64,000 nucleotides of DNA, taken from the NCBI GenBank assembly GCA_963827655.1, contig CAWHCF010000036.1, positions 64,001-128,000 of the forward strand, in the 5' to 3' direction. The notes under the pieces were generated by a model. That model did no database searches and had not been told where the DNA came from. It saw nothing but the letters and a program-made list of their open reading frames with translations. Positions 1 through 64,000 of this stretch are shown here, one piece after another. The stretch is from an uncultured Acidobacteriota bacterium (lineage in GTDB: Bacteria > Acidobacteriota > UBA6911). Each line of letters begins with the position of its first letter. The first letter of the stretch is position 1. A program made the position numbers and the translations under genes.

Positions 1-287
1 ACGTCATTTCCCGAAGCGACACGTGTGCGAGGCGGCAGGGTTGGAGTAGCTGAGAAATCGTCTCCCCTGTTTAGAGTACCCCCGATCAATTGCGCCACCG
101 CCTGTTGCGCCGGCACGTTGACGAAGCTGCCTGTCTTTTCGTATGCCACCAGGAGTGACTCGACTTCCTCCTGTAACGACTTATCATCCGCACAGGCTCC
201 TTCCAGATAAGCTGCGCGGGCGCCCACCTCCAGCCCCACGGCCGACTGAAAGATCACCTCGATCTGCTGCCATCGGTCATCTTTCAT
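1..287 (-). CDS. Ser/Thr protein kinase-type protein, N-terminal part (runs off window)
   Basis: Manual translation from ATG 287: MKDDRWQQIEVIFQSAVGLEVGARAAYLEGACADDKSLQEEVESLL, the typical leader of acidobacterial ECF-associated kinases. Confidence 0.7.
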   Translation of the reverse strand, partial: MKDDRWQQIEVIFQSAVGLEVGARAAYLEGACADDKSLQEEVESLLVAYEKTGSFVNVPAQQAVAQLIGGTLNRGDDFSATPTLPPRTRVASGND

Positions 288-365
288 CTCAGTCGCGCCC
301 CCCAGCTTATGACGAAGCAAAGCCTTCGCTAACAGCACATCGCGTGGAAATTCCTCCATCGAGTT

Positions 366-447
366 CCTAGCGTCTTCGCGTCTTCGTGGTGGGCTTTTGT
401 TTTCAAACGCTAACCACTATGACACGAAGACGCGAAGAAATGCTAAG
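366..447. repeat. 36-nt-arm inverted repeat (junction repeat 1)
   Basis: ctagcgt-cttcgcgt-cttcgtggt ... aaccactatg-acacgaag-acgcgaag-aaatgctaag. Confidence 0.85.
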
Positions 448-482
448 CCCTGTTACTGTTCTTAGGATTCCAGATTGGCTGT

Positions 483-872
483 GTGCGCGGCGACCACCTG
501 CCAGCCAACCTGTCGTTTCACCCAATCGCGGAGTTTCGGAAAGTCATCGCTCTGGTCGGTGGCAGCGCCCCTATCGAGACCAGTGTCAAGGCCTTGATGG
601 GATACGCCTACGCCCTGTCTGGAGATAGAAGCCAGGCCATCAAGCTGATTGATGAAATATCCGATCCAAGTCAGCCGGAGGCACCGCCCTATTCGATAGC
701 GGGAATCTATGCCGCCCTTGGTGAAACCGATCGGGCCTTCGAGTGGCTCAACAGGGCATATCACGGTCGCAGCTTTCAACTGGTCGGTCTGAAAGTGGAT
801 CCAATCCTGGACAACCTGCGCTCCGACCCACGATTCAAGGATCTGCTTGATCGCATTGGACTCGCACATTGA
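483..872 (+). pseudogene. C-terminal TPR fragment of a kinase/TolB-TPR protein, 5' truncated
   Basis: YSIAGIYAALGETDRAFEWLNRAY...LKVDPILDNLRSDPRFKDLLDRIGL is the usual C-terminus of these proteins; no N-terminal domains. Confidence 0.75.
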
Positions 873-944
873 GCACGATCGCGAACTGCAAGTCAGTTTT
901 GACGGCTCTCGGCGTGGCAGTTATTTGGTTGCGGGCGAGCGTAG

Positions 945-977
945 CGTCGTGTTTCTTCGTGTCTTTCGTGATATTAG
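945..977. repeat. Single left arm (junction repeat 2)
   Basis: cgtcgtgttt-cttcgtgt-ctttcgtgata, about 10 nt from the RES stop. Confidence 0.7.
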
Positions 978-987
978 TTTCGCGGGA

Positions 988-1674
988 CTAGGGGCGCACT
1001 CGGATATGCGGCGGAGCGAATGCATTAACGAATGTGATTGATACTCGGGATCCTTTCCGAACATTGTTGACCAGGGCCGGCCGAAAACACGCAATACAGG
1101 TACCGCCCTGGTGGCGGACGCTCGGGTAGACAATACCAGCCGACCCTCCGTCAACAAGCTCCCTCGCCAACTGCTGGGAAGCGGCGTAGCTGTCCGGAGC
1201 CAGACACTTTCTGAACCGGGAATCTTCACGAATGTCGTGAAATTCACCTCGGAAGTCTGCCAGGAAGTCGACGAAGACGAATGTTTCTTTGTTGCGCCAA
1301 TTGATCTCTTGCAGCTCTCGCGACTTGTGAAATGCAACCTCCTGGCTCGATGTTTCGAGCGACAAGGCCGCGTACCACGCGCCGCGGTCCGGCCCATTAA
1401 AACGGCTTCCCAGTGGGTGCGGATGGGTGAATGCGGCATTGACAATGTGGCAATAAGAAAGTCCGAACACGAGCTCCCTTACCGAAATCCCGGGCAGAAG
1501 CCCTGCTTCACCCTGAAGACGCCCATTGGTCGCCCCCTCCAGTTCGAACAGAACGCTTAGCTTTTCGGGGTCGCTGGTGAGCCGGTTGAGGACACTTTCA
1601 TTGGCATCGGTGAATGCGGCAGCAATCAGACGATGGGTATCGTCTTGAAGAAGACGGGAAACGCGGGGACGCAC
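988..1674 (-). CDS. RES-domain toxin (NAD+ phosphorylase type)
   Basis: SRFNGPDRGAWYAA, SSQEVAFH, YAASQQLARELVDGGSAGIVYPSVRH; abuts an Xre antitoxin. Confidence 0.9.
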   Translation of the reverse strand: MRPRVSRLLQDDTHRLIAAAFTDANESVLNRLTSDPEKLSVLFELEGATNGRLQGEAGLLPGISVRELVFGLSYCHIVNAAFTHPHPLGSRFNGPDRGAWYAALSLETSSQEVAFHKSRELQEINWRNKETFVFVDFLADFRGEFHDIREDSRFRKCLAPDSYAASQQLARELVDGGSAGIVYPSVRHQGGTCIACFRPALVNNVRKGSRVSITFVNAFAPPHIRVRP

Positions 1675-2100
1675 TTAGCGGCCGCCCCGACGGGCATCCA
1701 GAAGCTGTCGCACGCGCAGCATCGCAGGTAATCCGCCTCTGATCAGGTAGACCAGCGGAGGCTCGCCGCCAAACATCGGGTTGGTATTGGGCAGCCGGAT
1801 CCACCGGTCAGCCAGGTTCCTGCTGTAAAGAATGTTCAGCGCTTTGAAGATTCCCGTCAGCAAAGAGATGCGGGTCAGCCTATCCTGATCCAGTACTCTT
1901 CGGACGCCTTTCTTCAGCTCGTAAAACGCTCCGTTCGACATACCGCCGAGCAGCTGCCGGGCATCTTCGTCTCGCAATTCCCAGAGCTGTGCGATTTTCA
2001 AGAAGCCTTCTACCGCCGGAGGGCTCAGCCGTTTCAGGACGTTCTTGTTCGAAAGATCGACCGGAGTGTCCCATCCAATCCCCGCCAGAGGTTTCGCCAT
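1675..2100 (-). CDS. Xre/MbcA/ParS-type antitoxin
   Basis: WELRDEDARQLLGG..LDQDRLTRISLLTGIFKAL..WIRLPNTNPMFGGEPPL; start MAKPL at 2100. Confidence 0.9.
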   Translation of the reverse strand: MAKPLAGIGWDTPVDLSNKNVLKRLSPPAVEGFLKIAQLWELRDEDARQLLGGMSNGAFYELKKGVRRVLDQDRLTRISLLTGIFKALNILYSRNLADRWIRLPNTNPMFGGEPPLVYLIRGGLPAMLRVRQLLDARRGGR

Positions 2101-2128
2101 CGTTCCCGTCGAGCTCCAATGATGGAAC

Positions 2129-2157
2129 AATATACATCCAATTATGGAGGACAGCAA
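2129..2157 (-). promoter_or_regulatory. sigma70 promoter of the Xre-RES operon with a possible operator
   Basis: TTGCTG-N17-TATATT on the minus strand; TCCA-ATTA-TGGA palindrome in the spacer. Confidence 0.55.
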
Positions 2158-2198
2158 GCCCTGGTCTTGCGCCGCCCATTCTCAATCATCAAGGAGCC

Positions 2199-2663
2199 TT
2201 AGTTGATGCGGTCTTCTTTCCAATATTTGCGGTGGCACTGCTGGCAAACCTCATACACCTGGCCGCCTGCCTCGAAGAGCGCCTCCGGGTTTTTCGCCTC
2301 CGCGGCCTTGAGCGCGACCACGCCAACATCCACCAGCGCCTGCGACAACTTCATCCAGTCGCCCTTGTCCCGAGCGCGGTCACCGATCATGAGCAGATTC
2401 CCGGATTCTGCCAGCGTCATAGCGTTATGCCGCACGGTGGCCCACTCCTCATCGTTTTTCGGGGCAATCTCTTCCACGCCGCTGAACGAGATCACGGTTC
2501 CGACTGACTCGAATAGAACTTCGGCAGCGGGGTGAATCGTCGATTCCATGAGCTGCTGCACGTTGGCAACCGGCTTGAATTCGGGCTTCGGGGCGCATGC
2601 CGATGAGAAGAACAGGACCGCGCTCACCGGAAAAAAAAGATAGATCGTTCGCATTGCTTTCAC
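2199..2663 (-). CDS. Cytochrome c'-like lipoprotein
   Basis: Lipobox-like SSAC, helical body, C-terminal CQQCH. Confidence 0.75.
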   Translation of the reverse strand: MKAMRTIYLFFPVSAVLFFSSACAPKPEFKPVANVQQLMESTIHPAAEVLFESVGTVISFSGVEEIAPKNDEEWATVRHNAMTLAESGNLLMIGDRARDKGDWMKLSQALVDVGVVALKAAEAKNPEALFEAGGQVYEVCQQCHRKYWKEDRIN

Positions 2664-2777
2664 CTTTCGGTCCTCGCCATTTTAACCGGTTTGCCGGCGA
2701 CGAGATACAGCCACGGGGGCCAGCCTTGACAAACTAAATCGTCCGGGTGTATCAAACTCGAACGGGAGAGGATCGAG

Positions 2778-3588
2778 ATGCGCAATCTGCTCAGAGGCGG
2801 GCTGATGGTCATCGCTATGGCCGCTGTGGCAGCCCTCTTCGCTCCGGCCACAGCCCCCTGGCTACAAGGCCCGTCGCACAGCTGACGGCAAACCCGACTT
2901 GAACGGTATCTGGCAGGCGCTCGGCTCGGCGCATTGGGACATCGAGGGTCATGCCGCGCGGCCGGGAGCGATAGTCGCGCTCGGCGCGGCCGGCGCAGTT
3001 CCCGCGGGGCTGGGGGTGGTAGAGGGGGGCGCGATTCCTTACCAGCCGTGGGCGGCGGAGAAAAAAAAGGAGAACCTCAAGAACTGGCTCACCGCCGACC
3101 CGGAAATCAAATGTTATATGCCGGGTGTGCCGCGTGCCACGTACATGCCTTTTCCCTTTCAAGTGGTTCAGACTCCGAAGCACATCCTGATAACCTACGA
3201 ATTCGCGGCCGCCAGCCGCATCGTCCACATGGATAGACCGGATTTCGAGAGTCCCATCGATACGTGGATGGGGCATTCGCGAGGCCGCTGGGAGGGAGAG
3301 ACGCTCGTCGTCGACGTTACCAGTTTCAACGGCCAGACCTGGTTCGACCGGGCCGGAAACTTCCACAGCGATGCCTTGCACGTGGTCGAGCGCTACACCG
3401 CCATCAGCCCTGACGCCCTGATGTACGAAGTAACCATCGAGGATCCGAAGGTATTTACGCGGCCCTGGAAGATGAATATGCCGATCTACCGCCGTCTGGA
3501 AAAGAATATTCAGCTCCTGGAATTCAAGTGCGTGGAGTTTGTTGAAGAGCTGATTTACGGCCACCTTCGCAAGAAGCCCGAAAAGTGA
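2778..3588 (+). CDS. Conserved secreted hypothetical protein (PDLNGIWQ family), frameshift near 2845
   Basis: Signal peptide from ATG 2778 (GGAGAGG RBS) is out of frame with RTADGKPDLNGIWQ...WMGHSRGRWEGETLVVD. Confidence 0.75.
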
Positions 3589-3606
3589 AAAGAGAGGAGG
3601 ATTGAG

Positions 3607-4644
3607 ATGAGGTATCGATTTCTCACTTCCACGGTGGCGCTGGCAGCCGTGACCGCGGTCGCAGCGCTTGCGCCGGTGCTTGCCGCGGGCCAGGCCACGA
3701 CGGGCGAGGCAAAGGTGAAGGGCGCAACCAGGACCAAGACGGCCAGGGCTGACGGGACTCCGCCGCGTACCCCGTGGGGCGCGCCCGACCTGCAGGGAAC
3801 ATGGGATTTCGCAACCATTACGCCCTTGGAGCGACCCAGTGATCTTGCCGGGAAAGAGGTTCTTACGGCGGAGGAAGCCGCTGAGTTCGAACGAAAAACA
3901 CTTCAACAGCGCAATCCAGATCGTCGAGACGGTGGGGCGCAAGCCGACGTCGGACGCGCTTACAATCAATTCTGGTGGGACTATGGAAACAAGGTCATAG
4001 GGAGCAAGCGAACTTCTCTGGTCGTGGATCCGCCGGACGGCAGGGTTCCGCCCCTTTCGCCGGAGGGACAGAAAAGGGCTGATGCCCGTTCAGCCGTCAG
4101 GCAACGCCCTGCTGCCGGTCCGGAGGATCGGAATTTGTGGGAGCGTTGTATCATGGGAGGCAACGCCGGACCGCCGATGCTTCCAGGTCCCTACAATAAC
4201 GTCGTTCAGCTCTTCCAGACTCCCGGATACGTGGTGATTCTCAACGAGATGATCAACGACGCTCGCGTCGTCCCGCTGGACGGGCGTCCGCATCTGCCGC
4301 CGAGCATTCGCCAGTGGAGAGGGGACTCGCGTGGCCGCTGGGAAGGCGATACCCTGGTCGTCGACACCACAAACTTCACCGAAGAGCCGAATTTCAGAGG
4401 GGCCAGCGAGGCTTTGCATCTGGTCGAGCGTTTCACTCGAGTCGCAGCCGACACGCTCCTTTACGAATTCACGGTTCAGGATCCGAAGACGTGGACCAAA
4501 CCCTGGTCAGTGGCCGTGCCCATGACCAAGAGCGAGGGTTCCATCTATGAGTACGCGTGTCACGAGGGGAACTATGGCATGTTCAACATGCTCGCGGGAG
4601 CCCGCGCACAGGAAAACGCCGTCGAGCAAGCCCCGAAAAAGTGA
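3607..4644 (+). CDS. Conserved secreted hypothetical protein, paralogous family
   Basis: RBS GAGGAGG, signal peptide, RTPWGAPDLQGTW, GDSRGRWEGDTLVVD, YEYACHEGNY. Confidence 0.85.
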   Translation: MRYRFLTSTVALAAVTAVAALAPVLAAGQATTGEAKVKGATRTKTARADGTPPRTPWGAPDLQGTWDFATITPLERPSDLAGKEVLTAEEAAEFERKTLQQRNPDRRDGGAQADVGRAYNQFWWDYGNKVIGSKRTSLVVDPPDGRVPPLSPEGQKRADARSAVRQRPAAGPEDRNLWERCIMGGNAGPPMLPGPYNNVVQLFQTPGYVVILNEMINDARVVPLDGRPHLPPSIRQWRGDSRGRWEGDTLVVDTTNFTEEPNFRGASEALHLVERFTRVAADTLLYEFTVQDPKTWTKPWSVAVPMTKSEGSIYEYACHEGNYGMFNMLAGARAQENAVEQAPKK

Positions 4645-4705
4645 TGATGATTACTGCGCCGGACGTAAAGTGGCCATGGGACTTAGAAAGCGAGAGGTAA
4701 TTCCG

Positions 4706-5140
4706 ATGCGAACCAAGCTATCCGTGGTTGTTGCCGTCGCCGGGCTGATTCTTGCGGGCGCTAGCCCTGCGTCGGCGCACCACGCATTTGCCGCGGAATT
4801 TGACGCGAACAAGCCGGTCAAGTTGAAGGGTATGGTCACGAAGATGGAATGGATCAATCCCCATGCCTGGATTCACATCGACGTGAAAGGCGCCAATGGC
4901 CAGGTGGAAAAGTGGATGATCGAAGGTGGCACTCCGAACACCTTGCTCAGGCGAGGCTTCACCAAAAATTCCCTGTTGCCTGGAACCGAGATTGTCGTTG
5001 ACGGTTATCAGGCCAAGGACGGATCGATGAAAGCCAACGGCCGGGATCTCACGTTTCCCGATGGGCGAAAGCTTTTTTTGGGCTCGTCCGGCACTGGCGC
5101 GCCGAAAGACGGGCGAGATCCGACTGAACCGAAGCGATAG
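4706..5140 (+). CDS. DUF6152 family secreted protein
   Basis: Signal peptide ending ASA, then HHAFAAEFDANKPV; WINPHAWIHIDV. Confidence 0.85.
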   Translation: MRTKLSVVVAVAGLILAGASPASAHHAFAAEFDANKPVKLKGMVTKMEWINPHAWIHIDVKGANGQVEKWMIEGGTPNTLLRRGFTKNSLLPGTEIVVDGYQAKDGSMKANGRDLTFPDGRKLFLGSSGTGAPKDGRDPTEPKR

Positions 5141-5150
5141 ACTTCGAAGA

Positions 5151-5634
5151 CTACCCCGAAAACCCGATCCAGCGTCCTGAGGCGGCGACGACGGTCCACA
5201 GAGTGACTGAGACCAGGGCCACCAGTTTCCTCCAGAGCGGCCGCACTCGCGTCATCATCGGCCGCGGCCACGCGGCGGCGCACCGTGAAAGTAAAGACGA
5301 TCGCCGGGAACAGAAACGTCATCTTGGTCATGAAGGCAGCACTGTAGTAGCACTTGACGGCCTCCGACAGGAATAGCAGTATCCCGGAGACCACCATCAC
5401 AACAAGGCCGCCGGCCAGCCACGGTTGGGCATCCCGCGCCAATTGCGCCACCGGCTGGCGCCGCAATCCAAGGCCGAGTAAACGTAAGTCAACCACCAGA
5501 ACAGCTCCGCCGATCAAGGCCAGCGCCAGGAGATGGAAGGACTCGACGACGGGAAAAAGCCACAGCGAGCCGCGTATCGCGTTGCCCACGGCGGTGTTTT
5601 CGCACCACTCAAAGACAGGCAAGAGAGACGCCAA
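5151..5634 (-). CDS. DUF6644 family membrane protein, frameshift near 5250
   Basis: TTG start with AGGAGG; ESFHLLALALIGGAVLVVDLRLLG; corrected end LVSVTLWTVVAASGRWIGFSG*. Confidence 0.8.
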
Positions 5635-5646
5635 GAAAGTCCTCCT

Positions 5647-6159
5647 CTAATGGACGCCGGGCGGGTCGAACCAGTTATACGCGATCATTCGTCCCGCGAC
5701 GACGATGCCGGCCCATAGCAGGAGAGAGAGCGCGGCCGCGACTCTCGCACCTCTTGGCGGAACGGGGTCCAGATCCCATTCGGCCACCCTGCGATACACC
5801 GTCGAATGAAAACACCAGACATTAAGACCAGACAATATCAACATCACAACCTTGATCCGAAAGAAGATATTCAGGTAGGTCCTTACCGGAATGGCATAGA
5901 ACAGAAGCGCCCCGCTGATAACCATCAGCGCGAATCCCGCCGCAGTCCAGGGCAATAACTGCCGCGCGGCCTCCGACACCGGCACGCGCCGCATGGTCAC
6001 GCCCAGGAGACGCAGGTCCAGCATCACAGCCGTTCCGAGAAACAGGCTCAACGTCAGCACATGGAGCGACTCAACAATGGGATAAACCCAGAGCGATTCG
6101 TGGAGCGCAATACTCCACGGTGTTTTCTCCAGCCATTGGCAGAAACCAAGCAGTGACAT
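5647..6159 (-). CDS. DUF6644 family membrane protein
   Basis: ESLHVLTLSLFLGTAVMLDLRLLG...SLLLWAGIVVAGRMIAY; tandem paralog of the previous gene. Confidence 0.85.
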   Translation of the reverse strand: MSLLGFCQWLEKTPWSIALHESLWVYPIVESLHVLTLSLFLGTAVMLDLRLLGVTMRRVPVSEAARQLLPWTAAGFALMVISGALLFYAIPVRTYLNIFFRIKVVMLILSGLNVWCFHSTVYRRVAEWDLDPVPPRGARVAAALSLLLWAGIVVAGRMIAYNWFDPPGVH

Positions 6160-6237
6160 TCCGGGACCTGAGCGCTCGAGAATCATAACCGAACCGTCTC
6201 TAGAGAGTCAATGAATCGAAAGTTCTTGAAAGACCGT

Positions 6238-6650
6238 TTGGAGTGCGCAACCTTGCTTGCCCCATGTGCCGCGAACCGGCCAACTCCTGGAAGCGAAGCA
6301 AGCTTCGCCAAATTAAGGCGATAGCAAGCTCTGAACCTTACACGCATCTTTGCATTGGTCCAGAACGAACGGTTACGCCAGCTCGCGCCCTGAAAGGGCG
6401 AAGGAAATTAGCCGGGGGCAAGCGGAGCGCTGCCCCCGGTCACAGACAGGCGAAGAGACGCGCCCCGGAGGGGCGCTGGACACGGCCCCTCAATGCTCCG
6501 GCGCCCCTCTCAGGGCGCACAAACTATAAACCCCTAACCCCGGGCTGCGCTTCGCTTGCCCCGGGGCTAATTTCCGTCGCCCCCTCCGGGGCGAAATCGC
6601 CGAGACCGATGAGATGCGTGTAAGGTCCGGAGCAAGCTACCGCACTCCAA
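6238..6650. mobile_element. REP-like composite containing a ~290-bp inverted-repeat-bounded element
   Basis: Outer IR ttggagtgc/gcactccaa; perfect 15-bp IR accttacacgcatct (6335) / agatgcgtgtaaggt (6612-6626); internal hairpins cgccctgaaagggcg, cgccccggaggggcg. Confidence 0.7.
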
Positions 6651-6751
6651 GACACAAGCGGAATCACGCCCTGTGCTCCCGATACAAGAGAGACCTTGCG
6701 TCCTCTGCCGACTCTTACTACACTGATCCCACCGCGTCCGGGAGAACTACC

Positions 6752-7750
6752 ATGAAAACGAGCCCTTTCCTTAATTTGTGCCTGCTGCTGGCGTTCCCGC
6801 TCAAGGCGGCAGATACAGTTCGCATCATCCAGACCAACAGCGCCGGCGACAACATCCACATCATCGACCCCGCAACCAACAAGGTCGTGGCGATCATCGA
6901 AGGCGTTGAAGTAAACCATGGCATCGCCGCCGCTCCCGGCGGAAGCCGTTACTACGTCAGCAATGAAGCCGATACCACACTCGACGTGGTGGATGGAAAA
7001 AGCCTGAAGGTCTTCAAGAAAATACCGCTAACGGGCCGCCCCAACAATGTTGCCATCAGCACGGACGGGAAGCGGGTCTATGTCGCGATCAATGTGGCGC
7101 CAGGCGCCATAGATGTGATTGACACTGCTTCGCTGGAGAGAGCGAAGAGCATCCCTGCGAAGGGGGGAGTCCACAACACCTACGTAACGCCGGACGGCAA
7201 GTATGTTATCGGCGGCTCCATCACGGGACGCATGCTGACGGTCATCAACTACCCAGCGGAAACGATCGCCTGGGAGCTTCCAATGGAGTCCGGTGTGCGA
7301 CCGATGGCGTTCTCGCGCAAGCCCGATGGGGCGACCGACAAGCTGTTCATGAACCTCTCCGAGCACCATGGCTTTGTGGTGATTGATTTCGATACGCGCA
7401 AGGAGGTGGCGAGGATTACGCTCCCGAAACCAGACCACACTGCTGTGGCACACATTGCGGGTACTCCGTCTCACGGCCTGGCAGTCGCGCCCAATGGCAA
7501 GAGCGTGTGGTGCAATAGCTCGCTGAACAGCTCGGTCTACGGCTATTCGCTCCCGGATCTCAAGCTGATCGGAGGCGTCAAAGTCGGTGTGGTTCCGGAT
7601 TGGCTCACCTTCTCGCCGGAGGGCATTCTTTACGTAGCGAATGCAGGCTCGAACACGACATCTGCGGTTGACATCAACAGCTTGAAGGTCAAGGCTATCA
7701 TCCCGGTTGGGCAGGTTCCCAAGCGCAACATCACTGTTGTTGCGCCTTGA
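6752..7750 (+). CDS. Secreted YVTN/YncE-type beta-propeller protein
   Basis: Signal peptide; repeated blades (IIDPATNKVV, VTPDGKY, LYVANAGSNTTSAVD). Confidence 0.85.
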   Translation: MKTSPFLNLCLLLAFPLKAADTVRIIQTNSAGDNIHIIDPATNKVVAIIEGVEVNHGIAAAPGGSRYYVSNEADTTLDVVDGKSLKVFKKIPLTGRPNNVAISTDGKRVYVAINVAPGAIDVIDTASLERAKSIPAKGGVHNTYVTPDGKYVIGGSITGRMLTVINYPAETIAWELPMESGVRPMAFSRKPDGATDKLFMNLSEHHGFVVIDFDTRKEVARITLPKPDHTAVAHIAGTPSHGLAVAPNGKSVWCNSSLNSSVYGYSLPDLKLIGGVKVGVVPDWLTFSPEGILYVANAGSNTTSAVDINSLKVKAIIPVGQVPKRNITVVAP

Positions 7751-7829
7751 ATCGAAACCTGATCCTGCAACCCTCCACACGGCGCAGGGCGGGAATGGCG
7801 GTAGCAAGCTGCCCGTACCCCGAAACGTG

Positions 7830-8692
7830 CCGGAAGTCATCGACTGTCGCGCAATCCACTCAGACAGGGTCAGAAACTCCGGGTCATTCTGGGAGATCCA
7901 GAACTTTCCTCCCGTGTGCGCCGGGCTGCCCCCGGCTTCCGTGGCGAGAGGGTGCACCAGGAGCCGGCTCTTGAGAGGCTGTCCCGGAACGATAAGGCGC
8001 GTGACAGTCTCGAAATTGCGGCGAGATTGCTCCTCGGTCCACGTCTTGCTGCCGGCGGTCAGAGGCTGTAGACGCATGGGCGTGGCGAGGATCGTGTGGC
8101 AGGCAAAGCACGCCACGCCGCCGGCAGCGGCGCCCCCGCCCTTCCGAGGATTGAGGAAAATCGGCTCCACCCGGGTCCGGTAGAAGTCAAAATCCAGGAC
8201 CTGCGCCGCGTTGGAAGCGTCCGGTGCTCCCGTGCGGACCCACTCCGCCAGCGTCTGCCATTCGGGTTCGCTCTGGGAATACCAGTGCTGGCCGCCCGAA
8301 TGGTAAGGGTCGCCGCCGGCCTGGGCCGACAGCGGGTGCATCAGCAGCCGGCTCGCCGTTGGGTCTCCGGGAACTACGAATTGCGAAGCCGCCCGGTAGT
8401 TGACGCGGGACTGTTCTTCATTCCAGTTCGTGGCGCCTGGCGACAGGCTCGCCAGAACAAACGCCGTCCGACCCACATGGCAGGAGACGCAGCGGGCATT
8501 GCCCTTGCGCTTATGCAGGAAGATGGGCTGAACCCGGGCCTTGAAGAATTCATAATCCACAGGCCTTCCCGAAGAGGACGCCGTCTGCGTCTTCGCGGGA
8601 GTCGCGCCTCCTTGGGTAGCGGACGACGCTCCCGGGACAAGCCCCAATGCAAGGATATACACCGCTGCGCATGCGAGCAGAGCTACTCTCAT
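7830..8692 (-). CDS. Secreted di-heme cytochrome c-like protein with two repeated domains (3' end uncertain)
   Basis: CVSCH and CFACH, each in a repeated V(Q/E)PIFL..HPL..AGG..HxGG..W domain; the ORF reads through antisense to the propeller. Confidence 0.75.
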
Positions 8693-9013
8693 AACGATGC
8701 CCTTCCTCCAATTCTCTCGTCTGACGACGCGCTCAATCCCCTGCCGATAAGACCCAGTGTACGATTTTTGCGCCGGTCATTGTCAAGTACGGAGCAGTCG
8801 GGCCGGACTAAGGCTCGCCCCGAAATAACTTCACATTCTGCCGCGAGAGCCGGTGGTCAGTTTTTTTAGTCTTCCGTTTGCTCCGCAGCCTGACACTCTC
8901 CGCGCCTTTCGGGTGTGAACCTCAGATAAGGCGAAATAAGCTTCGCACTGGAGTTTGGACATTTCGCTGGCACAGAAGATGAGCGCCGTTAGACCCGATT
9001 TCCCCGGCATTAC

Positions 9014-9213
9014 GAGACTGTCTCAAAACGTCCCGATCCATGTGCGGACGGGCTATCAAGCCCGTCCGGCTTCCGAGGGGGCACAACTGAACTGTTAGGC
9101 TAAGGCGTACCGATTACGTTACGTGCAACGGTCTCATCTGGCCCGTCGCCACAGGGTGCTCTAAAGAATGTCTGAGCCACACTACCAGGGAAATCTGAGT
9201 TTGAGACAGTCTC
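9014..9213 (+). mobile_element. ~200-bp MITE, copy 1
   Basis: TIR gagactgtctcaaa/tttgagacagtctc; TTAC repeated on both sides. Confidence 0.85.
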
Positions 9214-9520
9214 TTACGGCCGGAGTTACGCTCTGTCGGCTCCACAGGAGCGCTTTGGAATGCGCAAGCTTGCTTCCTCGCTTCCGGAATGGTCAATCTC
9301 AGGCCCTGCGACCACAGTTCCAGGTGTATGATTCCGTGCTCCGTTGATGATTTACGTAACGAGGAGAAAAGGTCTGAGACAGGGTCCGTGGAGTTGGCAG
9401 GGGACAGAAAAGTCCTTCCGGAGTCTCGGCAAGAATCGTCGTGTGTGAACGACATTGACCTTCGCAAAGGCGCCAATTGAGCCCTGGAGTCAGCCGCAAG
9501 TAGCGCGAAAAGAGGTTTCC

Positions 9521-10957
9521 GTGTTCCTTCATTCGGCCGTCACTCGCGACGAGGGGGTCCCCCGGTCGCCCGTCCTAGAGTCCGGCGTCGTGCCGCCCGT
9601 TGATCCCGCGCCCGGAAGCGCGCTCGAGAGCGCGCGCCGCAAGGCTTATCTGCGCATCATCCCGCTGGTCTTCGTCTCGTACGTAATCGCATACATCGAT
9701 CGCACCAACGTCGCGCTGGCCCAGCTCACGATGGGAAAGGATCTGGGATTCGACAACGACGTCTTCAGCACGGGATTCGGGATCTTTTTCATTGGTTATA
9801 TCCTGCTGGAGTGGCCGGGTGCGCTCATTGCCGAGCGGTGGAGCGCGCGCAAGTGGGTCAGCCGGATCATGATCACGTGGGGAATCATCGCCGCGCTCAC
9901 CGCAGCCGTGGAGACGCACAGGCAATTCTACGCTGCCCGCTTCGCCCTCGGGCTGGCGGAGGCCGGGTTCTTTCCCGCGATCGTGGTCTACCTCCGGCAT
10001 TGGTTCCCGAAGCGCGATCGGGCGCGCGCGCTCGCCTACTTTATCATGGGGGCGCCGCTGGCTCAGATCGTCAGCGGCCCTCTGTCGACGCCGCTGCTCA
10101 AGATCGGCGCCGAGGAGACGATCGGCGGCGTGCTCGTGCGGCGCCCCGAGCTTTATGGTCTGGAGGGCTGGCAGTGGATGTATATCGTGTGGGGGCTACC
10201 CGCGGTCGTAATGGGGGTGGTGGTTCTCTTCGCGATGACGGACCGGCCGGCGCAGGCCCGCTGGCTGACCGCCGAGGAGCGCGAGGCGCTGGAGGCCCAG
10301 CTGGCCCGCGACCGCGCCGAGGTGGAATCCGCCAGGCACATCGGGGCGCTGAAGGCGATCCTGCACCCCGCTGCGCTCCTGCTCGCGGCTGCGAACTTCG
10401 CGGTTGTGATCGGGCATTACGGCATGGACTCCTTCCTGCCTAGCATCCTCACGCGCTGGTACGGACTAAGCCTGGACCAGGTTGGGTGGGTGATCGTGCC
10501 GCCGTTCGTCGCCATTCTGCTGGCGCAGCTGGGTGTGAGCTGGTCATCCGACCGCACCAGCGAGCGCTGGTGGCACACGGCGGTGCCCCTGCTGGTAGGA
10601 GCCACGGCGCTGGCGGCGACACCCCTCACCCGGGGAAGCCTTCCCCTCACGGTGCTGGCTTTTTGCGTGGCCGGCGCCGGTATCAGGAGCTATCTCCCAC
10701 CGTTCTACGCGCTTCTGGGGCGGCTTCTCGAGGGAACCGCGGCCGCCAGCGCGATCGGGCTCATCCAGACCGTCGGGAACCTCGGCGGGTACTTCGGGCC
10801 AAGGATCGTCGGCAAGCTCGACGTTATTACCGGCTCGTTCGAAGGCGGGATCTACGCGCTCGCGGCCTCGAGCTTTCTGGCCTTCTTGTTCATCATGATC
10901 CTGCGGCAGATTCACCCGGAGGCCGGGCGAGTCGAACACCCGGCTGCCCGGCAATAA
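9521..10957 (+). CDS. MFS transporter (anion:cation symporter family)
   Basis: IAYIDRTNV, ARFALGLAEAGFFP, GNLGGYFGP; GTG 9521 with GAGG RBS. Confidence 0.9.
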   Translation: MFLHSAVTRDEGVPRSPVLESGVVPPVDPAPGSALESARRKAYLRIIPLVFVSYVIAYIDRTNVALAQLTMGKDLGFDNDVFSTGFGIFFIGYILLEWPGALIAERWSARKWVSRIMITWGIIAALTAAVETHRQFYAARFALGLAEAGFFPAIVVYLRHWFPKRDRARALAYFIMGAPLAQIVSGPLSTPLLKIGAEETIGGVLVRRPELYGLEGWQWMYIVWGLPAVVMGVVVLFAMTDRPAQARWLTAEEREALEAQLARDRAEVESARHIGALKAILHPAALLLAAANFAVVIGHYGMDSFLPSILTRWYGLSLDQVGWVIVPPFVAILLAQLGVSWSSDRTSERWWHTAVPLLVGATALAATPLTRGSLPLTVLAFCVAGAGIRSYLPPFYALLGRLLEGTAAASAIGLIQTVGNLGGYFGPRIVGKLDVITGSFEGGIYALAASSFLAFLFIMILRQIHPEAGRVEHPAARQ

Positions 10958-11024
10958 CGAGTCGATGCGCGTTGCGCGTTCAAGTATGATTGAGCCCTGA
11001 TCAGGCAATCCCGTACCACCAACC

Positions 11025-11675
11025 ATGTGTTCGACGAGACCACAGATCTTTCTCTTGTCACCCGCCAACTGCGCGGGTAATCGCGCGCGCATAGTCATGT
11101 CCGAGCGCGCGACATTTGACCTGGCGCTGCGTTTGCGCAGCCAGGGCGCTCCCGTTGGGGAGGTGTTCGCGTTTATGAGCGGGCTGTACTTTCGCGGCAA
11201 GCTGGCCTATGCGCGGGCGTTTGCCCGGCCACCCGATCCGGCCTCGCCCATTAGCGGCGCGGGCGCGTTCGTGATCACGCCGGCGGCGGGGCTGCGCTCC
11301 GTGGACACGGTCGTGGGGCTCGACACGCTGCGCGCATTCGCTCAGGTGGATGTAGCGCTCGACAACCCAACGTATCGGACGCCGCTCCAGGCGAGCGCCC
11401 GCGTAATCGCATCCGATATCGGTTCGGACTGCGACGTCGTGCTGCTCGGCAGCATCGCGTCGTCCAAATACGTCGAGCTGCTGCAGGCGATCTTCGATGA
11501 TCGCCTGCTGATTCCGGCCGAGTTCGTCGGCCGCGGCGACATGAGCCGCGGAGGGCTGTTGCTGCGCTGCGTGGCTGCGGGCGAAGAGTTGCGCTACATT
11601 CCGGTTGCCGGCGCGGCGCGGCGTGGTCAACGACCGCCCAAGCTGGATCCGGCCACACGGGTTCGACTGCCGTGA
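11025..11675 (+). CDS. Conserved hypothetical protein
   Basis: Coherent 216-aa ORF (IFLLSPANCAG, SGLYFRGKLAYA, FVGRGDMSRGGLLLR). Confidence 0.75.
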   Translation: MCSTRPQIFLLSPANCAGNRARIVMSERATFDLALRLRSQGAPVGEVFAFMSGLYFRGKLAYARAFARPPDPASPISGAGAFVITPAAGLRSVDTVVGLDTLRAFAQVDVALDNPTYRTPLQASARVIASDIGSDCDVVLLGSIASSKYVELLQAIFDDRLLIPAEFVGRGDMSRGGLLLRCVAAGEELRYIPVAGAARRGQRPPKLDPATRVRLP

Positions 11676-11706
11676 CGTTCTTCGAGTCTTCGCGTCTTAG
11701 AGGTTG
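11676..11706. repeat. Single left arm (junction repeat 3)
   Basis: cgtt-cttcgagt-cttcgcgt-cttagaggtt directly after the stop at 11675. Confidence 0.75.
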
Positions 11707-11726
11707 GTTTTTGGTTTCTTGCCGGC

Positions 11727-14700
11727 TCACCATTGCAGGCGCAATCCGAAACGGACCTGCCGCTGATCTTCGGTGGCGCTCAAGACCTGCATGAAATTAC
11801 CGGCGTTGACACTGTTGCCCGGGTTCGCGAAGTGCGGCGTGTTGGTAGCATTATGTGCTTCGCAACGGAACTCGAGCGCGAGTTGTTCAGTAATCGGGAA
11901 CTTGCGGAAAGACCCCGACATCGAGGTTCACGACCCCCGGGCCGCGCAGCAGGTTCCTGCCCGAAGTGCCAAAACGTGCCTCATTGACCGGCGCGAAAGC
12001 AGTGCGATCGTAGTAGAACTGACCGGGGCCCACGCCGCCGAGTTTCTCGACCGTAGGCTTGACCTGGTCGGCAGTCTGGGCGCTGCCAGGGGCGTTCAGC
12101 CCCGCACCCGAAGCCGTAACCGTGAAGGGCCGGCCCTGATAGGCGGCAAAAACGCCGTTGAACTGCCAGCCGCCCAGAACCCAACTAGACGCCCCTGAGT
12201 TGGCATGCTTCTTGCCCTTGCCGAACGGCAGTTCGTAGACAAAACCAAGCTGGAGCATGTGCGGGATATCGTAGCCTGCCTGGGCGCGGTTGCGTTTGAA
12301 GGCAGACTCGTGGTTGAACATCACGCCGGTCCAGCCGTCTTCGTCGGTCCAGTTGATAGCCTTGGAGTAGGTATACGATCCCTTGAGCAGCAGCCCATCG
12401 CCAGCGCGGCGATTCAACGCAGCTTGAAGCGCATGATAGTTCGCGCTCAGGTATCCATTCCAGGCCCACGTTTCTACCGTGCGGCCATGGCGGGCAAACA
12501 GCGGGCGGCCGGCGGTACCGGTTCCGGGGGCGGCGGCGTTGATGTCCAGGTCGGCGAAGCTGCGCGTGGTCTGGGTTCCGACATAGGCCATCGATACAAT
12601 CGTCTGGCCCGGGAACTGCGCGCTCGATCGTGAGGTTCCAGGACTGCACGTAGCCGCGGTTCAGCTCATCGCTGGGGATGTAGCGCATGAGCGCAGTCGG
12701 CGGCAGCGGGACGCGTCCCGGGCTGAGGTCGAGCGGCACGATTGCGGGGACCCCTTCCTCGATGGGGCGAAACGGGGTGTAGGGGTTGGGCGAGGGGAAG
12801 CGGTTGGAATACGAAAGCGGGAAAAAGCCGCGCAGAGGGCGGGCGAGCGGCATCGGATTGTAGGTAAGGCCGTAGCCGGAGCGGATGACCGTGTTGTTGC
12901 CCATTCTGTAGGCAAAGCCCACTCGTGGGGCGAACAGATTCTTGCTGGTGGAAATGCCGAGGCCGCGAGGGAATGCCGGCGAGCCCGCCGAGCGAAACCA
13001 GGTTCGTCTCCGGATCGTAACCTTCGATTCCGCCACGTCCCGCGCGGGTTTGCAGCGGGAAGAGCTCGTAACGGAGACCGAGCGACAGGGTGAGGTTCTG
13101 CGTGACCTTCCAGCGGTCGTGGATATACCAGGCAAACTGGTAGTTGTAGGCGGTCATGTTCTCGGTCTGGATGGTCTCGCGCATTTCCTCCGGCAGGCCG
13201 AGCAGGAACGCGGCGTAGGAGTTGTACTGCGTCAGCGCCGGACCGGCGCGGAGCCCGGTGATCGACTGGGAGAAGATGAACATCCCTTGCGGGCCGCCGC
13301 CGCCGCCGCCATCCGGCGAGTAGTGGTTGAGGTGATGCCGGACGCCTTCGAACCCGAAGCGCAGCTGGTGGCGCGATCGGTTCCAGGAGAAGTTCTGCTG
13401 CAGGGTAAATGAAGTATCGTGCATGAAGAAGGGCCGCGTGTCGGTGTCGCTGCCCAGTCGCGTGTAACCGGGGATTTCAAAAACCGGGACACCGCTCTCG
13501 CGTACGTCAGTGCCGTTGCCGTTGGTGCCAGGAATCCCCAGGACCTCGCGCCCGACGAACTCGCCGTAGCGGAACCCGGTAACCTCCTGGCCCTGACGAG
13601 TCCAACCAATCGCGCCGTCCCAAAGGAAAGTGGGGGAGAAGGTCATGGTGTGGCCGATGGTGGCAACCTGCGTGCGGAGCTCGCCGTTGCCGATATTGCC
13701 CTGGCATAGAGGCGCGCCGCCAGCCGGGCCGAGCGCCGGGTCGCAGCCGACGTTGGCGTTCATGATGGAGTATTTGCCCCAGACCGTGTGGGTGTCGCGG
13801 CGATTCCAGTTGATCTTCAGGTCGAGGTTGTCGCGGTCGAGCCGCTGGCTGCCGGATGCCGAGTAGTTGCCAACGGTGCCGGGACGGTTGGGCAGCGGCA
13901 CGAGATCCTGGACCTTGCGTGTGATGGAACTCTGGCGGTTGAGTGGAATGATATTGCCCGGGAAGGGCGTGCGGCCGGAGCCGTCGGCAGTGCCGGTCAG
14001 CGGATCGTAAATTGTCGCGTTGTAACGGCTGAAGTCACCGCGGCGCTGGTCTTCGGTTGGGACCGTCAGATAGCTGGGTGAACCCCAGGCGCTCGCGGTT
14101 GCCTTCCCATCCACCGAAATAGAAGAGCTTGTTCCGAACGATGGGACCGCCGATGGTGAACCCGTCGATATTCTGATTGTGGGTGGGCTTGGCGCCGTTA
14201 TTAAAGAAGTTGCGCGCGCGAAAAACGGCGTTGTCGTTGAAGGCGAACACCGAGCCGTGCAGGTCGTTGGTGCCGGACTTGGTGATCACCGTGATGGCGG
14301 CCCCGCCGGCGAGGCCCTGCTCGGCGTCGAAGTCATTGGTCGAGATATTGACGGTCTCGATGGTTTCGGCGGGAGGAACATAAGCCGTATGGTGCGGGAG
14401 CCAGAGAAAGACGCTGAGCGCCCCGTCGATCCGGGTGGCGTTGTTGTTCCGGTTGACGCCGTTAACGTTCGTGGACAGCGCGCGCGCCGGAGCGGCCTGA
14501 ATCGAGTTTTGATAGACTACCCGGCGTGGCTCCGGGGACCAGATTGATGAGACTCTGGTAGTTACGGTAGCGCGGCAGCGGAAGGTTACGTCACTTCCCT
14601 GGAATCAAGTTCCGTATGCAGATCCGTCTTCTCCGTCTGGAGGGATACCGCGGCGGCCTGAACGGTGACGGAATCAGTTACCTGCCCGAGTTCGAGGGTT

Positions 14701-15018
14701 ACGTCCTCGCGCCGCACCGTGTTGGCTGTGACCGCGATATTGACCCGCGTGAAGGGGCGAAAACCGGTGGCGGAGATCTTGAGCTCGTAGACGCCCGGTA
14801 TGAGGCCGGGGAAGATATAGTGGCCTGAATCACTGGTCGAGGCATTGAGGGACTGGCCGGTGCCGGCGTTGGTGACGGTGACGGCCGCGCCGGGAACGAC
14901 GGCGCCGGTTGAATCCTGCCACCGTGCCGCTGAGCGAACCGTAAAGGACCTGAGCAGACAAGCGAGGTCCTGCTAGAACCAGGAGAAGCAACACAGAAAT
15001 CGCGCTTCGTGTAATCAT
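11727..15018 (-). CDS. TonB-dependent receptor (Oar-like, carboxypeptidase-regulatory N-domain), several frameshifts
   Basis: AQVLYGSLSGTV; ITKSGTNDLHGS; DRWKVTQNLTLSLGLRYE; ends RQVRFGLRLQW. Confidence 0.85.
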
Positions 15019-15153
15019 CGGAACCTCCCGTCAGTCAAGCAGGCGGAGCATTTGTGGGACTTACTCGCCGGGACAAACCATCAGAATCCTTTTAGGCGAG
15101 TTCGTGCCCCAATGTAGCCGTGCCTCTCTCACGAATGTCAAGCACTTGGGATA

Positions 15154-15230
15154 CTTCGCGTTTCTTCGTGTCTTGGAGTCTTCGTGGTTAGTGCAACCTC
15201 CAAGACACGAAGTCTCGAAGAAACGCTAAG
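15154..15230. repeat. Complete two-arm hairpin (junction repeat 4)
   Basis: cttcgcgttt-cttcgtgt-cttggagt-cttcgtggtt agtgc aacctccaag-acacgaag-tctcgaag-aaacgctaag. Confidence 0.9.
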
Positions 15231-15307
15231 AACCCGTCTGTCTGGTGTATGATTTCAAGCGCTCAGGCAAACCTCGCCTCGATCGAAGTATCTGAAAGAG
15301 AGGGTCC

Positions 15308-17758
15308 ATGGAAACATTGCTCCAAGACATCAGGTTCGGGCTCAGAAGACTGGCGAAGAGCCCGGGGTTTGCTGCGATCGCATTGGTTTCACTGGCGCTC
15401 GGGGTTGGCGCCAACACCGCGATATTCAGCCTGGTCAACGCCGTTTTGCTAAAGCCGTTGCCGGTCGTCAACCCTGAGCAGCTCGTGGCGGTGGGGGTCC
15501 GCGGCAAGGGCGATTCCATGCGCGCATTCTCCTACCCGAATTACGTCGACTTCCGCGATCGCAACCAGGTCCTGTCGGGTCTGTTTGTCGAACGTATCGC
15601 GCCCATGAGCCTGAGCCGCGTCGGCAACAATCAACGAGTCTGGGGCTACCTGGTGTCGGGCAATTACTTCGACGTTCTGGGGGTTCGAGCGATCAAGGGC
15701 CGGACCTTCGCACCCGAAGAAGACCAAACCCGGCTGTCGCACCCGGTGGCAGTAATCAGCCACGGTTGCTGGCTGCGGCGCTTCGGCGGCGCTTCGGACC
15801 TGGTCGGCACGGAAGTGCTCCTCAATGGTCACCCGTTCAAGATCATCGGCATCGCGCCCGAAGGTTTTACCGGTACCGAAATCATCTACACGCCGGAGAT
15901 CTGGATTCCCATGAACATGCTGGGATGGATCGAGCCCGGCGCTGACTGGCTCGACAAGCGCGACACTCAGAACATTTTTGCTGTCGGCCGGCTCAAGCCT
16001 GGGGTCAGCATCCGGCAAGCCCAGGCATCGCTGAGTCTCCTCAACGACCAGCTCGCCCGCGAATATCCGGACGACAACGAAGGTCAGACGATCAAGCTAT
16101 TTCCTCCCGGCTTGATAATCCCGGATCTGCACGGCGCGGTCGTCAGCTTCAGCTGGGTCTTGCTGGGAGCCGTCGGGCTGGTGCTCCTGGTCGCTTGTAC
16201 CAACCTCGCCAGCCTCTTGCTGGCACGTGGGACGGAAAGACGCCGCGAGATCGCGATCCGTCTTTCTTTGGGCGCAAATCGTTTTCGCCTGATCCGCCAG
16301 CTGGTGACCGAGAGCATGCTCCTTTCGCTGGCAGGCGGCGCTATGGGCGTCGTGCTCGCTAACTGGATGACGGGGGCGTTTGTCTCCTTAAAACCACCCC
16401 TCGACTTCCCGCTGACGATCGGGCTTGTTCTCGACTGGCGGGTGATGGTGTTTGCGTTGGCGGCCTCGCTTGTGACCGGCATTCTTTTCGGCTTGATGCC
16501 CGCGCTGCAGGCGACCAATCCCGATCTGGTCGGGGCGCTCAAGGACACGACGTCGCAGGCGGGTTTACGCCGGTCGTATTTGCGCAGCGGATTGGTTGTA
16601 GCCCAGTTTGCCTTGTCGCTGGTTTTCTTGATCGGAGCTGGCCTGGTCGTCAGGGCCTTGCAGCAGGTTCAAACGATGAATCCCGGTTTCGATCCGGAGA
16701 ATCGGCTGATGATGTCGGTGGACCCGGGGCTGCAGGGATACGACCAGCCACAAGGGCATCGGTTCTATCGCGACGTCGTCGAAAGAGTTGAATCACTTCC
16801 CGGCGTCCGATCTGCGGTGGTGACCACGTTCGTGCCTCTCAGTCTCAGCTTCTCGAGCAATGGTGTGTTCGCGGAAGGACAACCGGCCGAGCGCGGCGCC
16901 AATATTCCGACTGCGATGGTTGCAAACGTCGGAGATGGTTACTTCGGCACCATGGGGGTTGACTTGCTGGCCGGCCGCGAATTCACCGCCCAGGATGGAG
17001 AGAAATCAACCGCAGTGGCCGTCGTAAACCAGACCTTGGTTCGGACCCTGTTTCCCGAGGTGCGTACTGCCGCAGATGCGCTGGGCAAGCGGGTCAGCTT
17101 TGACGGCCCTCAAGGCCCGTTCATGCAGATCGTGGGCGTCGCCCGGGACGGCAAGTATTTCAACATCGGCGAAGAACCGCGCTCATTCATCTATACCCCG
17201 CTGCTGCAACGCTACAACAGTAGCGCAAGCCTCGTGGTTAGAACGGCAGGCGATCCGGAGCCGATGATCGCTGCGGTTCGCGGCGAAGTGCAGTCGCTTG
17301 ATTCGAAGATGCCGGTTTTTGACGTCAAGACCATGAACGAGCACATGCGGTTATCGCTCTTTCCGGCTCGAATCGCCGCGACCATACTGGGCGGATTCGG
17401 GGTGCTCGCCCTGATTCTTACGGCTATTGGAATCTACGGGGTTACCTCCTACACGGTGGCTCAGCGGACTCGCGAGATCGGAATACGCATGGCGTTAGGC
17501 GCTGACCGCGCCGGCGTGGCGCGTATGGTGGTCGGTCAAGGAATGAAGCTGGCTGCGGTCGGCCTGGCGATCGGAGTGGTCTTCGCCCTGATGTTGACCC
17601 GGCTCATGAGCGGTCTGCTGTTCGGTGTGAGCCCGAGCGACCCGATCACTTATGCCATTATTCCAGCCCTTCTGGGTGGGGTAGCGCTGGGAGCCTGCCT
17701 GGTGCCCGCGCGCCGGGCGACAAGCGTCGATCCGATAGTCGCCTTGAGGCGCGATTAA
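15308..17758 (+). CDS. ABC transporter permease (ADOP, duplicated MacB/FtsX)
   Basis: LLQDIRFGLRRLAKSPGF, GVGANTAIFS, REIGIRMALGA, VDPIVALR. Confidence 0.95.
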   Translation: METLLQDIRFGLRRLAKSPGFAAIALVSLALGVGANTAIFSLVNAVLLKPLPVVNPEQLVAVGVRGKGDSMRAFSYPNYVDFRDRNQVLSGLFVERIAPMSLSRVGNNQRVWGYLVSGNYFDVLGVRAIKGRTFAPEEDQTRLSHPVAVISHGCWLRRFGGASDLVGTEVLLNGHPFKIIGIAPEGFTGTEIIYTPEIWIPMNMLGWIEPGADWLDKRDTQNIFAVGRLKPGVSIRQAQASLSLLNDQLAREYPDDNEGQTIKLFPPGLIIPDLHGAVVSFSWVLLGAVGLVLLVACTNLASLLLARGTERRREIAIRLSLGANRFRLIRQLVTESMLLSLAGGAMGVVLANWMTGAFVSLKPPLDFPLTIGLVLDWRVMVFALAASLVTGILFGLMPALQATNPDLVGALKDTTSQAGLRRSYLRSGLVVAQFALSLVFLIGAGLVVRALQQVQTMNPGFDPENRLMMSVDPGLQGYDQPQGHRFYRDVVERVESLPGVRSAVVTTFVPLSLSFSSNGVFAEGQPAERGANIPTAMVANVGDGYFGTMGVDLLAGREFTAQDGEKSTAVAVVNQTLVRTLFPEVRTAADALGKRVSFDGPQGPFMQIVGVARDGKYFNIGEEPRSFIYTPLLQRYNSSASLVVRTAGDPEPMIAAVRGEVQSLDSKMPVFDVKTMNEHMRLSLFPARIAATILGGFGVLALILTAIGIYGVTSYTVAQRTREIGIRMALGADRAGVARMVVGQGMKLAAVGLAIGVVFALMLTRLMSGLLFGVSPSDPITYAIIPALLGGVALGACLVPARRATSVDPIVALRRD

Positions 17759-17761
17759 ACT

Positions 17762-17867
17762 AAAGTAGAAAGTGCTGAGTAAAAAGTGCTGAGTAAAAAG
17801 TGGAATGTGCTGATCGTGATGAGCTCTACCCGCACTCTCCACTTTCTACTCAGCACTTTCCACTTTT
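17762..17867. repeat. Inverted tandem 7/14-nt repeat array
   Basis: aaagtgctgagta x2 ... tactcagcacttt. Confidence 0.75.
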
Positions 17868-17882
17868 AACTGGTCAAGGTTC

Positions 17883-20422
17883 ATGAAGTCACAGAGTCTC
17901 CGGGCCACGGCGCTGACCGTGTTGCTGGTTTGCGCGGGCTACTACGCCGGCGGGGTCGTCGGCATCGCGCTCACGTTTCCCTTTTCCGGCATCGCGATCA
18001 TCTGGCCGCCCAACTCGATTTTGCTGGCAGCGCTGCTGCTCACGCCGGCCCGGAAATGGTGGTTGTACCTGCTCGCCGTCATTCCGACCCACATCCATCT
18101 GGTCGCGAATTTCCAGGCCAGTGTGCCCGTGGTGACGATGTTCTGTCAGGTACTGGCGAATATAGTTCAGGTAGTCTTTGCCGCGGTCGCCCTGCGCCGT
18201 TTCGCCGGACGCTCCGCCCCGGTTCGATAATCTCCGGAGCATGACCGCGTTCATCTTCATCGGGGCCATTGTTGCTCCCGGTGTCGCAGCAGCCCTGGCA
18301 TCCTTCCTTTTTGTCCTGAGCGGCTGGGTCACTGATTTCTGGACGACATGGCAGCTGCGGTTCCTCGCGAACGTTTTCGCAACCTTCACGATAACACCAC
18401 TGATCCTGCAGACGGTCACCCGGGTGGCAGCGATGCGCGAGGCGTCATTGAGCCGATGGGCGGAATTCGGTCTGCTGATCATCGGTCTTTTCGCAGTCGG
18501 TATTACAGCCTTTGGTCGTGAGGTCTCCAGGTCCAGGGACTCTATCGATTCTGCTCTACACTCCGCTGCCGCTGCTCCTGTGGGCAGCCGTCCGTTTCGG
18601 GCCGGGCGGGTTGTGTCTGTCGCTGCTGGTGGTCGCGTTTCTGTCCCTGTCGAACGCCAGAGACGGACGAGGGCCCTTCACAACTCAGTCGCCGGGTGAG
18701 AGCGTGATCTCGCTGCAAGTTTTTCTGATCGCGATTTCGCTCCCGCTAATGTTTCTGGCGACACTGATCGAGGAGCGGCGACAAGCAGGGGATGCGCTGC
18801 GCAAGAGTGAACAGCGCTTCAGGACGTTCATGGACAACAGCGCCGCGATTACGTTCATAAAGGATGGGGAGGGTCGGCACCTCTACGTGAACAGGCTGTT
18901 CGAAAGGCTGTTCAAACTTTCGACCGATTGGGGCAACAAACTCGATTCGGAATTGTGGCCCGCCGACGTTGTCGCGCAGTTGCGGGCGAATGACCTGAAG
19001 GTGTTGTCGACGGGCCAGAACCTGGGGGCCGAGGAGGTGGTGCCGGCCATTGACGGGAGTTTGCACTACTGGCTGGTTGACAAGTTCCCCATTGAATTGG
19101 ACGGGCAAAGGTACATTGGGGGCGTGGCGGTGGACATCACCGAGCGCAAGCAGGCGGAAGAGCGGGTCAGCCTGCTTCAGACAATCACGATGCAGGTGGC
19201 GGCGGCGAAGGATCTTTCTTCTGCACTGGAAGTCGTGGTCCGGCACGTTTGCCAAAAAACTCGGTGGGCGTTCGGACAGGCATGGGTCCCGCGGCCGGAT
19301 GGAACCGTCCTCGACTGCGGTCCGGCATGGTTTTCGGGCGGCGCCGGGTTGGAAGAATTCAGGGCCGTTTCCCAGGGGTTTACCTTGCCGCCGGGGCTCG
19401 GTCTTCCCGGACGCGCCTGGTCTTCGAAGCGGCCGGTCTGGATTCGCGATGTCACGCGGGACCCGAACTTTCCACGGGCGAACGCAGCCCGAGAAGCCGG
19501 GCTGAATGCGGCGCTGGCAGTCCCTATCCTGTCGGGCGACGAGGTCATCGCGGTGATCGAGTTTTTCCTGCGCGGACCGCGCGGCGAGGATGAGCTGCTG
19601 GTCAAAGTAATCACGGCGGTCGCCGAGCAATTGGACCTGGTCATCGAACGCAAGCGGGCGGAGGAGGCGCTCAACCAGCTCAACAGTCAGCTGGAGCAGC
19701 GCATTCGTGAACGCACGGCGCAGCTGGAGGCGAAGACACGCGAATTGGAGACCTTCTCTTATTCCGTCGCTCACGACCTGAAGGCGCCCTTGCGCGGCAT
19801 TGACGGCTACAGCCGCCTGCTGCTGGAGGACTATGCCGCCAAGCTGGACGAGGAAGGGCTGGCCTTCATCAGCACCATTCGCAGTTCGGCCGAGCGAATG
19901 AATCAGCTGATCAGTGACCTGCTCGCCTACTCGCGGCTGGAACGTCAGGCGATCACCCCGCGTAGCATCGAGTTGACCCCTCTCCTCGAGGTCCTTGTGG
20001 AAGAAAAAGAAGCTGAGATGGAAAACCACAAGGTCCACCTCACGATGAACGTCAACAACATGACCGTGGTTGCCGACGCTGAGGGCTTGACGCAGGCCCT
20101 ACGCAACTACCTGGATAACGCCATCAAGTTCAGCCGAGGGGTTGCGGAGCCACGCATCGAGATCGGGGCCGAAGAGATAGAACGGAGTTGCCGTGTGTGG
20201 GTGCGCGACAACGGCATCGGGTTCGACATGACCTACCATGATCGCATTTTTGAAATCTTCCAGCGTCTGCACCGGGACGAAGACTATCCCGGCACCGGCA
20301 TCGGGCTGGCCCTGGTGCGCAAGGCAATGGAGCGCATGGGCGGCCGGGCCTGGGCCGAAAGCGCCGTAGGGAAAGGCGCGACCTTCTACCTGGAGATTCG
20401 TGGTGTCGAGAAAACGCAGTAG
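17883..20422 (+). CDS. MASE1-PAS-GAF sensor histidine kinase, two frameshifts
   Basis: IIWPPN (MASE1), FSYSVAHDLKAPLRGI, NAIKFS, DNGIGFD, GTGIGLA. Confidence 0.9.
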
Positions 20423-20576
20423 GCAGTAGGCAGTTGGACCAGTGCCGTTTTTCCGCCTACTGCCTACAGATGCTTCGCATTTCTTGGTGACCTGGAGTCT
20501 TCGTGGTTAGCGCTAAGACACGAAGAATTGCCAAGAACCTTGTCAATCGTCAATCGTAATCGTAAATCGTCAATCC
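20416..20576. repeat. Composite junction: GCAGTAG inverted array, junction repeat 5 and TCAATCG array
   Basis: gcagtaggcagtaggcagt..gcctactgcctac; arms at 20473-20535; tcaatcg tandem at 20542-20576. Confidence 0.85.
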
Positions 20577-20789
20577 ATTTTGACTTCCTCACCGATAGAT
20601 TGATACCATGCCGCTCGCCCAAACGTAGACGACATTGCGGAACATGGCCGGTGAGAATCAGTCGCGCCGTTTCCGCATGCTGCTTCGACTGAACCCGACG
20701 GAATGGGTCTGGCGAATTCTCGGACCTGCCTAGCGGACCCTTAGCCAGTTCTCCGAAATAGGAGGAAGTTGATGGAGAGCCACCGGTAA

Positions 20790-22085
20790 ATGGCGAAACC
20801 GGTTGAAATGCCTAAACTGGGCAATACGGTTAACGAGTGTATCGTCACGAAGTGGCGCAAGCAAAAAGGGGAGCGGGTTTCCGCCGGAGAGGTGATCGCG
20901 GAGATCGAGACGGACAAGGCCATGTTCGAGGTCCCCGCCCCCATGGATGGCACGCTCCTCGAGACGTTTTTCGATGCGGGCATGCTCGTTCCGGTTTACA
21001 CGAACCTCTTTGTCATTGGCGAGCCGGGTGAGGACGCCGACATTTTCCGGCCTTCATCGTCCGCAGTGAGGGCGGCTGGGTCTTCGGCCCCCGGCGCCGC
21101 TCCGGCGCTCGCGCGGGACTCAAAACCCGCCACGACGCCGATCGAGCCTCAACCTCTGCCCGCCCCGGAGGCAACTTCGAGGGCTCTCAGCCCGCGGGCG
21201 GGGCGGTTCGCCGACGAGCCCGATATTCATCCTCCCGCGGTCACCAGTTCAAGTCCGGGAGCCAAAGTCTTCGAACCAGACCTTCGCCGAGAGCATGATT
21301 CTTCAGCGGCGCCGTCCACGGCGAGAAAGCCCCTTCCGGAAAGTGCCCAAGTTCGGAGCGAGGATTCGAAACCGGCCGGCATGATTCGCGCTGCGGGCAG
21401 GGGCCCGGCACCCGCTCGCATTTCGATCATCCGCGAAATAATCGCCCGCCGCATGCGGGAGTCGCTGGCCACCACGGCCCAGTATACGCTCAATACGTCG
21501 GCTGACGCGCGCGGACTCCTGGCTCTGCGCGCCACGATTAAGGCTTCCACGGGCGTGCCGGACATCAACATCAACGACCTGGTCACCTTCTGCGCCGTGC
21601 AAACTCTGCTGCAGATGCCCGACTTGAACGCCGAGTTCATCGACGGCAAGATTTATCGGCATGCGGAAATCCACATCGGAATCGCATGTGATACTCCGCG
21701 AGGATTGATGGCTCCCGTGATCCGGGATGCCCATCGGCTCACGATTGGCGAATTGGCTCTTGCGATGAAGGAATTGACGGCGCAGGCGGTTCAGGGGACG
21801 ATCTCCGCTGATCGCCTGTCGGGAGCGACCTTCACGGTCAGCAACCTCGGAGGTCTCGACATCGAATCTTTTACTCCGCTGCTCAACCCGCCGCAGGTCG
21901 CGATTCTCGGCGTGGGCGTTATCTGCGTCAAGCCGGTGCGCAGGCAAGGGAAGCTCGAATTCATCGATGCCATCGGATTGTCACTCACCTGCGACCATCA
22001 GGTAATCGACGGCGCTCCGGGCGCAAGGTTCCTGCAAATCCTCAAGGAGAAGATTGAGAACGTGGAGTCGCTGTGCTCGATTTGA
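20790..22085 (+). CDS. Dihydrolipoamide acyltransferase (2-oxoacid dehydrogenase E2)
   Basis: Lipoyl motif EIETDKA; catalytic DHQVIDG. Confidence 0.95.
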   Translation: MAKPVEMPKLGNTVNECIVTKWRKQKGERVSAGEVIAEIETDKAMFEVPAPMDGTLLETFFDAGMLVPVYTNLFVIGEPGEDADIFRPSSSAVRAAGSSAPGAAPALARDSKPATTPIEPQPLPAPEATSRALSPRAGRFADEPDIHPPAVTSSSPGAKVFEPDLRREHDSSAAPSTARKPLPESAQVRSEDSKPAGMIRAAGRGPAPARISIIREIIARRMRESLATTAQYTLNTSADARGLLALRATIKASTGVPDININDLVTFCAVQTLLQMPDLNAEFIDGKIYRHAEIHIGIACDTPRGLMAPVIRDAHRLTIGELALAMKELTAQAVQGTISADRLSGATFTVSNLGGLDIESFTPLLNPPQVAILGVGVICVKPVRRQGKLEFIDAIGLSLTCDHQVIDGAPGARFLQILKEKIENVESLCSI

Positions 22086-22091
22086 GATCCC

Positions 22092-22257
22092 AGGGTTTCT
22101 TGCGTCGTCGCGTCTTAGTGGAATTTGTTCCCCCGCACTAAACCACGAAGACGCAAAGACGCTAAGGTTCGTTCGGGGACTTCGCCCCGAACGAAGGCCC
22201 CTTCTGAACGACAACATGTTGGTTTGAACGTTTCGCCAAGCGCCTAAGAAAGCGAAG
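22092..22257. repeat. Two-arm hairpin (junction repeat 6) hosting element copy A
   Basis: Left arm ...cgtcgcgt-cttagtgg; right arm aaccacgaag-acgcaaag-acgCTAAG[..]aaagcgaag. Confidence 0.85.
22162..22248 (+). mobile_element. 82-bp CTAAG-flanked hairpin element, copy A
   Basis: CTAAG gttcgttcggggacttcgccccgaacgaaggccccttctgaacgacaacatgttggtttgaacgtttcgccaagcgc CTAAG. Confidence 0.85.
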
Positions 22258-22353
22258 CATTTACCGCCTCCGGTTACTTTTGCCGCTCCTTCGTTGGCTC
22301 GTGGGGCCCGGCATTGACTTGCTCCGGGCCAGCACCTAACATGACGGGTTACT

Positions 22354-25220
22354 ATGATCGGTACCTCCCTCGCCCATTACACCATTCTCGAGGAGATCGG
22401 CGCCGGCGGGATGGGCATGGTGTATCGCGCCCGCGACACGAGGCTCGACCGATTGGTCGCAGTCAAGGTTCTCACGACCCAGTTCGCGCGCGACGAAGAA
22501 GCGTTGGAGCGCTTCCGGCGCGAGGCTCGCCTCGCTTCGAGCCTGAACCATCCGCACATCTGCACGATCCACGACTTCGGTGAAGAGGGCGGCCATTTTT
22601 ACATCGTGATGGAACTGCTCGAGGGGCAGACCCTGCGCAGTCTCATGCATTCCGGCCCTCTCGAGATCGACCGGGCGCTCGAACTGGCCATACAAGTCGC
22701 CGACGCCCTGGATGCCGCTCACGACCGCGGCGTAGTGCACCGCGATGTCAAACCGGCGAACATCTTCGTGAACAGCCGCGGCCACGCCAAAGTGCTCGAC
22801 TTCGGGCTGGCCAAGATGAGCCAGACAGCAGCAGCCGGTGACGGGACCCAAACATCGACCACAACCACATTGACTCCCGAAGACTCCACGCTGACGCGGC
22901 CCGGTGCCGCCTTGGGCACTTTTGCTTACATGTCGCCCGAGCAGGCGCGGGGCGAGGAGCTCGACTCGCGCACCGACATCTTTTCGTTCGGCGCCGTGCT
23001 GTATGAGCTCACCACGGGCCGGCAGGCGTTCTCCGGAGCAACGGTTGCGCTCGTATTCGACGCCATCCTGAATCGTCAGCCCGAGCCGGTCGCCCAGAAG
23101 AACCCTGCCGCACCGCGCGAGCTCGAAGCCATCATCCAGCACTGCGTGGAAAAGGATCGCGACGCGCGCTATCAGAGCGCTGGCGAAGTGGCGGCGGACC
23201 TCACCGCGCTCCGGACCAGCCTGTTGTCCGGCCAGTCGCTTGCAGCCAGCGGGCGGTTTCCCAGGTGGCGCAGGCGGAGCTGGAGCCGGACCATGAAACT
23301 CGGGCTCGCGGCCGCAGCGGTGGGCGTGGTCATTGCGGCTGCGCTTCTTGTGCCGCGCTTCCAGACAAAGCCGGGCGTGGCGCTGTCCGAGAAGGATTCG
23401 CTGCTCCTGGCCGACTTTGAAAACCGCACCGGCGACACTGTGTTCGACGACACCTTGAAACAGGCGCTTGCCGTCCAGCTCGGCCAGTCTCCGTTCCTCA
23501 ACATCGTGCCGGCTGCGCGTGTGCTCGAGACGATGGCGTACATGAACCGCAAGCCGGACGAACGCGTGATGGGCGAGGTTGCGCGCGAGGCCTGCCAGCG
23601 CGTGGGCGCGAAGGCTATGATCGAGGGTTCGATTGCCGGTTTGGGTTCTCACTACGCCATCACGATACAGGCCATCCAGTGCGGCAACGGAGACGTAATC
23701 GCGCGCGAGCAGGTCGAGGCGGACAACCGCGAGCAGGTGCTCCAGACTCTCGATCGAACAGCGTCGAGCCTGCGGCGCAAGCTGGGAGAATCGCTTCGCT
23801 CCGTCGAGCAGTTCGACGTGCCGCTGCGGCAAGCGACGACACCGTCGCTGGAGGCTCTTCGGGCATTCACCCTGGGTAGCCTGAAGCGCGCGGCGGGCGC
23901 CGAACTCGAGTCGGTTCCGTTCTACACCCGCGCGCTGGAGCTCGATCCAGACTTCGCATCGGCCTACAGCGCGCTGTCCGACATCTATGGCAGCCTCGGT
24001 GAGCTTGACCTGGCTGAGGATTACGGGCGCAAGGCTTTCGAACGCAGCGAACATGTGAGCGAACGGGAAAAGCTCCACATCCAGTACCAGTATTACAACC
24101 GCGTAACCGGGCAGCTCGAGCGGAGCATTGCCGCCCTGGAGCTTTGGAAGCATTCGTACCCGCGCGATTACTCGCCTGCCAATGCCCTCGCGGTCACCTA
24201 CAACCGGATCGGGCAGTTCGAAAAGGCCGTTCCGGAGGCGGAAGAAGCGCTGCGCCGCGATCCCAGACATCCATTCCCGCACTCCAACCTCGCCTTCGCT
24301 TACCGGGGACTCAACCGCTACAACGAAGCTCGTTCCGTTGCGGAGGAAGCGGTCCGGCTACGCATCGAAACTGCCCCGACGCGCAGGCTGCTCTATCAGA
24401 TTGCAACGATGCAGGGTGATCTCACCGTCGCCCAGGAGCATCTGGCGTGGTCGCGAGGGAAGCCGCGGGAGTACGACATGGTGGCGGCACAGGCGCAGAT
24501 GGCGGCCTTCTCCGGCAAGCTAAGGCGGGCGGGAGAGCTTTATCGGCAAGCGCGCGACATGGCCGAGCGCGGGCGTCTTTCGGAGACCGCTGCTTCGGTA
24601 GCCGCGTCGGAGGCAGCGACCGCGGCGGCGTTCGAAGACGTCGAGCACGCGCGTCGCGCAACGGAGGCAGCCCTCGCGCTCGCCTCGGGCCGGATGGTGA
24701 AGGCGCGAGCTTTTGCCGCGCTTCCAATGGTCGGCTATGGCGGCGGCGGTCAAACCATCCTCAACGAAGCGCTCCGGCGTTACCCCGACGACACGCTGCT
24801 GGTTTCGTTCTTTGAGCCGCTGGTTCGCGGAGCGGTCGAGCTGCGCCGGGGCAACCCCCAGCGTACCATCGAGCTGCTCGAGGCTGCCCGGCCTTACGAA
24901 CTGGGTCCGATGCCGTTCTGGCCCGTCTACCTGCGCGGTCAGGCGTATCTGGCGCTCCGGGACGGAGTCGCGTGCCGCCATCGAATTCGGAATCATTCGC
25001 GACCGCCGCGGCGTCGATCCTTTTTCGCCTCTCTACCCGCTGGCCCATCTCGGGCTTGCGCGCGCACACGCCCTCGCCGGTGACCGGGCTGCCAGTCTCA
25101 AGAACTACGAGGAGTTCTTCAAGTTCTGGACTGACGCGGACGCCGAACCTGCGTCTGCTCCGCGCTGCAAGGGTGGAGTACGACCGCCTGTCGGCTGCCG
25201 ACCGGCGCAGCCCGCAGTAG
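22354..25220 (+). CDS. Ser/Thr protein kinase with TPR region, frameshifts near the 3' end
   Basis: GAGGMG, VAVK, HRDVKPAN, DFGLAK, YMSPEQ; C-terminus continues in two other frames. Confidence 0.92.
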
Positions 25221-25228
25221 CGGGCACA

Positions 25229-25334
25229 TTGACAAATGGCCATTTGTCATTTGTCATTGGTCATTATGTCATTTGTCATTCTTCGAGATCGGTCCAATGA
25301 CAAATGAGAAATGACCAATGACCAATGACCAATG
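25229..25334. repeat. Inverted heptamer array (ATTTGTC / AATGACM)
   Basis: About 5 copies facing about 5 complementary copies between convergent genes. Confidence 0.85.
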
Positions 25335-25341
25335 TTTCTTT

Positions 25342-26188
25342 CTAACGGTAGAAGTTCGCAATGCCGAAGGTTATTCCTCCGACGAATCCGGCTGGCAGGC
25401 GCATCGTGAGACAAACCGAAGCGAACCCCGGCGTCGAGGACCATGCGTTTGTTGACTTGATAGGTGACCGCTGCCAGCGCGAACAAAGCCCCCGGCTCGG
25501 CATCGTTCCGGCCGACGCCGCTGATCTCACCCTGCAGGCCGAAGCGCCTGGTCAGGCCGTAGGAAGCCGCAAACGCTGCCTGTCCGCTGGATGAATGTCC
25601 CGGATCCGAGGTCCGTCCAGCCAACAAATAGACCGCATTGAAATCGAGGTCGACCCGTCCGAAGGTCCTGCTCGTCAGAAACAGAAAGCTATGATCGACC
25701 CGCCCGGTCCCGAGTCCTTTGGAGCTACTCGCCGTAGGCGCCTTGAAGAAGTACGAGACAGCAATTCCGGGTCCGCTGTCATTCTCATGCCGCAGCACCG
25801 ACTGAATTCCGAACTGCAAGTCGCCCACGCTGGATACTTTCATGCCGTCGTCCGGAGTATGCGAAATGTAGCCGTCGATATCAAATTCAAGAAGAATGCG
25901 GCGGCTGGCGGCAAAGCGCAGCGTGAACGGCATGTCCTGCACGGCACGCAGTCCGGGTACAGCCAGGTCACGGCTGTACCCATATTGCATTTGAAGAACG
26001 CCGGGCCGGTGAAACTCGGCGGGATTGGAAGTCGTCGGACGAGCTGGAACAATGAACTCCGGGTCTCTGGCGGATTGAGATGAATTAGCCTGAGCGAAGG
26101 AAGCGTCGCCGAAACCGGGCGAAAGGGCAAAAAGCAAGATCGCCATCGTGCTCCACGGCCACCTTCTTCTCGAAACCAATCGCCTCAT
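25342..26188 (-). CDS. Outer-membrane beta-barrel transporter (MetA-pathway/phenol degradation-like), frameshift near the end
   Basis: Signal peptide, PARPT, alternating beta strands, VLDAGVRFGL; corrected end GGITFGIANFYR*. Confidence 0.65.
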
Positions 26189-26198
26189 TGAACGCTTC

Positions 26199-26612
26199 TC
26201 ACCGGGGCCGGATCGCAATCACGGCCCGCTTGCGGTTCATCAACTTGCTGAACAGGTCACCCAGGCTCTTGAGCCAGTATTTCTGATTGAGAAGCCTGTG
26301 GCCGTGTTCCTCTTCGCGTCCCTCGACGATTCGGGCTTCGGCGTCGACCCATGGGCCCTTTACCACGCCACGAGCCGAGCACGGAGCGATGCGAACGCGC
26401 GGATTGTTCCGGATTCGTTTCACTTTTCCGGCGTCTGCCAACGAGTAGACGTAGAACAGATCATTGTCCTGGGCAAACCATACAGGCGTGGCAACCGCCG
26501 CACCATTCTTCCGGTAGGTTTCGAGGCTCAAATAGCGCTGCGCCTGGAATTGTTCCAACTTGACTGATCCTTGAGCGAATGGGCGAACCGCTTCATGAGA
26601 AGAAAGCAGCAA
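26199..26612 (-). CDS. PPOX-class F420-dependent oxidoreductase
   Basis: YLSLETYRKNGAAVATPVWF, GKVKRIRNNPRVRIAPC. Confidence 0.9.
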   Translation of the reverse strand: MLLSSHEAVRPFAQGSVKLEQFQAQRYLSLETYRKNGAAVATPVWFAQDNDLFYVYSLADAGKVKRIRNNPRVRIAPCSARGVVKGPWVDAEARIVEGREEEHGHRLLNQKYWLKSLGDLFSKLMNRKRAVIAIRPR

Positions 26613-26862
26613 CGGACGGAATCAAATCATAAGACAAGCGATGATTGATCACGCAACAGCCTTATCCGGAGGGACAAAGGACATGAGCCGGTGATGAGAT
26701 CTTCGGGAGAAATGGCTGCGGTCTGCCCGCCCGGGCAGTCACGCAGGACTGACCTCGCAGCATGCCTTCATCCCGTAGGGCCTCCAGGCCAGCCTACCGA
26801 ACGCGGTAATGGCCGCAAGGCGCGCCGGCGTCTCGCGCGCGAACTGTGGATGTGCGCCGGCG

Positions 26863-27534
26863 CTACTGAGGTGTCTTCAGTTTGTCGCGAAAGACCTGGC
26901 GAAACTTTTCGACCTTCGGCCGGATCACGAACTGGCAGTAGCCCTGGTTTCCGTTCTGGTTGAAGTAATTCTGGTGGTAGTCCTCGGCCTTGTAGAAAAT
27001 CGTGTGCGGAACGATCTCGGTAACGATCGGGCTGCCAAAAGCCCCCGAGGCATCGAGCTCTTTTTTGTAGCGCTCTGCCAGACGCTTCTGTTCGTCGCTG
27101 TGATAAAAGATCGCCGAACGATATTGCGTTCCGACGTCGTTCCCCTGGCGATTGAGCGTCGTCGGGTCGTGCGTTTTCCAGAAAACTTCAAGAAGCTCCG
27201 GAAAGGAAACTACACCCGGGTCATAGGTGATCTGGCACACCTCGGCGTGTCCGGTCGTGCCGGTGCACACCTGCTTGTATGTGGGATTCTTGGTGGTCCC
27301 GCCGGTGTAGCCCGAGACCACGGACTGCACGCCTTTCAAATCCTGAAACACCGCTTCCACGCACCAGAAGCAACCCGCCCCGAATGTTGCCGTTTCCATT
27401 TTCGCCGCCGTCCCGGTCGTTTTCTGTCGTTCCTGCTCCGAGGGGAAGACCGGAAATCTCCCCTCTCGCGCCCCGAGATAGAGGGCTCCTGCAAGAAGAA
27501 ATCCCACCGCACCCAATGCTATACCTTTTCTCAT
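26863..27534 (-). CDS. msrA: Peptide methionine sulfoxide reductase A (exported)
   Basis: GAGCFWCVE, GTQYRSAIF, AEDYHQNY. Confidence 0.95.
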   Translation of the reverse strand: MRKGIALGAVGFLLAGALYLGAREGRFPVFPSEQERQKTTGTAAKMETATFGAGCFWCVEAVFQDLKGVQSVVSGYTGGTTKNPTYKQVCTGTTGHAEVCQITYDPGVVSFPELLEVFWKTHDPTTLNRQGNDVGTQYRSAIFYHSDEQKRLAERYKKELDASGAFGSPIVTEIVPHTIFYKAEDYHQNYFNQNGNQGYCQFVIRPKVEKFRQVFRDKLKTPQ

Positions 27535-27695
27535 AGAGACCAGTTCTAGCCAAGGCTCAGGTTTTTCGTAGTCGGTCACGATGCCGCTTCGCGATCCGAG
27601 CTGATCTAATACGTTCCGTCACAGCAACTTCTAAGATAGGCGGTCCTGGAGAGGGTTTCAATTGAATTCACGGTTAGCAACACTCAAGAAGCCAC

Positions 27696-27863
27696 CGGGT
27701 GTTTCTTCGTGTCTTGGTGCCTCGTGGTATTTCTCTTGGAGGGCTAACCACGAAGACACGAAGAAACACTAAGGTTCGTTCGGGGACTTCGCCCCGAACG
27801 AAGGCCCCTTCTGAACGACAACATGTTGGTTTGAACGTTTTGCTAAGCGCCTAAGACTGCAAG
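27696..27863. repeat. Two-arm hairpin (junction repeat 7) hosting element copy B
   Basis: gtgttt-cttcgtgt-cttggtgc-ctcgtggta ... aaccacgaag-acacgaag-aaacaCTAAG[..]actgcaag. Confidence 0.85.
27769..27855 (+). mobile_element. 82-bp CTAAG-flanked hairpin element, copy B
   Basis: Differs from copy A at two positions near the right end. Confidence 0.85.
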
Positions 27864-27997
27864 ACCCCGACTTGGAGGTCCGAAGGACACCGCGCCTTGA
27901 TCAGCCTCCGTCAAAGCAAACGATAGACGAAATCGAAGCCGAAGATGTTATCTTCGTTCTCGGATCCCTAACATCCACATCAAGAAAGGGCCCAATT

Positions 27998-28585
27998 ATG
28001 AAGCAATTCCGCGAATTCGTAGTGAACACGTTGGTTGGCGGCTTGCTCGTCGTCGCTCCGATTTACATCGCCGTTTTGCTGCTGCTCAAGGCCATGCAAT
28101 CGTTAGTGGGTCTGGTGCGGCCATTCGCCACGTTGCTCCCAGAATGGTTCCCCGCTGAAAATGTCTTTTCTCTTCTGCTCGTGTTGATTGTCTGCTTCCT
28201 CATCGGTGTGGCCGTCCGCACCCCGAGAGGGCGAGCGATTCGGGAGCGAATCGAGAGTTCTCTATTCGAGAGACTCCCCGGCTACGCACTCTTTAAGAGC
28301 CTTACCCAGCGACTGGCTGGCGAGAGTCAGGAGAACGTGTGGAAGCCAGCGCTGGTCGAGATTGAGGAGGCCCTCGTCCCCGCATTCATCATTGAAGAAC
28401 TTGAGGACGGGCGCTTCACGGTTTTCGTTCCCTCGGTGCCCACGCCTCTCGCTGGAGCCGTCTATATTCTCAGCCGGGAACGCGTGCACCCCCTGGACGT
28501 CCCATTCACACAGGCGATCAAGTCCGTCTCACGGTGGGGATCAGGTTCAAAGGATCTTGTCGCAGCCATGAAAGCAGGGCGCTAG
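27998..28585 (+). CDS. DUF502 family membrane protein
   Basis: GGLLVVAPI, ERLPGYALFK, VFVPSVPTPLAG. Confidence 0.85.
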   Translation: MKQFREFVVNTLVGGLLVVAPIYIAVLLLLKAMQSLVGLVRPFATLLPEWFPAENVFSLLLVLIVCFLIGVAVRTPRGRAIRERIESSLFERLPGYALFKSLTQRLAGESQENVWKPALVEIEEALVPAFIIEELEDGRFTVFVPSVPTPLAGAVYILSRERVHPLDVPFTQAIKSVSRWGSGSKDLVAAMKAGR

Positions 28586-28701
28586 TAATGACGGTCTCGA
28601 GCGAGCTCGGTCGTCCGAGAGATCACCGTCGCCCCGGAAGCTCGTTCGCTTGGCGGGATGGCGCTCTTCTACGGCTTCTTCGTCATCCTCTCGCTGCGCA
28701 G

Positions 28702-28734
28702 CTTCTGGTAGTGTCTTGGCGTCTTCGTGGTTAG
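28702..28734. repeat. Single left arm (junction repeat 8)
   Basis: agtgt-cttggcgt-cttcgtggttag. Confidence 0.7.
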
Positions 28735-28757
28735 TGTGCCTGAACAAGCCACTAGCT

Positions 28758-30629
28758 TTATCTGGAAAACCGGCCGATGAAACCACCGCCGGCCTGAAGG
28801 TCGATGCGAAGGGATTCGCCGCGGCTGTAGGCGCTGTTTTGTATGTCTACCGCGTCCGCGGCGCTCGCGCTGTCCCGCACCAGGACCGCATTGTACTTAC
28901 CCGATCCGAGAAACGAGAGCGGCACGTTTACGGTCCTTGCCGCCGGTCCGTTCAGAATGGCAAGGAACCAGCGATCGCCTCTGCGTCGCGCGAGCGCGGC
29001 AATCTCGCCGATCTCAGACATCGGCAGTGCGATGGTTTCATCCCACACGCTCGGGATGCTCTTGATCACATCCACGGCCGGATGTTGCAGCAGCGTCCTT
29101 GGATGCGCGCCGTAGGTCAACAGCGGCGAAGAGAAGACAGCGGCGCTGGCCACCTGGTGCGCCCATGTCGTGTCGTTGCGCCGCTCGCCGAAGAGCACCG
29201 GCGTGTAGTCGGCGTGTCCGGCCAGCATTCGCGTGAACGGCAGCGTGGCGTCGTGCTGCGCTCTGAGGGTTTTGCGGCTCTCCATGCCGCGAATCGCCTC
29301 GCGGGTCAGTTCATTGGGAAACGTACGCGATTCGCCGGTCGGCTTGTTGGCGCCGTGAAAATTCACCAGCAACTTGTACTCGGCCGCCTCCTTCAGCGAC
29401 GCCTCGTACAACTCGACGACCTCCTTGGCCTCGTGATCGTAGAAGTCGAGCTTGACTCCGGCTGCTCCCGCGTCGCGGCACAATTGGAAAAACTTGCGCC
29501 GGTTCACCGGGTCTCTGAGGTCCCGGCTGTGCTTCCAAAGCCAGATACCGACACCCTGACTGCGCGAGTAGTCGATAAGGTCTTTCAACTCGCTCTGGCT
29601 CCACTTGGCCCAAAACCCCTCGACAACCTGGTATTCGAATCCCAGTTCTCCGGCGAGGCGTGAAAATTCCTTGACGCCCTCGAGCGTGTTCTCGCCCCCG
29701 TCGAGGTACCGCCAGACCGCGCGCCCAGGTTTGATCCAGTCGGTCTTGATGCCTTGCGGAAACAGCTTCGGATCCGGCGGCGGTGCAACGTCGTGGACAA
29801 TATCGCAGTTGACCAGCGTATTCAGATCCAGAGCTGCCATCACGATCCTCCACGGCGTCGTGATGACGCCGGCAACCGAAGCCGGCCTGGCCATCCGCTC
29901 GATCTCGTCTTTGAACCGCAACCGGAAAGGATACGAAGGCGGGTGGGAGTGACCGAGCCGCGCCTCGAAGCCGCCTTTGCCGTCGGCTTGCAGTCCCATG
30001 CCGGGGTAGTGCAGCAGCGCTCCTTCGGTGATGGAGGCGTAGCCGGCGCCGTTCGGCAGTTTCACCGTCAGCGGCGGAGCGGCCCAATCGAGGGCGGGCA
30101 CTTCCTGCAGGCTCTTCCGGACGTGGGCGCCTTCGTAGTGTCCTTCGAAGTCGTGGTACCAGACGGTGCTTCCGGCGGGAAGACGGAAGGTTGTAGCCTC
30201 GTCGGGAACGCGCGATTTCCCTTCCGTGCCGGGCACGATGAAGCGAAACGCGATGCCGTCGTTGTACGCGCGCGCCTCCAGCGTGTAATGCGTGCCTGAT
30301 TTTTCGTGCGTCACCGCTATCCGCACCCCGTTGGCGCGAACGGCGACGGTGGAATGTACGCCGTGCCAGGCATAGGTCTCATTCACCTTGTAACGATCCG
30401 TCTTGCCGACCTGAGCGCCTTGCGCAAGGTTGACGCCGTCCACCACGATACCCAGCGGCGATGTCTCGATCGCGGTTTTTCCTCTCAGCGTCAAGGCATA
30501 TGCGAGCGAACCCTGCTTCTCGAGCACCAGGCGGAACTGGACATGGCCGTCCGGGCTGTTGACTGATACCGCATCGGCCGCCAGCGCCGGAAGCGAAAAG
30601 GACACGAGCGCAACGAGAAGCCTGGTCAT
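28758..30629 (-). CDS. Glycoside hydrolase family 97
   Basis: SPDG, TTPWR, WIKPGRAVW, GVKLDF, VNFHG, EAIRGME, DYTP. Confidence 0.92.
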   Translation of the reverse strand: MTRLLVALVSFSLPALAADAVSVNSPDGHVQFRLVLEKQGSLAYALTLRGKTAIETSPLGIVVDGVNLAQGAQVGKTDRYKVNETYAWHGVHSTVAVRANGVRIAVTHEKSGTHYTLEARAYNDGIAFRFIVPGTEGKSRVPDEATTFRLPAGSTVWYHDFEGHYEGAHVRKSLQEVPALDWAAPPLTVKLPNGAGYASITEGALLHYPGMGLQADGKGGFEARLGHSHPPSYPFRLRFKDEIERMARPASVAGVITTPWRIVMAALDLNTLVNCDIVHDVAPPPDPKLFPQGIKTDWIKPGRAVWRYLDGGENTLEGVKEFSRLAGELGFEYQVVEGFWAKWSQSELKDLIDYSRSQGVGIWLWKHSRDLRDPVNRRKFFQLCRDAGAAGVKLDFYDHEAKEVVELYEASLKEAAEYKLLVNFHGANKPTGESRTFPNELTREAIRGMESRKTLRAQHDATLPFTRMLAGHADYTPVLFGERRNDTTWAHQVASAAVFSSPLLTYGAHPRTLLQHPAVDVIKSIPSVWDETIALPMSEIGEIAALARRRGDRWFLAILNGPAARTVNVPLSFLGSGKYNAVLVRDSASAADAVDIQNSAYSRGESLRIDLQAGGGFIGRFSR

Positions 30630-30715
30630 GTTCGCGAAATGACTTGATGCAATTGAAGGCAAGCAGTATTTCACAGGTTTAGAATTCCCGTCAAACCGGC
30701 CCAAGTCCCGGGTGG

Positions 30716-30811
30716 TCATCTTGAGCGCAATAGCCTATAGACGCCAAAAAGGATCGGGATGAGGACAATAACAACCAGAAACAAAATCTCAATAGCTCCA
30801 AAACCAGACAT
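30716..30811 (-). CDS. 31-aa single-TM small protein
   Basis: MSGFGAIEILFLVVIVLIPILFGVYRLLRSR with GGGGGA upstream; below the ORF-track cutoff. Confidence 0.5.
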   Translation of the reverse strand: MSGFGAIEILFLVVIVLIPILFGVYRLLRSR

Positions 30812-31115
30812 TATTTTTCCCCCAGACATGACCGCGCATTCGCATTCCAAAGGCGCGGTTTGGAATGCGAATGCAAGCTTGCGCCTTGTTCAGCGGCAGC
30901 TTGCTGCCGCGCCACGGAATCGCCAAAATCCACGCGCTTGCGCATTCACAAATACGTTAACCTGATTGCGAACAGCAGTACTAAATTTGAGTGGGCTTTC
31001 CAACCGGGCGCTTCCCATCTTCGACCTTGCGGCGCCGGGACTCGGGCGGCAACTCGACGGAGTAGGGGCCGTTTCCGGCGCAGATGAACTCGGTCTCTCC
31101 AGGCGGCGGGCCGGA

Positions 31116-31311
31116 GAGACTGTTGCAAAACTCAGCCGCGACCCCGCCGAGTGGCTTAGACAATTTCAAGCATCTGTGGCGACGGCTCATCAGAGCCGTC
31201 GCAAATACCACGATCGGAATGATTTACCCTTAAAGAGATTGTTGCCATCGGGGGCCGGACGGGCTTGATAGCCCGTCCGCACATGAACCGGGCGAGTTTT
31301 GCAACAGTCTC
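31116..31311 (-). mobile_element. ~200-bp MITE, copy 2
   Basis: TIR gagactgttgcaaaactc/gagttttgcaacagtctc; shares atgtgcggacgggctatcaagcccgtccggc with copy 1; flanks cgga/tgga. Confidence 0.85.
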
Positions 31312-31315
31312 TGGA

Positions 31316-31410
31316 GAGTCGTGCATGGTGGCGCAGACGTTGAGCCAGCTCGAGCACACGCGCGTCGGTGCGCCGGGTTATCGTGGCTGTAGCTGATGAA
31401 GACTCGCGCA
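31316..31410 (-). pseudogene. SEFIR/TIR-domain N-terminal remnant
   Basis: RVFISYSHDNPAH + DARVLELAQRLR (1-nt shift), ending at the MITE. Confidence 0.65.
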
Positions 31411-31558
31411 TGTGAAGCTCGAACAGCGAACATCGATCGGAATTATCAAGAGACCGAATGGTAGCAAAACCCGGGTCTCGCCACCAAGAGTAGTGGGTAT
31501 TGATATTCCAGGCAATCTCCTTGACTGCCTTCGAGCCTGCACACTAAAATCGCAACTC

Positions 31559-32635
31559 ATGAACAGACACCTCTCGCTTTTCGCTTTGCTTTTCTCCGTC
31601 GTCGCGCTCGCCTTTGGCCAATCTCCTACCAAACGCTACCTCTACCTCAGCATGCCTGATGGGGCTCAGGAGGAGGGCCGTTCCGGCACGGGCATTCTCA
31701 TTTTCGATATCGATAACGGGCACAAGTTCGTCCGGCGGATCGATGTCCCGATCTTCAAAGAAGGCCTGCGCGGCTTCACGGGAAACCTCAAGACGCGCCG
31801 CGTTTATTACTCCACAACCAATCGCCGGTTGGGATGCTTCGATCTGGAAACGGAGAAAGTCATCTGGGACCAGACGTATCCGGCAGGCTGCGACCGGTCC
31901 GCGATCACTCTGGACGGCAAGAAGATCTATGCCCCCACGGGATGGTGGTACAAAGGAGACGACAGCGGTTTCCTCGTCGTCAATGCGGACAACGGCGATC
32001 TGATCAAGCGGATCAACGTGGGTCCGCAGGCCCACAACAGCATCGTCAGTCTCGACGGGCGGTTTCTTTATCTAGGCACCACGACGATGCTGACCGTTTT
32101 CGACCCAACCAATGACAGCATCATCCGGCAGATCAAGGACGTAGGTGAACGAGGCATCTTTCCCTACACCATGGACAGCAAAAACCGTATCGGCTACATC
32201 TGCCTCGGCAACCATGTGGGTTTCGACGTGGTAAACCTGCAAACGGGAGCGGTTCTTCACCGCGTTTTTCCGGCCGGAGAGCGGATTCCTCACCGGACCC
32301 ACGGAGCAGGCCTGACGCCGGACGAGACGGAGTTGTGGATCAGTGATCAGGTCGGCAAGAAGCTGTTCATCTTCGACGCCACCAAAATGCCGCCGACGCC
32401 GAAGGGACACGTGGAATTGTCCCAGGGGGGGCATGGCTGGGTGTGCTTCAGCCTGGATGGAAAGTATGCGTGGTCCCACACGCCCGATGTCTTCGACCTT
32501 AAGACCAAGAAGCTGGTCGCAACCTTGAAAGATGAAAACGGAACCCCGGTCAGCAGTTCAAAGTTTATCGAGGTGCATGTTCGGGACGGCAAGGTTGTGC
32601 AGATGGGACATGAATTCGGGCTGGGACGCAAGTAG
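31559..32635 (+). CDS. Secreted YncE-like beta-propeller protein
   Basis: Signal peptide; blades TLDGKKIY, SLDGRFLY, LTPDETELW, FSLDGKY. Confidence 0.8.
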   Translation: MNRHLSLFALLFSVVALAFGQSPTKRYLYLSMPDGAQEEGRSGTGILIFDIDNGHKFVRRIDVPIFKEGLRGFTGNLKTRRVYYSTTNRRLGCFDLETEKVIWDQTYPAGCDRSAITLDGKKIYAPTGWWYKGDDSGFLVVNADNGDLIKRINVGPQAHNSIVSLDGRFLYLGTTTMLTVFDPTNDSIIRQIKDVGERGIFPYTMDSKNRIGYICLGNHVGFDVVNLQTGAVLHRVFPAGERIPHRTHGAGLTPDETELWISDQVGKKLFIFDATKMPPTPKGHVELSQGGHGWVCFSLDGKYAWSHTPDVFDLKTKKLVATLKDENGTPVSSSKFIEVHVRDGKVVQMGHEFGLGRK

Positions 32636-32705
32636 CCTAGTTCTGTTTTACGGTTACCGCCTCAGCTCGCCCACCCGTAATTGCGAACAGTAGTATCAAG
32701 CACTA

Positions 32706-33125
32706 TCAGATAAACAGGTCTGCCGGCACTCTGAAGAAGGCGGAGAGAGCCTTCGCCTGCGCCTTGCTGATCTGGCGTTTCCCGGCCAGCACATCGGAGA
32801 TACGACTCCGCCCGCCGAACAATGGCGCCAGGTCAATCTGTTTCAACCCGCGATCTTCCATCAGGATCTTCAAGACGGCCCGCGGCGGGGCTTCTCCGAT
32901 CGGGTAAGCTTTCTCCTCGAAGTCTTCGACGAGGCGCATCAGTATTCTCAGGAGCCAGCGCTCCCCGGAGGTAAGCTTCTTTTCGCCTTTACTCATCAGG
33001 CGGTTGACGATCTCCAGAGCCCGCTCGTTCTCAGCTTCGGTTTCGATGGGCTTGGGCAGCGCCGCCGTCAGTAATTTTGCATATCTTTGCGCCGCCGCCT
33101 TTCTGGTTTTAGCAATTGCAGTCAT
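32706..33125 (-). CDS. higA: HigA-type HTH antitoxin
   Basis: PIETEAENERAL, LMEDRGLKQIDL..SRISDVLAGKRQIS. Confidence 0.9.
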   Translation of the reverse strand: MTAIAKTRKAAAQRYAKLLTAALPKPIETEAENERALEIVNRLMSKGEKKLTSGERWLLRILMRLVEDFEEKAYPIGEAPPRAVLKILMEDRGLKQIDLAPLFGGRSRISDVLAGKRQISKAQAKALSAFFRVPADLFI

Positions 33126-33408
33126 CTTTCCACTTCTCCCAGCCGTATTCGGAGTGCGTCAATACAAATCGAATCAGGACGGTCTGGTCCTCGTAGTAAA
33201 TTTTGGTGATGAGCCGGTACTTATTCCCGCCGATGTTGAAGATCGTGCATCCACGGTACAAGTCGGCGTGCCTGAACATCTCTCTCGTTTCGGCAAGGTT
33301 CCGCCACGCAGCTCTCTTCGTGATGCGATACCAGCCATCCAGTGCTTCCTTTGCATCCAGGTGTTGCTGCCAGAACTCCCTCAGTCTCTTTCTACTGATG
33401 ATATGCAA
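33109..33408 (-). CDS. higB: HigB mRNA interferase toxin
   Basis: MHIISRKRLREFW, IFNIGGNKYRLI, LTHSEY; upstream of and overlapping the antitoxin. Confidence 0.92.
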   Translation of the reverse strand: MHIISRKRLREFWQQHLDAKEALDGWYRITKRAAWRNLAETREMFRHADLYRGCTIFNIGGNKYRLITKIYYEDQTVLIRFVLTHSEYGWEKWKDDCNC

Positions 33409-33659
33409 GGCGAACCTTTTGCTATTTGATGCTGCCGAAATGGTAACAGAAAATCAAGCTCGTTTTCCGAGAGGGCGCTGAGCCCTTCTTTTCTGTCACA
33501 AAACGTCCTAGAGGTACTACCTCATTTGTATGTCAACTGGGTGAATTCAGCCAATGATTCGTCGCTGGCCCGAAAGCTGACCGGACTGAGGCGGCGGGCG
33601 GAGCGCCTCGACATTATCATCGCCACGCTTAGCGGCGCTGGCGTAGAATGGCATCTATC

Positions 33660-34883
33660 ATGCGCTATTCAATTCCGTTTTCGCTGGTTCTGGCGCTGGG
33701 GGCATTCGCGATCCGCGCGGAAGACTGGCCTCAGTTCCGCGGTCCTACGGGGCAGGGACACTCGGCCGAGCGGGGTTTGTCGTTCGAGTGGAGCGAATCG
33801 CGGAATGTGACCTGGAAAACGCCTGTTGCGGGCCTGGGGTGGTCCTCGCCGGTGATCGCCGAAGGGCGGGTCTGGTTGACCACGGCGATCGATGAGCGGG
33901 GCGCGGCCGCGTTTCGCGCCATTGCTTTTGACGTGGAGACCGGACGGGAAGTCGTGAACGCCGAAGTCTTCCGGATCAACAACGCCCGCCTGGCCAATCG
34001 CAAGAATAGCCACGCCTCCCCTACTCCCATCGTCGAGGGGGACCGCGTGTACGTCCACTTCGGCGCCGACGGCACGGCAGCGCTCACCACCTCCGGCGAT
34101 ATCGCGTGGAAGACCAGGCTTCCTTACCAGTCTCAGCACGGCAACGGCGGGTCTCCTGCCTTGTATCGAGACCTGCTGATTTTCAGCTGTGACGGCGCCG
34201 ACGAGGCGTATGTTGTGGCGCTCGATAAGAGCACGGGCAAGGTTCGCTGGAAAACGCCGCGGCGTCAGCCGTGGGACCAGGCGTACTCGACCCCGCTGGT
34301 GATTCGCGTCGGAGACCGGGACCAGGTTGTCAGCATCGGCGCCCATCGCGCGGCCGCTTACGATCCGCAATCGGGAAAGGAAATCTGGCGCGTCAGCTAC
34401 GGCGACGGTTTCTCCAACGTGCCCCGTCCTGTCTACGGTCACGGACTCGTCTACATCGCAACCGGATTTCACCAGCCGTCACTACTCGCGGTACGCCCGG
34501 ACGGCGCCGGCGACGTAACCAGGACTCACATCGCCTGGACCCTGCAGCGTGGCGTGCCCCTGACGCCCTCGCCGCTGCTTGTGGACGATGAACTTTATCT
34601 CGTGAGCGACAACGGCATCGCCACGTGTCTGGACGCCAGGACGGGGAAGACACACTGGCAGCAGCGGATCGACGGGAACTACAGCGCGTCTCCGGTGTTT
34701 GCCGACGGGCGCATCTACTTCCTGAGCGAGGAGGGAGTGGCGACGGTCCTTGCCCCGGGAAAAGAGTTTCGACGGCTCGCGACGAACTCGCTGGATGGCG
34801 CGACGCTCGCCTCGATGGCGGTTTCGAACGGGGCGATCTTCATCCGCACCCAGAGCCACCTGTACCGCATCGGCGCGCGCTAG
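33660..34883 (+). CDS. PQQ-like beta-propeller (BamB-like) secreted protein
   Basis: EDWPQFRGP, GWSSPV, YSTP, YSASPV. Confidence 0.9.
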   Translation: MRYSIPFSLVLALGAFAIRAEDWPQFRGPTGQGHSAERGLSFEWSESRNVTWKTPVAGLGWSSPVIAEGRVWLTTAIDERGAAAFRAIAFDVETGREVVNAEVFRINNARLANRKNSHASPTPIVEGDRVYVHFGADGTAALTTSGDIAWKTRLPYQSQHGNGGSPALYRDLLIFSCDGADEAYVVALDKSTGKVRWKTPRRQPWDQAYSTPLVIRVGDRDQVVSIGAHRAAAYDPQSGKEIWRVSYGDGFSNVPRPVYGHGLVYIATGFHQPSLLAVRPDGAGDVTRTHIAWTLQRGVPLTPSPLLVDDELYLVSDNGIATCLDARTGKTHWQQRIDGNYSASPVFADGRIYFLSEEGVATVLAPGKEFRRLATNSLDGATLASMAVSNGAIFIRTQSHLYRIGAR

Positions 34884-35001
34884 ATCGGACTTGAGATCGC
34901 ACCGTTGCAGACGGCGGCCGGCATACCAGTCTTGCTGCGCGCAGTCAGTATCATTTACCAACCTGTGTGCCAGAGTACCGGCCTGAGACCGAGGCAACCC
35001 A

Positions 35002-36339
35002 TTGGCCCGAACCGCTGCTGAGCAACCCCAAGTCCAGACTGGCCGCCGCCGCGAACCCCGGAACCGGCTTCCGGTCCGGTACAGCGTGGTGGCCTTTGCG
35101 GTCTCGCTCGCGATGCTGACATACCTGGACCGAGTCTGCATCTCGGCCTTGTCGTCCGCCATCATGGGAGACCTTGCTCTGTCGCGGCTCCAAATGAGCT
35201 ACGTCTTCAGCGCTTTCACGCTGTCGTACGGCATCTTTGAGATTCCCACGGCCTGGTGGGCGGACCGCGTCGGCAGCCGGCGGGTGATCGCACGGATCGT
35301 AGCCTGGTGGTCCGCCTTTACCGTGGTTACCGGAGCGGCGTGGAGCTACGGGTCTCTGCTCGTCATTCGATTCCTGTTCGGCGTGGGCGAGGCCGGAGCC
35401 TGGCCCAACGTCGCGCGGGTGTTCTCGCGCTGGATTCCCGCCGGCGAGCGCGGCACGATGCAGGGAATTTTCTTTGCCGGCGCTCACCTGGCCGGCGGCC
35501 TTACGCCGATCCTGGTGTTCACGCTCAGCAAGTGGTTGGGATGGCGGGCAATTTTCGTGATCTTCGGCCTGATCGGATTCCTCTGGGCCTGGTGCTGGTA
35601 CCGGTGGTTCCGTGACGAGCCCGCAGAGCACCCCTCCGTGGGCGAGGCCGAGCGCCGCAAGATCGAGGCCGAGCGCGGCCTTCCTCCGCAGCATCACCTC
35701 GCCGGTTTCCGGTGGCGCACTCTCCTGGGCAACCGCAGCGTGCTGGCGCTGTGCGCGTCCTATTTCGCCAACGGATATGGCTTCTACTTCGTGATCACGT
35801 GGCTGCCGGCGTACCTGGCGAAGGCCCGCGGCTTCGAGAGCGTCGAACTGGGCCTGTTTGCCGGGCTGCCGCTGATCCTGAGCGTGGTATCGGACATCGG
35901 CGGCGGGTGGACGACGGACCGCCTGTGCCGCCGATTCGGCTTGCGGCCGGGTCGCTGCGCCGTCGGCTCGGGTGCGAACCTGCTGGCCGCCCTTGCCATG
36001 CTCGCGGGCGCCGCAACGGCCGACTCCAGAGTAGCGGCGCTCCTGATCGCTGTCGCCCTCGCCTCATCTATGTTCACGCTCGGTCCGAGCTGGGCCGCAT
36101 GTATCGATATCGGCGGACGAAGCTCCGGCGTCGTCAGCGCGGCTATGAATACGGCAGGCCAGGTCGGCGGGATCCTGAGCCCGATTGTCCTTGCCCTTGT
36201 CGTCGACCGATTTGCCAACTGGGCCATCCCCCTCTACCTGATGGCCGGTCTCTACCTGATGGCGGCCATTGTGTGGCTCGCGGTGCGTCCGGACCTCAAG
36301 ATTGGAGAAGGCGCTGCAACGCCTTCCTCAGGCCCTTAG
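35002..36339 (+). CDS. MFS transporter (ACS, sugar-acid type)
   Basis: TYLDRVCIS, RFLFGVGEAGAWP, MNTAGQVGG; the stop lies in the element's CTTAG. Confidence 0.9.
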   Translation: MARTAAEQPQVQTGRRREPRNRLPVRYSVVAFAVSLAMLTYLDRVCISALSSAIMGDLALSRLQMSYVFSAFTLSYGIFEIPTAWWADRVGSRRVIARIVAWWSAFTVVTGAAWSYGSLLVIRFLFGVGEAGAWPNVARVFSRWIPAGERGTMQGIFFAGAHLAGGLTPILVFTLSKWLGWRAIFVIFGLIGFLWAWCWYRWFRDEPAEHPSVGEAERRKIEAERGLPPQHHLAGFRWRTLLGNRSVLALCASYFANGYGFYFVITWLPAYLAKARGFESVELGLFAGLPLILSVVSDIGGGWTTDRLCRRFGLRPGRCAVGSGANLLAALAMLAGAATADSRVAALLIAVALASSMFTLGPSWAACIDIGGRSSGVVSAAMNTAGQVGGILSPIVLALVVDRFANWAIPLYLMAGLYLMAAIVWLAVRPDLKIGEGAATPSSGP

Positions 36340-36422
36340 GCGCTTGGTGAAACGTTCAAACCAACATGGTGTCGTTCACAAGGGGCCTTTCGTTCGGGGC
36401 GAAGTCCCCGAACGAACCTTAG
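36335..36422 (-). mobile_element. 82-bp CTAAG-flanked hairpin element, copy C, in a degenerate arm (junction repeat 9)
   Basis: Reverse complement of A/B; followed by cgt-cttagcggtc. Confidence 0.85.
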
Positions 36423-36448
36423 CGTCTTAGCGGTCAGCGTAGCTCCCC

Positions 36449-37291
36449 TCATCCGGGCTTTGCCAGCGGGCGCAGCTCGAACTTGCGAAAGAGGATCTCG
36501 AACCCTTCCGCTTCGAGCAGAATCTTGCCTGCTCGTGGAAACACGTCGTAGCACTCGTTGACGGTCACGCCGTTTACGACAATCGTAATGCGGTCTTTCA
36601 CGCAGATACACTCCACGCGGGTCCATTCTCCGAGCGGGCTTTCGACGTCGAAGCGCCCGCGCGTATCGATGAGTTCCTTGAATTCAGGGTCATGCTGCGA
36701 CCACCAGAATTGCCTGCCCGAGTAGATAGTTCGCGTTCCCCCCTTTTTCCAACGCGTGCGGCCGTCGGGACCGATCTCGGTGTCACTGGTGATTGTGACC
36801 GGGATCGGAGCGCCATCTTCGGACTTGCCACGAATCACAATCAGATCGCCCACACACCCCTGGGCCAACTGGCACTCTATCGACGACATCCAGGGAGATC
36901 GATTGCCGTCGGGTCCGATGGCATGCAGGAGAATCCCGGAATTGCGCACGGTCTTGCTGGCATTGGTCTGTGAACCCCACTTGTATTCCACCGTGAGGTG
37001 ATAGTCGCTATATTCCTGCCGGGTAGCGAGGTAGCCGAAATCGTCACCGGAGATCCGAATCATCCCGTCCTGCACCGTGAACACCTTGAGCGGATCTTCG
37101 TAGCGGGACTTCCGCAGCCAGGCGTAAAGGCCGGTGAGATCCTTGCCGTTGTGAAGCTGGATTACTTCCTGGCCGCGCGCAGTACTGCGGGCGATCGACG
37201 CGCCCGAGAGTAGAGCGGCTGATCGGCGGAGAAATCGCCGGCGTGAAAACCGATTTGGGTTACATGAGGTCCGGACGGATGTCACGATCAT
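36449..37291 (-). CDS. DUF1080 (3-keto-disaccharide hydrolase-like) protein with Tat signal
   Basis: SRRRFL; NGKDLTG, LTVEYKWG, RNSGILLH, GEWT. Confidence 0.88.
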   Translation of the reverse strand: MIVTSVRTSCNPNRFSRRRFLRRSAALLSGASIARSTARGQEVIQLHNGKDLTGLYAWLRKSRYEDPLKVFTVQDGMIRISGDDFGYLATRQEYSDYHLTVEYKWGSQTNASKTVRNSGILLHAIGPDGNRSPWMSSIECQLAQGCVGDLIVIRGKSEDGAPIPVTITSDTEIGPDGRTRWKKGGTRTIYSGRQFWWSQHDPEFKELIDTRGRFDVESPLGEWTRVECICVKDRITIVVNGVTVNECYDVFPRAGKILLEAEGFEILFRKFELRPLAKPG

Positions 37292-37297
37292 TTCTCC

Positions 37298-37364
37298 TTT
37301 GTCTTAGTGGTTAGAGCTGTCTAACAAACACCACTAAGACTCAAAGACACGAAGAAACACCAAG
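37298..37364. repeat. Two-arm hairpin (junction repeat 10)
   Basis: ttgt-cttagtggttag ... caccactaag-actcaaag-acacgaag-aaacaccaag. Confidence 0.85.
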
Positions 37365-37432
37365 AATCTTGGTTTCCAATATAGATGCGCAGGGCCCCTG
37401 ACCTCAACCGGTTTCGCCTCCTGCTGCTGCGG

Positions 37433-38428
37433 TCAGGATTGTGTTTCCTGGGCGCGGCCTCGGATCTCCATCACATCCGCGAGAATAATCTCCGAGATGG
37501 CCTGACGTCCCGAATGTCCCTCCACGAACAGGTCGCCACGCTCGCGGGTCCGGAATATGGCTCCCTTTCTCGCCCCGTCGAGAGCATAGAAAGGAGAGTC
37601 TTGCGCGACGAGCTTCGGCGCGACACTGAGCCGCACGCGCCCCTGCCACACCCGGGCGCGGCTCAGAAGGCGGAGTCTGCGTTGCGACGCGCGCGCGGTT
37701 TGCGCCAGTGACTCGGTTTCGGGACCGATCCCGATTCGAGCGACGTCGTCGAGCCTGGCCCCGGCACCCATCCAGCGGTTGGCCAGAATCACGATCTTGC
37801 AGGCTGCATCCCAGCCCTCGATGTCCATTCGGGGATCGGGTTCCGCAATGCCCAGGCTCCGGGCCTCAGCGAGGCCCTCGTCGAAAGTGAGTGAACGCAT
37901 TTGCATGGCAGAAAGGATGTGGTTGACGGTTCCGTTCAGGATGCCCTGAATCTCGACGGTCCGGCAATCCCGCAGTTCGGCCGGGGGTTGAACTCCCGTC
38001 GCGCCGCTGCAGACAAGTTTCGCCCCGCCGGCACGGGCAGCTTCCTCGAGTTCCACCCATGCATGAACCAAGGGACCTTTGTTTACCGTTACGACCGCGA
38101 TTCCGGCGGCGAGGAGACGGCGGAGCAGGGAGAGGGCGGGCTCTCCGTCCTCGAGGCGGTTCGGGAGTGATTCGACCACCGCCTGCACACCCGAGTTTCG
38201 CAACGCTTCGAGGAACGCGTCTGGATCAGCGATACAATCTTGCGGCGAACAATTCCGGAGGCTGAGGCCGCTCTCCTTCATCTGGATCAGCCGATTGAGG
38301 CGTTCCCGGGAAGCGAGACACACCCCTCCAGTGCTGTCGGCAATCGCTCGGATTTCGATTTCCCCGGCAACCGGGGATTCACGCAAGAAACGCGCGAAGG
38401 CTCGGGCGACATTGCCGAACCCCAACAA
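37433..38428 (-). CDS. Homoserine dehydrogenase (start uncertain)
   Basis: GFGNV, VVTVNKGPL, GILNGT, GIAEPDP..DIEGWDAACK. Confidence 0.88.
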   Translation of the reverse strand: MLGFGNVARAFARFLRESPVAGEIEIRAIADSTGGVCLASRERLNRLIQMKESGLSLRNCSPQDCIADPDAFLEALRNSGVQAVVESLPNRLEDGEPALSLLRRLLAAGIAVVTVNKGPLVHAWVELEEAARAGGAKLVCSGATGVQPPAELRDCRTVEIQGILNGTVNHILSAMQMRSLTFDEGLAEARSLGIAEPDPRMDIEGWDAACKIVILANRWMGAGARLDDVARIGIGPETESLAQTARASQRRLRLLSRARVWQGRVRLSVAPKLVAQDSPFYALDGARKGAIFRTRERGDLFVEGHSGRQAISEIILADVMEIRGRAQETQS

Positions 38429-38448
38429 TGCGACCGGAAAGGGCGGGA

Positions 38449-38480
38449 ATTGACGATTTACGATTGACGATTGACGATTG
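38449..38480. repeat. CGATTGA heptamer array
   Basis: Reverse complement of the array type at 20542-20576. Confidence 0.8.
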
Positions 38481-38726
38481 GGTGGTTTGGAGTCAGGTGC
38501 CGTTGACGTTGAGATTGACCACTCACCAATCGTCCCTCCGGGTGATAGTGACCAGCGATAGCGACGACTGACAAGAGGGACCGCCAGGATTCAGCGACTC
38601 GATTTTCCCTGCAGCCCCTCATGGTCCAATGTCGCGCCACCCATGGCGGAAGGCGCGCCGCTGTCTCCAGTTTGTTCGGCGTGGAATGGCTTCGCGCCGG
38701 ACTCGTGCATGCTCACGGAGCTGGTG

Positions 38727-39344
38727 TTACCTCCGGGCATCGGTCTTGGCCGGCACTGTCCAGTAATAGATCATAACGCCGTTCACATTGTCGCTGCGCT
38801 CCGGCTCCCAGTCTCCCATCCGGAATGCGTGCGACACGATGCGGGTACCCGGTTTCAGATCGCGCAGGAGCTTGGGGCGTAGTTTTTCGTTGAGTGATTC
38901 GAGCAAGTAGAGGGTCACGACCGTGGCTTCGCTGATATTCGCCTGAAAGAGATCTTCGTTGCTGAACCGAACCAGGTCTGTGACCCCGGCGGCGCGGGCA
39001 TTTTCTTCTGCCTCCCGTATGCGCTGCGGGTCGATGTCGATGCCGACTCCCCGCACCTTGTGCTGCTTCGCGGCCGTGATCACGATACGGCCGTCTCCGG
39101 ATCCAAGATCGTAGAGCACATCTCCTTCTTTCACAGCCGCCATGCGCAGCATCTTGTCCACGACCTCCGGCGGAGTGGGAACGTAGATCACGTCGGGTGT
39201 TCGTACTTGCGCGGCCGGCGCCGGTTTCTGCTGGTTCGCCGAACTCCGGGATTCTTGTTTGGCCGAGCCTGCTTGCGGGCCTGCCCATGAGGTTTCCACC
39301 ACGGCGATGGCAAGTGTCAGCCAGAAGACAGATATTGTTTTCAA
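38727..39344 (-). CDS. Secreted class I SAM-dependent methyltransferase
   Basis: YVPTP, YDLGSGDGRIV, GIDIDP, PGTRIVSH. Confidence 0.9.
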   Translation of the reverse strand: MKTISVFWLTLAIAVVETSWAGPQAGSAKQESRSSANQQKPAPAAQVRTPDVIYVPTPPEVVDKMLRMAAVKEGDVLYDLGSGDGRIVITAAKQHKVRGVGIDIDPQRIREAEENARAAGVTDLVRFSNEDLFQANISEATVVTLYLLESLNEKLRPKLLRDLKPGTRIVSHAFRMGDWEPERSDNVNGVMIYYWTVPAKTDARR

Positions 39345-39498
39345 AATGAATTCCTCCGGGTCTCTACAGAGTTAATGTTCGGGGGGGTCTCGCTGTTTGC
39401 GCTCGAAGTGGCCGCTAAACATATGAAGGCACCGGTCGAACCAGCGCCCTGGAAGGGTCCTTCTAGGTTCATCGCCGCGATTATACATCACGGCCGCG

Positions 39499-39768
39499 CT
39501 AACCGTGTCCCGATAGGGCCGGGTGACCGAGCGCTCTACGGATGAGAGCGGCGGCGGCGACTGCCGACCAGGTACCTTCCAGTACCACGAAGGGCATGAA
39601 GTCGATCAGATACGAGGAGTAACACGCCAGCGCGCCGCCGACAAAGTTGAGCACAATATAGATGTAGGCCTCGGAGCGCAGGAACTTGAAAAGATTGAGA
39701 AAGAAGGCGAGCAGAAGAAGGCTGACTCCCAGAAACCCAATCATGGTCGGGACGCTCTGGTGTTCCAT
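39499..39768 (-). CDS. Small 3-TM membrane protein (CBU_0592-like)
   Basis: GFLGVSLLLLAFFL, YIVLNFVG, PFVVLEGTW. Confidence 0.7.
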   Translation of the reverse strand: MEHQSVPTMIGFLGVSLLLLAFFLNLFKFLRSEAYIYIVLNFVGGALACYSSYLIDFMPFVVLEGTWSAVAAAALIRRALGHPALSGHG

Positions 39769-39963
39769 GACACACTCCCATTTCCACAATTTTTCGTACC
39801 GTGATGAGCAAAACCGGAGACCGAACCGCCGGCGACTCGTCAAAGAGAGACTGCCGATCACGTCCACGGCGTATTTCCAGGACCATGGATGGGCTCGCTC
39901 ACGCGCGTGTACGCGTTCTTCCGAGATTCTTTCGAGCGGGCGAGATTCGGCAAGGCCTGCTGA

Positions 39964-41286
39964 TCAAGCCGCAGTCTGGTCTTCGACGGCGGTGAATTCC
40001 CGTCCTCGAGTTTCGGGCCCCAGCCAGATCGACAGAATTACGATCAGACCCGACGCCGCGATCAGAGCGCTCATCGCGGTTGTCAGAGCGAACCCTCGAT
40101 CCTGAAGCCTGCCGATGAGAGCCGGAGTCACCGAGCCGATAGCGGCTCCTGCATGATAGGCGAAGCCGGAGCCCACCCCTCGCACAACGGTTGGGAACCT
40201 CTCGGTGAGGTAGCTGGGGACGACACCCCACATGCCGGGCGCCCCCATCCCCATCACGAGCGACCCCAGGAAGAGAACGGTGGGATTGCTTGTCAGAAGA
40301 TAGAGTGGAATGGAGAGGATGCCCATCAGCGAAGCCACGGTAATGGCGCCGCGCCGCCCCAGGCGCGTCTCCGACAGGCGGCCCCAGAGGGCGGCGCCTG
40401 CAATCCCGCCCAGGTTGAGAGCTACGAGATAGCGGAGCGGCTCCAGACCTGTTTCGCGCAAGAAGGTCGGATACCAGAAAGAAACGGAGTAGTAGGAGAA
40501 CATCAGCGCGCCCATAAGAAGGCAACACTGCACGGTAATAGCCGCGAGATCTCCCCGGAAGATATGAAGGAGCGATACTTTCTTTCTCTCCGGTCGCTGG
40601 CGCAGATGACGCTGCCGGTCGAGCCAGACGGGACTCTCCGACACTCCGGTGCGGATCCAGAGCACGAGGAGCGCGGGTATCACACCGACCCAGAACATCA
40701 CCCGCCACCCGAGATCCGGGCGATGATCAAACAGAGGGTAGACATAATGAAATATCAGCGCCGAGAGAATGAAACCCCAGGAAAAGCCTCCCTGAAGCAG
40801 ACCCGAAGCGGTTCCCCGCAGATGCGCCGGCCAGTGTTCGAGGGCCAAAGGCATGCCGGCCGCCCATTCGCCTCCCATCCCGATTCCGAAAAGCGCCCGG
40901 AAAGCAAATAGCATCGCGTAGGAAGTGGAGAAGCCGCTGAGAAAAGCAAAGAGCGAAAACCAGAGAATCGAGAGCATTAGCGGCAGCTTCCGTCCCCATC
41001 GATCGGCCACCGCGCCGGCTGCAACGCCGCCGATCAGGCGAAAGAACAGAGTGACCGTCCCGAGCGCTCCGGCCAGGGCTTTGTCTACCGCGAAGCTCTG
41101 CTGGATGTCGATGAGGACGAAGGTGATGATCGTGGCATCGAAGCCGTCGAGAACCCATCCAGCGAAGGTGGCCAGAAAGGCCTTCCACTGCTCGCGATTG
41201 ACCTGTCGATACCATGGAAGAGCCCGGTTCATGGATTCCAATTTCGAGTTTTCCTCAACCAGTGCGCGCGAACCTGTCTCATTCAT
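39964..41286 (-). CDS. MFS transporter (sialate:H+ symporter/NanT-like)
   Basis: GWVLDGFD, ADRWGRK, FGIGMGGEW, ERFPT. Confidence 0.9.
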   Translation of the reverse strand: MNETGSRALVEENSKLESMNRALPWYRQVNREQWKAFLATFAGWVLDGFDATIITFVLIDIQQSFAVDKALAGALGTVTLFFRLIGGVAAGAVADRWGRKLPLMLSILWFSLFAFLSGFSTSYAMLFAFRALFGIGMGGEWAAGMPLALEHWPAHLRGTASGLLQGGFSWGFILSALIFHYVYPLFDHRPDLGWRVMFWVGVIPALLVLWIRTGVSESPVWLDRQRHLRQRPERKKVSLLHIFRGDLAAITVQCCLLMGALMFSYYSVSFWYPTFLRETGLEPLRYLVALNLGGIAGAALWGRLSETRLGRRGAITVASLMGILSIPLYLLTSNPTVLFLGSLVMGMGAPGMWGVVPSYLTERFPTVVRGVGSGFAYHAGAAIGSVTPALIGRLQDRGFALTTAMSALIAASGLIVILSIWLGPETRGREFTAVEDQTAA

Positions 41287-41774
41287 GCTCAGGGAAACTC
41301 CATGGCCGCCCGGAAAACCGCGTGACGGCGCCAAGTGATCTGGCTTTCATCATAAACGACTGAGTCTCTCTTGCGAGGCTTTAATCTTCCCTCCCTCACT
41401 CAACGGGAATGATCGGCGAGCGGCTGGTGCGGCCGCAATTCTAGGAATGGGAAGCGTGGCGCTCGGGGAATCACTCGCCCGTAAGATCCGCGCTGCGATG
41501 GCACACTCGCCCGACTTCACGGCGCGAAGGTTAGATGGCTTCCCAAAGCACCTTCGCAGGATTGCCGACCATGGATCTCGTGCGATGATCTTGAGGATTA
41601 GTATCGCCGCCCGACTCGAAAGCGAGAAACCAGCCGAGACGCTGGAACGAAGCCATCATTCATTGAGTCAGGCCACGGTCAACGCAATCGAATGCGGTCA
41701 CCGTCCGACGTTGTAATTACCCGGGAGCCCAGCCGGGATTTTGCGAACATAGATGAGACCAGATACCGCGCCCC

Positions 41775-44108
41775 TCATTGCCTTCCCAATTCCGCCAGCC
41801 AGATGTTGCCGGTGATCTCGCCCATGCTAAAAACAAGCTGGTCGTGTGTTAGAGACATTCCAATGTTGCCCAGTCTGGGCAAGTTGAGCAACGAGCGACG
41901 GGCGCTGTGGATGTGATACACATCCGTGGCTGATCCGATCGGCCGCTTGGTCGCGACATCCAACGGCTGAGCCCAAACGCAGGTGAAGCCGTCACGGTCG
42001 GACAGATAGTAAAGAAGGTTACCGGCTGGCGACCAAAAGGGGTAGTAGTCGATCCCTGAACCGTCGCTCACATGAATCCAGTCGCGCTCTCCAGGCACCC
42101 CTTCTTGGCGGAGAGGCGCGAGGAACACGGGAGAGCGTCTCACATCAATGGGCACATGAAAAGCAATCCAACGCTCATCAGGTGAAATCTGACCTCGATT
42201 CAGGTCATACTGCGGGTGTTGAAGGACCAGCCGGCTCTTGCCAGAGGCGACGTTGAGCAAACCAAAACGAATTGGTTGACCCCAGTAGTGAAGGATCTCG
42301 GTTCCATTTGGCGACCAGCCCAACATATTTCCGCCGCTCTCGCAGATCTTCTGAGCTGGGCCCCCACTGGACGCCACTATGTAGAAGTCCTCTTTCCCAC
42401 TCTCGTTCGCCTGATAAGCCACTTTGGAGCCATCTGGGCTCAGAAGAACCCGTCCTTCTCTCAGCGGACCGTCGGTAAGAGCTATTTCCTTACCCGTCTT
42501 CAAGTCTTTGATCCAAACGTCCGTGTGCCCCGATCGGTTGGAATTGAACGCCAGTTTGTTTCCATCCGCTGAGAGAGAAGGATTGATATCAGCGGCTGCG
42601 CCCTCGACCAGAGGTCTTGGCTCGCCAAGAACCTTCCCCTTGTTAGCTTCAATGGGCAGACTCCAGACATCGCTGTTTGAAACCAAGCTGGCGAAAACCA
42701 GCAGCCCATTCGCCGTAAGAGAGGGGGCCACATCCAGGCCTGTCCCGAAGGTCAGCCGTTGGGGAGTGCCAATGAGTTGCCAGTTCTTGGGCGAAATACC
42801 CACCTGCCACAGATTACTGGTATCCCCTGATCCAGCAGGAAAGATGATGGTATGGCCCTTCTGGCCGGCCACCCAACTCTCCGGCGACAACTTCGACGAA
42901 AGACCGTGCTTGCGAAGTAAGCTGGACGCCCCTGTCGGTAGTGCCGCTCCGCCGTCCAATGGAGTTACCCACCAGTCATACGGAGGATTTTCGGTTGGAA
43001 CCAACGGTGGCCTCTCAGGCGAACCGACAAACAACAGGTGCCTTCCATCTGGAGACCAGACGGGCCGATCAGCATATGCGAATTCCGGCTGTAGTTGCCG
43101 GAGTGACCCGCCGTTGGAAGCGACAACATAGATCTTACCGTCTACGAGTCCGCTACCCTGGATACGAGATTTAAAGGCGATCTGCTGGCCATCCGGGGAA
43201 AACCGAGGGTATCTACCTTGGCTGACGATCAGTCTTTCATTGCCACCGATCGCCGAAATAACGTAGATCCCGCCTCCGTCTCGCTCCGAGCGAAATGCGA
43301 TTTTGGTACCGTCAGGCGAAAATGCGGGCTCATGGTCATCTGCCTGGTGACTTGTCAAGCGCACAGGCTCTCCACCGGCAACGTGTTTCACCCAGATGTC
43401 GAGGTTCCCCGCCCCACTACGGTCGGAAGCATAGGCCACCCGCTTACCGTCAGGCGAGAGTGCCGGCTGATAAGTCAGGCCGGTGTCCGATGTTAATCGT
43501 GTCAGAACAGGCAGTCGAGCTGTCGCCGGAGATCTGGTCAGCCATAGAGTAATGCCTATACCAGTCGCTAACAACAAGCCTCCAACTGCTATGGCCGTTC
43601 CAACGTGCTTCCGTCGGTAATTGCTTTGCGCAATCGGCGTTGTAGAAGCCGAACTTTCTGAGGGAGTTTCAAGCTGAGTTCTGGTCTGCAGCTCCTCGTG
43701 ATCCTTTTTCTGCCGGGCCAGAAAAGTGGGGACGTAGCTTCCCTTTGGGAAGTCTATCAATACGACGTCGTCCCGTCCTTCACTCTCGTAATAATCTTTG
43801 AGTTTAGAGCGAAGCCGGCGCGCCTCCACCCGCACGATCGTGTCGGTCCGCGGGTCAAAAGACGATGTTCTGTCAAACACCTCCATTCCAATAACCGACT
43901 CTTTAAGCTGATGTGCTCGACCGTGAAGAGACTGCTCAACCGCAAAACGCAAGAAACGGGTCATGCGGTCCGAGTGGATAAAGCCTTGGCTGGCGGAAAT
44001 CCTTTCGAGCTGGATCTGTATTGCTTCGATTGAGATCCCAGGCACGAGCTCTGAGCCAAGAGCATTCTTGCCCTGTTTGCTGTCGGTTGGCGGTAACCCG
44101 CGATTCAT
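41775..44108 (-). CDS. Membrane-anchored TolB/PD40 beta-propeller protein with N-terminal cytoplasmic regulatory domain
   Basis: LKESVIGMEVF..DTIVRVEARRLRSKL..PKGSYVP; TM; repeated SPDG blades. Confidence 0.88.
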   Translation of the reverse strand: MNRGLPPTDSKQGKNALGSELVPGISIEAIQIQLERISASQGFIHSDRMTRFLRFAVEQSLHGRAHQLKESVIGMEVFDRTSSFDPRTDTIVRVEARRLRSKLKDYYESEGRDDVVLIDFPKGSYVPTFLARQKKDHEELQTRTQLETPSESSASTTPIAQSNYRRKHVGTAIAVGGLLLATGIGITLWLTRSPATARLPVLTRLTSDTGLTYQPALSPDGKRVAYASDRSGAGNLDIWVKHVAGGEPVRLTSHQADDHEPAFSPDGTKIAFRSERDGGGIYVISAIGGNERLIVSQGRYPRFSPDGQQIAFKSRIQGSGLVDGKIYVVASNGGSLRQLQPEFAYADRPVWSPDGRHLLFVGSPERPPLVPTENPPYDWWVTPLDGGAALPTGASSLLRKHGLSSKLSPESWVAGQKGHTIIFPAGSGDTSNLWQVGISPKNWQLIGTPQRLTFGTGLDVAPSLTANGLLVFASLVSNSDVWSLPIEANKGKVLGEPRPLVEGAAADINPSLSADGNKLAFNSNRSGHTDVWIKDLKTGKEIALTDGPLREGRVLLSPDGSKVAYQANESGKEDFYIVASSGGPAQKICESGGNMLGWSPNGTEILHYWGQPIRFGLLNVASGKSRLVLQHPQYDLNRGQISPDERWIAFHVPIDVRRSPVFLAPLRQEGVPGERDWIHVSDGSGIDYYPFWSPAGNLLYYLSDRDGFTCVWAQPLDVATKRPIGSATDVYHIHSARRSLLNLPRLGNIGMSLTHDQLVFSMGEITGNIWLAELGRQ

Positions 44109-44316
44109 TGCTTCTTTCTAACTTACCAAGTACTGGATTGGAGAAGAGTATAGGCCACTTTCTAACCGACCGGCTAATGAATTTCTAAACCTGCCGTGCG
44201 GCGAAGGTCAGCAGTGCCTGGTAAAAGGGAGCGAAACGACGCGAGGCCGATGAATGGCTGAAAGGGCGGCAAGCACGCCGCAAGTTCCTGTTAGCCATTA
44301 GAATTAACGGATTGGA

Positions 44317-44348
44317 TGATGTGACTACACATCAAGCATGTGTATACT
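44317..44348 (+). promoter_or_regulatory. TA promoter/operator
   Basis: Perfect IR TGATGTG-acta-CACATCA and -10 TATACT. Confidence 0.6.
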
Positions 44349-44373
44349 GACACAGATCAAAGGAGAGACCACG

Positions 44374-44614
44374 ATGCACCAGCGGATTAATATCACGTTG
44401 CCGGAAAAAACTATCCGGCTGATTGATCGCGTGGCCCAAAACCGCAGCCGCTTTATTGACCAGGCGGTCAAGCGATTACATCCAAGAAATAGGTCGAAAC
44501 AAACTCAGACAGCAGCTCAAAGAAGAATCCATCCAGTGGGCTGAGCACGATCTGCGCATGGCCGAAGAATGGTTTCCACTGGATGAGGAAGCATGGCAGC
44601 GAAGCGAAAAATAG
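44374..44614 (+). CDS. RHH antitoxin (MazE/NdoAI-like), 1-nt frameshift
   Basis: MHQRINITLPEKT..NRSRFIDQAV + LRQQLKE..AEHDLRMAEEWFPLDEEAW; RBS AAGGAG. Confidence 0.8.
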
Positions 44615-44631
44615 CCTATCCCAAACGGGGT
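44593..44631 (+). pseudogene. MazF/PemK toxin N-terminal stub
   Basis: MAAKRKIAYPKRG overlapping the antitoxin end; similarity then stops. Confidence 0.6.
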
Positions 44632-44640
44632 ACTCTCGTG

Positions 44641-46236
44641 ATGATTCGTGCATGCTCGGTCTTTGGACTCATACTCAGTCTCATCCTGGCGGCCCCGGCC
44701 CAGGAGTCCTTCGACGTGATCATCCGGGGCGGCAAGGTGATCGACGGAAGCGGGAATCCCTGGTTCCGGGCGGATGTCGGCGTTCGGGGAGATCGCGTCG
44801 CGCGCATCGGCGATCTCTCGAACTCCTCCGCAGCTCGGGTCATCGAGGCCAGGAACTACGCCGTCGCGCCCGGCTTTATCGATCCCCACACCCACGCGCT
44901 CAGCGGGATATTCGATGTGCCGACGGCTGATAATGCGCTGCTCCAGGGTGTCACGACCCTGACGGAAGGGAACGATGGATCATCCCCATTTCCGATCCGC
45001 GCCAATCTGGAGAAAATCGCGTCCACCCGGATCAGCGCCAACTGGGCACTGTACGTAGGACAGGGGACGCTGCGCCGGGAAGCCGTCGGGCTGGCAAATC
45101 GTGCTGCGACTCCTGAAGAGATCGCAAAGATGAGAACGATGGTGGCTCAGGCGATGGAGGAAGGAGCGTTCGGACTTTCGACCGGCCTGTTCTACATCCC
45201 CGGGAATTTCACAAAGACCGAGGAGGTGATCGAGCTGGCGAAAGTGGCCGCGCGCTACCACGGCATCTACATTTCACATATGCGCAACGAGGCCGACGGA
45301 CTGCTTGATTCCGTGCGTGAGACGATTCGAATCGGCGAGGAAGCCGGTCTGCCGGTTCAGATGACGCATCACAAAGTCATTGGCAGCAAAATGTGGGGGA
45401 AGAGCGCCGACAGCCTCCGGTTTGTCGACGAAGCGCGGGCGCGCGGGATCGACATCACCATGGACCAGTATCCCTACACGGCTTCTCAAACGTCGCTCAC
45501 TGCGCTATTGCCCCAATCCTATCAGGAGGGAGGACAGCAGGAAATCGTGAAGCGGCTGCGCGATCCGGCGATGCGCGCGAAGATCAAGCAGGGTATCGTC
45601 GCGAACATACTCTATGACCGCGGCGGCGGCGATGCGAAGAACATCTATATCGGGGTGTGCTCGTGGGACCGCTCCTTCGAAGGAAAGAACCTCGCGGAGA
45701 TTGCCCGGCAGCGTGGCCTGCCTCCTACGCCGGAGAATGCCGCGGAGGTTGCCATGGATATTATTGAAAAGGGCGGCGCGCGTGCCATTTATCACGCAAT
45801 GTCAGAAGCGGATGTCGAGCGGATCATGCGACATCCGATGACGGCCGTCGGCTCGGACGGCGGCATTTCGATTTTCGGGCAGGGCGTTCCGCATCCGCGC
45901 GAATACGGCACCTTCGCGCGCGTCCTCGGACGCTACGTGCGCGAGAAGAAGACGATTCCGCTCGAAGAGGCGGTTCGCAAAATGTCGAACGCGACCGCGC
46001 AGCGGCTCGGCATCGCCGACCGCGGATTGCTGCGCGCCGGGTTCTTCGCCGATATTGCGGTGTTCGATCCCGAACGCGTGACCGACAACGCGACTTTCGA
46101 AAAGCCTCACCAGTACGCCACCGGCGTCGATTACGTGCTCGTCAATGGCGAGATCGTCGTGGAGCGCGGAAAACACACGGGCGCGCGGCCGGGAAGAGTC
46201 CTGTATGGTCCCGGGTACCAGAAGCGGTCGCAGTGA
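44641..46236 (+). CDS. N-acyl-D-amino-acid deacylase (amidohydrolase), secreted
   Basis: PGFIDPHTH, GAFGLSTGL, SHMRNE, SDG, PHPREYGTF. Confidence 0.93.
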   Translation: MIRACSVFGLILSLILAAPAQESFDVIIRGGKVIDGSGNPWFRADVGVRGDRVARIGDLSNSSAARVIEARNYAVAPGFIDPHTHALSGIFDVPTADNALLQGVTTLTEGNDGSSPFPIRANLEKIASTRISANWALYVGQGTLRREAVGLANRAATPEEIAKMRTMVAQAMEEGAFGLSTGLFYIPGNFTKTEEVIELAKVAARYHGIYISHMRNEADGLLDSVRETIRIGEEAGLPVQMTHHKVIGSKMWGKSADSLRFVDEARARGIDITMDQYPYTASQTSLTALLPQSYQEGGQQEIVKRLRDPAMRAKIKQGIVANILYDRGGGDAKNIYIGVCSWDRSFEGKNLAEIARQRGLPPTPENAAEVAMDIIEKGGARAIYHAMSEADVERIMRHPMTAVGSDGGISIFGQGVPHPREYGTFARVLGRYVREKKTIPLEEAVRKMSNATAQRLGIADRGLLRAGFFADIAVFDPERVTDNATFEKPHQYATGVDYVLVNGEIVVERGKHTGARPGRVLYGPGYQKRSQ

Positions 46237-46573
46237 TGGCTTCACCCTTACTCCCGCGACAGACTCCGAAAGGAATAGCGCTCGTAGAACCTCAATGGCA
46301 CTGCAATGCTCGTTCCCGTGTCGTGCGTGCTTACGAGTGCCTCGCAATCACGCCAAGCTTGTTTATGAATCAGTTGACGCCTGACAAGACCTGACCGATC
46401 GCTAGACGCTGCCGTTGCGCGAGATTAGGACGTACGTTAAGGCGCAGTGCCGACGGTTGCGACACAGAGGTGACGCCGGTCGCTGGACCTCAGTAGGCGG
46501 GCATCTCGAAGACCAGGCCCCTGAAGGTACGGGCTTCGCACGCACGTGGCCTATCGGCCGCTGGTGCATCAAC

Positions 46574-46830
46574 GTGCCGACCACACACGCCTGACGATCA
46601 AGACACTGAACCGTTCGCCTTCGAAGACGACCTGGCTGAAGGCATTGGAACGTGAGGCTCGGCGGACGAACCGTCATCCAAAGGCCGCATCGTGCAGCGA
46701 CGCGCTGAAGGACTCACCTGGGCAAGGGACGCACGGAGCGCGCTCGAGGCGCTCAAGAAATACGCGGGCATCATCGAGGGTCCGACGGATCTTTCGACTC
46801 AACAAGAAGTACCTCGCTGGCCTCGGCGAC
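46574..46830 (+). pseudogene. Degraded CopG/RHH antitoxin-like gene
   Basis: Pieces across frames: KTL-TVRL-EDDLAE-ALEREARRTNR-SKGRIV-DALK and SALEALKKYAGIIEGPTDLST-NKKYLAGLG. Confidence 0.55.
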
Positions 46831-46889
46831 AGCTTGTCGCAAGCTTTAAGGATGAAAGCGGCCATCCGGTGAGGAGGTTGTACGGCGGT

Positions 46890-47382
46890 TCACTGGTCCA
46901 GCAGTAACTCGTCAGCGGTCCAGTAGTCCGTGCGATTCCGGGTCGCGTCGCGGACGCGGCGCACGCCGGCTGGCGCAATCGGCTCTGTTCGACCGCCCCA
47001 GCTCCCGCGAACGAACGACACGACGGCAGCGATATCCTCGTCCGTCAAGACCTTCCCGAATCCGGGCATCTCCAGGTTGTAGGTCTTTCCGTTCACTTCG
47101 ACCTTTCCCCTCATGCCGTGCAGCACGATCTTGATCAGGCGCGTCTCAGGCCCCCTCACCCAGGGGGAGCCCTGGAGCGGCGGAGGCCCCCCTTCCGTGC
47201 CCCTGCCGTCGCGCTCGTGGCACGATGCACACTGGGCTTCGAACTGGACACTTCCTCGCTCCGCTATCCCCCGTTTGCGTGGCGGAGCTGGACACAGTCT
47301 GAGCCAGGACGGCAGCCGTCAGAGCAAGAACAAGCGCCGGCGCCAGAAATGTCAGCTTTCTCCTGATTCGAGGGCATGCCAT
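46890..47382 (-). CDS. Class I cytochrome c, frameshifted
   Basis: Signal peptide; CASCH..G.G..PPL.GSPWV..LIKIVLHG..MPGF..SFVRGSWG. Confidence 0.85.
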
Positions 47383-47398
47383 CAGTGTCTTAGTGTTT

Positions 47399-47483
47399 CT
47401 TAGGCGCTTAGCGAGACGTTCAAACCAATATGTTGTCGTTCATAAGTGGCCTTCGTTCGGGCGAAGTGCCCGAAGTACCTTAG
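47399..47483 (-). mobile_element. 82-bp CTAAG-flanked hairpin element, copy D, inside an arm (junction repeat 11, 47385-47504)
   Basis: cttagtgttt-CTTAG[..]CTTAGtgt-cttcgtgt-cctggtggta. Confidence 0.8.
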
Positions 47484-47556
47484 TGTCTTCGTGTCCTGGT
47501 GGTATTTGTTTCGCATCCAACAAGCAGAGAACCTGGTCGAACGATCCGTCCTGGCA

Positions 47557-48102
47557 TCACCGCGAAGGGACTTTCAGAAGCGCCTCGATTTTTGACTCGA
47601 TGGCGGCGGCTTCATCCGGCGTGTATGTGCCACCCGGGTGGATGTAGCGAATGATCCCGCTCTGGTCCAGGAGGAAGCTGACCGAAGTGAAGCGGCGGTC
47701 GTGACCGTCCAGCCACCAGCGCCTGAGAGTGCGCCAATCGGTATCGATGGCGACGGGAAAGTGGAATCCGAACCGCCTGGCGAGATCGGAGACGTGCTGG
47801 CGCGTAAGAGGCTTTCGCGATTTGTGATGGTAAAAGCCGACAACGACCAGGCCCTTTCGGTTGTACCGGGAATGCCATGCGTTCAGGTAGGGAGCCGATG
47901 ACCCGCAGTAGGGGCACTCGGGACCCGTCCACCAGCGCAGGAGTACGACGCGTCCCCGCAGCCCATCAAGCGTCAGCGGCCCGCTCTGGATCCATTCGGC
48001 GTTGTCCCATCCGGGCGCCGCCTTCCCGAGCAATTCCGATCCCTCCAAGCCCGGCTCGAAACGCGACGAGAAGGGCCAGGGCGGCGTAATTTCCCAAGTC
48101 AT
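47557..48102 (-). CDS. TlpA/redoxin-type thioredoxin-fold protein
   Basis: LRGRVVLLRWW..CPYC, FPVAID, SFLLDQSGIIRY. Confidence 0.85.
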   Translation of the reverse strand: MTWEITPPWPFSSRFEPGLEGSELLGKAAPGWDNAEWIQSGPLTLDGLRGRVVLLRWWTGPECPYCGSSAPYLNAWHSRYNRKGLVVVGFYHHKSRKPLTRQHVSDLARRFGFHFPVAIDTDWRTLRRWWLDGHDRRFTSVSFLLDQSGIIRYIHPGGTYTPDEAAAIESKIEALLKVPSR

Positions 48103-48298
48103 TCGATCCTCCCGGATCAGGATAGATGGCGCGGGAAGCCAGGCGCAACGTTAATGCACAGACGGTCAGGCCGCCCTCAGGAAGGGACAATTCGCGAAGT
48201 AAGCGCGGACCATCAGCCATTGGGCGCTCAGAGAAGTCGGCTTGCAAAGAAACTCGTGAGTTGCCCGATCGAATCAAGTTGACGCATGCTTCGACCAC

Positions 48299-49265
48299 TC
48301 AGGGTTGCCAGGCGAACTTCTGCACCCTTTTTCCTCGGATATCGCCGGCGTAAAGGTTTCCCTTCGAGTCCGGGGCGATCGCATGCACCCAGTTGCACTC
48401 GCCCGGCTTCTCCTGTCCGTCCGTGCCTTTGGGGACGACCCAGAGCTGGAGGAGCTTACCCGAGGGATTGAACTTCATGAAAACCTGGTCCTTGGGCGGG
48501 ATGCCTGTCATCCCCTGTTCGTTGGCCTCGCGCATCGGCGACGAATCCGCAAGTCCAGATCTCGTCCTGCGCCGTGATCCAGATGCTCCAGGGAACCAGG
48601 AGGTTCGTCCATTGAGCCAGGAACTTGCCGTTCCGGTCGAAAACCTGGATGCGAGCGTTGTTCCGGTCCGCCACGTAGAGCAGCCCCTTGGAATCGACTC
48701 CGATTCCATGCGGGAGATTGAACTCCCCCGGACCGCTTCCTTTTTTCCCCCAGGCCTTGACGAACTTTCCATTGCGGTCGAAATGAACGACGCGGTTGTT
48801 CCCGTACCCGTCGGAAACGAAGATGTCGCCCTCCGGAGTGATGGCCATATCGGTGGGCCGGTCAAAACGCCGCTCGTCCTGGCCGGCATTCTTCGGCGTC
48901 CCCAGACTCAAGACAAGCTTGCCGTCAGGCGTGTACTTTCGCACGGTGTGAAGTCCTATGTCTGCGAGCCAGACGTTGCCCTGCGCATCGAACTTGATAT
49001 GGTGGGCGCTTCCGTATTCCATTTCCCTCCAGGCCTGGACGAACTTGCCGTCCGCCGCATAGATCTGCACAGCCGGCACGGCGCGGGTGAAAATCCAGAT
49101 GCGATCCTGACGATCCACCGCGACCCCCGGCATGTCTCCCCAGGCGACGTCCGCGGGCTTTTGGGGCCAGGCCGGGTCGACCTTGTAGCCGGGCAGGCGT
49201 GTCTGGGAGGAAGCGAACAAGGGGAAGAGCAGAAGCAGGGCGGCAAGTGCTCGTTGTCTGTCCAT
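48299..49265 (-). CDS. NHL-repeat protein (PAL-like lyase family), frameshift near 48545
   Basis: FVSDGYGNNRV, GEFNLPHGI, YVADRNNARIQVFD. Confidence 0.88.
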
Positions 49266-49324
49266 AGGGTCCTCACGAAGGTAGCCCATGTTAGCGAAAC
49301 ACCGCCGGCAAAATCCAGGCATTA

Positions 49325-49891
49325 TCACGCGCCGCCGCGCGGCGGGTGCGTCGGCAGAGAAGCATGAATCTGCGCCCACTCTCTGAGGGCCACGAATTGC
49401 CGGAGCATCTGTTCGTACGTGAAGTGCGCATTGCGCCCGCTGGGATTGGGGACCACAAACACGGAGATTCCTTCGATTGACTCGTCCTGCAGACCGCAGC
49501 GCAGAGCGCGGCGGGTCTGTATCATTTCGCGGAAGACCATCAGGCCCACGGCAGCAATTATCTGAGGGCGGTGCTTCCTGATTTTCCGCAGGAGAGCGCG
49601 GCGGCCGCGCGCGAAATCTTCAGGCCGAAGATCGCCGGCGCCGGCAGTCGGGCGGCTGACCAGGTTCGTGATCCCAAGGCCGTAATTGGGCAGGTCTTGG
49701 TCGTTCGCGAAGCCCGCGCCGCGTGGAAGGAAGCCGGCGCCGGACATCAGGCGCCAGAACTTGTTCGTGTGGCCCGCGAAGTGATGCCCCACCTCGGCCG
49801 AGCGCAATCCCGGATTCAGCCCGACGAACAGGATGCGGCAATCGTCAGGGATCCAGTCCGGCAGCCCAACTTCTTTGAGTCTTCGTGTCAC
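49325..49891 (-). CDS. mug: G/U mismatch-specific DNA glycosylase
   Basis: GLNPGL, GHHFA, NKFW, PNPSGRN. Confidence 0.92.
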   Translation of the reverse strand: MTRRLKEVGLPDWIPDDCRILFVGLNPGLRSAEVGHHFAGHTNKFWRLMSGAGFLPRGAGFANDQDLPNYGLGITNLVSRPTAGAGDLRPEDFARGRRALLRKIRKHRPQIIAAVGLMVFREMIQTRRALRCGLQDESIEGISVFVVPNPSGRNAHFTYEQMLRQFVALREWAQIHASLPTHPPRGGA

Positions 49892-49999
49892 CAGTCGGTA
49901 TTCTCTCTCTTAATTGGGATTCTTGGTGTTTCTTCGTGTCTTCGTGTCTTGGTGGTATTTGTTTCGCTGCGCTAACCACGAAGACGCGCATAAAACGAA
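49872..49999. repeat. Arms at the mug start plus a hairpin (junction repeat 12)
   Basis: ctttgagt-cttcgtgt; cttggtgttt-cttcgtgt-cttcgtgt-cttggtggta ... aaccacgaag-acgcg. Confidence 0.85.
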
Positions 50000-50043
50000 G
50001 TGGTACACTGCGCGCATATCGATCTTGAAGGAGGGCCCGCAAG

Positions 50044-52328
50044 GTGAAGCCAAGAACCGTCGCAGTGATCTGGATCACGATTGGAACAATACTGGTCGGA
50101 GCGCGCGCAGCCGAGACCCCCAGGAGCGTGCCTGGGCAGGCCGCGGCCCCGACGTCATGCAATGCGACCTCTCCGGGTATAAGGAAGCGCCCGGACTGAA
50201 GGCCGAAATGAGCAGCGGCGCGCTGCGCGTCACCTGGCAAGGCTCCCAGGGACAGGAGCTGCGTGTGATTTTCAGTCTGCTCAACGGCGCGCCGATCATC
50301 AGAGAGATGGCGGTCCGGCGGCAGGGCGCGCAGTGGGTCGTGCTGGGACGCGACCTCAGCCCCGAGTTTCATGTCACCGCCGGGCGGCGCCGCATTTCGG
50401 AGCAGCAGCTCGCACCGCTCCGCCAGCTGGGCCTGGACCGCGACCCGGAACTGCTCGAGCGTGAAAAGTGGAAGGTCTTCTGGGATGCGCCGCTCGTGAT
50501 TCCGGGGAGCAGCGGAACCAACCCCGGGCTTCCTCGCAGCCCGGAGGAAATCCGCCGTTCCGCAGCGACCTACAACTCGACCGGGTGCCAGGTGAAGACG
50601 GACGGCGCGCGGCTGGAAGTGACGTTCCCAGGACTCTCGATGGGAATCTTCTCGGGGCGCCTGCAGTTCAGCGTCTACAAGGGAACCAACCTGCTGCGCC
50701 AGGAGGCGATCGCAAAAACCGACGAACCCTCGATCGCTTATCACTACCGCGCCGGACTCAAAGGATTCCGGACCGACACGGCCAGGCGTGTCATCTGGCG
50801 GGACGTCGCGCGCGGCTGGCAGAAGTATGAGTTTGGCGGATCGCCCAATACCGACCCGGTGGCCCTCCGGGCCCGTAACCGACTGGCGATCGTCGAGACT
50901 GCCGGCGGCTCGGTCGCGGTGTTTCCCCCTTCTCACAAGTTCTTCTTCGGGCGCGAAATCGAGCTGAACCTGGGTTACGTCTGGTACCGCAAAGACGACG
51001 CCGGCTCGTTCTCGGTGGGCGTGCGCCAGGCCGATCGCGAGGAGATGTACCGCCCCTTCGGCTTCTCGGATGATCTGTGGCAGCGGCGGTCGCGGCAGGC
51101 GCGCAGCTTCGCGATGGGGAACTTTGCCCTCTACAACGCGCCTCCGGGGACCTGGCAACGAATGGCGGCTTACTACTATCTGAGTCCGGAGCCTGGTCCC
51201 GCCACCCAGGAAACGGTAATGCAGTTCACGCACGACGATCGGTACAAGTCGATCCCCGGCTTCCAGGTGGCTGTCAGCCACTTCCACACGCACTTCCACG
51301 AGCAGGTGCTGGACGCCGGAGGCATCGACTCCCAGCCGCCGTGGATCCCCACGTTTCGGGCGCTCGGAATCAACATCGCGATGATGTCCGATTTCCACGG
51401 CGATGGCCACCCGAAGGATCCAGGACCGCTGCGGCTCAAAGAGCAGAAGGCCTACTTCGATGCCTGCCGCCGCCACTCCGATCGGGAATTTCTGATCATG
51501 CCCGGCGAGGAGCCGAACGCCCACTTCGGCGGACACTACACGACAGTCTTTCCTCGTCCGGTGTACTGGACTCACGTCCGCCAATCGGGACAGCCGCTGG
51601 TCGAGAACCATTCCGAGTACGGCAAGGTGTACCACGTGGGGTCTCCCGCCGACGAACTGCAGATGCTGACGTCGGAGAATGGGCTGGTGTGGCAGGCTCA
51701 TCCCCGGACCAAGGGCTCGAGCGGCTATCCCGATGCGCTCCGGCAAACGGATCATTTCAAGAGCGATCGGTTCCTGGGCGGGGCATACCAGTCCCTCCCG
51801 GTCGATCTCTCCGAGAGCCGGCTTTGCGAGGTCCGCTGCCTGGGAACCCTGGACGACATGAATAACTGGGCAGGGCCGAAGTACCTGGTGGCCGAGGGCG
51901 ACACGTATGCCAAATTCCCGGACGACGACAGCTATCAACACCTGATGGTGAACTACATCAAGCTGGACCGGTTGCCCGCCTTCGACGAAGACTGGATGCC
52001 GATCGTGAAGTCGATGCGGGCCGGCGACTTCTTCGTCACGAGCGGCGAAGTGCTGTTCAAGAGCTTTGGCCTGGAAGGCTCGGGCGATCAGCGAACCATC
52101 GTGGCGGATCTGGAGTGGACGTTCCCGCTGGAATTCGTCGAGGTAGTCTGGGGCGATGGCCAGAAGACCGATCGCAAGATCATCCCGGCCACCGATCAGC
52201 CGCCGTTCGGCAGTCACCGCTTCCGAATTCCGTTCGACGCGGCCGGGAAGAAGTGGGTGCGGTTTGCGGCGTGGGATTCCGCCGGCAACGGCGCATTCTG
52301 GCAGCCGGTGCACTTGCGGCGTAGGTAA
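50044..52328 (+). CDS. Secreted hypothetical protein with PHP-like metal motifs, frameshift near the start
   Basis: GTG start with AAGGAGG and signal peptide; HFHTH, SDFH, PGEE, AHP, EGD. Confidence 0.7.
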
Positions 52329-52362
52329 CCACGAAGACGCCAGGACGCGAAGAAACACCAGG
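52327..52362. repeat. Single right arm (junction repeat 13)
   Basis: aaccacgaag-acgccagg-acgcgaag-aaacaccagg fills the gap between convergent stops. Confidence 0.85.
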
Positions 52363-52367
52363 AAGGC

Positions 52368-54048
52368 TCAGAACGGCATCCGCAGGAACTGGATGATCTG
52401 ACTGAGAGCGAGAAGCTTCAGCCTGGCATCCGGGAGCGACCGGACGTAAGTTAGTGCGCCGGCGAAGTTATCGCGGGCATACTCGGCAACCAGCATCGCC
52501 TCCAGGTGGTCGGCCGGGCCCGCAGGAAATCGCGTAGGGACCCATGCCTCCTTGGGGAAACGGAACCATGCCTCCTTGGGGGAAGGGACCCCCGGAAACG
52601 CCAAAACCGAAACCCGCAGCCTGCCCCTGTTGTTCTTCCCGCAGGTCGGAGGCCAGGATGAACCCTTCCTTCAGGAGTCCGGGATCTACCTCACCGTCAA
52701 CCATGCGGTAGGCGCGGACGAGCATCTGCAGGTTCGTGGCTCTTCGGGTCTTCGGCTCGATTTTCGGCAGGAGCGCGCGTGCGGCGTCCAGGGCCATCAC
52801 GGCAAGATCCGGATCCTCCCAGTTTACCCGCTGCGCAAACTGGATGAGGGCGTCGGCGCTCGCGGGGTCCTGGGCGATCTCGGCGATTTTCTGGCGGCCC
52901 GCGGCCGGGTCGCGCCGGGCTGCGGTGCGCACTTCGTTATAGAGCTGATTCGAGGGGTGACTGGAGGAGTAGGTGTTCGGACCCGCTGGTCCGCCTGGTG
53001 GCATCCCACCGCCTCCCCAGCTCCGCGAGCCCATTCCTGCGCCGGTTAGGCTGACACGCTGGCCGCTCGAGAAAACCGTATCGATGCCCCCCATCCGATC
53101 GAGCTTTGCCTTCAGATCGGGAGCCTGGGCTATGAACTTCGAGGCAAGATCGAAACGGCCTCCCGACGCCTGGACCGCATTGAGAAGCACCGTTTCCCCG
53201 GCAGTGAGGTCGATGCTCCGCTCACCCACGGTGAGCCGACTGCCTGCCTCCTGGTTCATGCCGGCCGCGCCTCGGGCCAATGACGCGAAGGCCTCGGCTG
53301 CCTTGGCCGGGTCGATTGCCGCCGTGTGCATCATGAGCTGCCCGTACTCGTGCGACTTCTTTATGTCGAGTGTCGATGCGGCCAGGTCGCGAAGGGTCTG
53401 GTCCAGGATCTTTGAGGCTTGCTCCTTGCTACCCGTGGCAGCCAGGTGCTGGGCGATGCGTCCTCGGGCGGCCCAGCTCTCGTCGCCCCCCTCCGCCAGG
53501 AGCGCCGCGGCCCGTTCCGGGTCGCGCATGGCGAGCGTGTTCAGGGCCTGCTGCCGGAACTGCGATTCCATCTCACGCCGGGCAGCCTCGCCCGCCTCGC
53601 CGGCGCGCGACGGGGGCGCCGGCCAGGTTCGGATCAGCTCCTGGGCCCGGTCGAAGTCGATCTCGGAGTAGGCGGATGCAAGCGACTGCGCCGCCTGGGT
53701 CGCGCTCTGGTACCCGCGGGCATCCTCGGCGTTCCCCGCCGCAGTCCGCAGCGCCCGGTAGAGTTCCTCCAGGTTCGGCTTCGCCTCGGGGCGGTTGATC
53801 TGAACCCAGCTCTGGGCAACGGGACCGATCAGCAAGGCGCTTGCCGCATCGACCCGCCGGGCCAGCTCGGTGGCCTCACGAAGGGCGAGGCGCATGTTCT
53901 GGAGCCGCTCGGGCGTGACACGAAGCCGATGGGCGGCGCGCTTGAGCTCGCGAGAGCCCGGCGCCACCACAGCCACCTGGGCCCAAAGTGTCGATGCCAC
54001 AACCAGCACAGCGATTGTGCCCTGGGCGATGGAACGGAAGGTATGCAT
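52368..54048 (-). CDS. Secreted helical-repeat hypothetical protein, frameshift near the 3' end
   Basis: Signal peptide, Ala-rich helices; C-terminus GPADHLEAMLVAEYARDNF in the next frame. Confidence 0.65.
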
Positions 54049-54120
54049 AAGTCTCCTCGGACCGGTAAAACTGATGCCATTATAGACGCCGCCGACTGCC
54101 GTTGTGTTCCGAATCTGCTT

Positions 54121-54290
54121 CCTTGTGTTTCTTTGCGTCTTTGCGTCCTGGTGGCATTTTGTTTAGCTGTCGTACCACGAAGACTCGAAGACTCTAAGGT
54201 TTGTTCGGGGACTTCGCCCTGAACGAAAGCCCCCCTGTGAACGACAACATGCTGGTTTGTACGTTTTACTAAGCGCTAAGAAATACGAAG
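54121..54290. repeat. Two-arm hairpin (junction repeat 14) hosting element copy E
   Basis: ccttgtgttt-ctttgcgt-ctttgcgt-cctggtgg ... taccacgaag-actcgaag-actCTAAG[..]aaatacgaag. Confidence 0.85.
54194..54280 (+). mobile_element. 82-bp CTAAG-flanked hairpin element, copy E
   Basis: Diverged copy; tttgttcgggg/ccctgaacgaa stem. Confidence 0.8.
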
Positions 54291-56914
54291 ATGACCGAAC
54301 GCCTGCCAATCTACGAAATTGAGAACGAATCATCGCCATGACGGAGGCTGCTCTGCCTATCATTCCCAATCGCGAGAACACGCCTGCCGATCTACGAAAT
54401 CGAGAACGAAATCATCGCCAGATTGAAGGCGGCCAGGCGTCTTGTGCTCCAGGCGCCTACCGGCTCCGGCAAATCCACACAAGTACCTCAGATGCTGCTC
54501 GAACACGGATTGCTCGACAACGGCCGGGTGGTGATTCTCCAGCCACGGCGGCTTGCTGCGCGATTGCTCGCAGCGCGCGTGGCGCGCGAACTGGAGGTGG
54601 AACTTGGGCGTGAGGTCGGTTACCAGGTGCGATTCGAGAATGCGACCAGCGAGGCCACGCGCATCAAGTTCGAAACCGAAGGAATTCTGCTGCGCCAGTT
54701 GATCCAGGATCCGGCCCTCACTCGGAATTCAGGCGTTGATCTTCGACGAGTTCCACGAACGGCATCTCTACGGCGACATTACCCTGGCGCGCGCGCTGGA
54801 CATCCAGGAACAGAGCCGGCCCGACCTGCTCATCATCGTGATGTCCGCCACACTCGATGCAGGGGCGCTGGAAGAGTATCTCTCGCCCTGCGCGGTCCTG
54901 ACCTCTGAAGGGCGGACGTTTCCGGTAAACGTGGACTATCTGCCGCAGTCGACTGGGCAGCAATGCGCCACCCGTATGGGATCTTGCTGCCGATGCATTT
55001 TCAAAATACGCGCGCGCTGGCGACGGCGATGTCCTCATTTTCATGCCGGGCGGATACGAAATCAGCCGGACCATCGAAGCCATCCGACACAAGCGGGAAG
55101 CCAAGGGCTACATTCTTCTCCCCCTGCACGGCGAATTGCCGCCCCGGGATCAGGACGCGGCTGTGGCGCGCTACACTCAGCCGAAAGTTGTGGTCGCAAC
55201 CAATGTCGCCGAGACATCCATTACCATCGACGGCGTGCGGTTGGTGATCGATAGCGGCCTCGCGCGCATCGCGCGCTACGATCCTAATCGCGGGATCAAC
55301 ACCCTGCTGGTGGAACGGATCAGCCGATCCAGTTCCGAGCAGCGGGCCGGTCGCGCAGGACGCACGGCGCCGGGACAGTGTTCGAGGCTTTGGTCGAGGC
55401 CCGAGCAGGAGGAAAGGCCCCAGCAGGAATTGCCTGAGATCAAGCGGCTCGATCTCTCCGAAGTGATCCTTACGCTCAAGGCGACCGGGGTAGAAAACCT
55501 GCGTAAGTTTCGCTGGCTGGAAGCGCCGAGTGACACGGCTCTGAATCATGCCGAGGAGTTGTTGTGCGATCTGGGAGCCCTGGCGCATGAAGCACACCAT
55601 ACCGTGATTACCGAACTCGGCCGCCGCATGCTCGCGTTTCCGGTCCATCCCCGCTACGCTCGCATGTTGCTCGCGGCGCAGGAATATGGCTGCGTTTATC
55701 AGGCGTGTCTCGTGGCGGCGCTGACTCAAGGACGCGACCTGCTTCTGCGGAATCCGAGCAAGGATGTGTCGGCGGCGCGCGAGGATTTGTTTGGCGACAA
55801 GAATTCGTCCGATTTTTGGATTCTCATGCAAGCGTGGAATTACGCCTCGAGGAATCAGTTCCGGATGGATGCTCTTGGCAAGCTCGGCATTCACGGTGTC
55901 ACGGCGCGGCAGGTTGGGCCGCTGCACTCCCAATTCCTGCGAATCGCCCGTGAGGAAGGTCTCGACATCGAGCAGCGCGAGATCAAGGATGAGGCCCTGC
56001 GGAAGTGCATTCTCATTGGTTTCAGCGATCGCGTGGGGCGGATCGATCAGGACACGCGGCGGTGCGAACTTGTGCATGGCCGGAGAGGCACGCTGGCGCG
56101 GGAAAGCGTGGTGCGACAGAGCTCTCTCATCGTGGCGGCGGAGATTCAGGAACTAGGCGGTCGCCCGGGCGAAGTGAATACGATTATCTCCCTTGCCACT
56201 GCGATCGAACTCGAGTGGCTGCGTGAACTTTTTCCGAACGACATGCAGACGGAGGTGCGGGTCGCCTTTGATTCCGCAACCAGGAGGGTACAGGCGCACG
56301 ATTCTCTGCGTTTCCGGGATCTGGTGGTGGCTGCCAGGCGCGTGGAACCGCCGCCGGCCGATGCCGCCGCGCGGTTACTTGCAGAGGAGGTCAGCGCCGG
56401 GCGACTGCGGTTGCCGAACTGGGATCACGGCGTCGAGCAATGGATCCTCAGACTGAATCTGCTCGCGCAATGGTGCCCGGAGCTCGAACTGCCGCCAATT
56501 CGAGTGGAGGACCGGCAACATATCGTCGAGCAGATCTGTCTCGGCGCACTGGGCTACAAGGATATTAAAGACCGGGACGTGAAGCCCGTGGTCAAATCCT
56601 GGCTTTCGGCCAGTCAACGTGCACTGCTCGACAAGCACGCGCCCGAGCGGGTCACTCTTCCCAACGGACGGACGCCCAAGGTGGCTTACGAGGCATCCGG
56701 GCCGCCCTATATTTCATTGCGAATACAGGAACTGTTCGGCGTGACAACAACCCCCAGAATTGCGCTGGGCCGGGTGGCGCTCAGCGTCCACATTCTGGCC
56801 CCAAGCATGCGACCCGTGCAGGTTACCCAGGACCTGGCGAACTTCTGGCGCGAACATTACCCTCGGCTTAAGTCCGAGCTGCAAAGGAAGTATCCCAAGC
56901 ATGAGTGGCGCTGA
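54291..56914 (+). CDS. hrpB: ATP-dependent RNA helicase HrpB, frameshifted
   Basis: APTGSGKST, QPRRLAAR, DEFHER, MSAT, ATNVAETS, QRAGRAGR, RKYPKHEW. Confidence 0.93.
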
Positions 56915-56982
56915 TCAGGGATCAGGATGTGCGACATTTCTTCGCGCGCACTTGAATTCGGGGAGTGCTCCTACCAGTGGGT

Positions 56983-58260
56983 TCATTTGTTCGACGTGTT
57001 TTTTTTCTCGAAAATGAGGGCATCAATAGTAACCGAGTGAGCCGCAGCCCGATTCGCAGGTTTTGCCAGAATCGACTCTGCGCGTGCCTCCATATCCTTG
57101 GCCTCGAGCTTTCGCCCCATTTCCCGAAGGACAACAGCGTAGTAGCTCAGACTCCTGGCCACGTCGGGGTGTTCAGGTCCCAGGGCGCTCTCCTGGATCT
57201 CCAGCGCTGCCCGCAAACATCGTTCAGATTCGGAGAACCGGCCTGAGTCGTAATAGACAGACCCTAAGCTGACAAAAATGGTTGCGATTTGAGGGTGCGT
57301 GCGCCCCAAGACTTTCTCCCCGATGGACTTCGCTCTGAGGTAAAGTGTTTCTGCGTCAACCAGACCTCCTCTCTCATAGACGAGCGTCGCCAGGTTGTTC
57401 AGAATGGCGACAATGTCCGGATGCTCGGGCCCAAGACTCTTCTCCTTAATCTTCAGTGCTTTCTGGTAGTACGATTCCGCCTGTGCGAGATCCCCTTGCG
57501 CGTGCCGAACCGCAGCCAGATTGTTCAGACATGGGGCAACGTCGGGATGGTCCGCGCCCAGTGCATTCTCGCGAATAGCCAGGGCCCGCCGGTAGAGCTT
57601 CTCGGCCTCGGGATAAAGTTTCTGGAGTCGATAAAGCTCACCCAGATTGATTAAACTCTGGCTTAGCCTTGGATCATGCAGCCCCGGAGCGTTTTCAAAA
57701 ATCGAAATGGCGCGCCGGAGCATGCTCTTCGCTTTCGCATACTGGCCCTGAGTGCTGTAAAGCAGGGCCAGGTTGTTGAGACTTTCCGCGACGTCCGCAT
57801 GGTCTGCCCCATGAATTTTCTCCCGGAGAGCGAGGGCTTGCCGGAAGAGTGGCTCCGCCTGGGCGTATTGGCCCTGGTCGTAAGCCAGGGCCGCCAGATT
57901 ATTGAGCGTGGTCGCAACATCCCTGTCTTCTTTACCCCGAGTCGCCTGCAGAATTCCCAGGACGCGCCGATAAAGCGCCTCAGCCTCACCGTATTTGGAT
58001 TGGGCTTGATAAACTGCTGCCAGGTCATTCAGGGTGCTGAGTAACCGCGGATCCCCCTCCCCAAACGTTCGAGCCTCCTCAAGGGCAATCAAGTAGCTTC
58101 TTTCGGCTTCGGCGAATCTTCCTTGCGCCGTGAATTTCTTGCCGTCATTCATGGATTCCTGCCAGAAGCTTTCCTGCGCCGCGATTGTCAAAGCGGCGAA
58201 GGCGAGATAGAAGCCTCCCCGCAGCAAAAAGCATCCCAAGAGGGCCTTGGAGCTCATCAT
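56983..58260 (-). CDS. Secreted tetratricopeptide-repeat protein
   Basis: Repeated HPDVA..LNNLA..Y..QG.Y..AE units. Confidence 0.92.
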   Translation of the reverse strand: MMSSKALLGCFLLRGGFYLAFAALTIAAQESFWQESMNDGKKFTAQGRFAEAERSYLIALEEARTFGEGDPRLLSTLNDLAAVYQAQSKYGEAEALYRRVLGILQATRGKEDRDVATTLNNLAALAYDQGQYAQAEPLFRQALALREKIHGADHADVAESLNNLALLYSTQGQYAKAKSMLRRAISIFENAPGLHDPRLSQSLINLGELYRLQKLYPEAEKLYRRALAIRENALGADHPDVAPCLNNLAAVRHAQGDLAQAESYYQKALKIKEKSLGPEHPDIVAILNNLATLVYERGGLVDAETLYLRAKSIGEKVLGRTHPQIATIFVSLGSVYYDSGRFSESERCLRAALEIQESALGPEHPDVARSLSYYAVVLREMGRKLEAKDMEARAESILAKPANRAAAHSVTIDALIFEKKNTSNK

Positions 58261-58465
58261 CGGTTCCCCCGCTCGTTTGCCGCGCTTTTTTCCTGGGCCC
58301 GGCTGAAGAGTGCCGGACCCGTATAGAAAACGGGCGGCACAGAGGCCCTACACTGCTGTTTAGCGATTGGGCTCCACAAGTGAGAGGGGGTAATCTAACG
58401 GTGAACTCACGTCGAAGCAGCGGGTCTATGTTGTTCCAAGGTCGTAAGATGAGGTTGGAGTAAAT

Positions 58466-58760
58466 ATGGACCGCACTGTACTGCCGGCGAGTAGTACGGA
58501 CCGGCCTGCTGACGTCTCGCAACCGATCTCAGTTGAAGCAATGCGAATGCAGCTTGAAAAGATTCTGGCCAGGCGGCCGGTCGGACCGGCAAGGAATGTG
58601 CATCATTTTCACAGCGTCGCGCGTCGTTCGTTATTCAAAGTCAATTCGGGTTACCTGGGAATGTCTCTCACGCGCGACCAGCTCGTCTTCAGCATGGGCG
58701 AGATTACCGGCAACATTTGGATGGCGGAATTTGGGAGCGGTCACGCGGCCAGATCGCTGA
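58466..58760 (+). pseudogene. Internally deleted paralog of the 41775-44108 TolB-like gene
   Basis: ISVEAMRMQLEKILA fused to RRPVGPA..HSVARRSL..GMSLTRDQLVFSMGEITGNIWMAE. Confidence 0.8.
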
Positions 58761-58783
58761 CTCACCGTCGCAGCGGACAGGAT

Positions 58784-58858
58784 TCTGGCGTTTCTTGGTG
58801 TCTTCGCGTCTTGGCGGTATTTTTTCCGCAGCACAAACCACCTGAGAATCCGAAGAAG
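58784..58858. repeat. Left arm plus degenerate right arm (junction repeat 15)
   Basis: tctggcgttt-cttggtgt-cttcgcgt-cttggcggta. Confidence 0.8.
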
Positions 58859-58881
58859 ACTTGGTTGGGGCCGGTGGCTTC

Positions 58882-60438
58882 CTACTCAGACGGCTTCGGG
58901 GCCAGGTCTCCAAAGAGATCGGTGTACAGAGCCTCCACGCGAGTTGCTTCTTCCTCGGTCAGCGCTTGAAACTCCTTCTCACGAGCGCGTCTTGACAGAT
59001 GTCCACCGCCTTGCGCGAGAAACCCGCGAAGCCGATCGACTTCCCGGTCCGGCATCTCGACAATCTCCTTTACCGCTGCCGAGAATTTGTCGAATCTTTC
59101 CAGGAAATGGACTTCTTCCGGGAGATCGTGCTCCACGGTCTGCTCGACGCATGAATAGAGAAATTCGGCATGCGCGGTTGCGTCGAAATAGCGATAGTAA
59201 TCGGCTGTGTCGTTCATGACTTCCACGTTGCCATCCGTTGTGGCGCGCCATTCGATGAACGGCAAAAGGGCCGCCGAGTACGACTCGAGCACAGCTCGAT
59301 ACTCATCGAGCCGCCGAAGAATGGCCGCACTGATCGGAAACACGATGCCGGGCGGGTTGTACCCCGCCGTGGCGAGCACGTGATGAATCAGCCACCGATG
59401 CAGGCGGCCATTGCCATCGACGAACGGATGGACGTAGACAAATCCGAACGCCATGGCGGCAGCGGCAGCAACGGTATCAACACCACCCGAGAGTGAACGG
59501 CCATCATATTCAATAATGCCGCCGAGCAGATCTCTGAGATCCTGCGGCCGCGCGCTGATGTGGTTAGGGACGGGTTCCTGTGTGTCCCTGTCGTGTGTCC
59601 CGACGAATCCGTTTTGATCGCGGAGTCCGAGCTTCACAAAGCGTGCATCGCCAATGACGATACGCTGAAGCCGTTCCAATTCGTCGATCGTGATCGGGCG
59701 AACACCCGCCTCGCCAATCGCGCGGGCCCACCGCGCGGCTCGGGCGCTTGACGGACGTTCACCCTCGATCGCGAAGGAGGATTTTGAGTCGCTGAGAAGA
59801 AGAAATGCCGCGGCCCTTGTAACGAGGTCCCTTCGTGTCCGACCGATGATTTCGTGGGCGCGGGAGTCGAGTCCTTTCGCGACGGCTGCTCTAAGCGCGG
59901 GCGTCCATCGAATCATGGGACAAAAGCCGCGCGTTCCAGGCAGATTGTCGATTATCTTGTGGCGCGACGATCGTGCGCCCTTCTTGAGAGCGACCTGCTG
60001 TTCCGGGTCGACGATTGCTATAACGCGAACCTTGCCAGGATCTGGCAGGTCGAGCTCACGTCCGGTAAGCCACTCATAGAGAAACCAGATCCTGCGCGCG
60101 AAAGCTCCCGTTGGCGTTGCCCGTACAACAGCGGCGACCTCTTTGGGCTCCACGACCTTGAAGAGAGCTGCCAGGACACCGAGAGCGACACCTTCCCACT
60201 TCAATGCGAAGACGAGCTGTCCCCCGAGCGTATCGGGAGGACGATGACGCGGTGTCAGGAACTGCCAGGACGGGTTCGGTGCAGGGTGGTGTCGCTCGGC
60301 AATGGCGGTCAGCCGGGGAGGCATGGGAACTGCCAGGTCGAAGCGTTCTATGAGTGCGGCATAACCTGCGGGAATCCCAGGTTCAGACAGCGGTCGTCCG
60401 TGAAAATGATTCACCAGCTGCGAAGGCCAATCACTCAT
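58882..60438 (-). CDS. Fic-domain protein
   Basis: HPFVDGNGRLHR; SSFAIEGE. Confidence 0.93.
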   Translation of the reverse strand: MSDWPSQLVNHFHGRPLSEPGIPAGYAALIERFDLAVPMPPRLTAIAERHHPAPNPSWQFLTPRHRPPDTLGGQLVFALKWEGVALGVLAALFKVVEPKEVAAVVRATPTGAFARRIWFLYEWLTGRELDLPDPGKVRVIAIVDPEQQVALKKGARSSRHKIIDNLPGTRGFCPMIRWTPALRAAVAKGLDSRAHEIIGRTRRDLVTRAAAFLLLSDSKSSFAIEGERPSSARAARWARAIGEAGVRPITIDELERLQRIVIGDARFVKLGLRDQNGFVGTHDRDTQEPVPNHISARPQDLRDLLGGIIEYDGRSLSGGVDTVAAAAAMAFGFVYVHPFVDGNGRLHRWLIHHVLATAGYNPPGIVFPISAAILRRLDEYRAVLESYSAALLPFIEWRATTDGNVEVMNDTADYYRYFDATAHAEFLYSCVEQTVEHDLPEEVHFLERFDKFSAAVKEIVEMPDREVDRLRGFLAQGGGHLSRRAREKEFQALTEEEATRVEALYTDLFGDLAPKPSE

Positions 60439-60688
60439 CGTTCTCTCAGCGAAAAATCGTCATCACAAGCCGAGCCGACTAGTCTCAGAAGTGCGAATTT
60501 GTTTCACCATTTGCGACATACTATCACAATTGTCGATGAACGCGAAAATAGTTCACCGAGTGGTGTCCGGAACGATCAATGAGGGGAAGGATCGCGAATG
60601 AGGGTCTTTTGATAAGGGTGGAGGAAGCGCCGACAGAACCACTCAACTGGCTGGCGGACGCGGGAGCGCTACTCGGTTGAGAGAACAG

Positions 60689-61651
60689 CTACATTTCACA
60701 GGCACGCATCACGGTTTCCTGCACAAGCAGGTCTTCCTCCGGCGTCACCGAAAGCGGTTTCTTCAACCGCACCGCCTCTTCCAGCTCCGCGAAGTCGTCC
60801 ACGAAGCGGCGGTAGGAACGCACGGACACCGTCTGCATCCCCTCCTGGTACGGTCCGGCAGCCTTTGCCAGGTCGATCGCCAGCGCCGGAGGTTCGATGG
60901 GCCGCACCACGGCCGTGCCGTTCGTCCCCAGAATCTCGAAGAACCGGTGCGGCCAGGCATTCGGCTGCAGTACCGCGGCGGTGATGATGGCCAGCGCCCG
61001 CGGATATTCCAGTACCGCTACCGTGTTGTCCATCAGCCGATCGTCAAACCGTCCGTGGCTGCGCAGGAATGGCGTCACCTTCTGCGGGCGCCCCAGGAGG
61101 CGCGCCGTGATGTCGATGATGTGCGAACCTTGCTCGAACATCTGCCCGCCTTTGAAGCGCGCCCATTCAGCCCGTGCCCGGGGCGCCACCAGCGTGTTCA
61201 TGGTGCCGCGCACAACGTAGATCTCGCCCAGCCACCCCTTGCGCCCGGCCTCGAGCGCTGCGTTGATGGCCGGATTGTAGCGCCACATGTACCCCATCTG
61301 AAGCAGCAGGTGCTTGCGCTGCGCGGCGTCCACCATGGAGCGGAACACCGCCAGGCGGTCGGCCGGTGGTTTTTCCAGGTGCACGTGCTTGCCTGCTTCG
61401 AGAGCCGCCTCGCCGTCGCGGTTGTGGTCGCGCACCTCGGATTCCACGGCGATCACCTGGATAGAGGAATCGTTCAGCACCTGGGCGCGCGAAAGCAGCG
61501 GGATGCCCGCTTTCTCATACGGCGCCCGGAACTCCGGATCGTCTTCGCTCACCCCCATCAGCTCCCAGCGTGGATTCTCCATGACCACTTTCGCTTTGTC
61601 GAAAGCGTGCGAGTGGCTGCCACCCAGAAATGCGATGCGGGTCCGATCCAT
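60689..61651 (-). CDS. Gfo/Idh/MocA oxidoreductase
   Basis: GKHVHLEKP, QMGYMWRYNP, GGQMFEQGSHIID. Confidence 0.92.
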   Translation of the reverse strand: MDRTRIAFLGGSHSHAFDKAKVVMENPRWELMGVSEDDPEFRAPYEKAGIPLLSRAQVLNDSSIQVIAVESEVRDHNRDGEAALEAGKHVHLEKPPADRLAVFRSMVDAAQRKHLLLQMGYMWRYNPAINAALEAGRKGWLGEIYVVRGTMNTLVAPRARAEWARFKGGQMFEQGSHIIDITARLLGRPQKVTPFLRSHGRFDDRLMDNTVAVLEYPRALAIITAAVLQPNAWPHRFFEILGTNGTAVVRPIEPPALAIDLAKAAGPYQEGMQTVSVRSYRRFVDDFAELEEAVRLKKPLSVTPEEDLLVQETVMRACEM

Positions 61652-61664
61652 GCGTCTAACAAAT

Positions 61665-61702
61665 GACCACGAAGAACTCACAAGACACGAAGAAACACCA
61701 AG
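61665..61702. repeat. Single right arm (junction repeat 16)
   Basis: gaccacgaag-aactcacaag-acacgaag-aaacaccaag. Confidence 0.85.
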
Positions 61703-61753
61703 AGTCTTTGCCAAAAAACAAGCAGTCACTCTTAGCCTGGCGCCCGCGCTCGC

Positions 61754-64000
61754 TTACCAGGAGAGCAGCAATCGAATCTCGATCTCGCGGGTGGCTGCGC
61801 GCTCTAGATCCCCTTTGACGGCGGTGATCGTGCCGACGGTATTTGGCGCCGTGATATTCGCGTTCGGGTTACGGAAGTTCGGCCGGTTGAAAAGGTTTCT
61901 GCCGGCAAAGCCGAGTGTGAACTCGAAATCCTCGTAGAGCTGGAAGACCTTGAACAACCCGAGGTGCAGCGCGGAGAGCCCGGGTCCTTCAAGGATGTTG
62001 CGCCCGGTACTCCCGTAGCGCCCGGCGTTGACCGGCGGCACCGCAAACGCGGCGGCGTCGAACCAGCGATCGGGGGTCGGATCTGACAGGGCGCCGTCGG
62101 ACAACCGATCGGGCCGGCCCGTGAGCACCCCTGTGTTCGAAATGTCGCGCCCCGTGAACGTCGGGTGGAACCAGGACCCCGACTGAAGGAACAACGTCCA
62201 GGTCGTTTCCCAGCCACCGAGAACGCCGTTGACCAGGCCCGATGCGTCTCCCAGGAAACGGCGTCCCTTGCCGACCGGGATGGGCCAGAACGCGGTCCCG
62301 GTGAAGCGGTGCTGAAGCGCGTACTCCTCGCGCCCGCGCCACGCCCGGCGGTCAAACGGGTTTTCCAGCGAGGGTGCGACTTCGTCGCCCAGGTCGGGCG
62401 CGTCGGAGATCGTATTCGACCAGGTGTAGCCCACGTCGAACGAAAACGCCTGCAGCCGCCGTCGCGCCTCGATCTGAAAGCCGTGATAGGTGCTATTGCC
62501 GCCCTGGTCGAACAGCGTGATGTCGCCGTAGAGTGGATAGGGTCGCCGGCCCTGGCTGGCGGGCGTTGCGCTTGGAAGCGGGACGTTGATGTTGCGGCGG
62601 AACAGGAGACGCGTCCCCTTGGTCCCGATGTAGGAGGCTCGGAACCCGGTCTCGAAGTACTCCTTCTCCACGCTCAGGTTCCACTGGGAGACATACGGAT
62701 TCACGAGACCCGGTATTATCGCGTTGAGCGCCGGCGGAGTGGTCGACGGCCCTGCGGCCGTGCTGGTGAACGGCGTCGGGAACTGAAACAGTGGCTGCCC
62801 GCCCGTGATCTGGTTGACGAAGCGGTCGAGGCCGCGCGTGAAAGGCCCGCCGGTAAAGCTCGAGGCAACACCGTAGCCGATAAGGTCGTAGAAGGTGCCG
62901 TAGCCGCCCCGGACGACGAAGTCGTTTGACGCCGAAGGGCGGAAAGCGAAGCCGACCCGGGGTGCCCAGTTGTTCTGGTCGGAGTGCCAGAGGCTGTCGA
63001 GCGGGAAGGTCTCGCCATCGGCGACCACGATCGGAATCGTCGGGTTGAAGAGGGGGCTGACCTGGCTGAGCGCGTCTTCCGAGGCCAGGATCACGCGGCC
63101 ACTGGCCGGATCGAAGTTGTAGAGCGTATTGCGTCCATGCGTTGTCGGCGTCTGGTACTCGTAGCGGAGGCCGAGTTGCAGGGTCAGTCGCGGGCTGAGC
63201 TTGAAATCGTCCTGTACGAAGAAGCCCCACTGCGTCTGGCGCCGGAAGTCGTTCGGAGGCGGGTAGGCGCGCCGCGACTCCTGCGGCAATCCGAGGAGAA
63301 AGTCGCTGTAGGTGTTGCCGCTCAAGCCGCCCGTGAACAAAAACTGGCCGTACGTCCCGACCGGGATGTCGTTGTCGTACGGCAGCGCGCGCCGCACGTC
63401 CAGCCCCATCTTCCACGTGTGGCGGCCGCGCACCCAGGTAAGCGAGTCGGTGAGCTGCCCCTGCTGGTCGATCAGGACGGCCTGCCGGGTCTGCGTCAGG
63501 AGCTGAACCCCCCCTGAGCCGAAATCGAACACCGGCATACCGAACGCATCCGGCACATTCCCGATCCCCTGAATGCCGGCGTACGCGAGTACCTCGAGTC
63601 CCTTCTGTGGTCCGATGAACGGGTCCTGGCTGCGCACGAATCCGACCCGGAACTCGTTGACCAGGCGAGGCGTGAACGTATGGGTGTCACTTAAAACAGG
63701 GTTCCAGAACGTGCGCAGGCGGCTGAGAAAGCCGATCGTGGGAAGGCTCGACTCCATCTGGATCACCGGGAACTGCTGCCAGCCGAGCCGCGCGTAGAGC
63801 GTGTTGCGCGCGCCGATCTTCTGGTCGATCCGGACGTCGTAGTGCTCGTACTGCCCGGTGGCGTCGAACAGGATCCGGTGGTTGAGGGCGGTGAAGACAG
63901 CCGTGTTGCCGAAATTGGGCATCGGATAGAAGCGGTCCTGGATTCTCAGCGACTCGGGGCTGATGCGCGAAGCCGGAATGCGGTTTCCGTCGAAGGGCGC
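61754..64000 (-). CDS. TonB-dependent receptor (Oar-like), 5' part outside the window
   Basis: QDDFKLSPRLTLQLGLRYE, NNWAPRVGFA, NLFNRPNF, terminal W. Confidence 0.92.
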   Translation of the reverse strand, partial: APFDGNRIPASRISPESLRIQDRFYPMPNFGNTAVFTALNHRILFDATGQYEHYDVRIDQKIGARNTLYARLGWQQFPVIQMESSLPTIGFLSRLRTFWNPVLSDTHTFTPRLVNEFRVGFVRSQDPFIGPQKGLEVLAYAGIQGIGNVPDAFGMPVFDFGSGGVQLLTQTRQAVLIDQQGQLTDSLTWVRGRHTWKMGLDVRRALPYDNDIPVGTYGQFLFTGGLSGNTYSDFLLGLPQESRRAYPPPNDFRRQTQWGFFVQDDFKLSPRLTLQLGLRYEYQTPTTHGRNTLYNFDPASGRVILASEDALSQVSPLFNPTIPIVVADGETFPLDSLWHSDQNNWAPRVGFAFRPSASNDFVVRGGYGTFYDLIGYGVASSFTGGPFTRGLDRFVNQITGGQPLFQFPTPFTSTAAGPSTTPPALNAIIPGLVNPYVSQWNLSVEKEYFETGFRASYIGTKGTRLLFRRNINVPLPSATPASQGRRPYPLYGDITLFDQGGNSTYHGFQIEARRRLQAFSFDVGYTWSNTISDAPDLGDEVAPSLENPFDRRAWRGREEYALQHRFTGTAFWPIPVGKGRRFLGDASGLVNGVLGGWETTWTLFLQSGSWFHPTFTGRDISNTGVLTGRPDRLSDGALSDPTPDRWFDAAAFAVPPVNAGRYGSTGRNILEGPGLSALHLGLFKVFQLYEDFEFTLGFAGRNLFNRPNFRNPNANITAPNTVGTITAVKGDLERAATREIEIRLLLSW

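What the first reader, a model, noticed from the sequence alone, without database searches (positions are those of the whole stretch)
366..61702. A fixed-architecture 36-nt repeat arm marks ~16 junctions between unrelated gene modules: possible integrase-free cassette system
Seen: arms with 10-8-8-10 consensus AACCACNAAG-ACNCNAAG-ACNCGAAG-AAACRCYAAG at 366, 945, 11676, 15154, 20473, 22092, 27696, 28702, 36327, 37298, 47385, 49872, 52327, 54121, 58784 and 61665. They occur as inverted pairs around a short variable loop or as lone arms. The AAG phasing is conserved while the other positions vary. They sit at module edges and I saw none inside the multi-gene operons. The genes between them are functionally unrelated, are often stripped of their usual partners (E2 without E1/E3, kinase without response regulator), and are mixed with TA loci and remnants. 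Inference: the arms may be recombination or insertion sites that shuffle genes, analogous to attC or REP sites but with a different structure. From recollection, similar octamer repeats flank GxxExxY nuclease genes, a possible trans-acting factor; no such gene is in this window.
Basis: partly seen in the sequence, partly recalled or inferred. Interest (0 to 1): 0.85.

Follow-up and report, generated by a model that had tools for sequence, protein, structure and literature searches.

The report
Orphan ends of GxxExxY mobile elements
The repeated 36-base arms are gene-less copies and leftovers of the inverted ends of a small nuclease-carrying mobile element, scattered by the hundreds through this soil bacterium's genome, and not the borders of a gene-cassette system.

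Summary
All 16 loci carry the arm, and 6 near-consensus copies stand against 0 in 100 shuffles. The arm is not special to this window. The 8.18-Mb genome, a Bryobacteraceae-like acidobacterium, holds 754-1,038 copies, 83% of them intergenic.

The cassette reading fails:
- Successive arms are randomly oriented.
- Arms lie between genes whose adjacency is conserved in another genus (4 of 19 spacers, about the genome-wide rate).
- A clear 14.3-kb synteny break in the window has no arm at either edge.

In relatives, GxxExxY (PD-(D/E)XK) genes are bracketed by inverted arms of this design (24 of 30 loci across the phylum). Three filled, empty or solo-arm site comparisons show these units are discrete insertions. 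This genome keeps one broken GxxExxY gene.

The arms also serve as landing pads for a young 82-90-nt hairpin element that inserts after (CT)AAG. That element is absent from the same site in contigs of four soil metagenomes.

Verdict: an orphan, MITE-like repeat family. How it moves is inferred, not shown.

The parts
368..447 (.). Head-to-head arm pair: reverse arm 368-390, centre, forward arm 413-447. It lies between divergent genes.
   Evidence: nhmmer E=6.8e-4 and 6.1e-8; sequence
947..965 (-). Partial lone arm (octamer plus tail)
   Evidence: nhmmer E=0.0074
11678..11704 (-). Lone arm, 3 nt after the stop codon of ORF 11055-11675
   Evidence: nhmmer E=7.3e-7
15154..15230 (.). Head-to-head pair (15154-15188 minus strand, 15196-15230 plus strand)
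   Evidence: nhmmer E=8.7e-10 and 7.7e-9. Folds at -22.4 kcal/mol, z=-6.5.
20473..20535 (.). Head-to-head pair (20473-20507 minus strand, 20511-20535 plus strand). It is followed at about 20541-20585 by an unrelated TCAATCGT-type tandem array.
   Evidence: nhmmer E=1.2e-4 and 0.022
22108..22166 (.). Head-to-head pair with a decayed left arm (22108-22121) and forward arm 22142-22166
   Evidence: nhmmer E=0.78 and 2.8e-4
22167..22256 (+). Nested hairpin element ('module 2'), inserted after ...CTAAG of the forward arm
   Evidence: 11-bp hairpin
27698..27773 (.). Head-to-head pair (27698-27722 minus strand, 27749-27773 plus strand)
   Evidence: nhmmer E=3.2e-4 and 7.5e-6. Folds at z=-6.6. Present in contigs of all 4 metagenomes laid.
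27774..27863 (+). Module 2 copy, polymorphic in nature. Bases 27774-27855 (82 nt) are skipped in runs X1 and X2. Bases 27774-27863 (90 nt) are skipped in X3 and X5.
   Evidence: Joints 27768>27851 (slides by 5 nt) and 27770>27861 (slides by 3 nt), carried on contigs of 433-1,046 nt
28711..28731 (-). Lone arm (head plus one octamer)
   Evidence: nhmmer E=0.0026
36327..36434 (-). Module 2 copy (36327-36417) behind a short arm (36418-36434)
   Evidence: nhmmer E=0.74 for the arm
37301..37364 (.). Head-to-head pair with the canonical centre. The left arm is reduced to 37301-37311. The right arm 37330-37364 is the best copy in the window.
   Evidence: nhmmer E=9.3e-11; centre match
47389..47504 (-). 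One arm split by a diverged module 2: tail 47389-47401, module about 47399-47478, head and octamers 47479-47504
49872..49988 (.). Partial arm 49872-49888 (minus strand), plus a head-to-head pair of 49922-49957 (minus strand) and a short 49975-49988 (plus strand)
   Evidence: nhmmer E=0.055, 4.5e-10 and 0.96; fold z=-2.8
52328..52360 (+). Lone arm, starting at the last base of the stop codon of ORF 49914-52328
   Evidence: nhmmer E=2.3e-7. No self-structure (-1.9 kcal/mol, z=0.2).
54125..54198 (.). Head-to-head pair (54125-54154 minus strand, 54173-54198 plus strand)
   Evidence: nhmmer E=1.7e-5 and 1.5e-5; weak fold, z=-0.5
54199..54288 (+). Module 2 copy after ...CTAAG of the forward arm (end coordinate approximate)
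58786..58819 (-). Arm. The centre and a decayed partner follow, to about 58850.
   Evidence: nhmmer E=3.8e-8
61682..61702 (+). Partial lone arm (octamer plus tail), preceded by a head-like ACCACGAAG
   Evidence: nhmmer E=0.0011

Best explanation
The arms are copies of a high-copy intergenic repeat family in a Bryobacteraceae-like acidobacterium.

Each arm is a T-free run of phased 8-nt units: a head [A/T]ACCAC-NAAG, one or two ACNC-NAAG units, and a tail AAACRC-YAAG. In related genomes the same design forms the terminal inverted repeats of a small element of about 650-900 bp. That element's only gene is a GxxExxY protein (TIGR04256 / PF13366), a 125-137-aa PD-(D/E)XK nuclease. The head lies outermost and the tail points at the gene.

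Shown:
- Those elements are discrete insertions that are present, absent, or reduced to a gene-less arm palindrome at the same site in congeneric genomes.
- In this genome only one broken GxxExxY gene is left.
- The arms persist as orphan, MITE-like forms. These are about 95-nt head-to-head palindromes with a conserved centre, tail-to-tail palindromes, and solitary arms.
- The arms lie in intergenic DNA without regard to gene orientation or synteny.
- The unit boundaries (after AAG) are insertion points for further small elements, including a young 82-90-nt hairpin element that is polymorphic in soil populations.

Inferred:
- The nuclease recognises the tandem units and cuts at the AAG boundaries, so that copies spread by break repair or transposition.
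- Orphan arms were mobilised in trans or left behind by recombination between flanking copies.
- When transcribed, paired arms form long imperfect stems, like the RNase III-cut stems of 23S rRNA intervening sequences.

The unrelated neighbouring genes simply reflect that the repeats sit between transcription units.
For: Copy number and position:
- 696 copies match the consensus with up to 6 mismatches, and 1,038 have a head plus at least one octamer. An nhmmer profile finds 754 at E<=0.01.
- 865 of the 1,038 are fully intergenic, against 17% non-coding DNA.

Same design at GxxExxY genes:
- The broken GxxExxY gene at C19:35526-35878 is flanked by inward-reading arms.
- All 14 loci from 5 relatives show such arrays on at least one side, judged by eye.
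- One gene in G007 scores E=6.5e-37 against TIGR04256 and has CACCGCGAAGACGCGAAG... arms.
- 24 of 30 loci from 30 genomes across the phylum have a flanking inverted repeat that scores above all 30 shuffles by more than 6. The heads are ACC[AG]C, followed by 3-4 tandem units.

Mobility of the class:
- G136 has a 649-bp insert (arms plus a GxxExxY ORF, with CAG(T) at both junctions) where G125 reads GCGCAT|CAGGCG. G089 has a 130-bp gene-less arm pair at the same site.
- G125 carries about 880 nt where G074 has 16 nt and G089 has 30 nt.
- G013 and G017 have palindrome-gene-palindrome where G023 has one solo palindrome.

Distribution in relatives:
- The arm pattern gives 620 hits in G000, 319 in G007 and 0-16 in the other 39 genomes. 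The reversed-pattern control gives 0.
- 11 of 13 arm-positive relatives have GxxExxY, against 11 of 27 arm-negative ones. G034, an unpublished genome, is among the 27.

Nested insertion after AAG:
- Of 51 module-2 copies, 45 follow AAG, 35 follow CTAAG, and 31 have an arm head within 26 nt upstream.
- Contigs from 4 metagenomes of 4 studies skip exactly 82 or 90 nt at 27774.
- 35 of the 48 hairpins in G000 are identical. G007 has 1, and the other 39 relatives have 0.

The nuclease looks active: E32, D72, E82 and K84 are invariant in 22 sequences that are 61-96% identical to the G007 query.
Against: - No intact GxxExxY gene is in this assembly, which is 90% complete. There is therefore no trans-acting factor at hand.
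- The commonest paired form here is head-to-head (132 strict pairs). The simple internal-deletion product of the element would be tail-to-tail, and only 25 such pairs were found. How the head-to-head unit arises is unexplained.
- No filled/empty comparison was obtained for an arm or pair of this genome itself. The pair at 27698-27773 is present in all 4 metagenomes laid.
- Target-site duplications are unclear apart from CAG(T) in one case.
- The variable positions of the two arms of a pair are mostly not complementary, only 6-17 of 44. Two of four window pairs fold weakly. Selection for a stem is therefore not evident.
- Nuclease activity and cutting at AAG are inferred only. The structure model was poor, with pLDDT 50.
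- The synteny sample is small (156 putative orthologs, 37 adjacent pairs), uses a home-made gene caller, and compares across genera.
Confidence: 0.65

Rival explanations
1. Host-kept structural or regulatory repeats, similar to BIME or REP elements. On this reading the arms and pairs persist because they help the cell, not because they move. They could act as RNA stems that end or stabilise transcripts, as RNase III processing sites, or as phased binding sites for an abundant DNA- or RNA-binding protein.
For: - Arms lie close to stop codons, at a median of 25-37 nt. They are somewhat enriched in convergent spacers: 24.5% of arms against 16.7% of intergenic bases.
- Two window pairs fold strongly, with z of -6.5 and -6.6.
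- On the opposite strand, the module-2 hairpin followed by the T-rich arm complement scores as terminator-like.
- Termini of 23S intervening sequences that carry tandem heptamers are cut by RNase III (PMC4990558, passages read).
Against: - Arms show no orientation preference towards genes: 264 against 277 in tandem spacers.
- Lone arms, 586 of the 754 profile hits, have no self-structure.
- The variable stem positions are not compensated.
- Distribution is patchy: 27 of 40 relatives have none.
- The sequences match the ends of demonstrably inserted elements.
Confidence: 0.2
2. A cassette or recombination-site system. On this reading arms are sites at which gene modules are excised, inserted and shuffled by a recombinase or nuclease encoded elsewhere.
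For: - The E2 gene has an arm pair on each side, and it lacks the 533-aa and 823-aa neighbours that are conserved in 12 relatives.
- When G000 neighbours up to 3 genes apart are counted, arms lie in 6 of 10 non-conserved intervals against 5 of 40 conserved ones (Fisher p=0.004).
- Single genes tightly bounded by a forward and then a reverse arm do exist.
Against: - The p=0.004 contrast disappears for directly adjacent genes with spacers of at least 50 nt: 4 of 19 against 1 of 4.
- Orientation of successive arms is random, so bracketing happens at the chance rate.
- A 14.3-kb synteny break in the window has no arms at its edges.
- Proteins between close forward-reverse arm pairs form no recurrent family: only 4 weak pairs among the set.
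- No Pfam recombinase hit was found among the window ORFs scanned.
- In the 9.5 kb laid, the only well-supported joints at arm loci were the two that skip module 2 (side of 97-255 letters). Others touching arm coordinates had sides of 21 letters or foreign letters between them, as copies from other loci do. 49 further joints were not shown.
Confidence: 0.05
3. A REP/RAYT or IS200/IS605-type single-strand system. On this reading arms and module 2 are moved by a Y1 (HUH) transposase, which inserts them 3' of a fixed short target.
For: - Module 2 has a hairpin at its left end, no terminal inverted repeat, inserts after CTAAG and ends in CTAAG.
- One Y1_Tnp gene exists, at C35:41745-42074.
Against: - That Y1 gene has no arm within 2.4 kb.
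- No TnpB gene was found in the genome.
- No full-length parent with both module-2 ends was found.
- Orientation shows no bias against GC skew or gene-strand bias.
- Single arms are not palindromes, and neither end of the arm consensus carries a GTAG or CGTC tag.
Confidence: 0.07

Closest known systems
23S rRNA intervening sequences (IVS) carrying an S23p / four-helix-bundle ORF (Coxiella, Leptospira and others)
   Same: - A small ORF is bracketed by complementary termini.
- The termini contain tandem 7-nt units whose number varies between strains.
- The elements are regarded as selfish, of unclear origin and possibly mobile (PMC4990558, passages read).
- In this genome all 11 PF05635 loci carry tandem arrays of short units, judged by eye: on both sides in 10 and on one side in 1.
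   Different: - The window arms are not in rRNA; no Rfam family was hit in the window.
- They carry no ORF.
- The unit is the octamer ACNCNAAG.
- The associated gene in relatives is a PD-(D/E)XK nuclease, not S23p.
- RNase III processing was not tested.
MITEs (miniature inverted-repeat transposable elements) and their parent insertion sequences
   Same: They are short, non-coding, high-copy and intergenic. They share terminal repeats with a gene-carrying element. Gene-less and gene-carrying forms are found at the same site in related genomes.
   Different: - The presumed parent encodes only a nuclease of about 130 aa, not a known transposase family.
- The terminal repeats are built from tandem octamers.
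- The dominant local form is head-to-head, not the tail-to-tail form expected from internal deletion.
- A target-site duplication is not established.
REP / BIME elements with RAYT transposases
   Same: They are abundant extragenic repeats, often in inverted pairs, mosaic with other small motifs, and close to gene ends.
   Different: - A single arm is not a palindrome.
- There is no GTAG or CGTC tag.
- The one Y1 transposase gene is not flanked by arms.
Integron attC sites and gene cassettes
   Same: Imperfect inverted repeats lie between unrelated genes.
   Different: - No integrase hit in the window ORFs scanned.
- No common cassette orientation.
- The sites are spread over the whole genome.
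- Orientation is random.
IS200/IS605-derived palindrome-associated elements (for the nested 82-90-nt module only)
   Same: A hairpin at one end, no terminal inverted repeat, insertion right after a fixed pentanucleotide that also ends the element, and precise presence/absence.
   Different: No associated TnpA or TnpB, no strand bias, and most copies land inside arms.

Membership tests
Terminal inverted repeats of GxxExxY (TIGR04256 / PF13366) elements | Head ACC[AG]C outermost, followed by 3-4 tandem 8-9-nt units that end in a purine-rich tetramer | tested here: met
   Arm consensus over 696 copies. The same layout is seen at 24 of 30 GxxExxY loci across the phylum.
Terminal inverted repeats of GxxExxY (TIGR04256 / PF13366) elements | Two arms in inverted orientation bracket a GxxExxY gene | tested here: not met
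   No such gene among the 49 window ORFs scanned. The genome has one broken copy, and that copy is bracketed by arms. The window arms are therefore orphans.
Terminal inverted repeats of GxxExxY (TIGR04256 / PF13366) elements | The unit is a discrete insertion relative to an empty site | tested here: inconclusive
   Met for three loci in other genera. For this genome only the nested module 2 is polymorphic; the pair at 27698-27773 is present in all 4 metagenomes laid.
MITE | Short, non-coding and high-copy, with terminal inverted repeats shared with a coding element | tested here: met
MITE | Target-site duplication of fixed length | tested here: inconclusive
   CAG(T) is repeated at one GxxExxY insertion. 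A 3- or 5-nt AAG/CTAAG ambiguity is seen at module 2. Nothing could be determined for arm pairs.
REP / BIME with RAYT | Each repeat unit is itself a 20-40-nt imperfect palindrome | tested here: not met
   Lone arms fold at 0 to -1.9 kcal/mol, with z of 0.2 to 0.95.
REP / BIME with RAYT | A conserved GTAG or CGTC tag at one end (definition taken from the abstract of PMC3733652, seen in the search listing) | tested here: not met
   The consensus ends are [A/T]ACCAC and CYAAG.
REP / BIME with RAYT | A Y1 transposase gene flanked by the repeats | tested here: not met
   There is one PF01797 match, and its nearest arm is 2.4 kb away.
Integron cassette array | Integrase and attI next to an array of co-oriented cassettes, each ending in one attC | tested here: not met
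   No integrase hit among the window ORFs scanned. Arms show no orientation rule. There are 754-1,038 sites genome-wide. A genome-wide integrase search was not done.
IS200/IS605-type palindrome-associated element (module 2 only) | A subterminal hairpin, and insertion 3' of a fixed tetra- or pentanucleotide without terminal inverted repeats | tested here: met
   11-bp hairpin. 35 of 51 copies follow CTAAG and 45 of 51 follow AAG. Precise 82- and 90-nt absence.
IS200/IS605-type palindrome-associated element (module 2 only) | A cognate TnpA (Y1) or TnpB element with the same ends, and a strand bias relative to replication | tested here: not met
   The assembly is 90% complete, so absence is not proven.
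23S rRNA intervening sequence | Inserted in helix 25 or 45 of 23S rRNA and excised by RNase III | tested here: not met
   No rRNA or other Rfam family is found in the window, and the arms are intergenic. RNase III cutting cannot be tested with these tools.

The most novel reading that the evidence does not exclude
GxxExxY elements may be an undescribed class of autonomous bacterial mobile element. Each is about 650-900 bp and carries a single PD-(D/E)XK nuclease of about 130 aa. On this reading the nuclease reads terminal repeats built from tandem octamers and cuts at the unit boundary (after AAG). The arms of this genome would be its MITE-like progeny. They would have expanded to about 1,000 copies, outlived the nuclease gene, and now serve as landing pads where further small elements nest and where arrays grow or shrink by whole octamers. 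The S23p-type intervening sequences of 23S rRNA would then be a sister branch of the same kind of element.
Probability: 0.3. Interest if true: 0.75.

Novelty: new variant of a known kind. Interest (0 to 1): 0.5.

Why it matters
For this window, the result replaces an attractive but wrong reading (a gene-cassette system) with an ordinary one: a dispersed MITE-like repeat family.

The wider point is less ordinary. GxxExxY proteins form a very large, highly conserved family. At least 7,975 proteins score E<=1e-10, and listed hits annotated as Chloroflexota, Anaerolineae and WOR-3 are 63-66% identical to the G007 query. Their function is listed as unknown (PMC3424549, passage read).

The filled, empty and solo-arm sites found here, together with the shared octamer-built ends, make a concrete hypothesis testable. 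The hypothesis is that these are small nuclease-driven mobile elements, related in design to the long-unexplained intervening sequences of 23S rRNA.

Full-text searches of the held library found no paper describing the association between the repeats and the gene:
- 'GxxExxY'.
- PDDEXK_3 / PF13366 / TIGR04256.
- Four-helix-bundle and IVS-protein terms.
- Acidobacteria with intergenic repeat and palindromic.

The association may be mentioned in curated family notes. I recall this but could not see the notes.

Practically, about 1,000 near-identical short repeats also explain assembly breaks and coverage spikes in soil metagenomes. In the metagenome contigs, the bins holding the arm loci at 20473, 22108 and 27749 reach depth 101-550, against about 5-15 elsewhere.

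Tried and rejected
- Rfam scan of the window at gathering thresholds: no match.
- RNA-type covariation in pairs. G-T (64+8 cells) and A-C (78+30 cells) mismatches are about equally common, and the N positions are mostly mismatched. There is therefore no strand-specific wobble signal.
- Replication-strand bias of lone arms, oriented pairs and module 2 against GC skew and gene-strand bias: none that is convincing.
- Search for a full-length parent of module 2, meaning a left hairpin and a right end within a few kb: none found.
- Recurrent gene families between close forward-reverse arm pairs: only 4 weak matches.
- Apparent collinearity of the 804-aa ORF (49914-52328) with G007 and G002, suggested by weak tblastx hits. 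tblastn did not confirm it, so it was dropped.
- AlphaFold2 model of a GxxExxY protein from a 22-sequence alignment: mean pLDDT 50.3. This is too poor for a fold search, so none was run.
- No PDB relative by sequence at E<=1.
- No PADLOC or PHROG family.
- Promoter and terminator consensus scan of 15000-29000: counts near the shuffle expectation. The only hit at an arm locus is the module-2 hairpin.
- Joints in the metagenome contigs such as 27773>28712 and 28734>27750 have only about 21 letters on one side, or foreign letters between. I read them as copies of the repeat from other loci, not as rearrangements.
- Supplementary files of papers were not opened. Those of PMC3424549 and PMC3733652 may list repeat or context data for these families.
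- The synteny test across E2 with 13 Bryobacterales loci showed no shared neighbours at all. It could therefore not serve as a fine test.

Full report
OBSERVATION

The window is G000:C36:64001-128000 of an 8.18-Mb, 53-contig, 59% G+C assembly. The titles of 13 loci holding homologues of the window's E2 gene place it among Bryobacterales / Bryobacteraceae, Acidobacteriota. Gene content agrees: a MacB/FtsX duplicated permease, OMP_b-brl_4 barrels and Ser/Thr kinases with TPR repeats.

The 36-nt consensus hits 6 times at up to 3 mismatches, against 0 in 100 shuffles. A profile built from 405 genomic copies hits all 16 named loci, with 28 hits at E<=10 in the window. Over 696 genomic copies the AAG columns are 75-99% conserved, 94-99% in the two central octamers, and the N columns are mixed.

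The arm is a whole-genome feature, not a local one:
- 1,038 copies have a head plus at least one octamer (HO 412, HOO 337, HOOT 257, HOT 28).
- 754 profile hits reach E<=0.01.
- 865 of the 1,038 are fully intergenic, against 17% non-coding DNA. This uses my own rough gene caller, which called 7,122 genes.

ANATOMY

The forward strand of an arm contains no T and has no self-structure.

Pairs are head-to-head: reverse arm, centre, forward arm. The centre is conserved and asymmetric, with 68 copies of GTGGTTAGAGCTGTCTAACAAATACCAC at up to 3 mismatches. The pair is therefore copied as one unit of about 95 nt. There are 132 strict head-to-head pairs and 25 tail-to-tail pairs.

Two of four window pairs fold strongly (z -6.5 and -6.6) and two weakly. 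In 44 well-formed pairs the N positions of the two arms are complementary in only 6-17 cases, with no strand-specific wobble.

A second repeat, which I call module 2, has 51 copies. It starts with a perfect 11-bp hairpin and ends in ...CTAAG, usually followed by CGCCTAAG. Of the 51 copies, 45 follow AAG, 35 follow CTAAG, and 31 have an arm head within 26 nt upstream. It lands after the first octamer, after the second, or after the tail.

A longer composite is itself nested in a forward arm, after ...AAG, and ends in ...CAAAG. It consists of a small GTGA-loop hairpin, the pair, and two small hairpins.

The rule seen throughout is that insertions follow NAAG and end in NAAG.

IS IT A CASSETTE SYSTEM?

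No.
- Arms show no orientation rule towards genes. In tandem spacers 264 point at a gene start and 277 at a gene end.
- Successive arms are randomly oriented. Lone-lone transitions are +- 118, -+ 112, ++ 117 and -- 120. A pair is followed by a closing arm 37 times and a non-closing arm 31 times. Genes are therefore bracketed by inverted arms at the chance rate.
- I fetched 1.2 Mb of G002, a genome of another genus in the same family with 0 arm hits. It gave 156 putative orthologs. Among directly adjacent G000 gene pairs with spacers of at least 50 nt, arms lie in 4 of 19 whose adjacency is conserved and in 1 of 4 whose adjacency is not. The genome-wide rate for such spacers is 14-16%.
- One of those four arms sits in a 55-nt spacer between two co-directional genes that are 84% and 77% identical to their G002 counterparts.
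- A looser count does differ, 5 of 40 against 6 of 10 (p=0.004). It includes intervals with one or two genes in between, so it is confounded by interval length.
- Window genes 31493-32635 and 46890-47159 abut in both G002 and G007. Here they are 14.3 kb apart, and neither boundary carries an arm.
It also lacks the 533-aa and 823-aa neighbours that follow E2 in 12 relatives.
- No Pfam recombinase hit was found among the 49 window ORFs scanned; ten of them had no Pfam hit at all.

WHAT THE ARMS ARE

The genome has one PF13366 gene. It is broken into three fragments with a stop codon, at C19:35526-35878. It is flanked by a forward arm on one side and a reverse arm on the other, both reading inward.

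In five relatives, all 14 PF13366 loci show such tandem-unit arrays on at least one side, judged by eye. One G007 gene scores E=6.5e-37 against TIGR04256 and has CACCGCGAAGACGCGAAG... arms.

Across the phylum, 40 of 121 genomes have the family at E<=1e-20. Of 30 loci from 30 genomes, 24 have a flanking inverted repeat that scores above all 30 shuffles by more than 6. The layout is the same: ACC[AG]C outermost, then 3-4 tandem units such as AGAG-ACCAC, GGAG-ACAC or AGATGAAC.

The arm pattern itself gives 620 hits in G000, 319 in G007, 16 in G010 and 10 or fewer in the rest. It gives 0 in 27 of 40 relatives, and the reversed-pattern control gives 0. GxxExxY is present in 11 of 13 arm-positive and 11 of 27 arm-negative relatives. 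Related genomes are not independent observations. The unpublished genome G034 is one of the 27; without it the count is 10 of 26.

THE CLASS IS MOBILE

Three comparisons within other genera show this.
1. G136 carries a 649-bp insert holding a GxxExxY ORF and inverted arms, with CAG(T) at both junctions. The insert lies between two genes that are translationally coupled in G125, which reads GCGCAT|CAGGCG there. G089 has a 130-bp gene-less tail-to-tail arm pair of another unit type at the same junction.
2. G125 has about 880 nt containing a GxxExxY gene where G074 has 16 nt and G089 has 30 nt. G136 has a 370-nt insert there that I read, by eye, as encoding a helix-turn-helix protein.
3. G013 and G017 have palindrome-GxxExxY-palindrome between a histidine-kinase gene and a response-regulator gene, both named from their printed sequences without a domain search. 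G023 has a single solo arm palindrome at that site. This looks like loss of the gene by recombination between the two flanking palindromes. That reading is my inference.

IN THIS LINEAGE

Contigs from four soil or rhizosphere metagenomes, from four studies, match window stretches between 27164 and 28478 with few differences. They keep the arm pair. They skip exactly 27774-27855 (82 nt; X1 and X2; the joint can slide over CTAAG) or 27774-27863 (90 nt; X3 and X5; the joint can slide over AAG). Module 2 is thus a discrete insertion that is polymorphic in nature, and the two empty forms differ by one octamer.

Its 29-nt hairpin occurs 48 times in G000, 35 of them exact. It occurs once in G007 and not at all in 39 other relatives. 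This points to a young, lineage-specific burst.

MECHANISM (INFERRED)

The GxxExxY family is very large and conserved. At least 7,975 proteins score E<=1e-10, and the listed hits annotated as Chloroflexota, Anaerolineae and WOR-3 are 63-66% identical to the G007 query. In 22 sequences E32, D72, E82 and K84 are invariant. I read this as an intact E...D...ExK nuclease signature, on the basis of recalled knowledge of the PD-(D/E)XK fold. Pfam lists the function as unknown, with multiple transfers (PMC3424549, passage read).

The most likely working model has four parts:
- The nuclease binds the tandem units and cuts at the unit boundaries.
- The element is copied into new sites by break repair or transposition.
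- Gene-less pairs are moved in trans, or arise by recombination.
- Orphans outlive the gene.

None of this was shown here. The abundance of the head-to-head form over the tail-to-tail form remains unexplained.

I found no sign of a Y1 or TnpB partner:
- The one Y1 gene is not near any arm.
- There is no TnpB gene.
- No full-length parent of module 2 was found.
- There is no strand bias.

COMPARISON WITH KNOWN SYSTEMS

The nearest described relatives in design are the 23S rRNA intervening sequences. They have a small S23p ORF and complementary termini forming a 28-bp stem. They carry tandem heptamers whose number varies between strains, and they are excised by RNase III. Their origin is unclear, and a mobile origin has been proposed (PMC4990558, passages read).

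In this genome all 11 PF05635 (S23p-type) loci carry tandem arrays of short units, judged by eye: inverted arrays on both sides in 10 and an array on one side only in 1. The unit differs between genes, though a few loci share one.

The arms fail the defining tests for REP/RAYT elements and for integron cassettes. They meet most tests for MITEs.

Full-text searches found no paper describing the link between the repeats and the GxxExxY gene. For those searches only listings or short passages were seen. I recall that curated family notes may mention the link.

VERDICT

The cassette interpretation is not supported. The arms are orphan, MITE-like copies of the octamer-built ends of GxxExxY elements, and they also act as landing pads for a second small element.

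Noticed in passing
window 20541-20585; G000:C26:290717-291013: A different tandem array (TCAATCGT / ATTGACGA units) lies right behind the arm pair at 20473-20535. These are the most over-represented 8-mers of the genome, about 1,400 copies against about 150 expected. In inverted form they flank a four-helix-bundle (PF05635) gene elsewhere.
   Followed up: partly
G000: 11 PF05635 loci (for example C51:53465, C25:45220, C14:39149, C26:213018, C6:206841): By eye, every S23p-type four-helix-bundle gene has tandem arrays of short units beside it, on both sides in 10 of 11 loci. The unit differs between genes, though a few loci share one: CAGRAGY, CACGNN, GTTCCC, TCATTTNT, GATTGCG. The arm family appears to be one of several such families.
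   Followed up: partly
window 32636-46889: A 14.3-kb block separates two genes that are adjacent in G002 and G007. The block holds a HigB-HTH pair, two MFS transporters, homoserine dehydrogenase, a PD40 protein, an amidohydrolase and others. Neither boundary has an arm or any repeat that I could see.
   Followed up: partly
window 11887-14114; 17883-20422; 55043-56914: Apparent broken genes: an OMP_b-brl_4 barrel in two ORFs, a MASE1 histidine kinase in two ORFs, and an HrpB helicase lacking its N-terminal core. These could be real pseudogenes or assembly frameshifts.
   Followed up: no
window 20790-22085: The lone E2 acyltransferase gene is followed in 12 Bryobacterales relatives by conserved 533-aa and 823-aa genes. 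The best matches to those genes in this assembly are only 33-36% identical and lie on another contig.
   Followed up: partly
window about 25247-25334: Metagenome contigs pile up here, at depth 66-131 against about 5-15 nearby, with loose ends at 25296 and 25334. This suggests another short high-copy repeat, at the 3' end of ORF 25247-26146.
   Followed up: no
L143 / L148 (G125:C1 about 61.8 kb; G136:C39 about 18.7-19.2 kb): One gene junction in another acidobacterial genus is empty in two genomes. It holds a GxxExxY element in a third. A fourth has a 370-nt insert that I read, by eye, as encoding a HigA-like helix-turn-helix protein. This may be a hotspot for small selfish genes.
   Followed up: partly
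window 49914-52328 and 52468-54048: Two long ORFs of 804 and 526 aa have no Pfam match. Each is bounded by arms.
   Followed up: no
window 27775-27802 (minus strand): Read on the opposite strand, the module-2 hairpin is followed by the T-rich complement of the arm. It scores as an intrinsic-terminator-like site.
   Followed up: no
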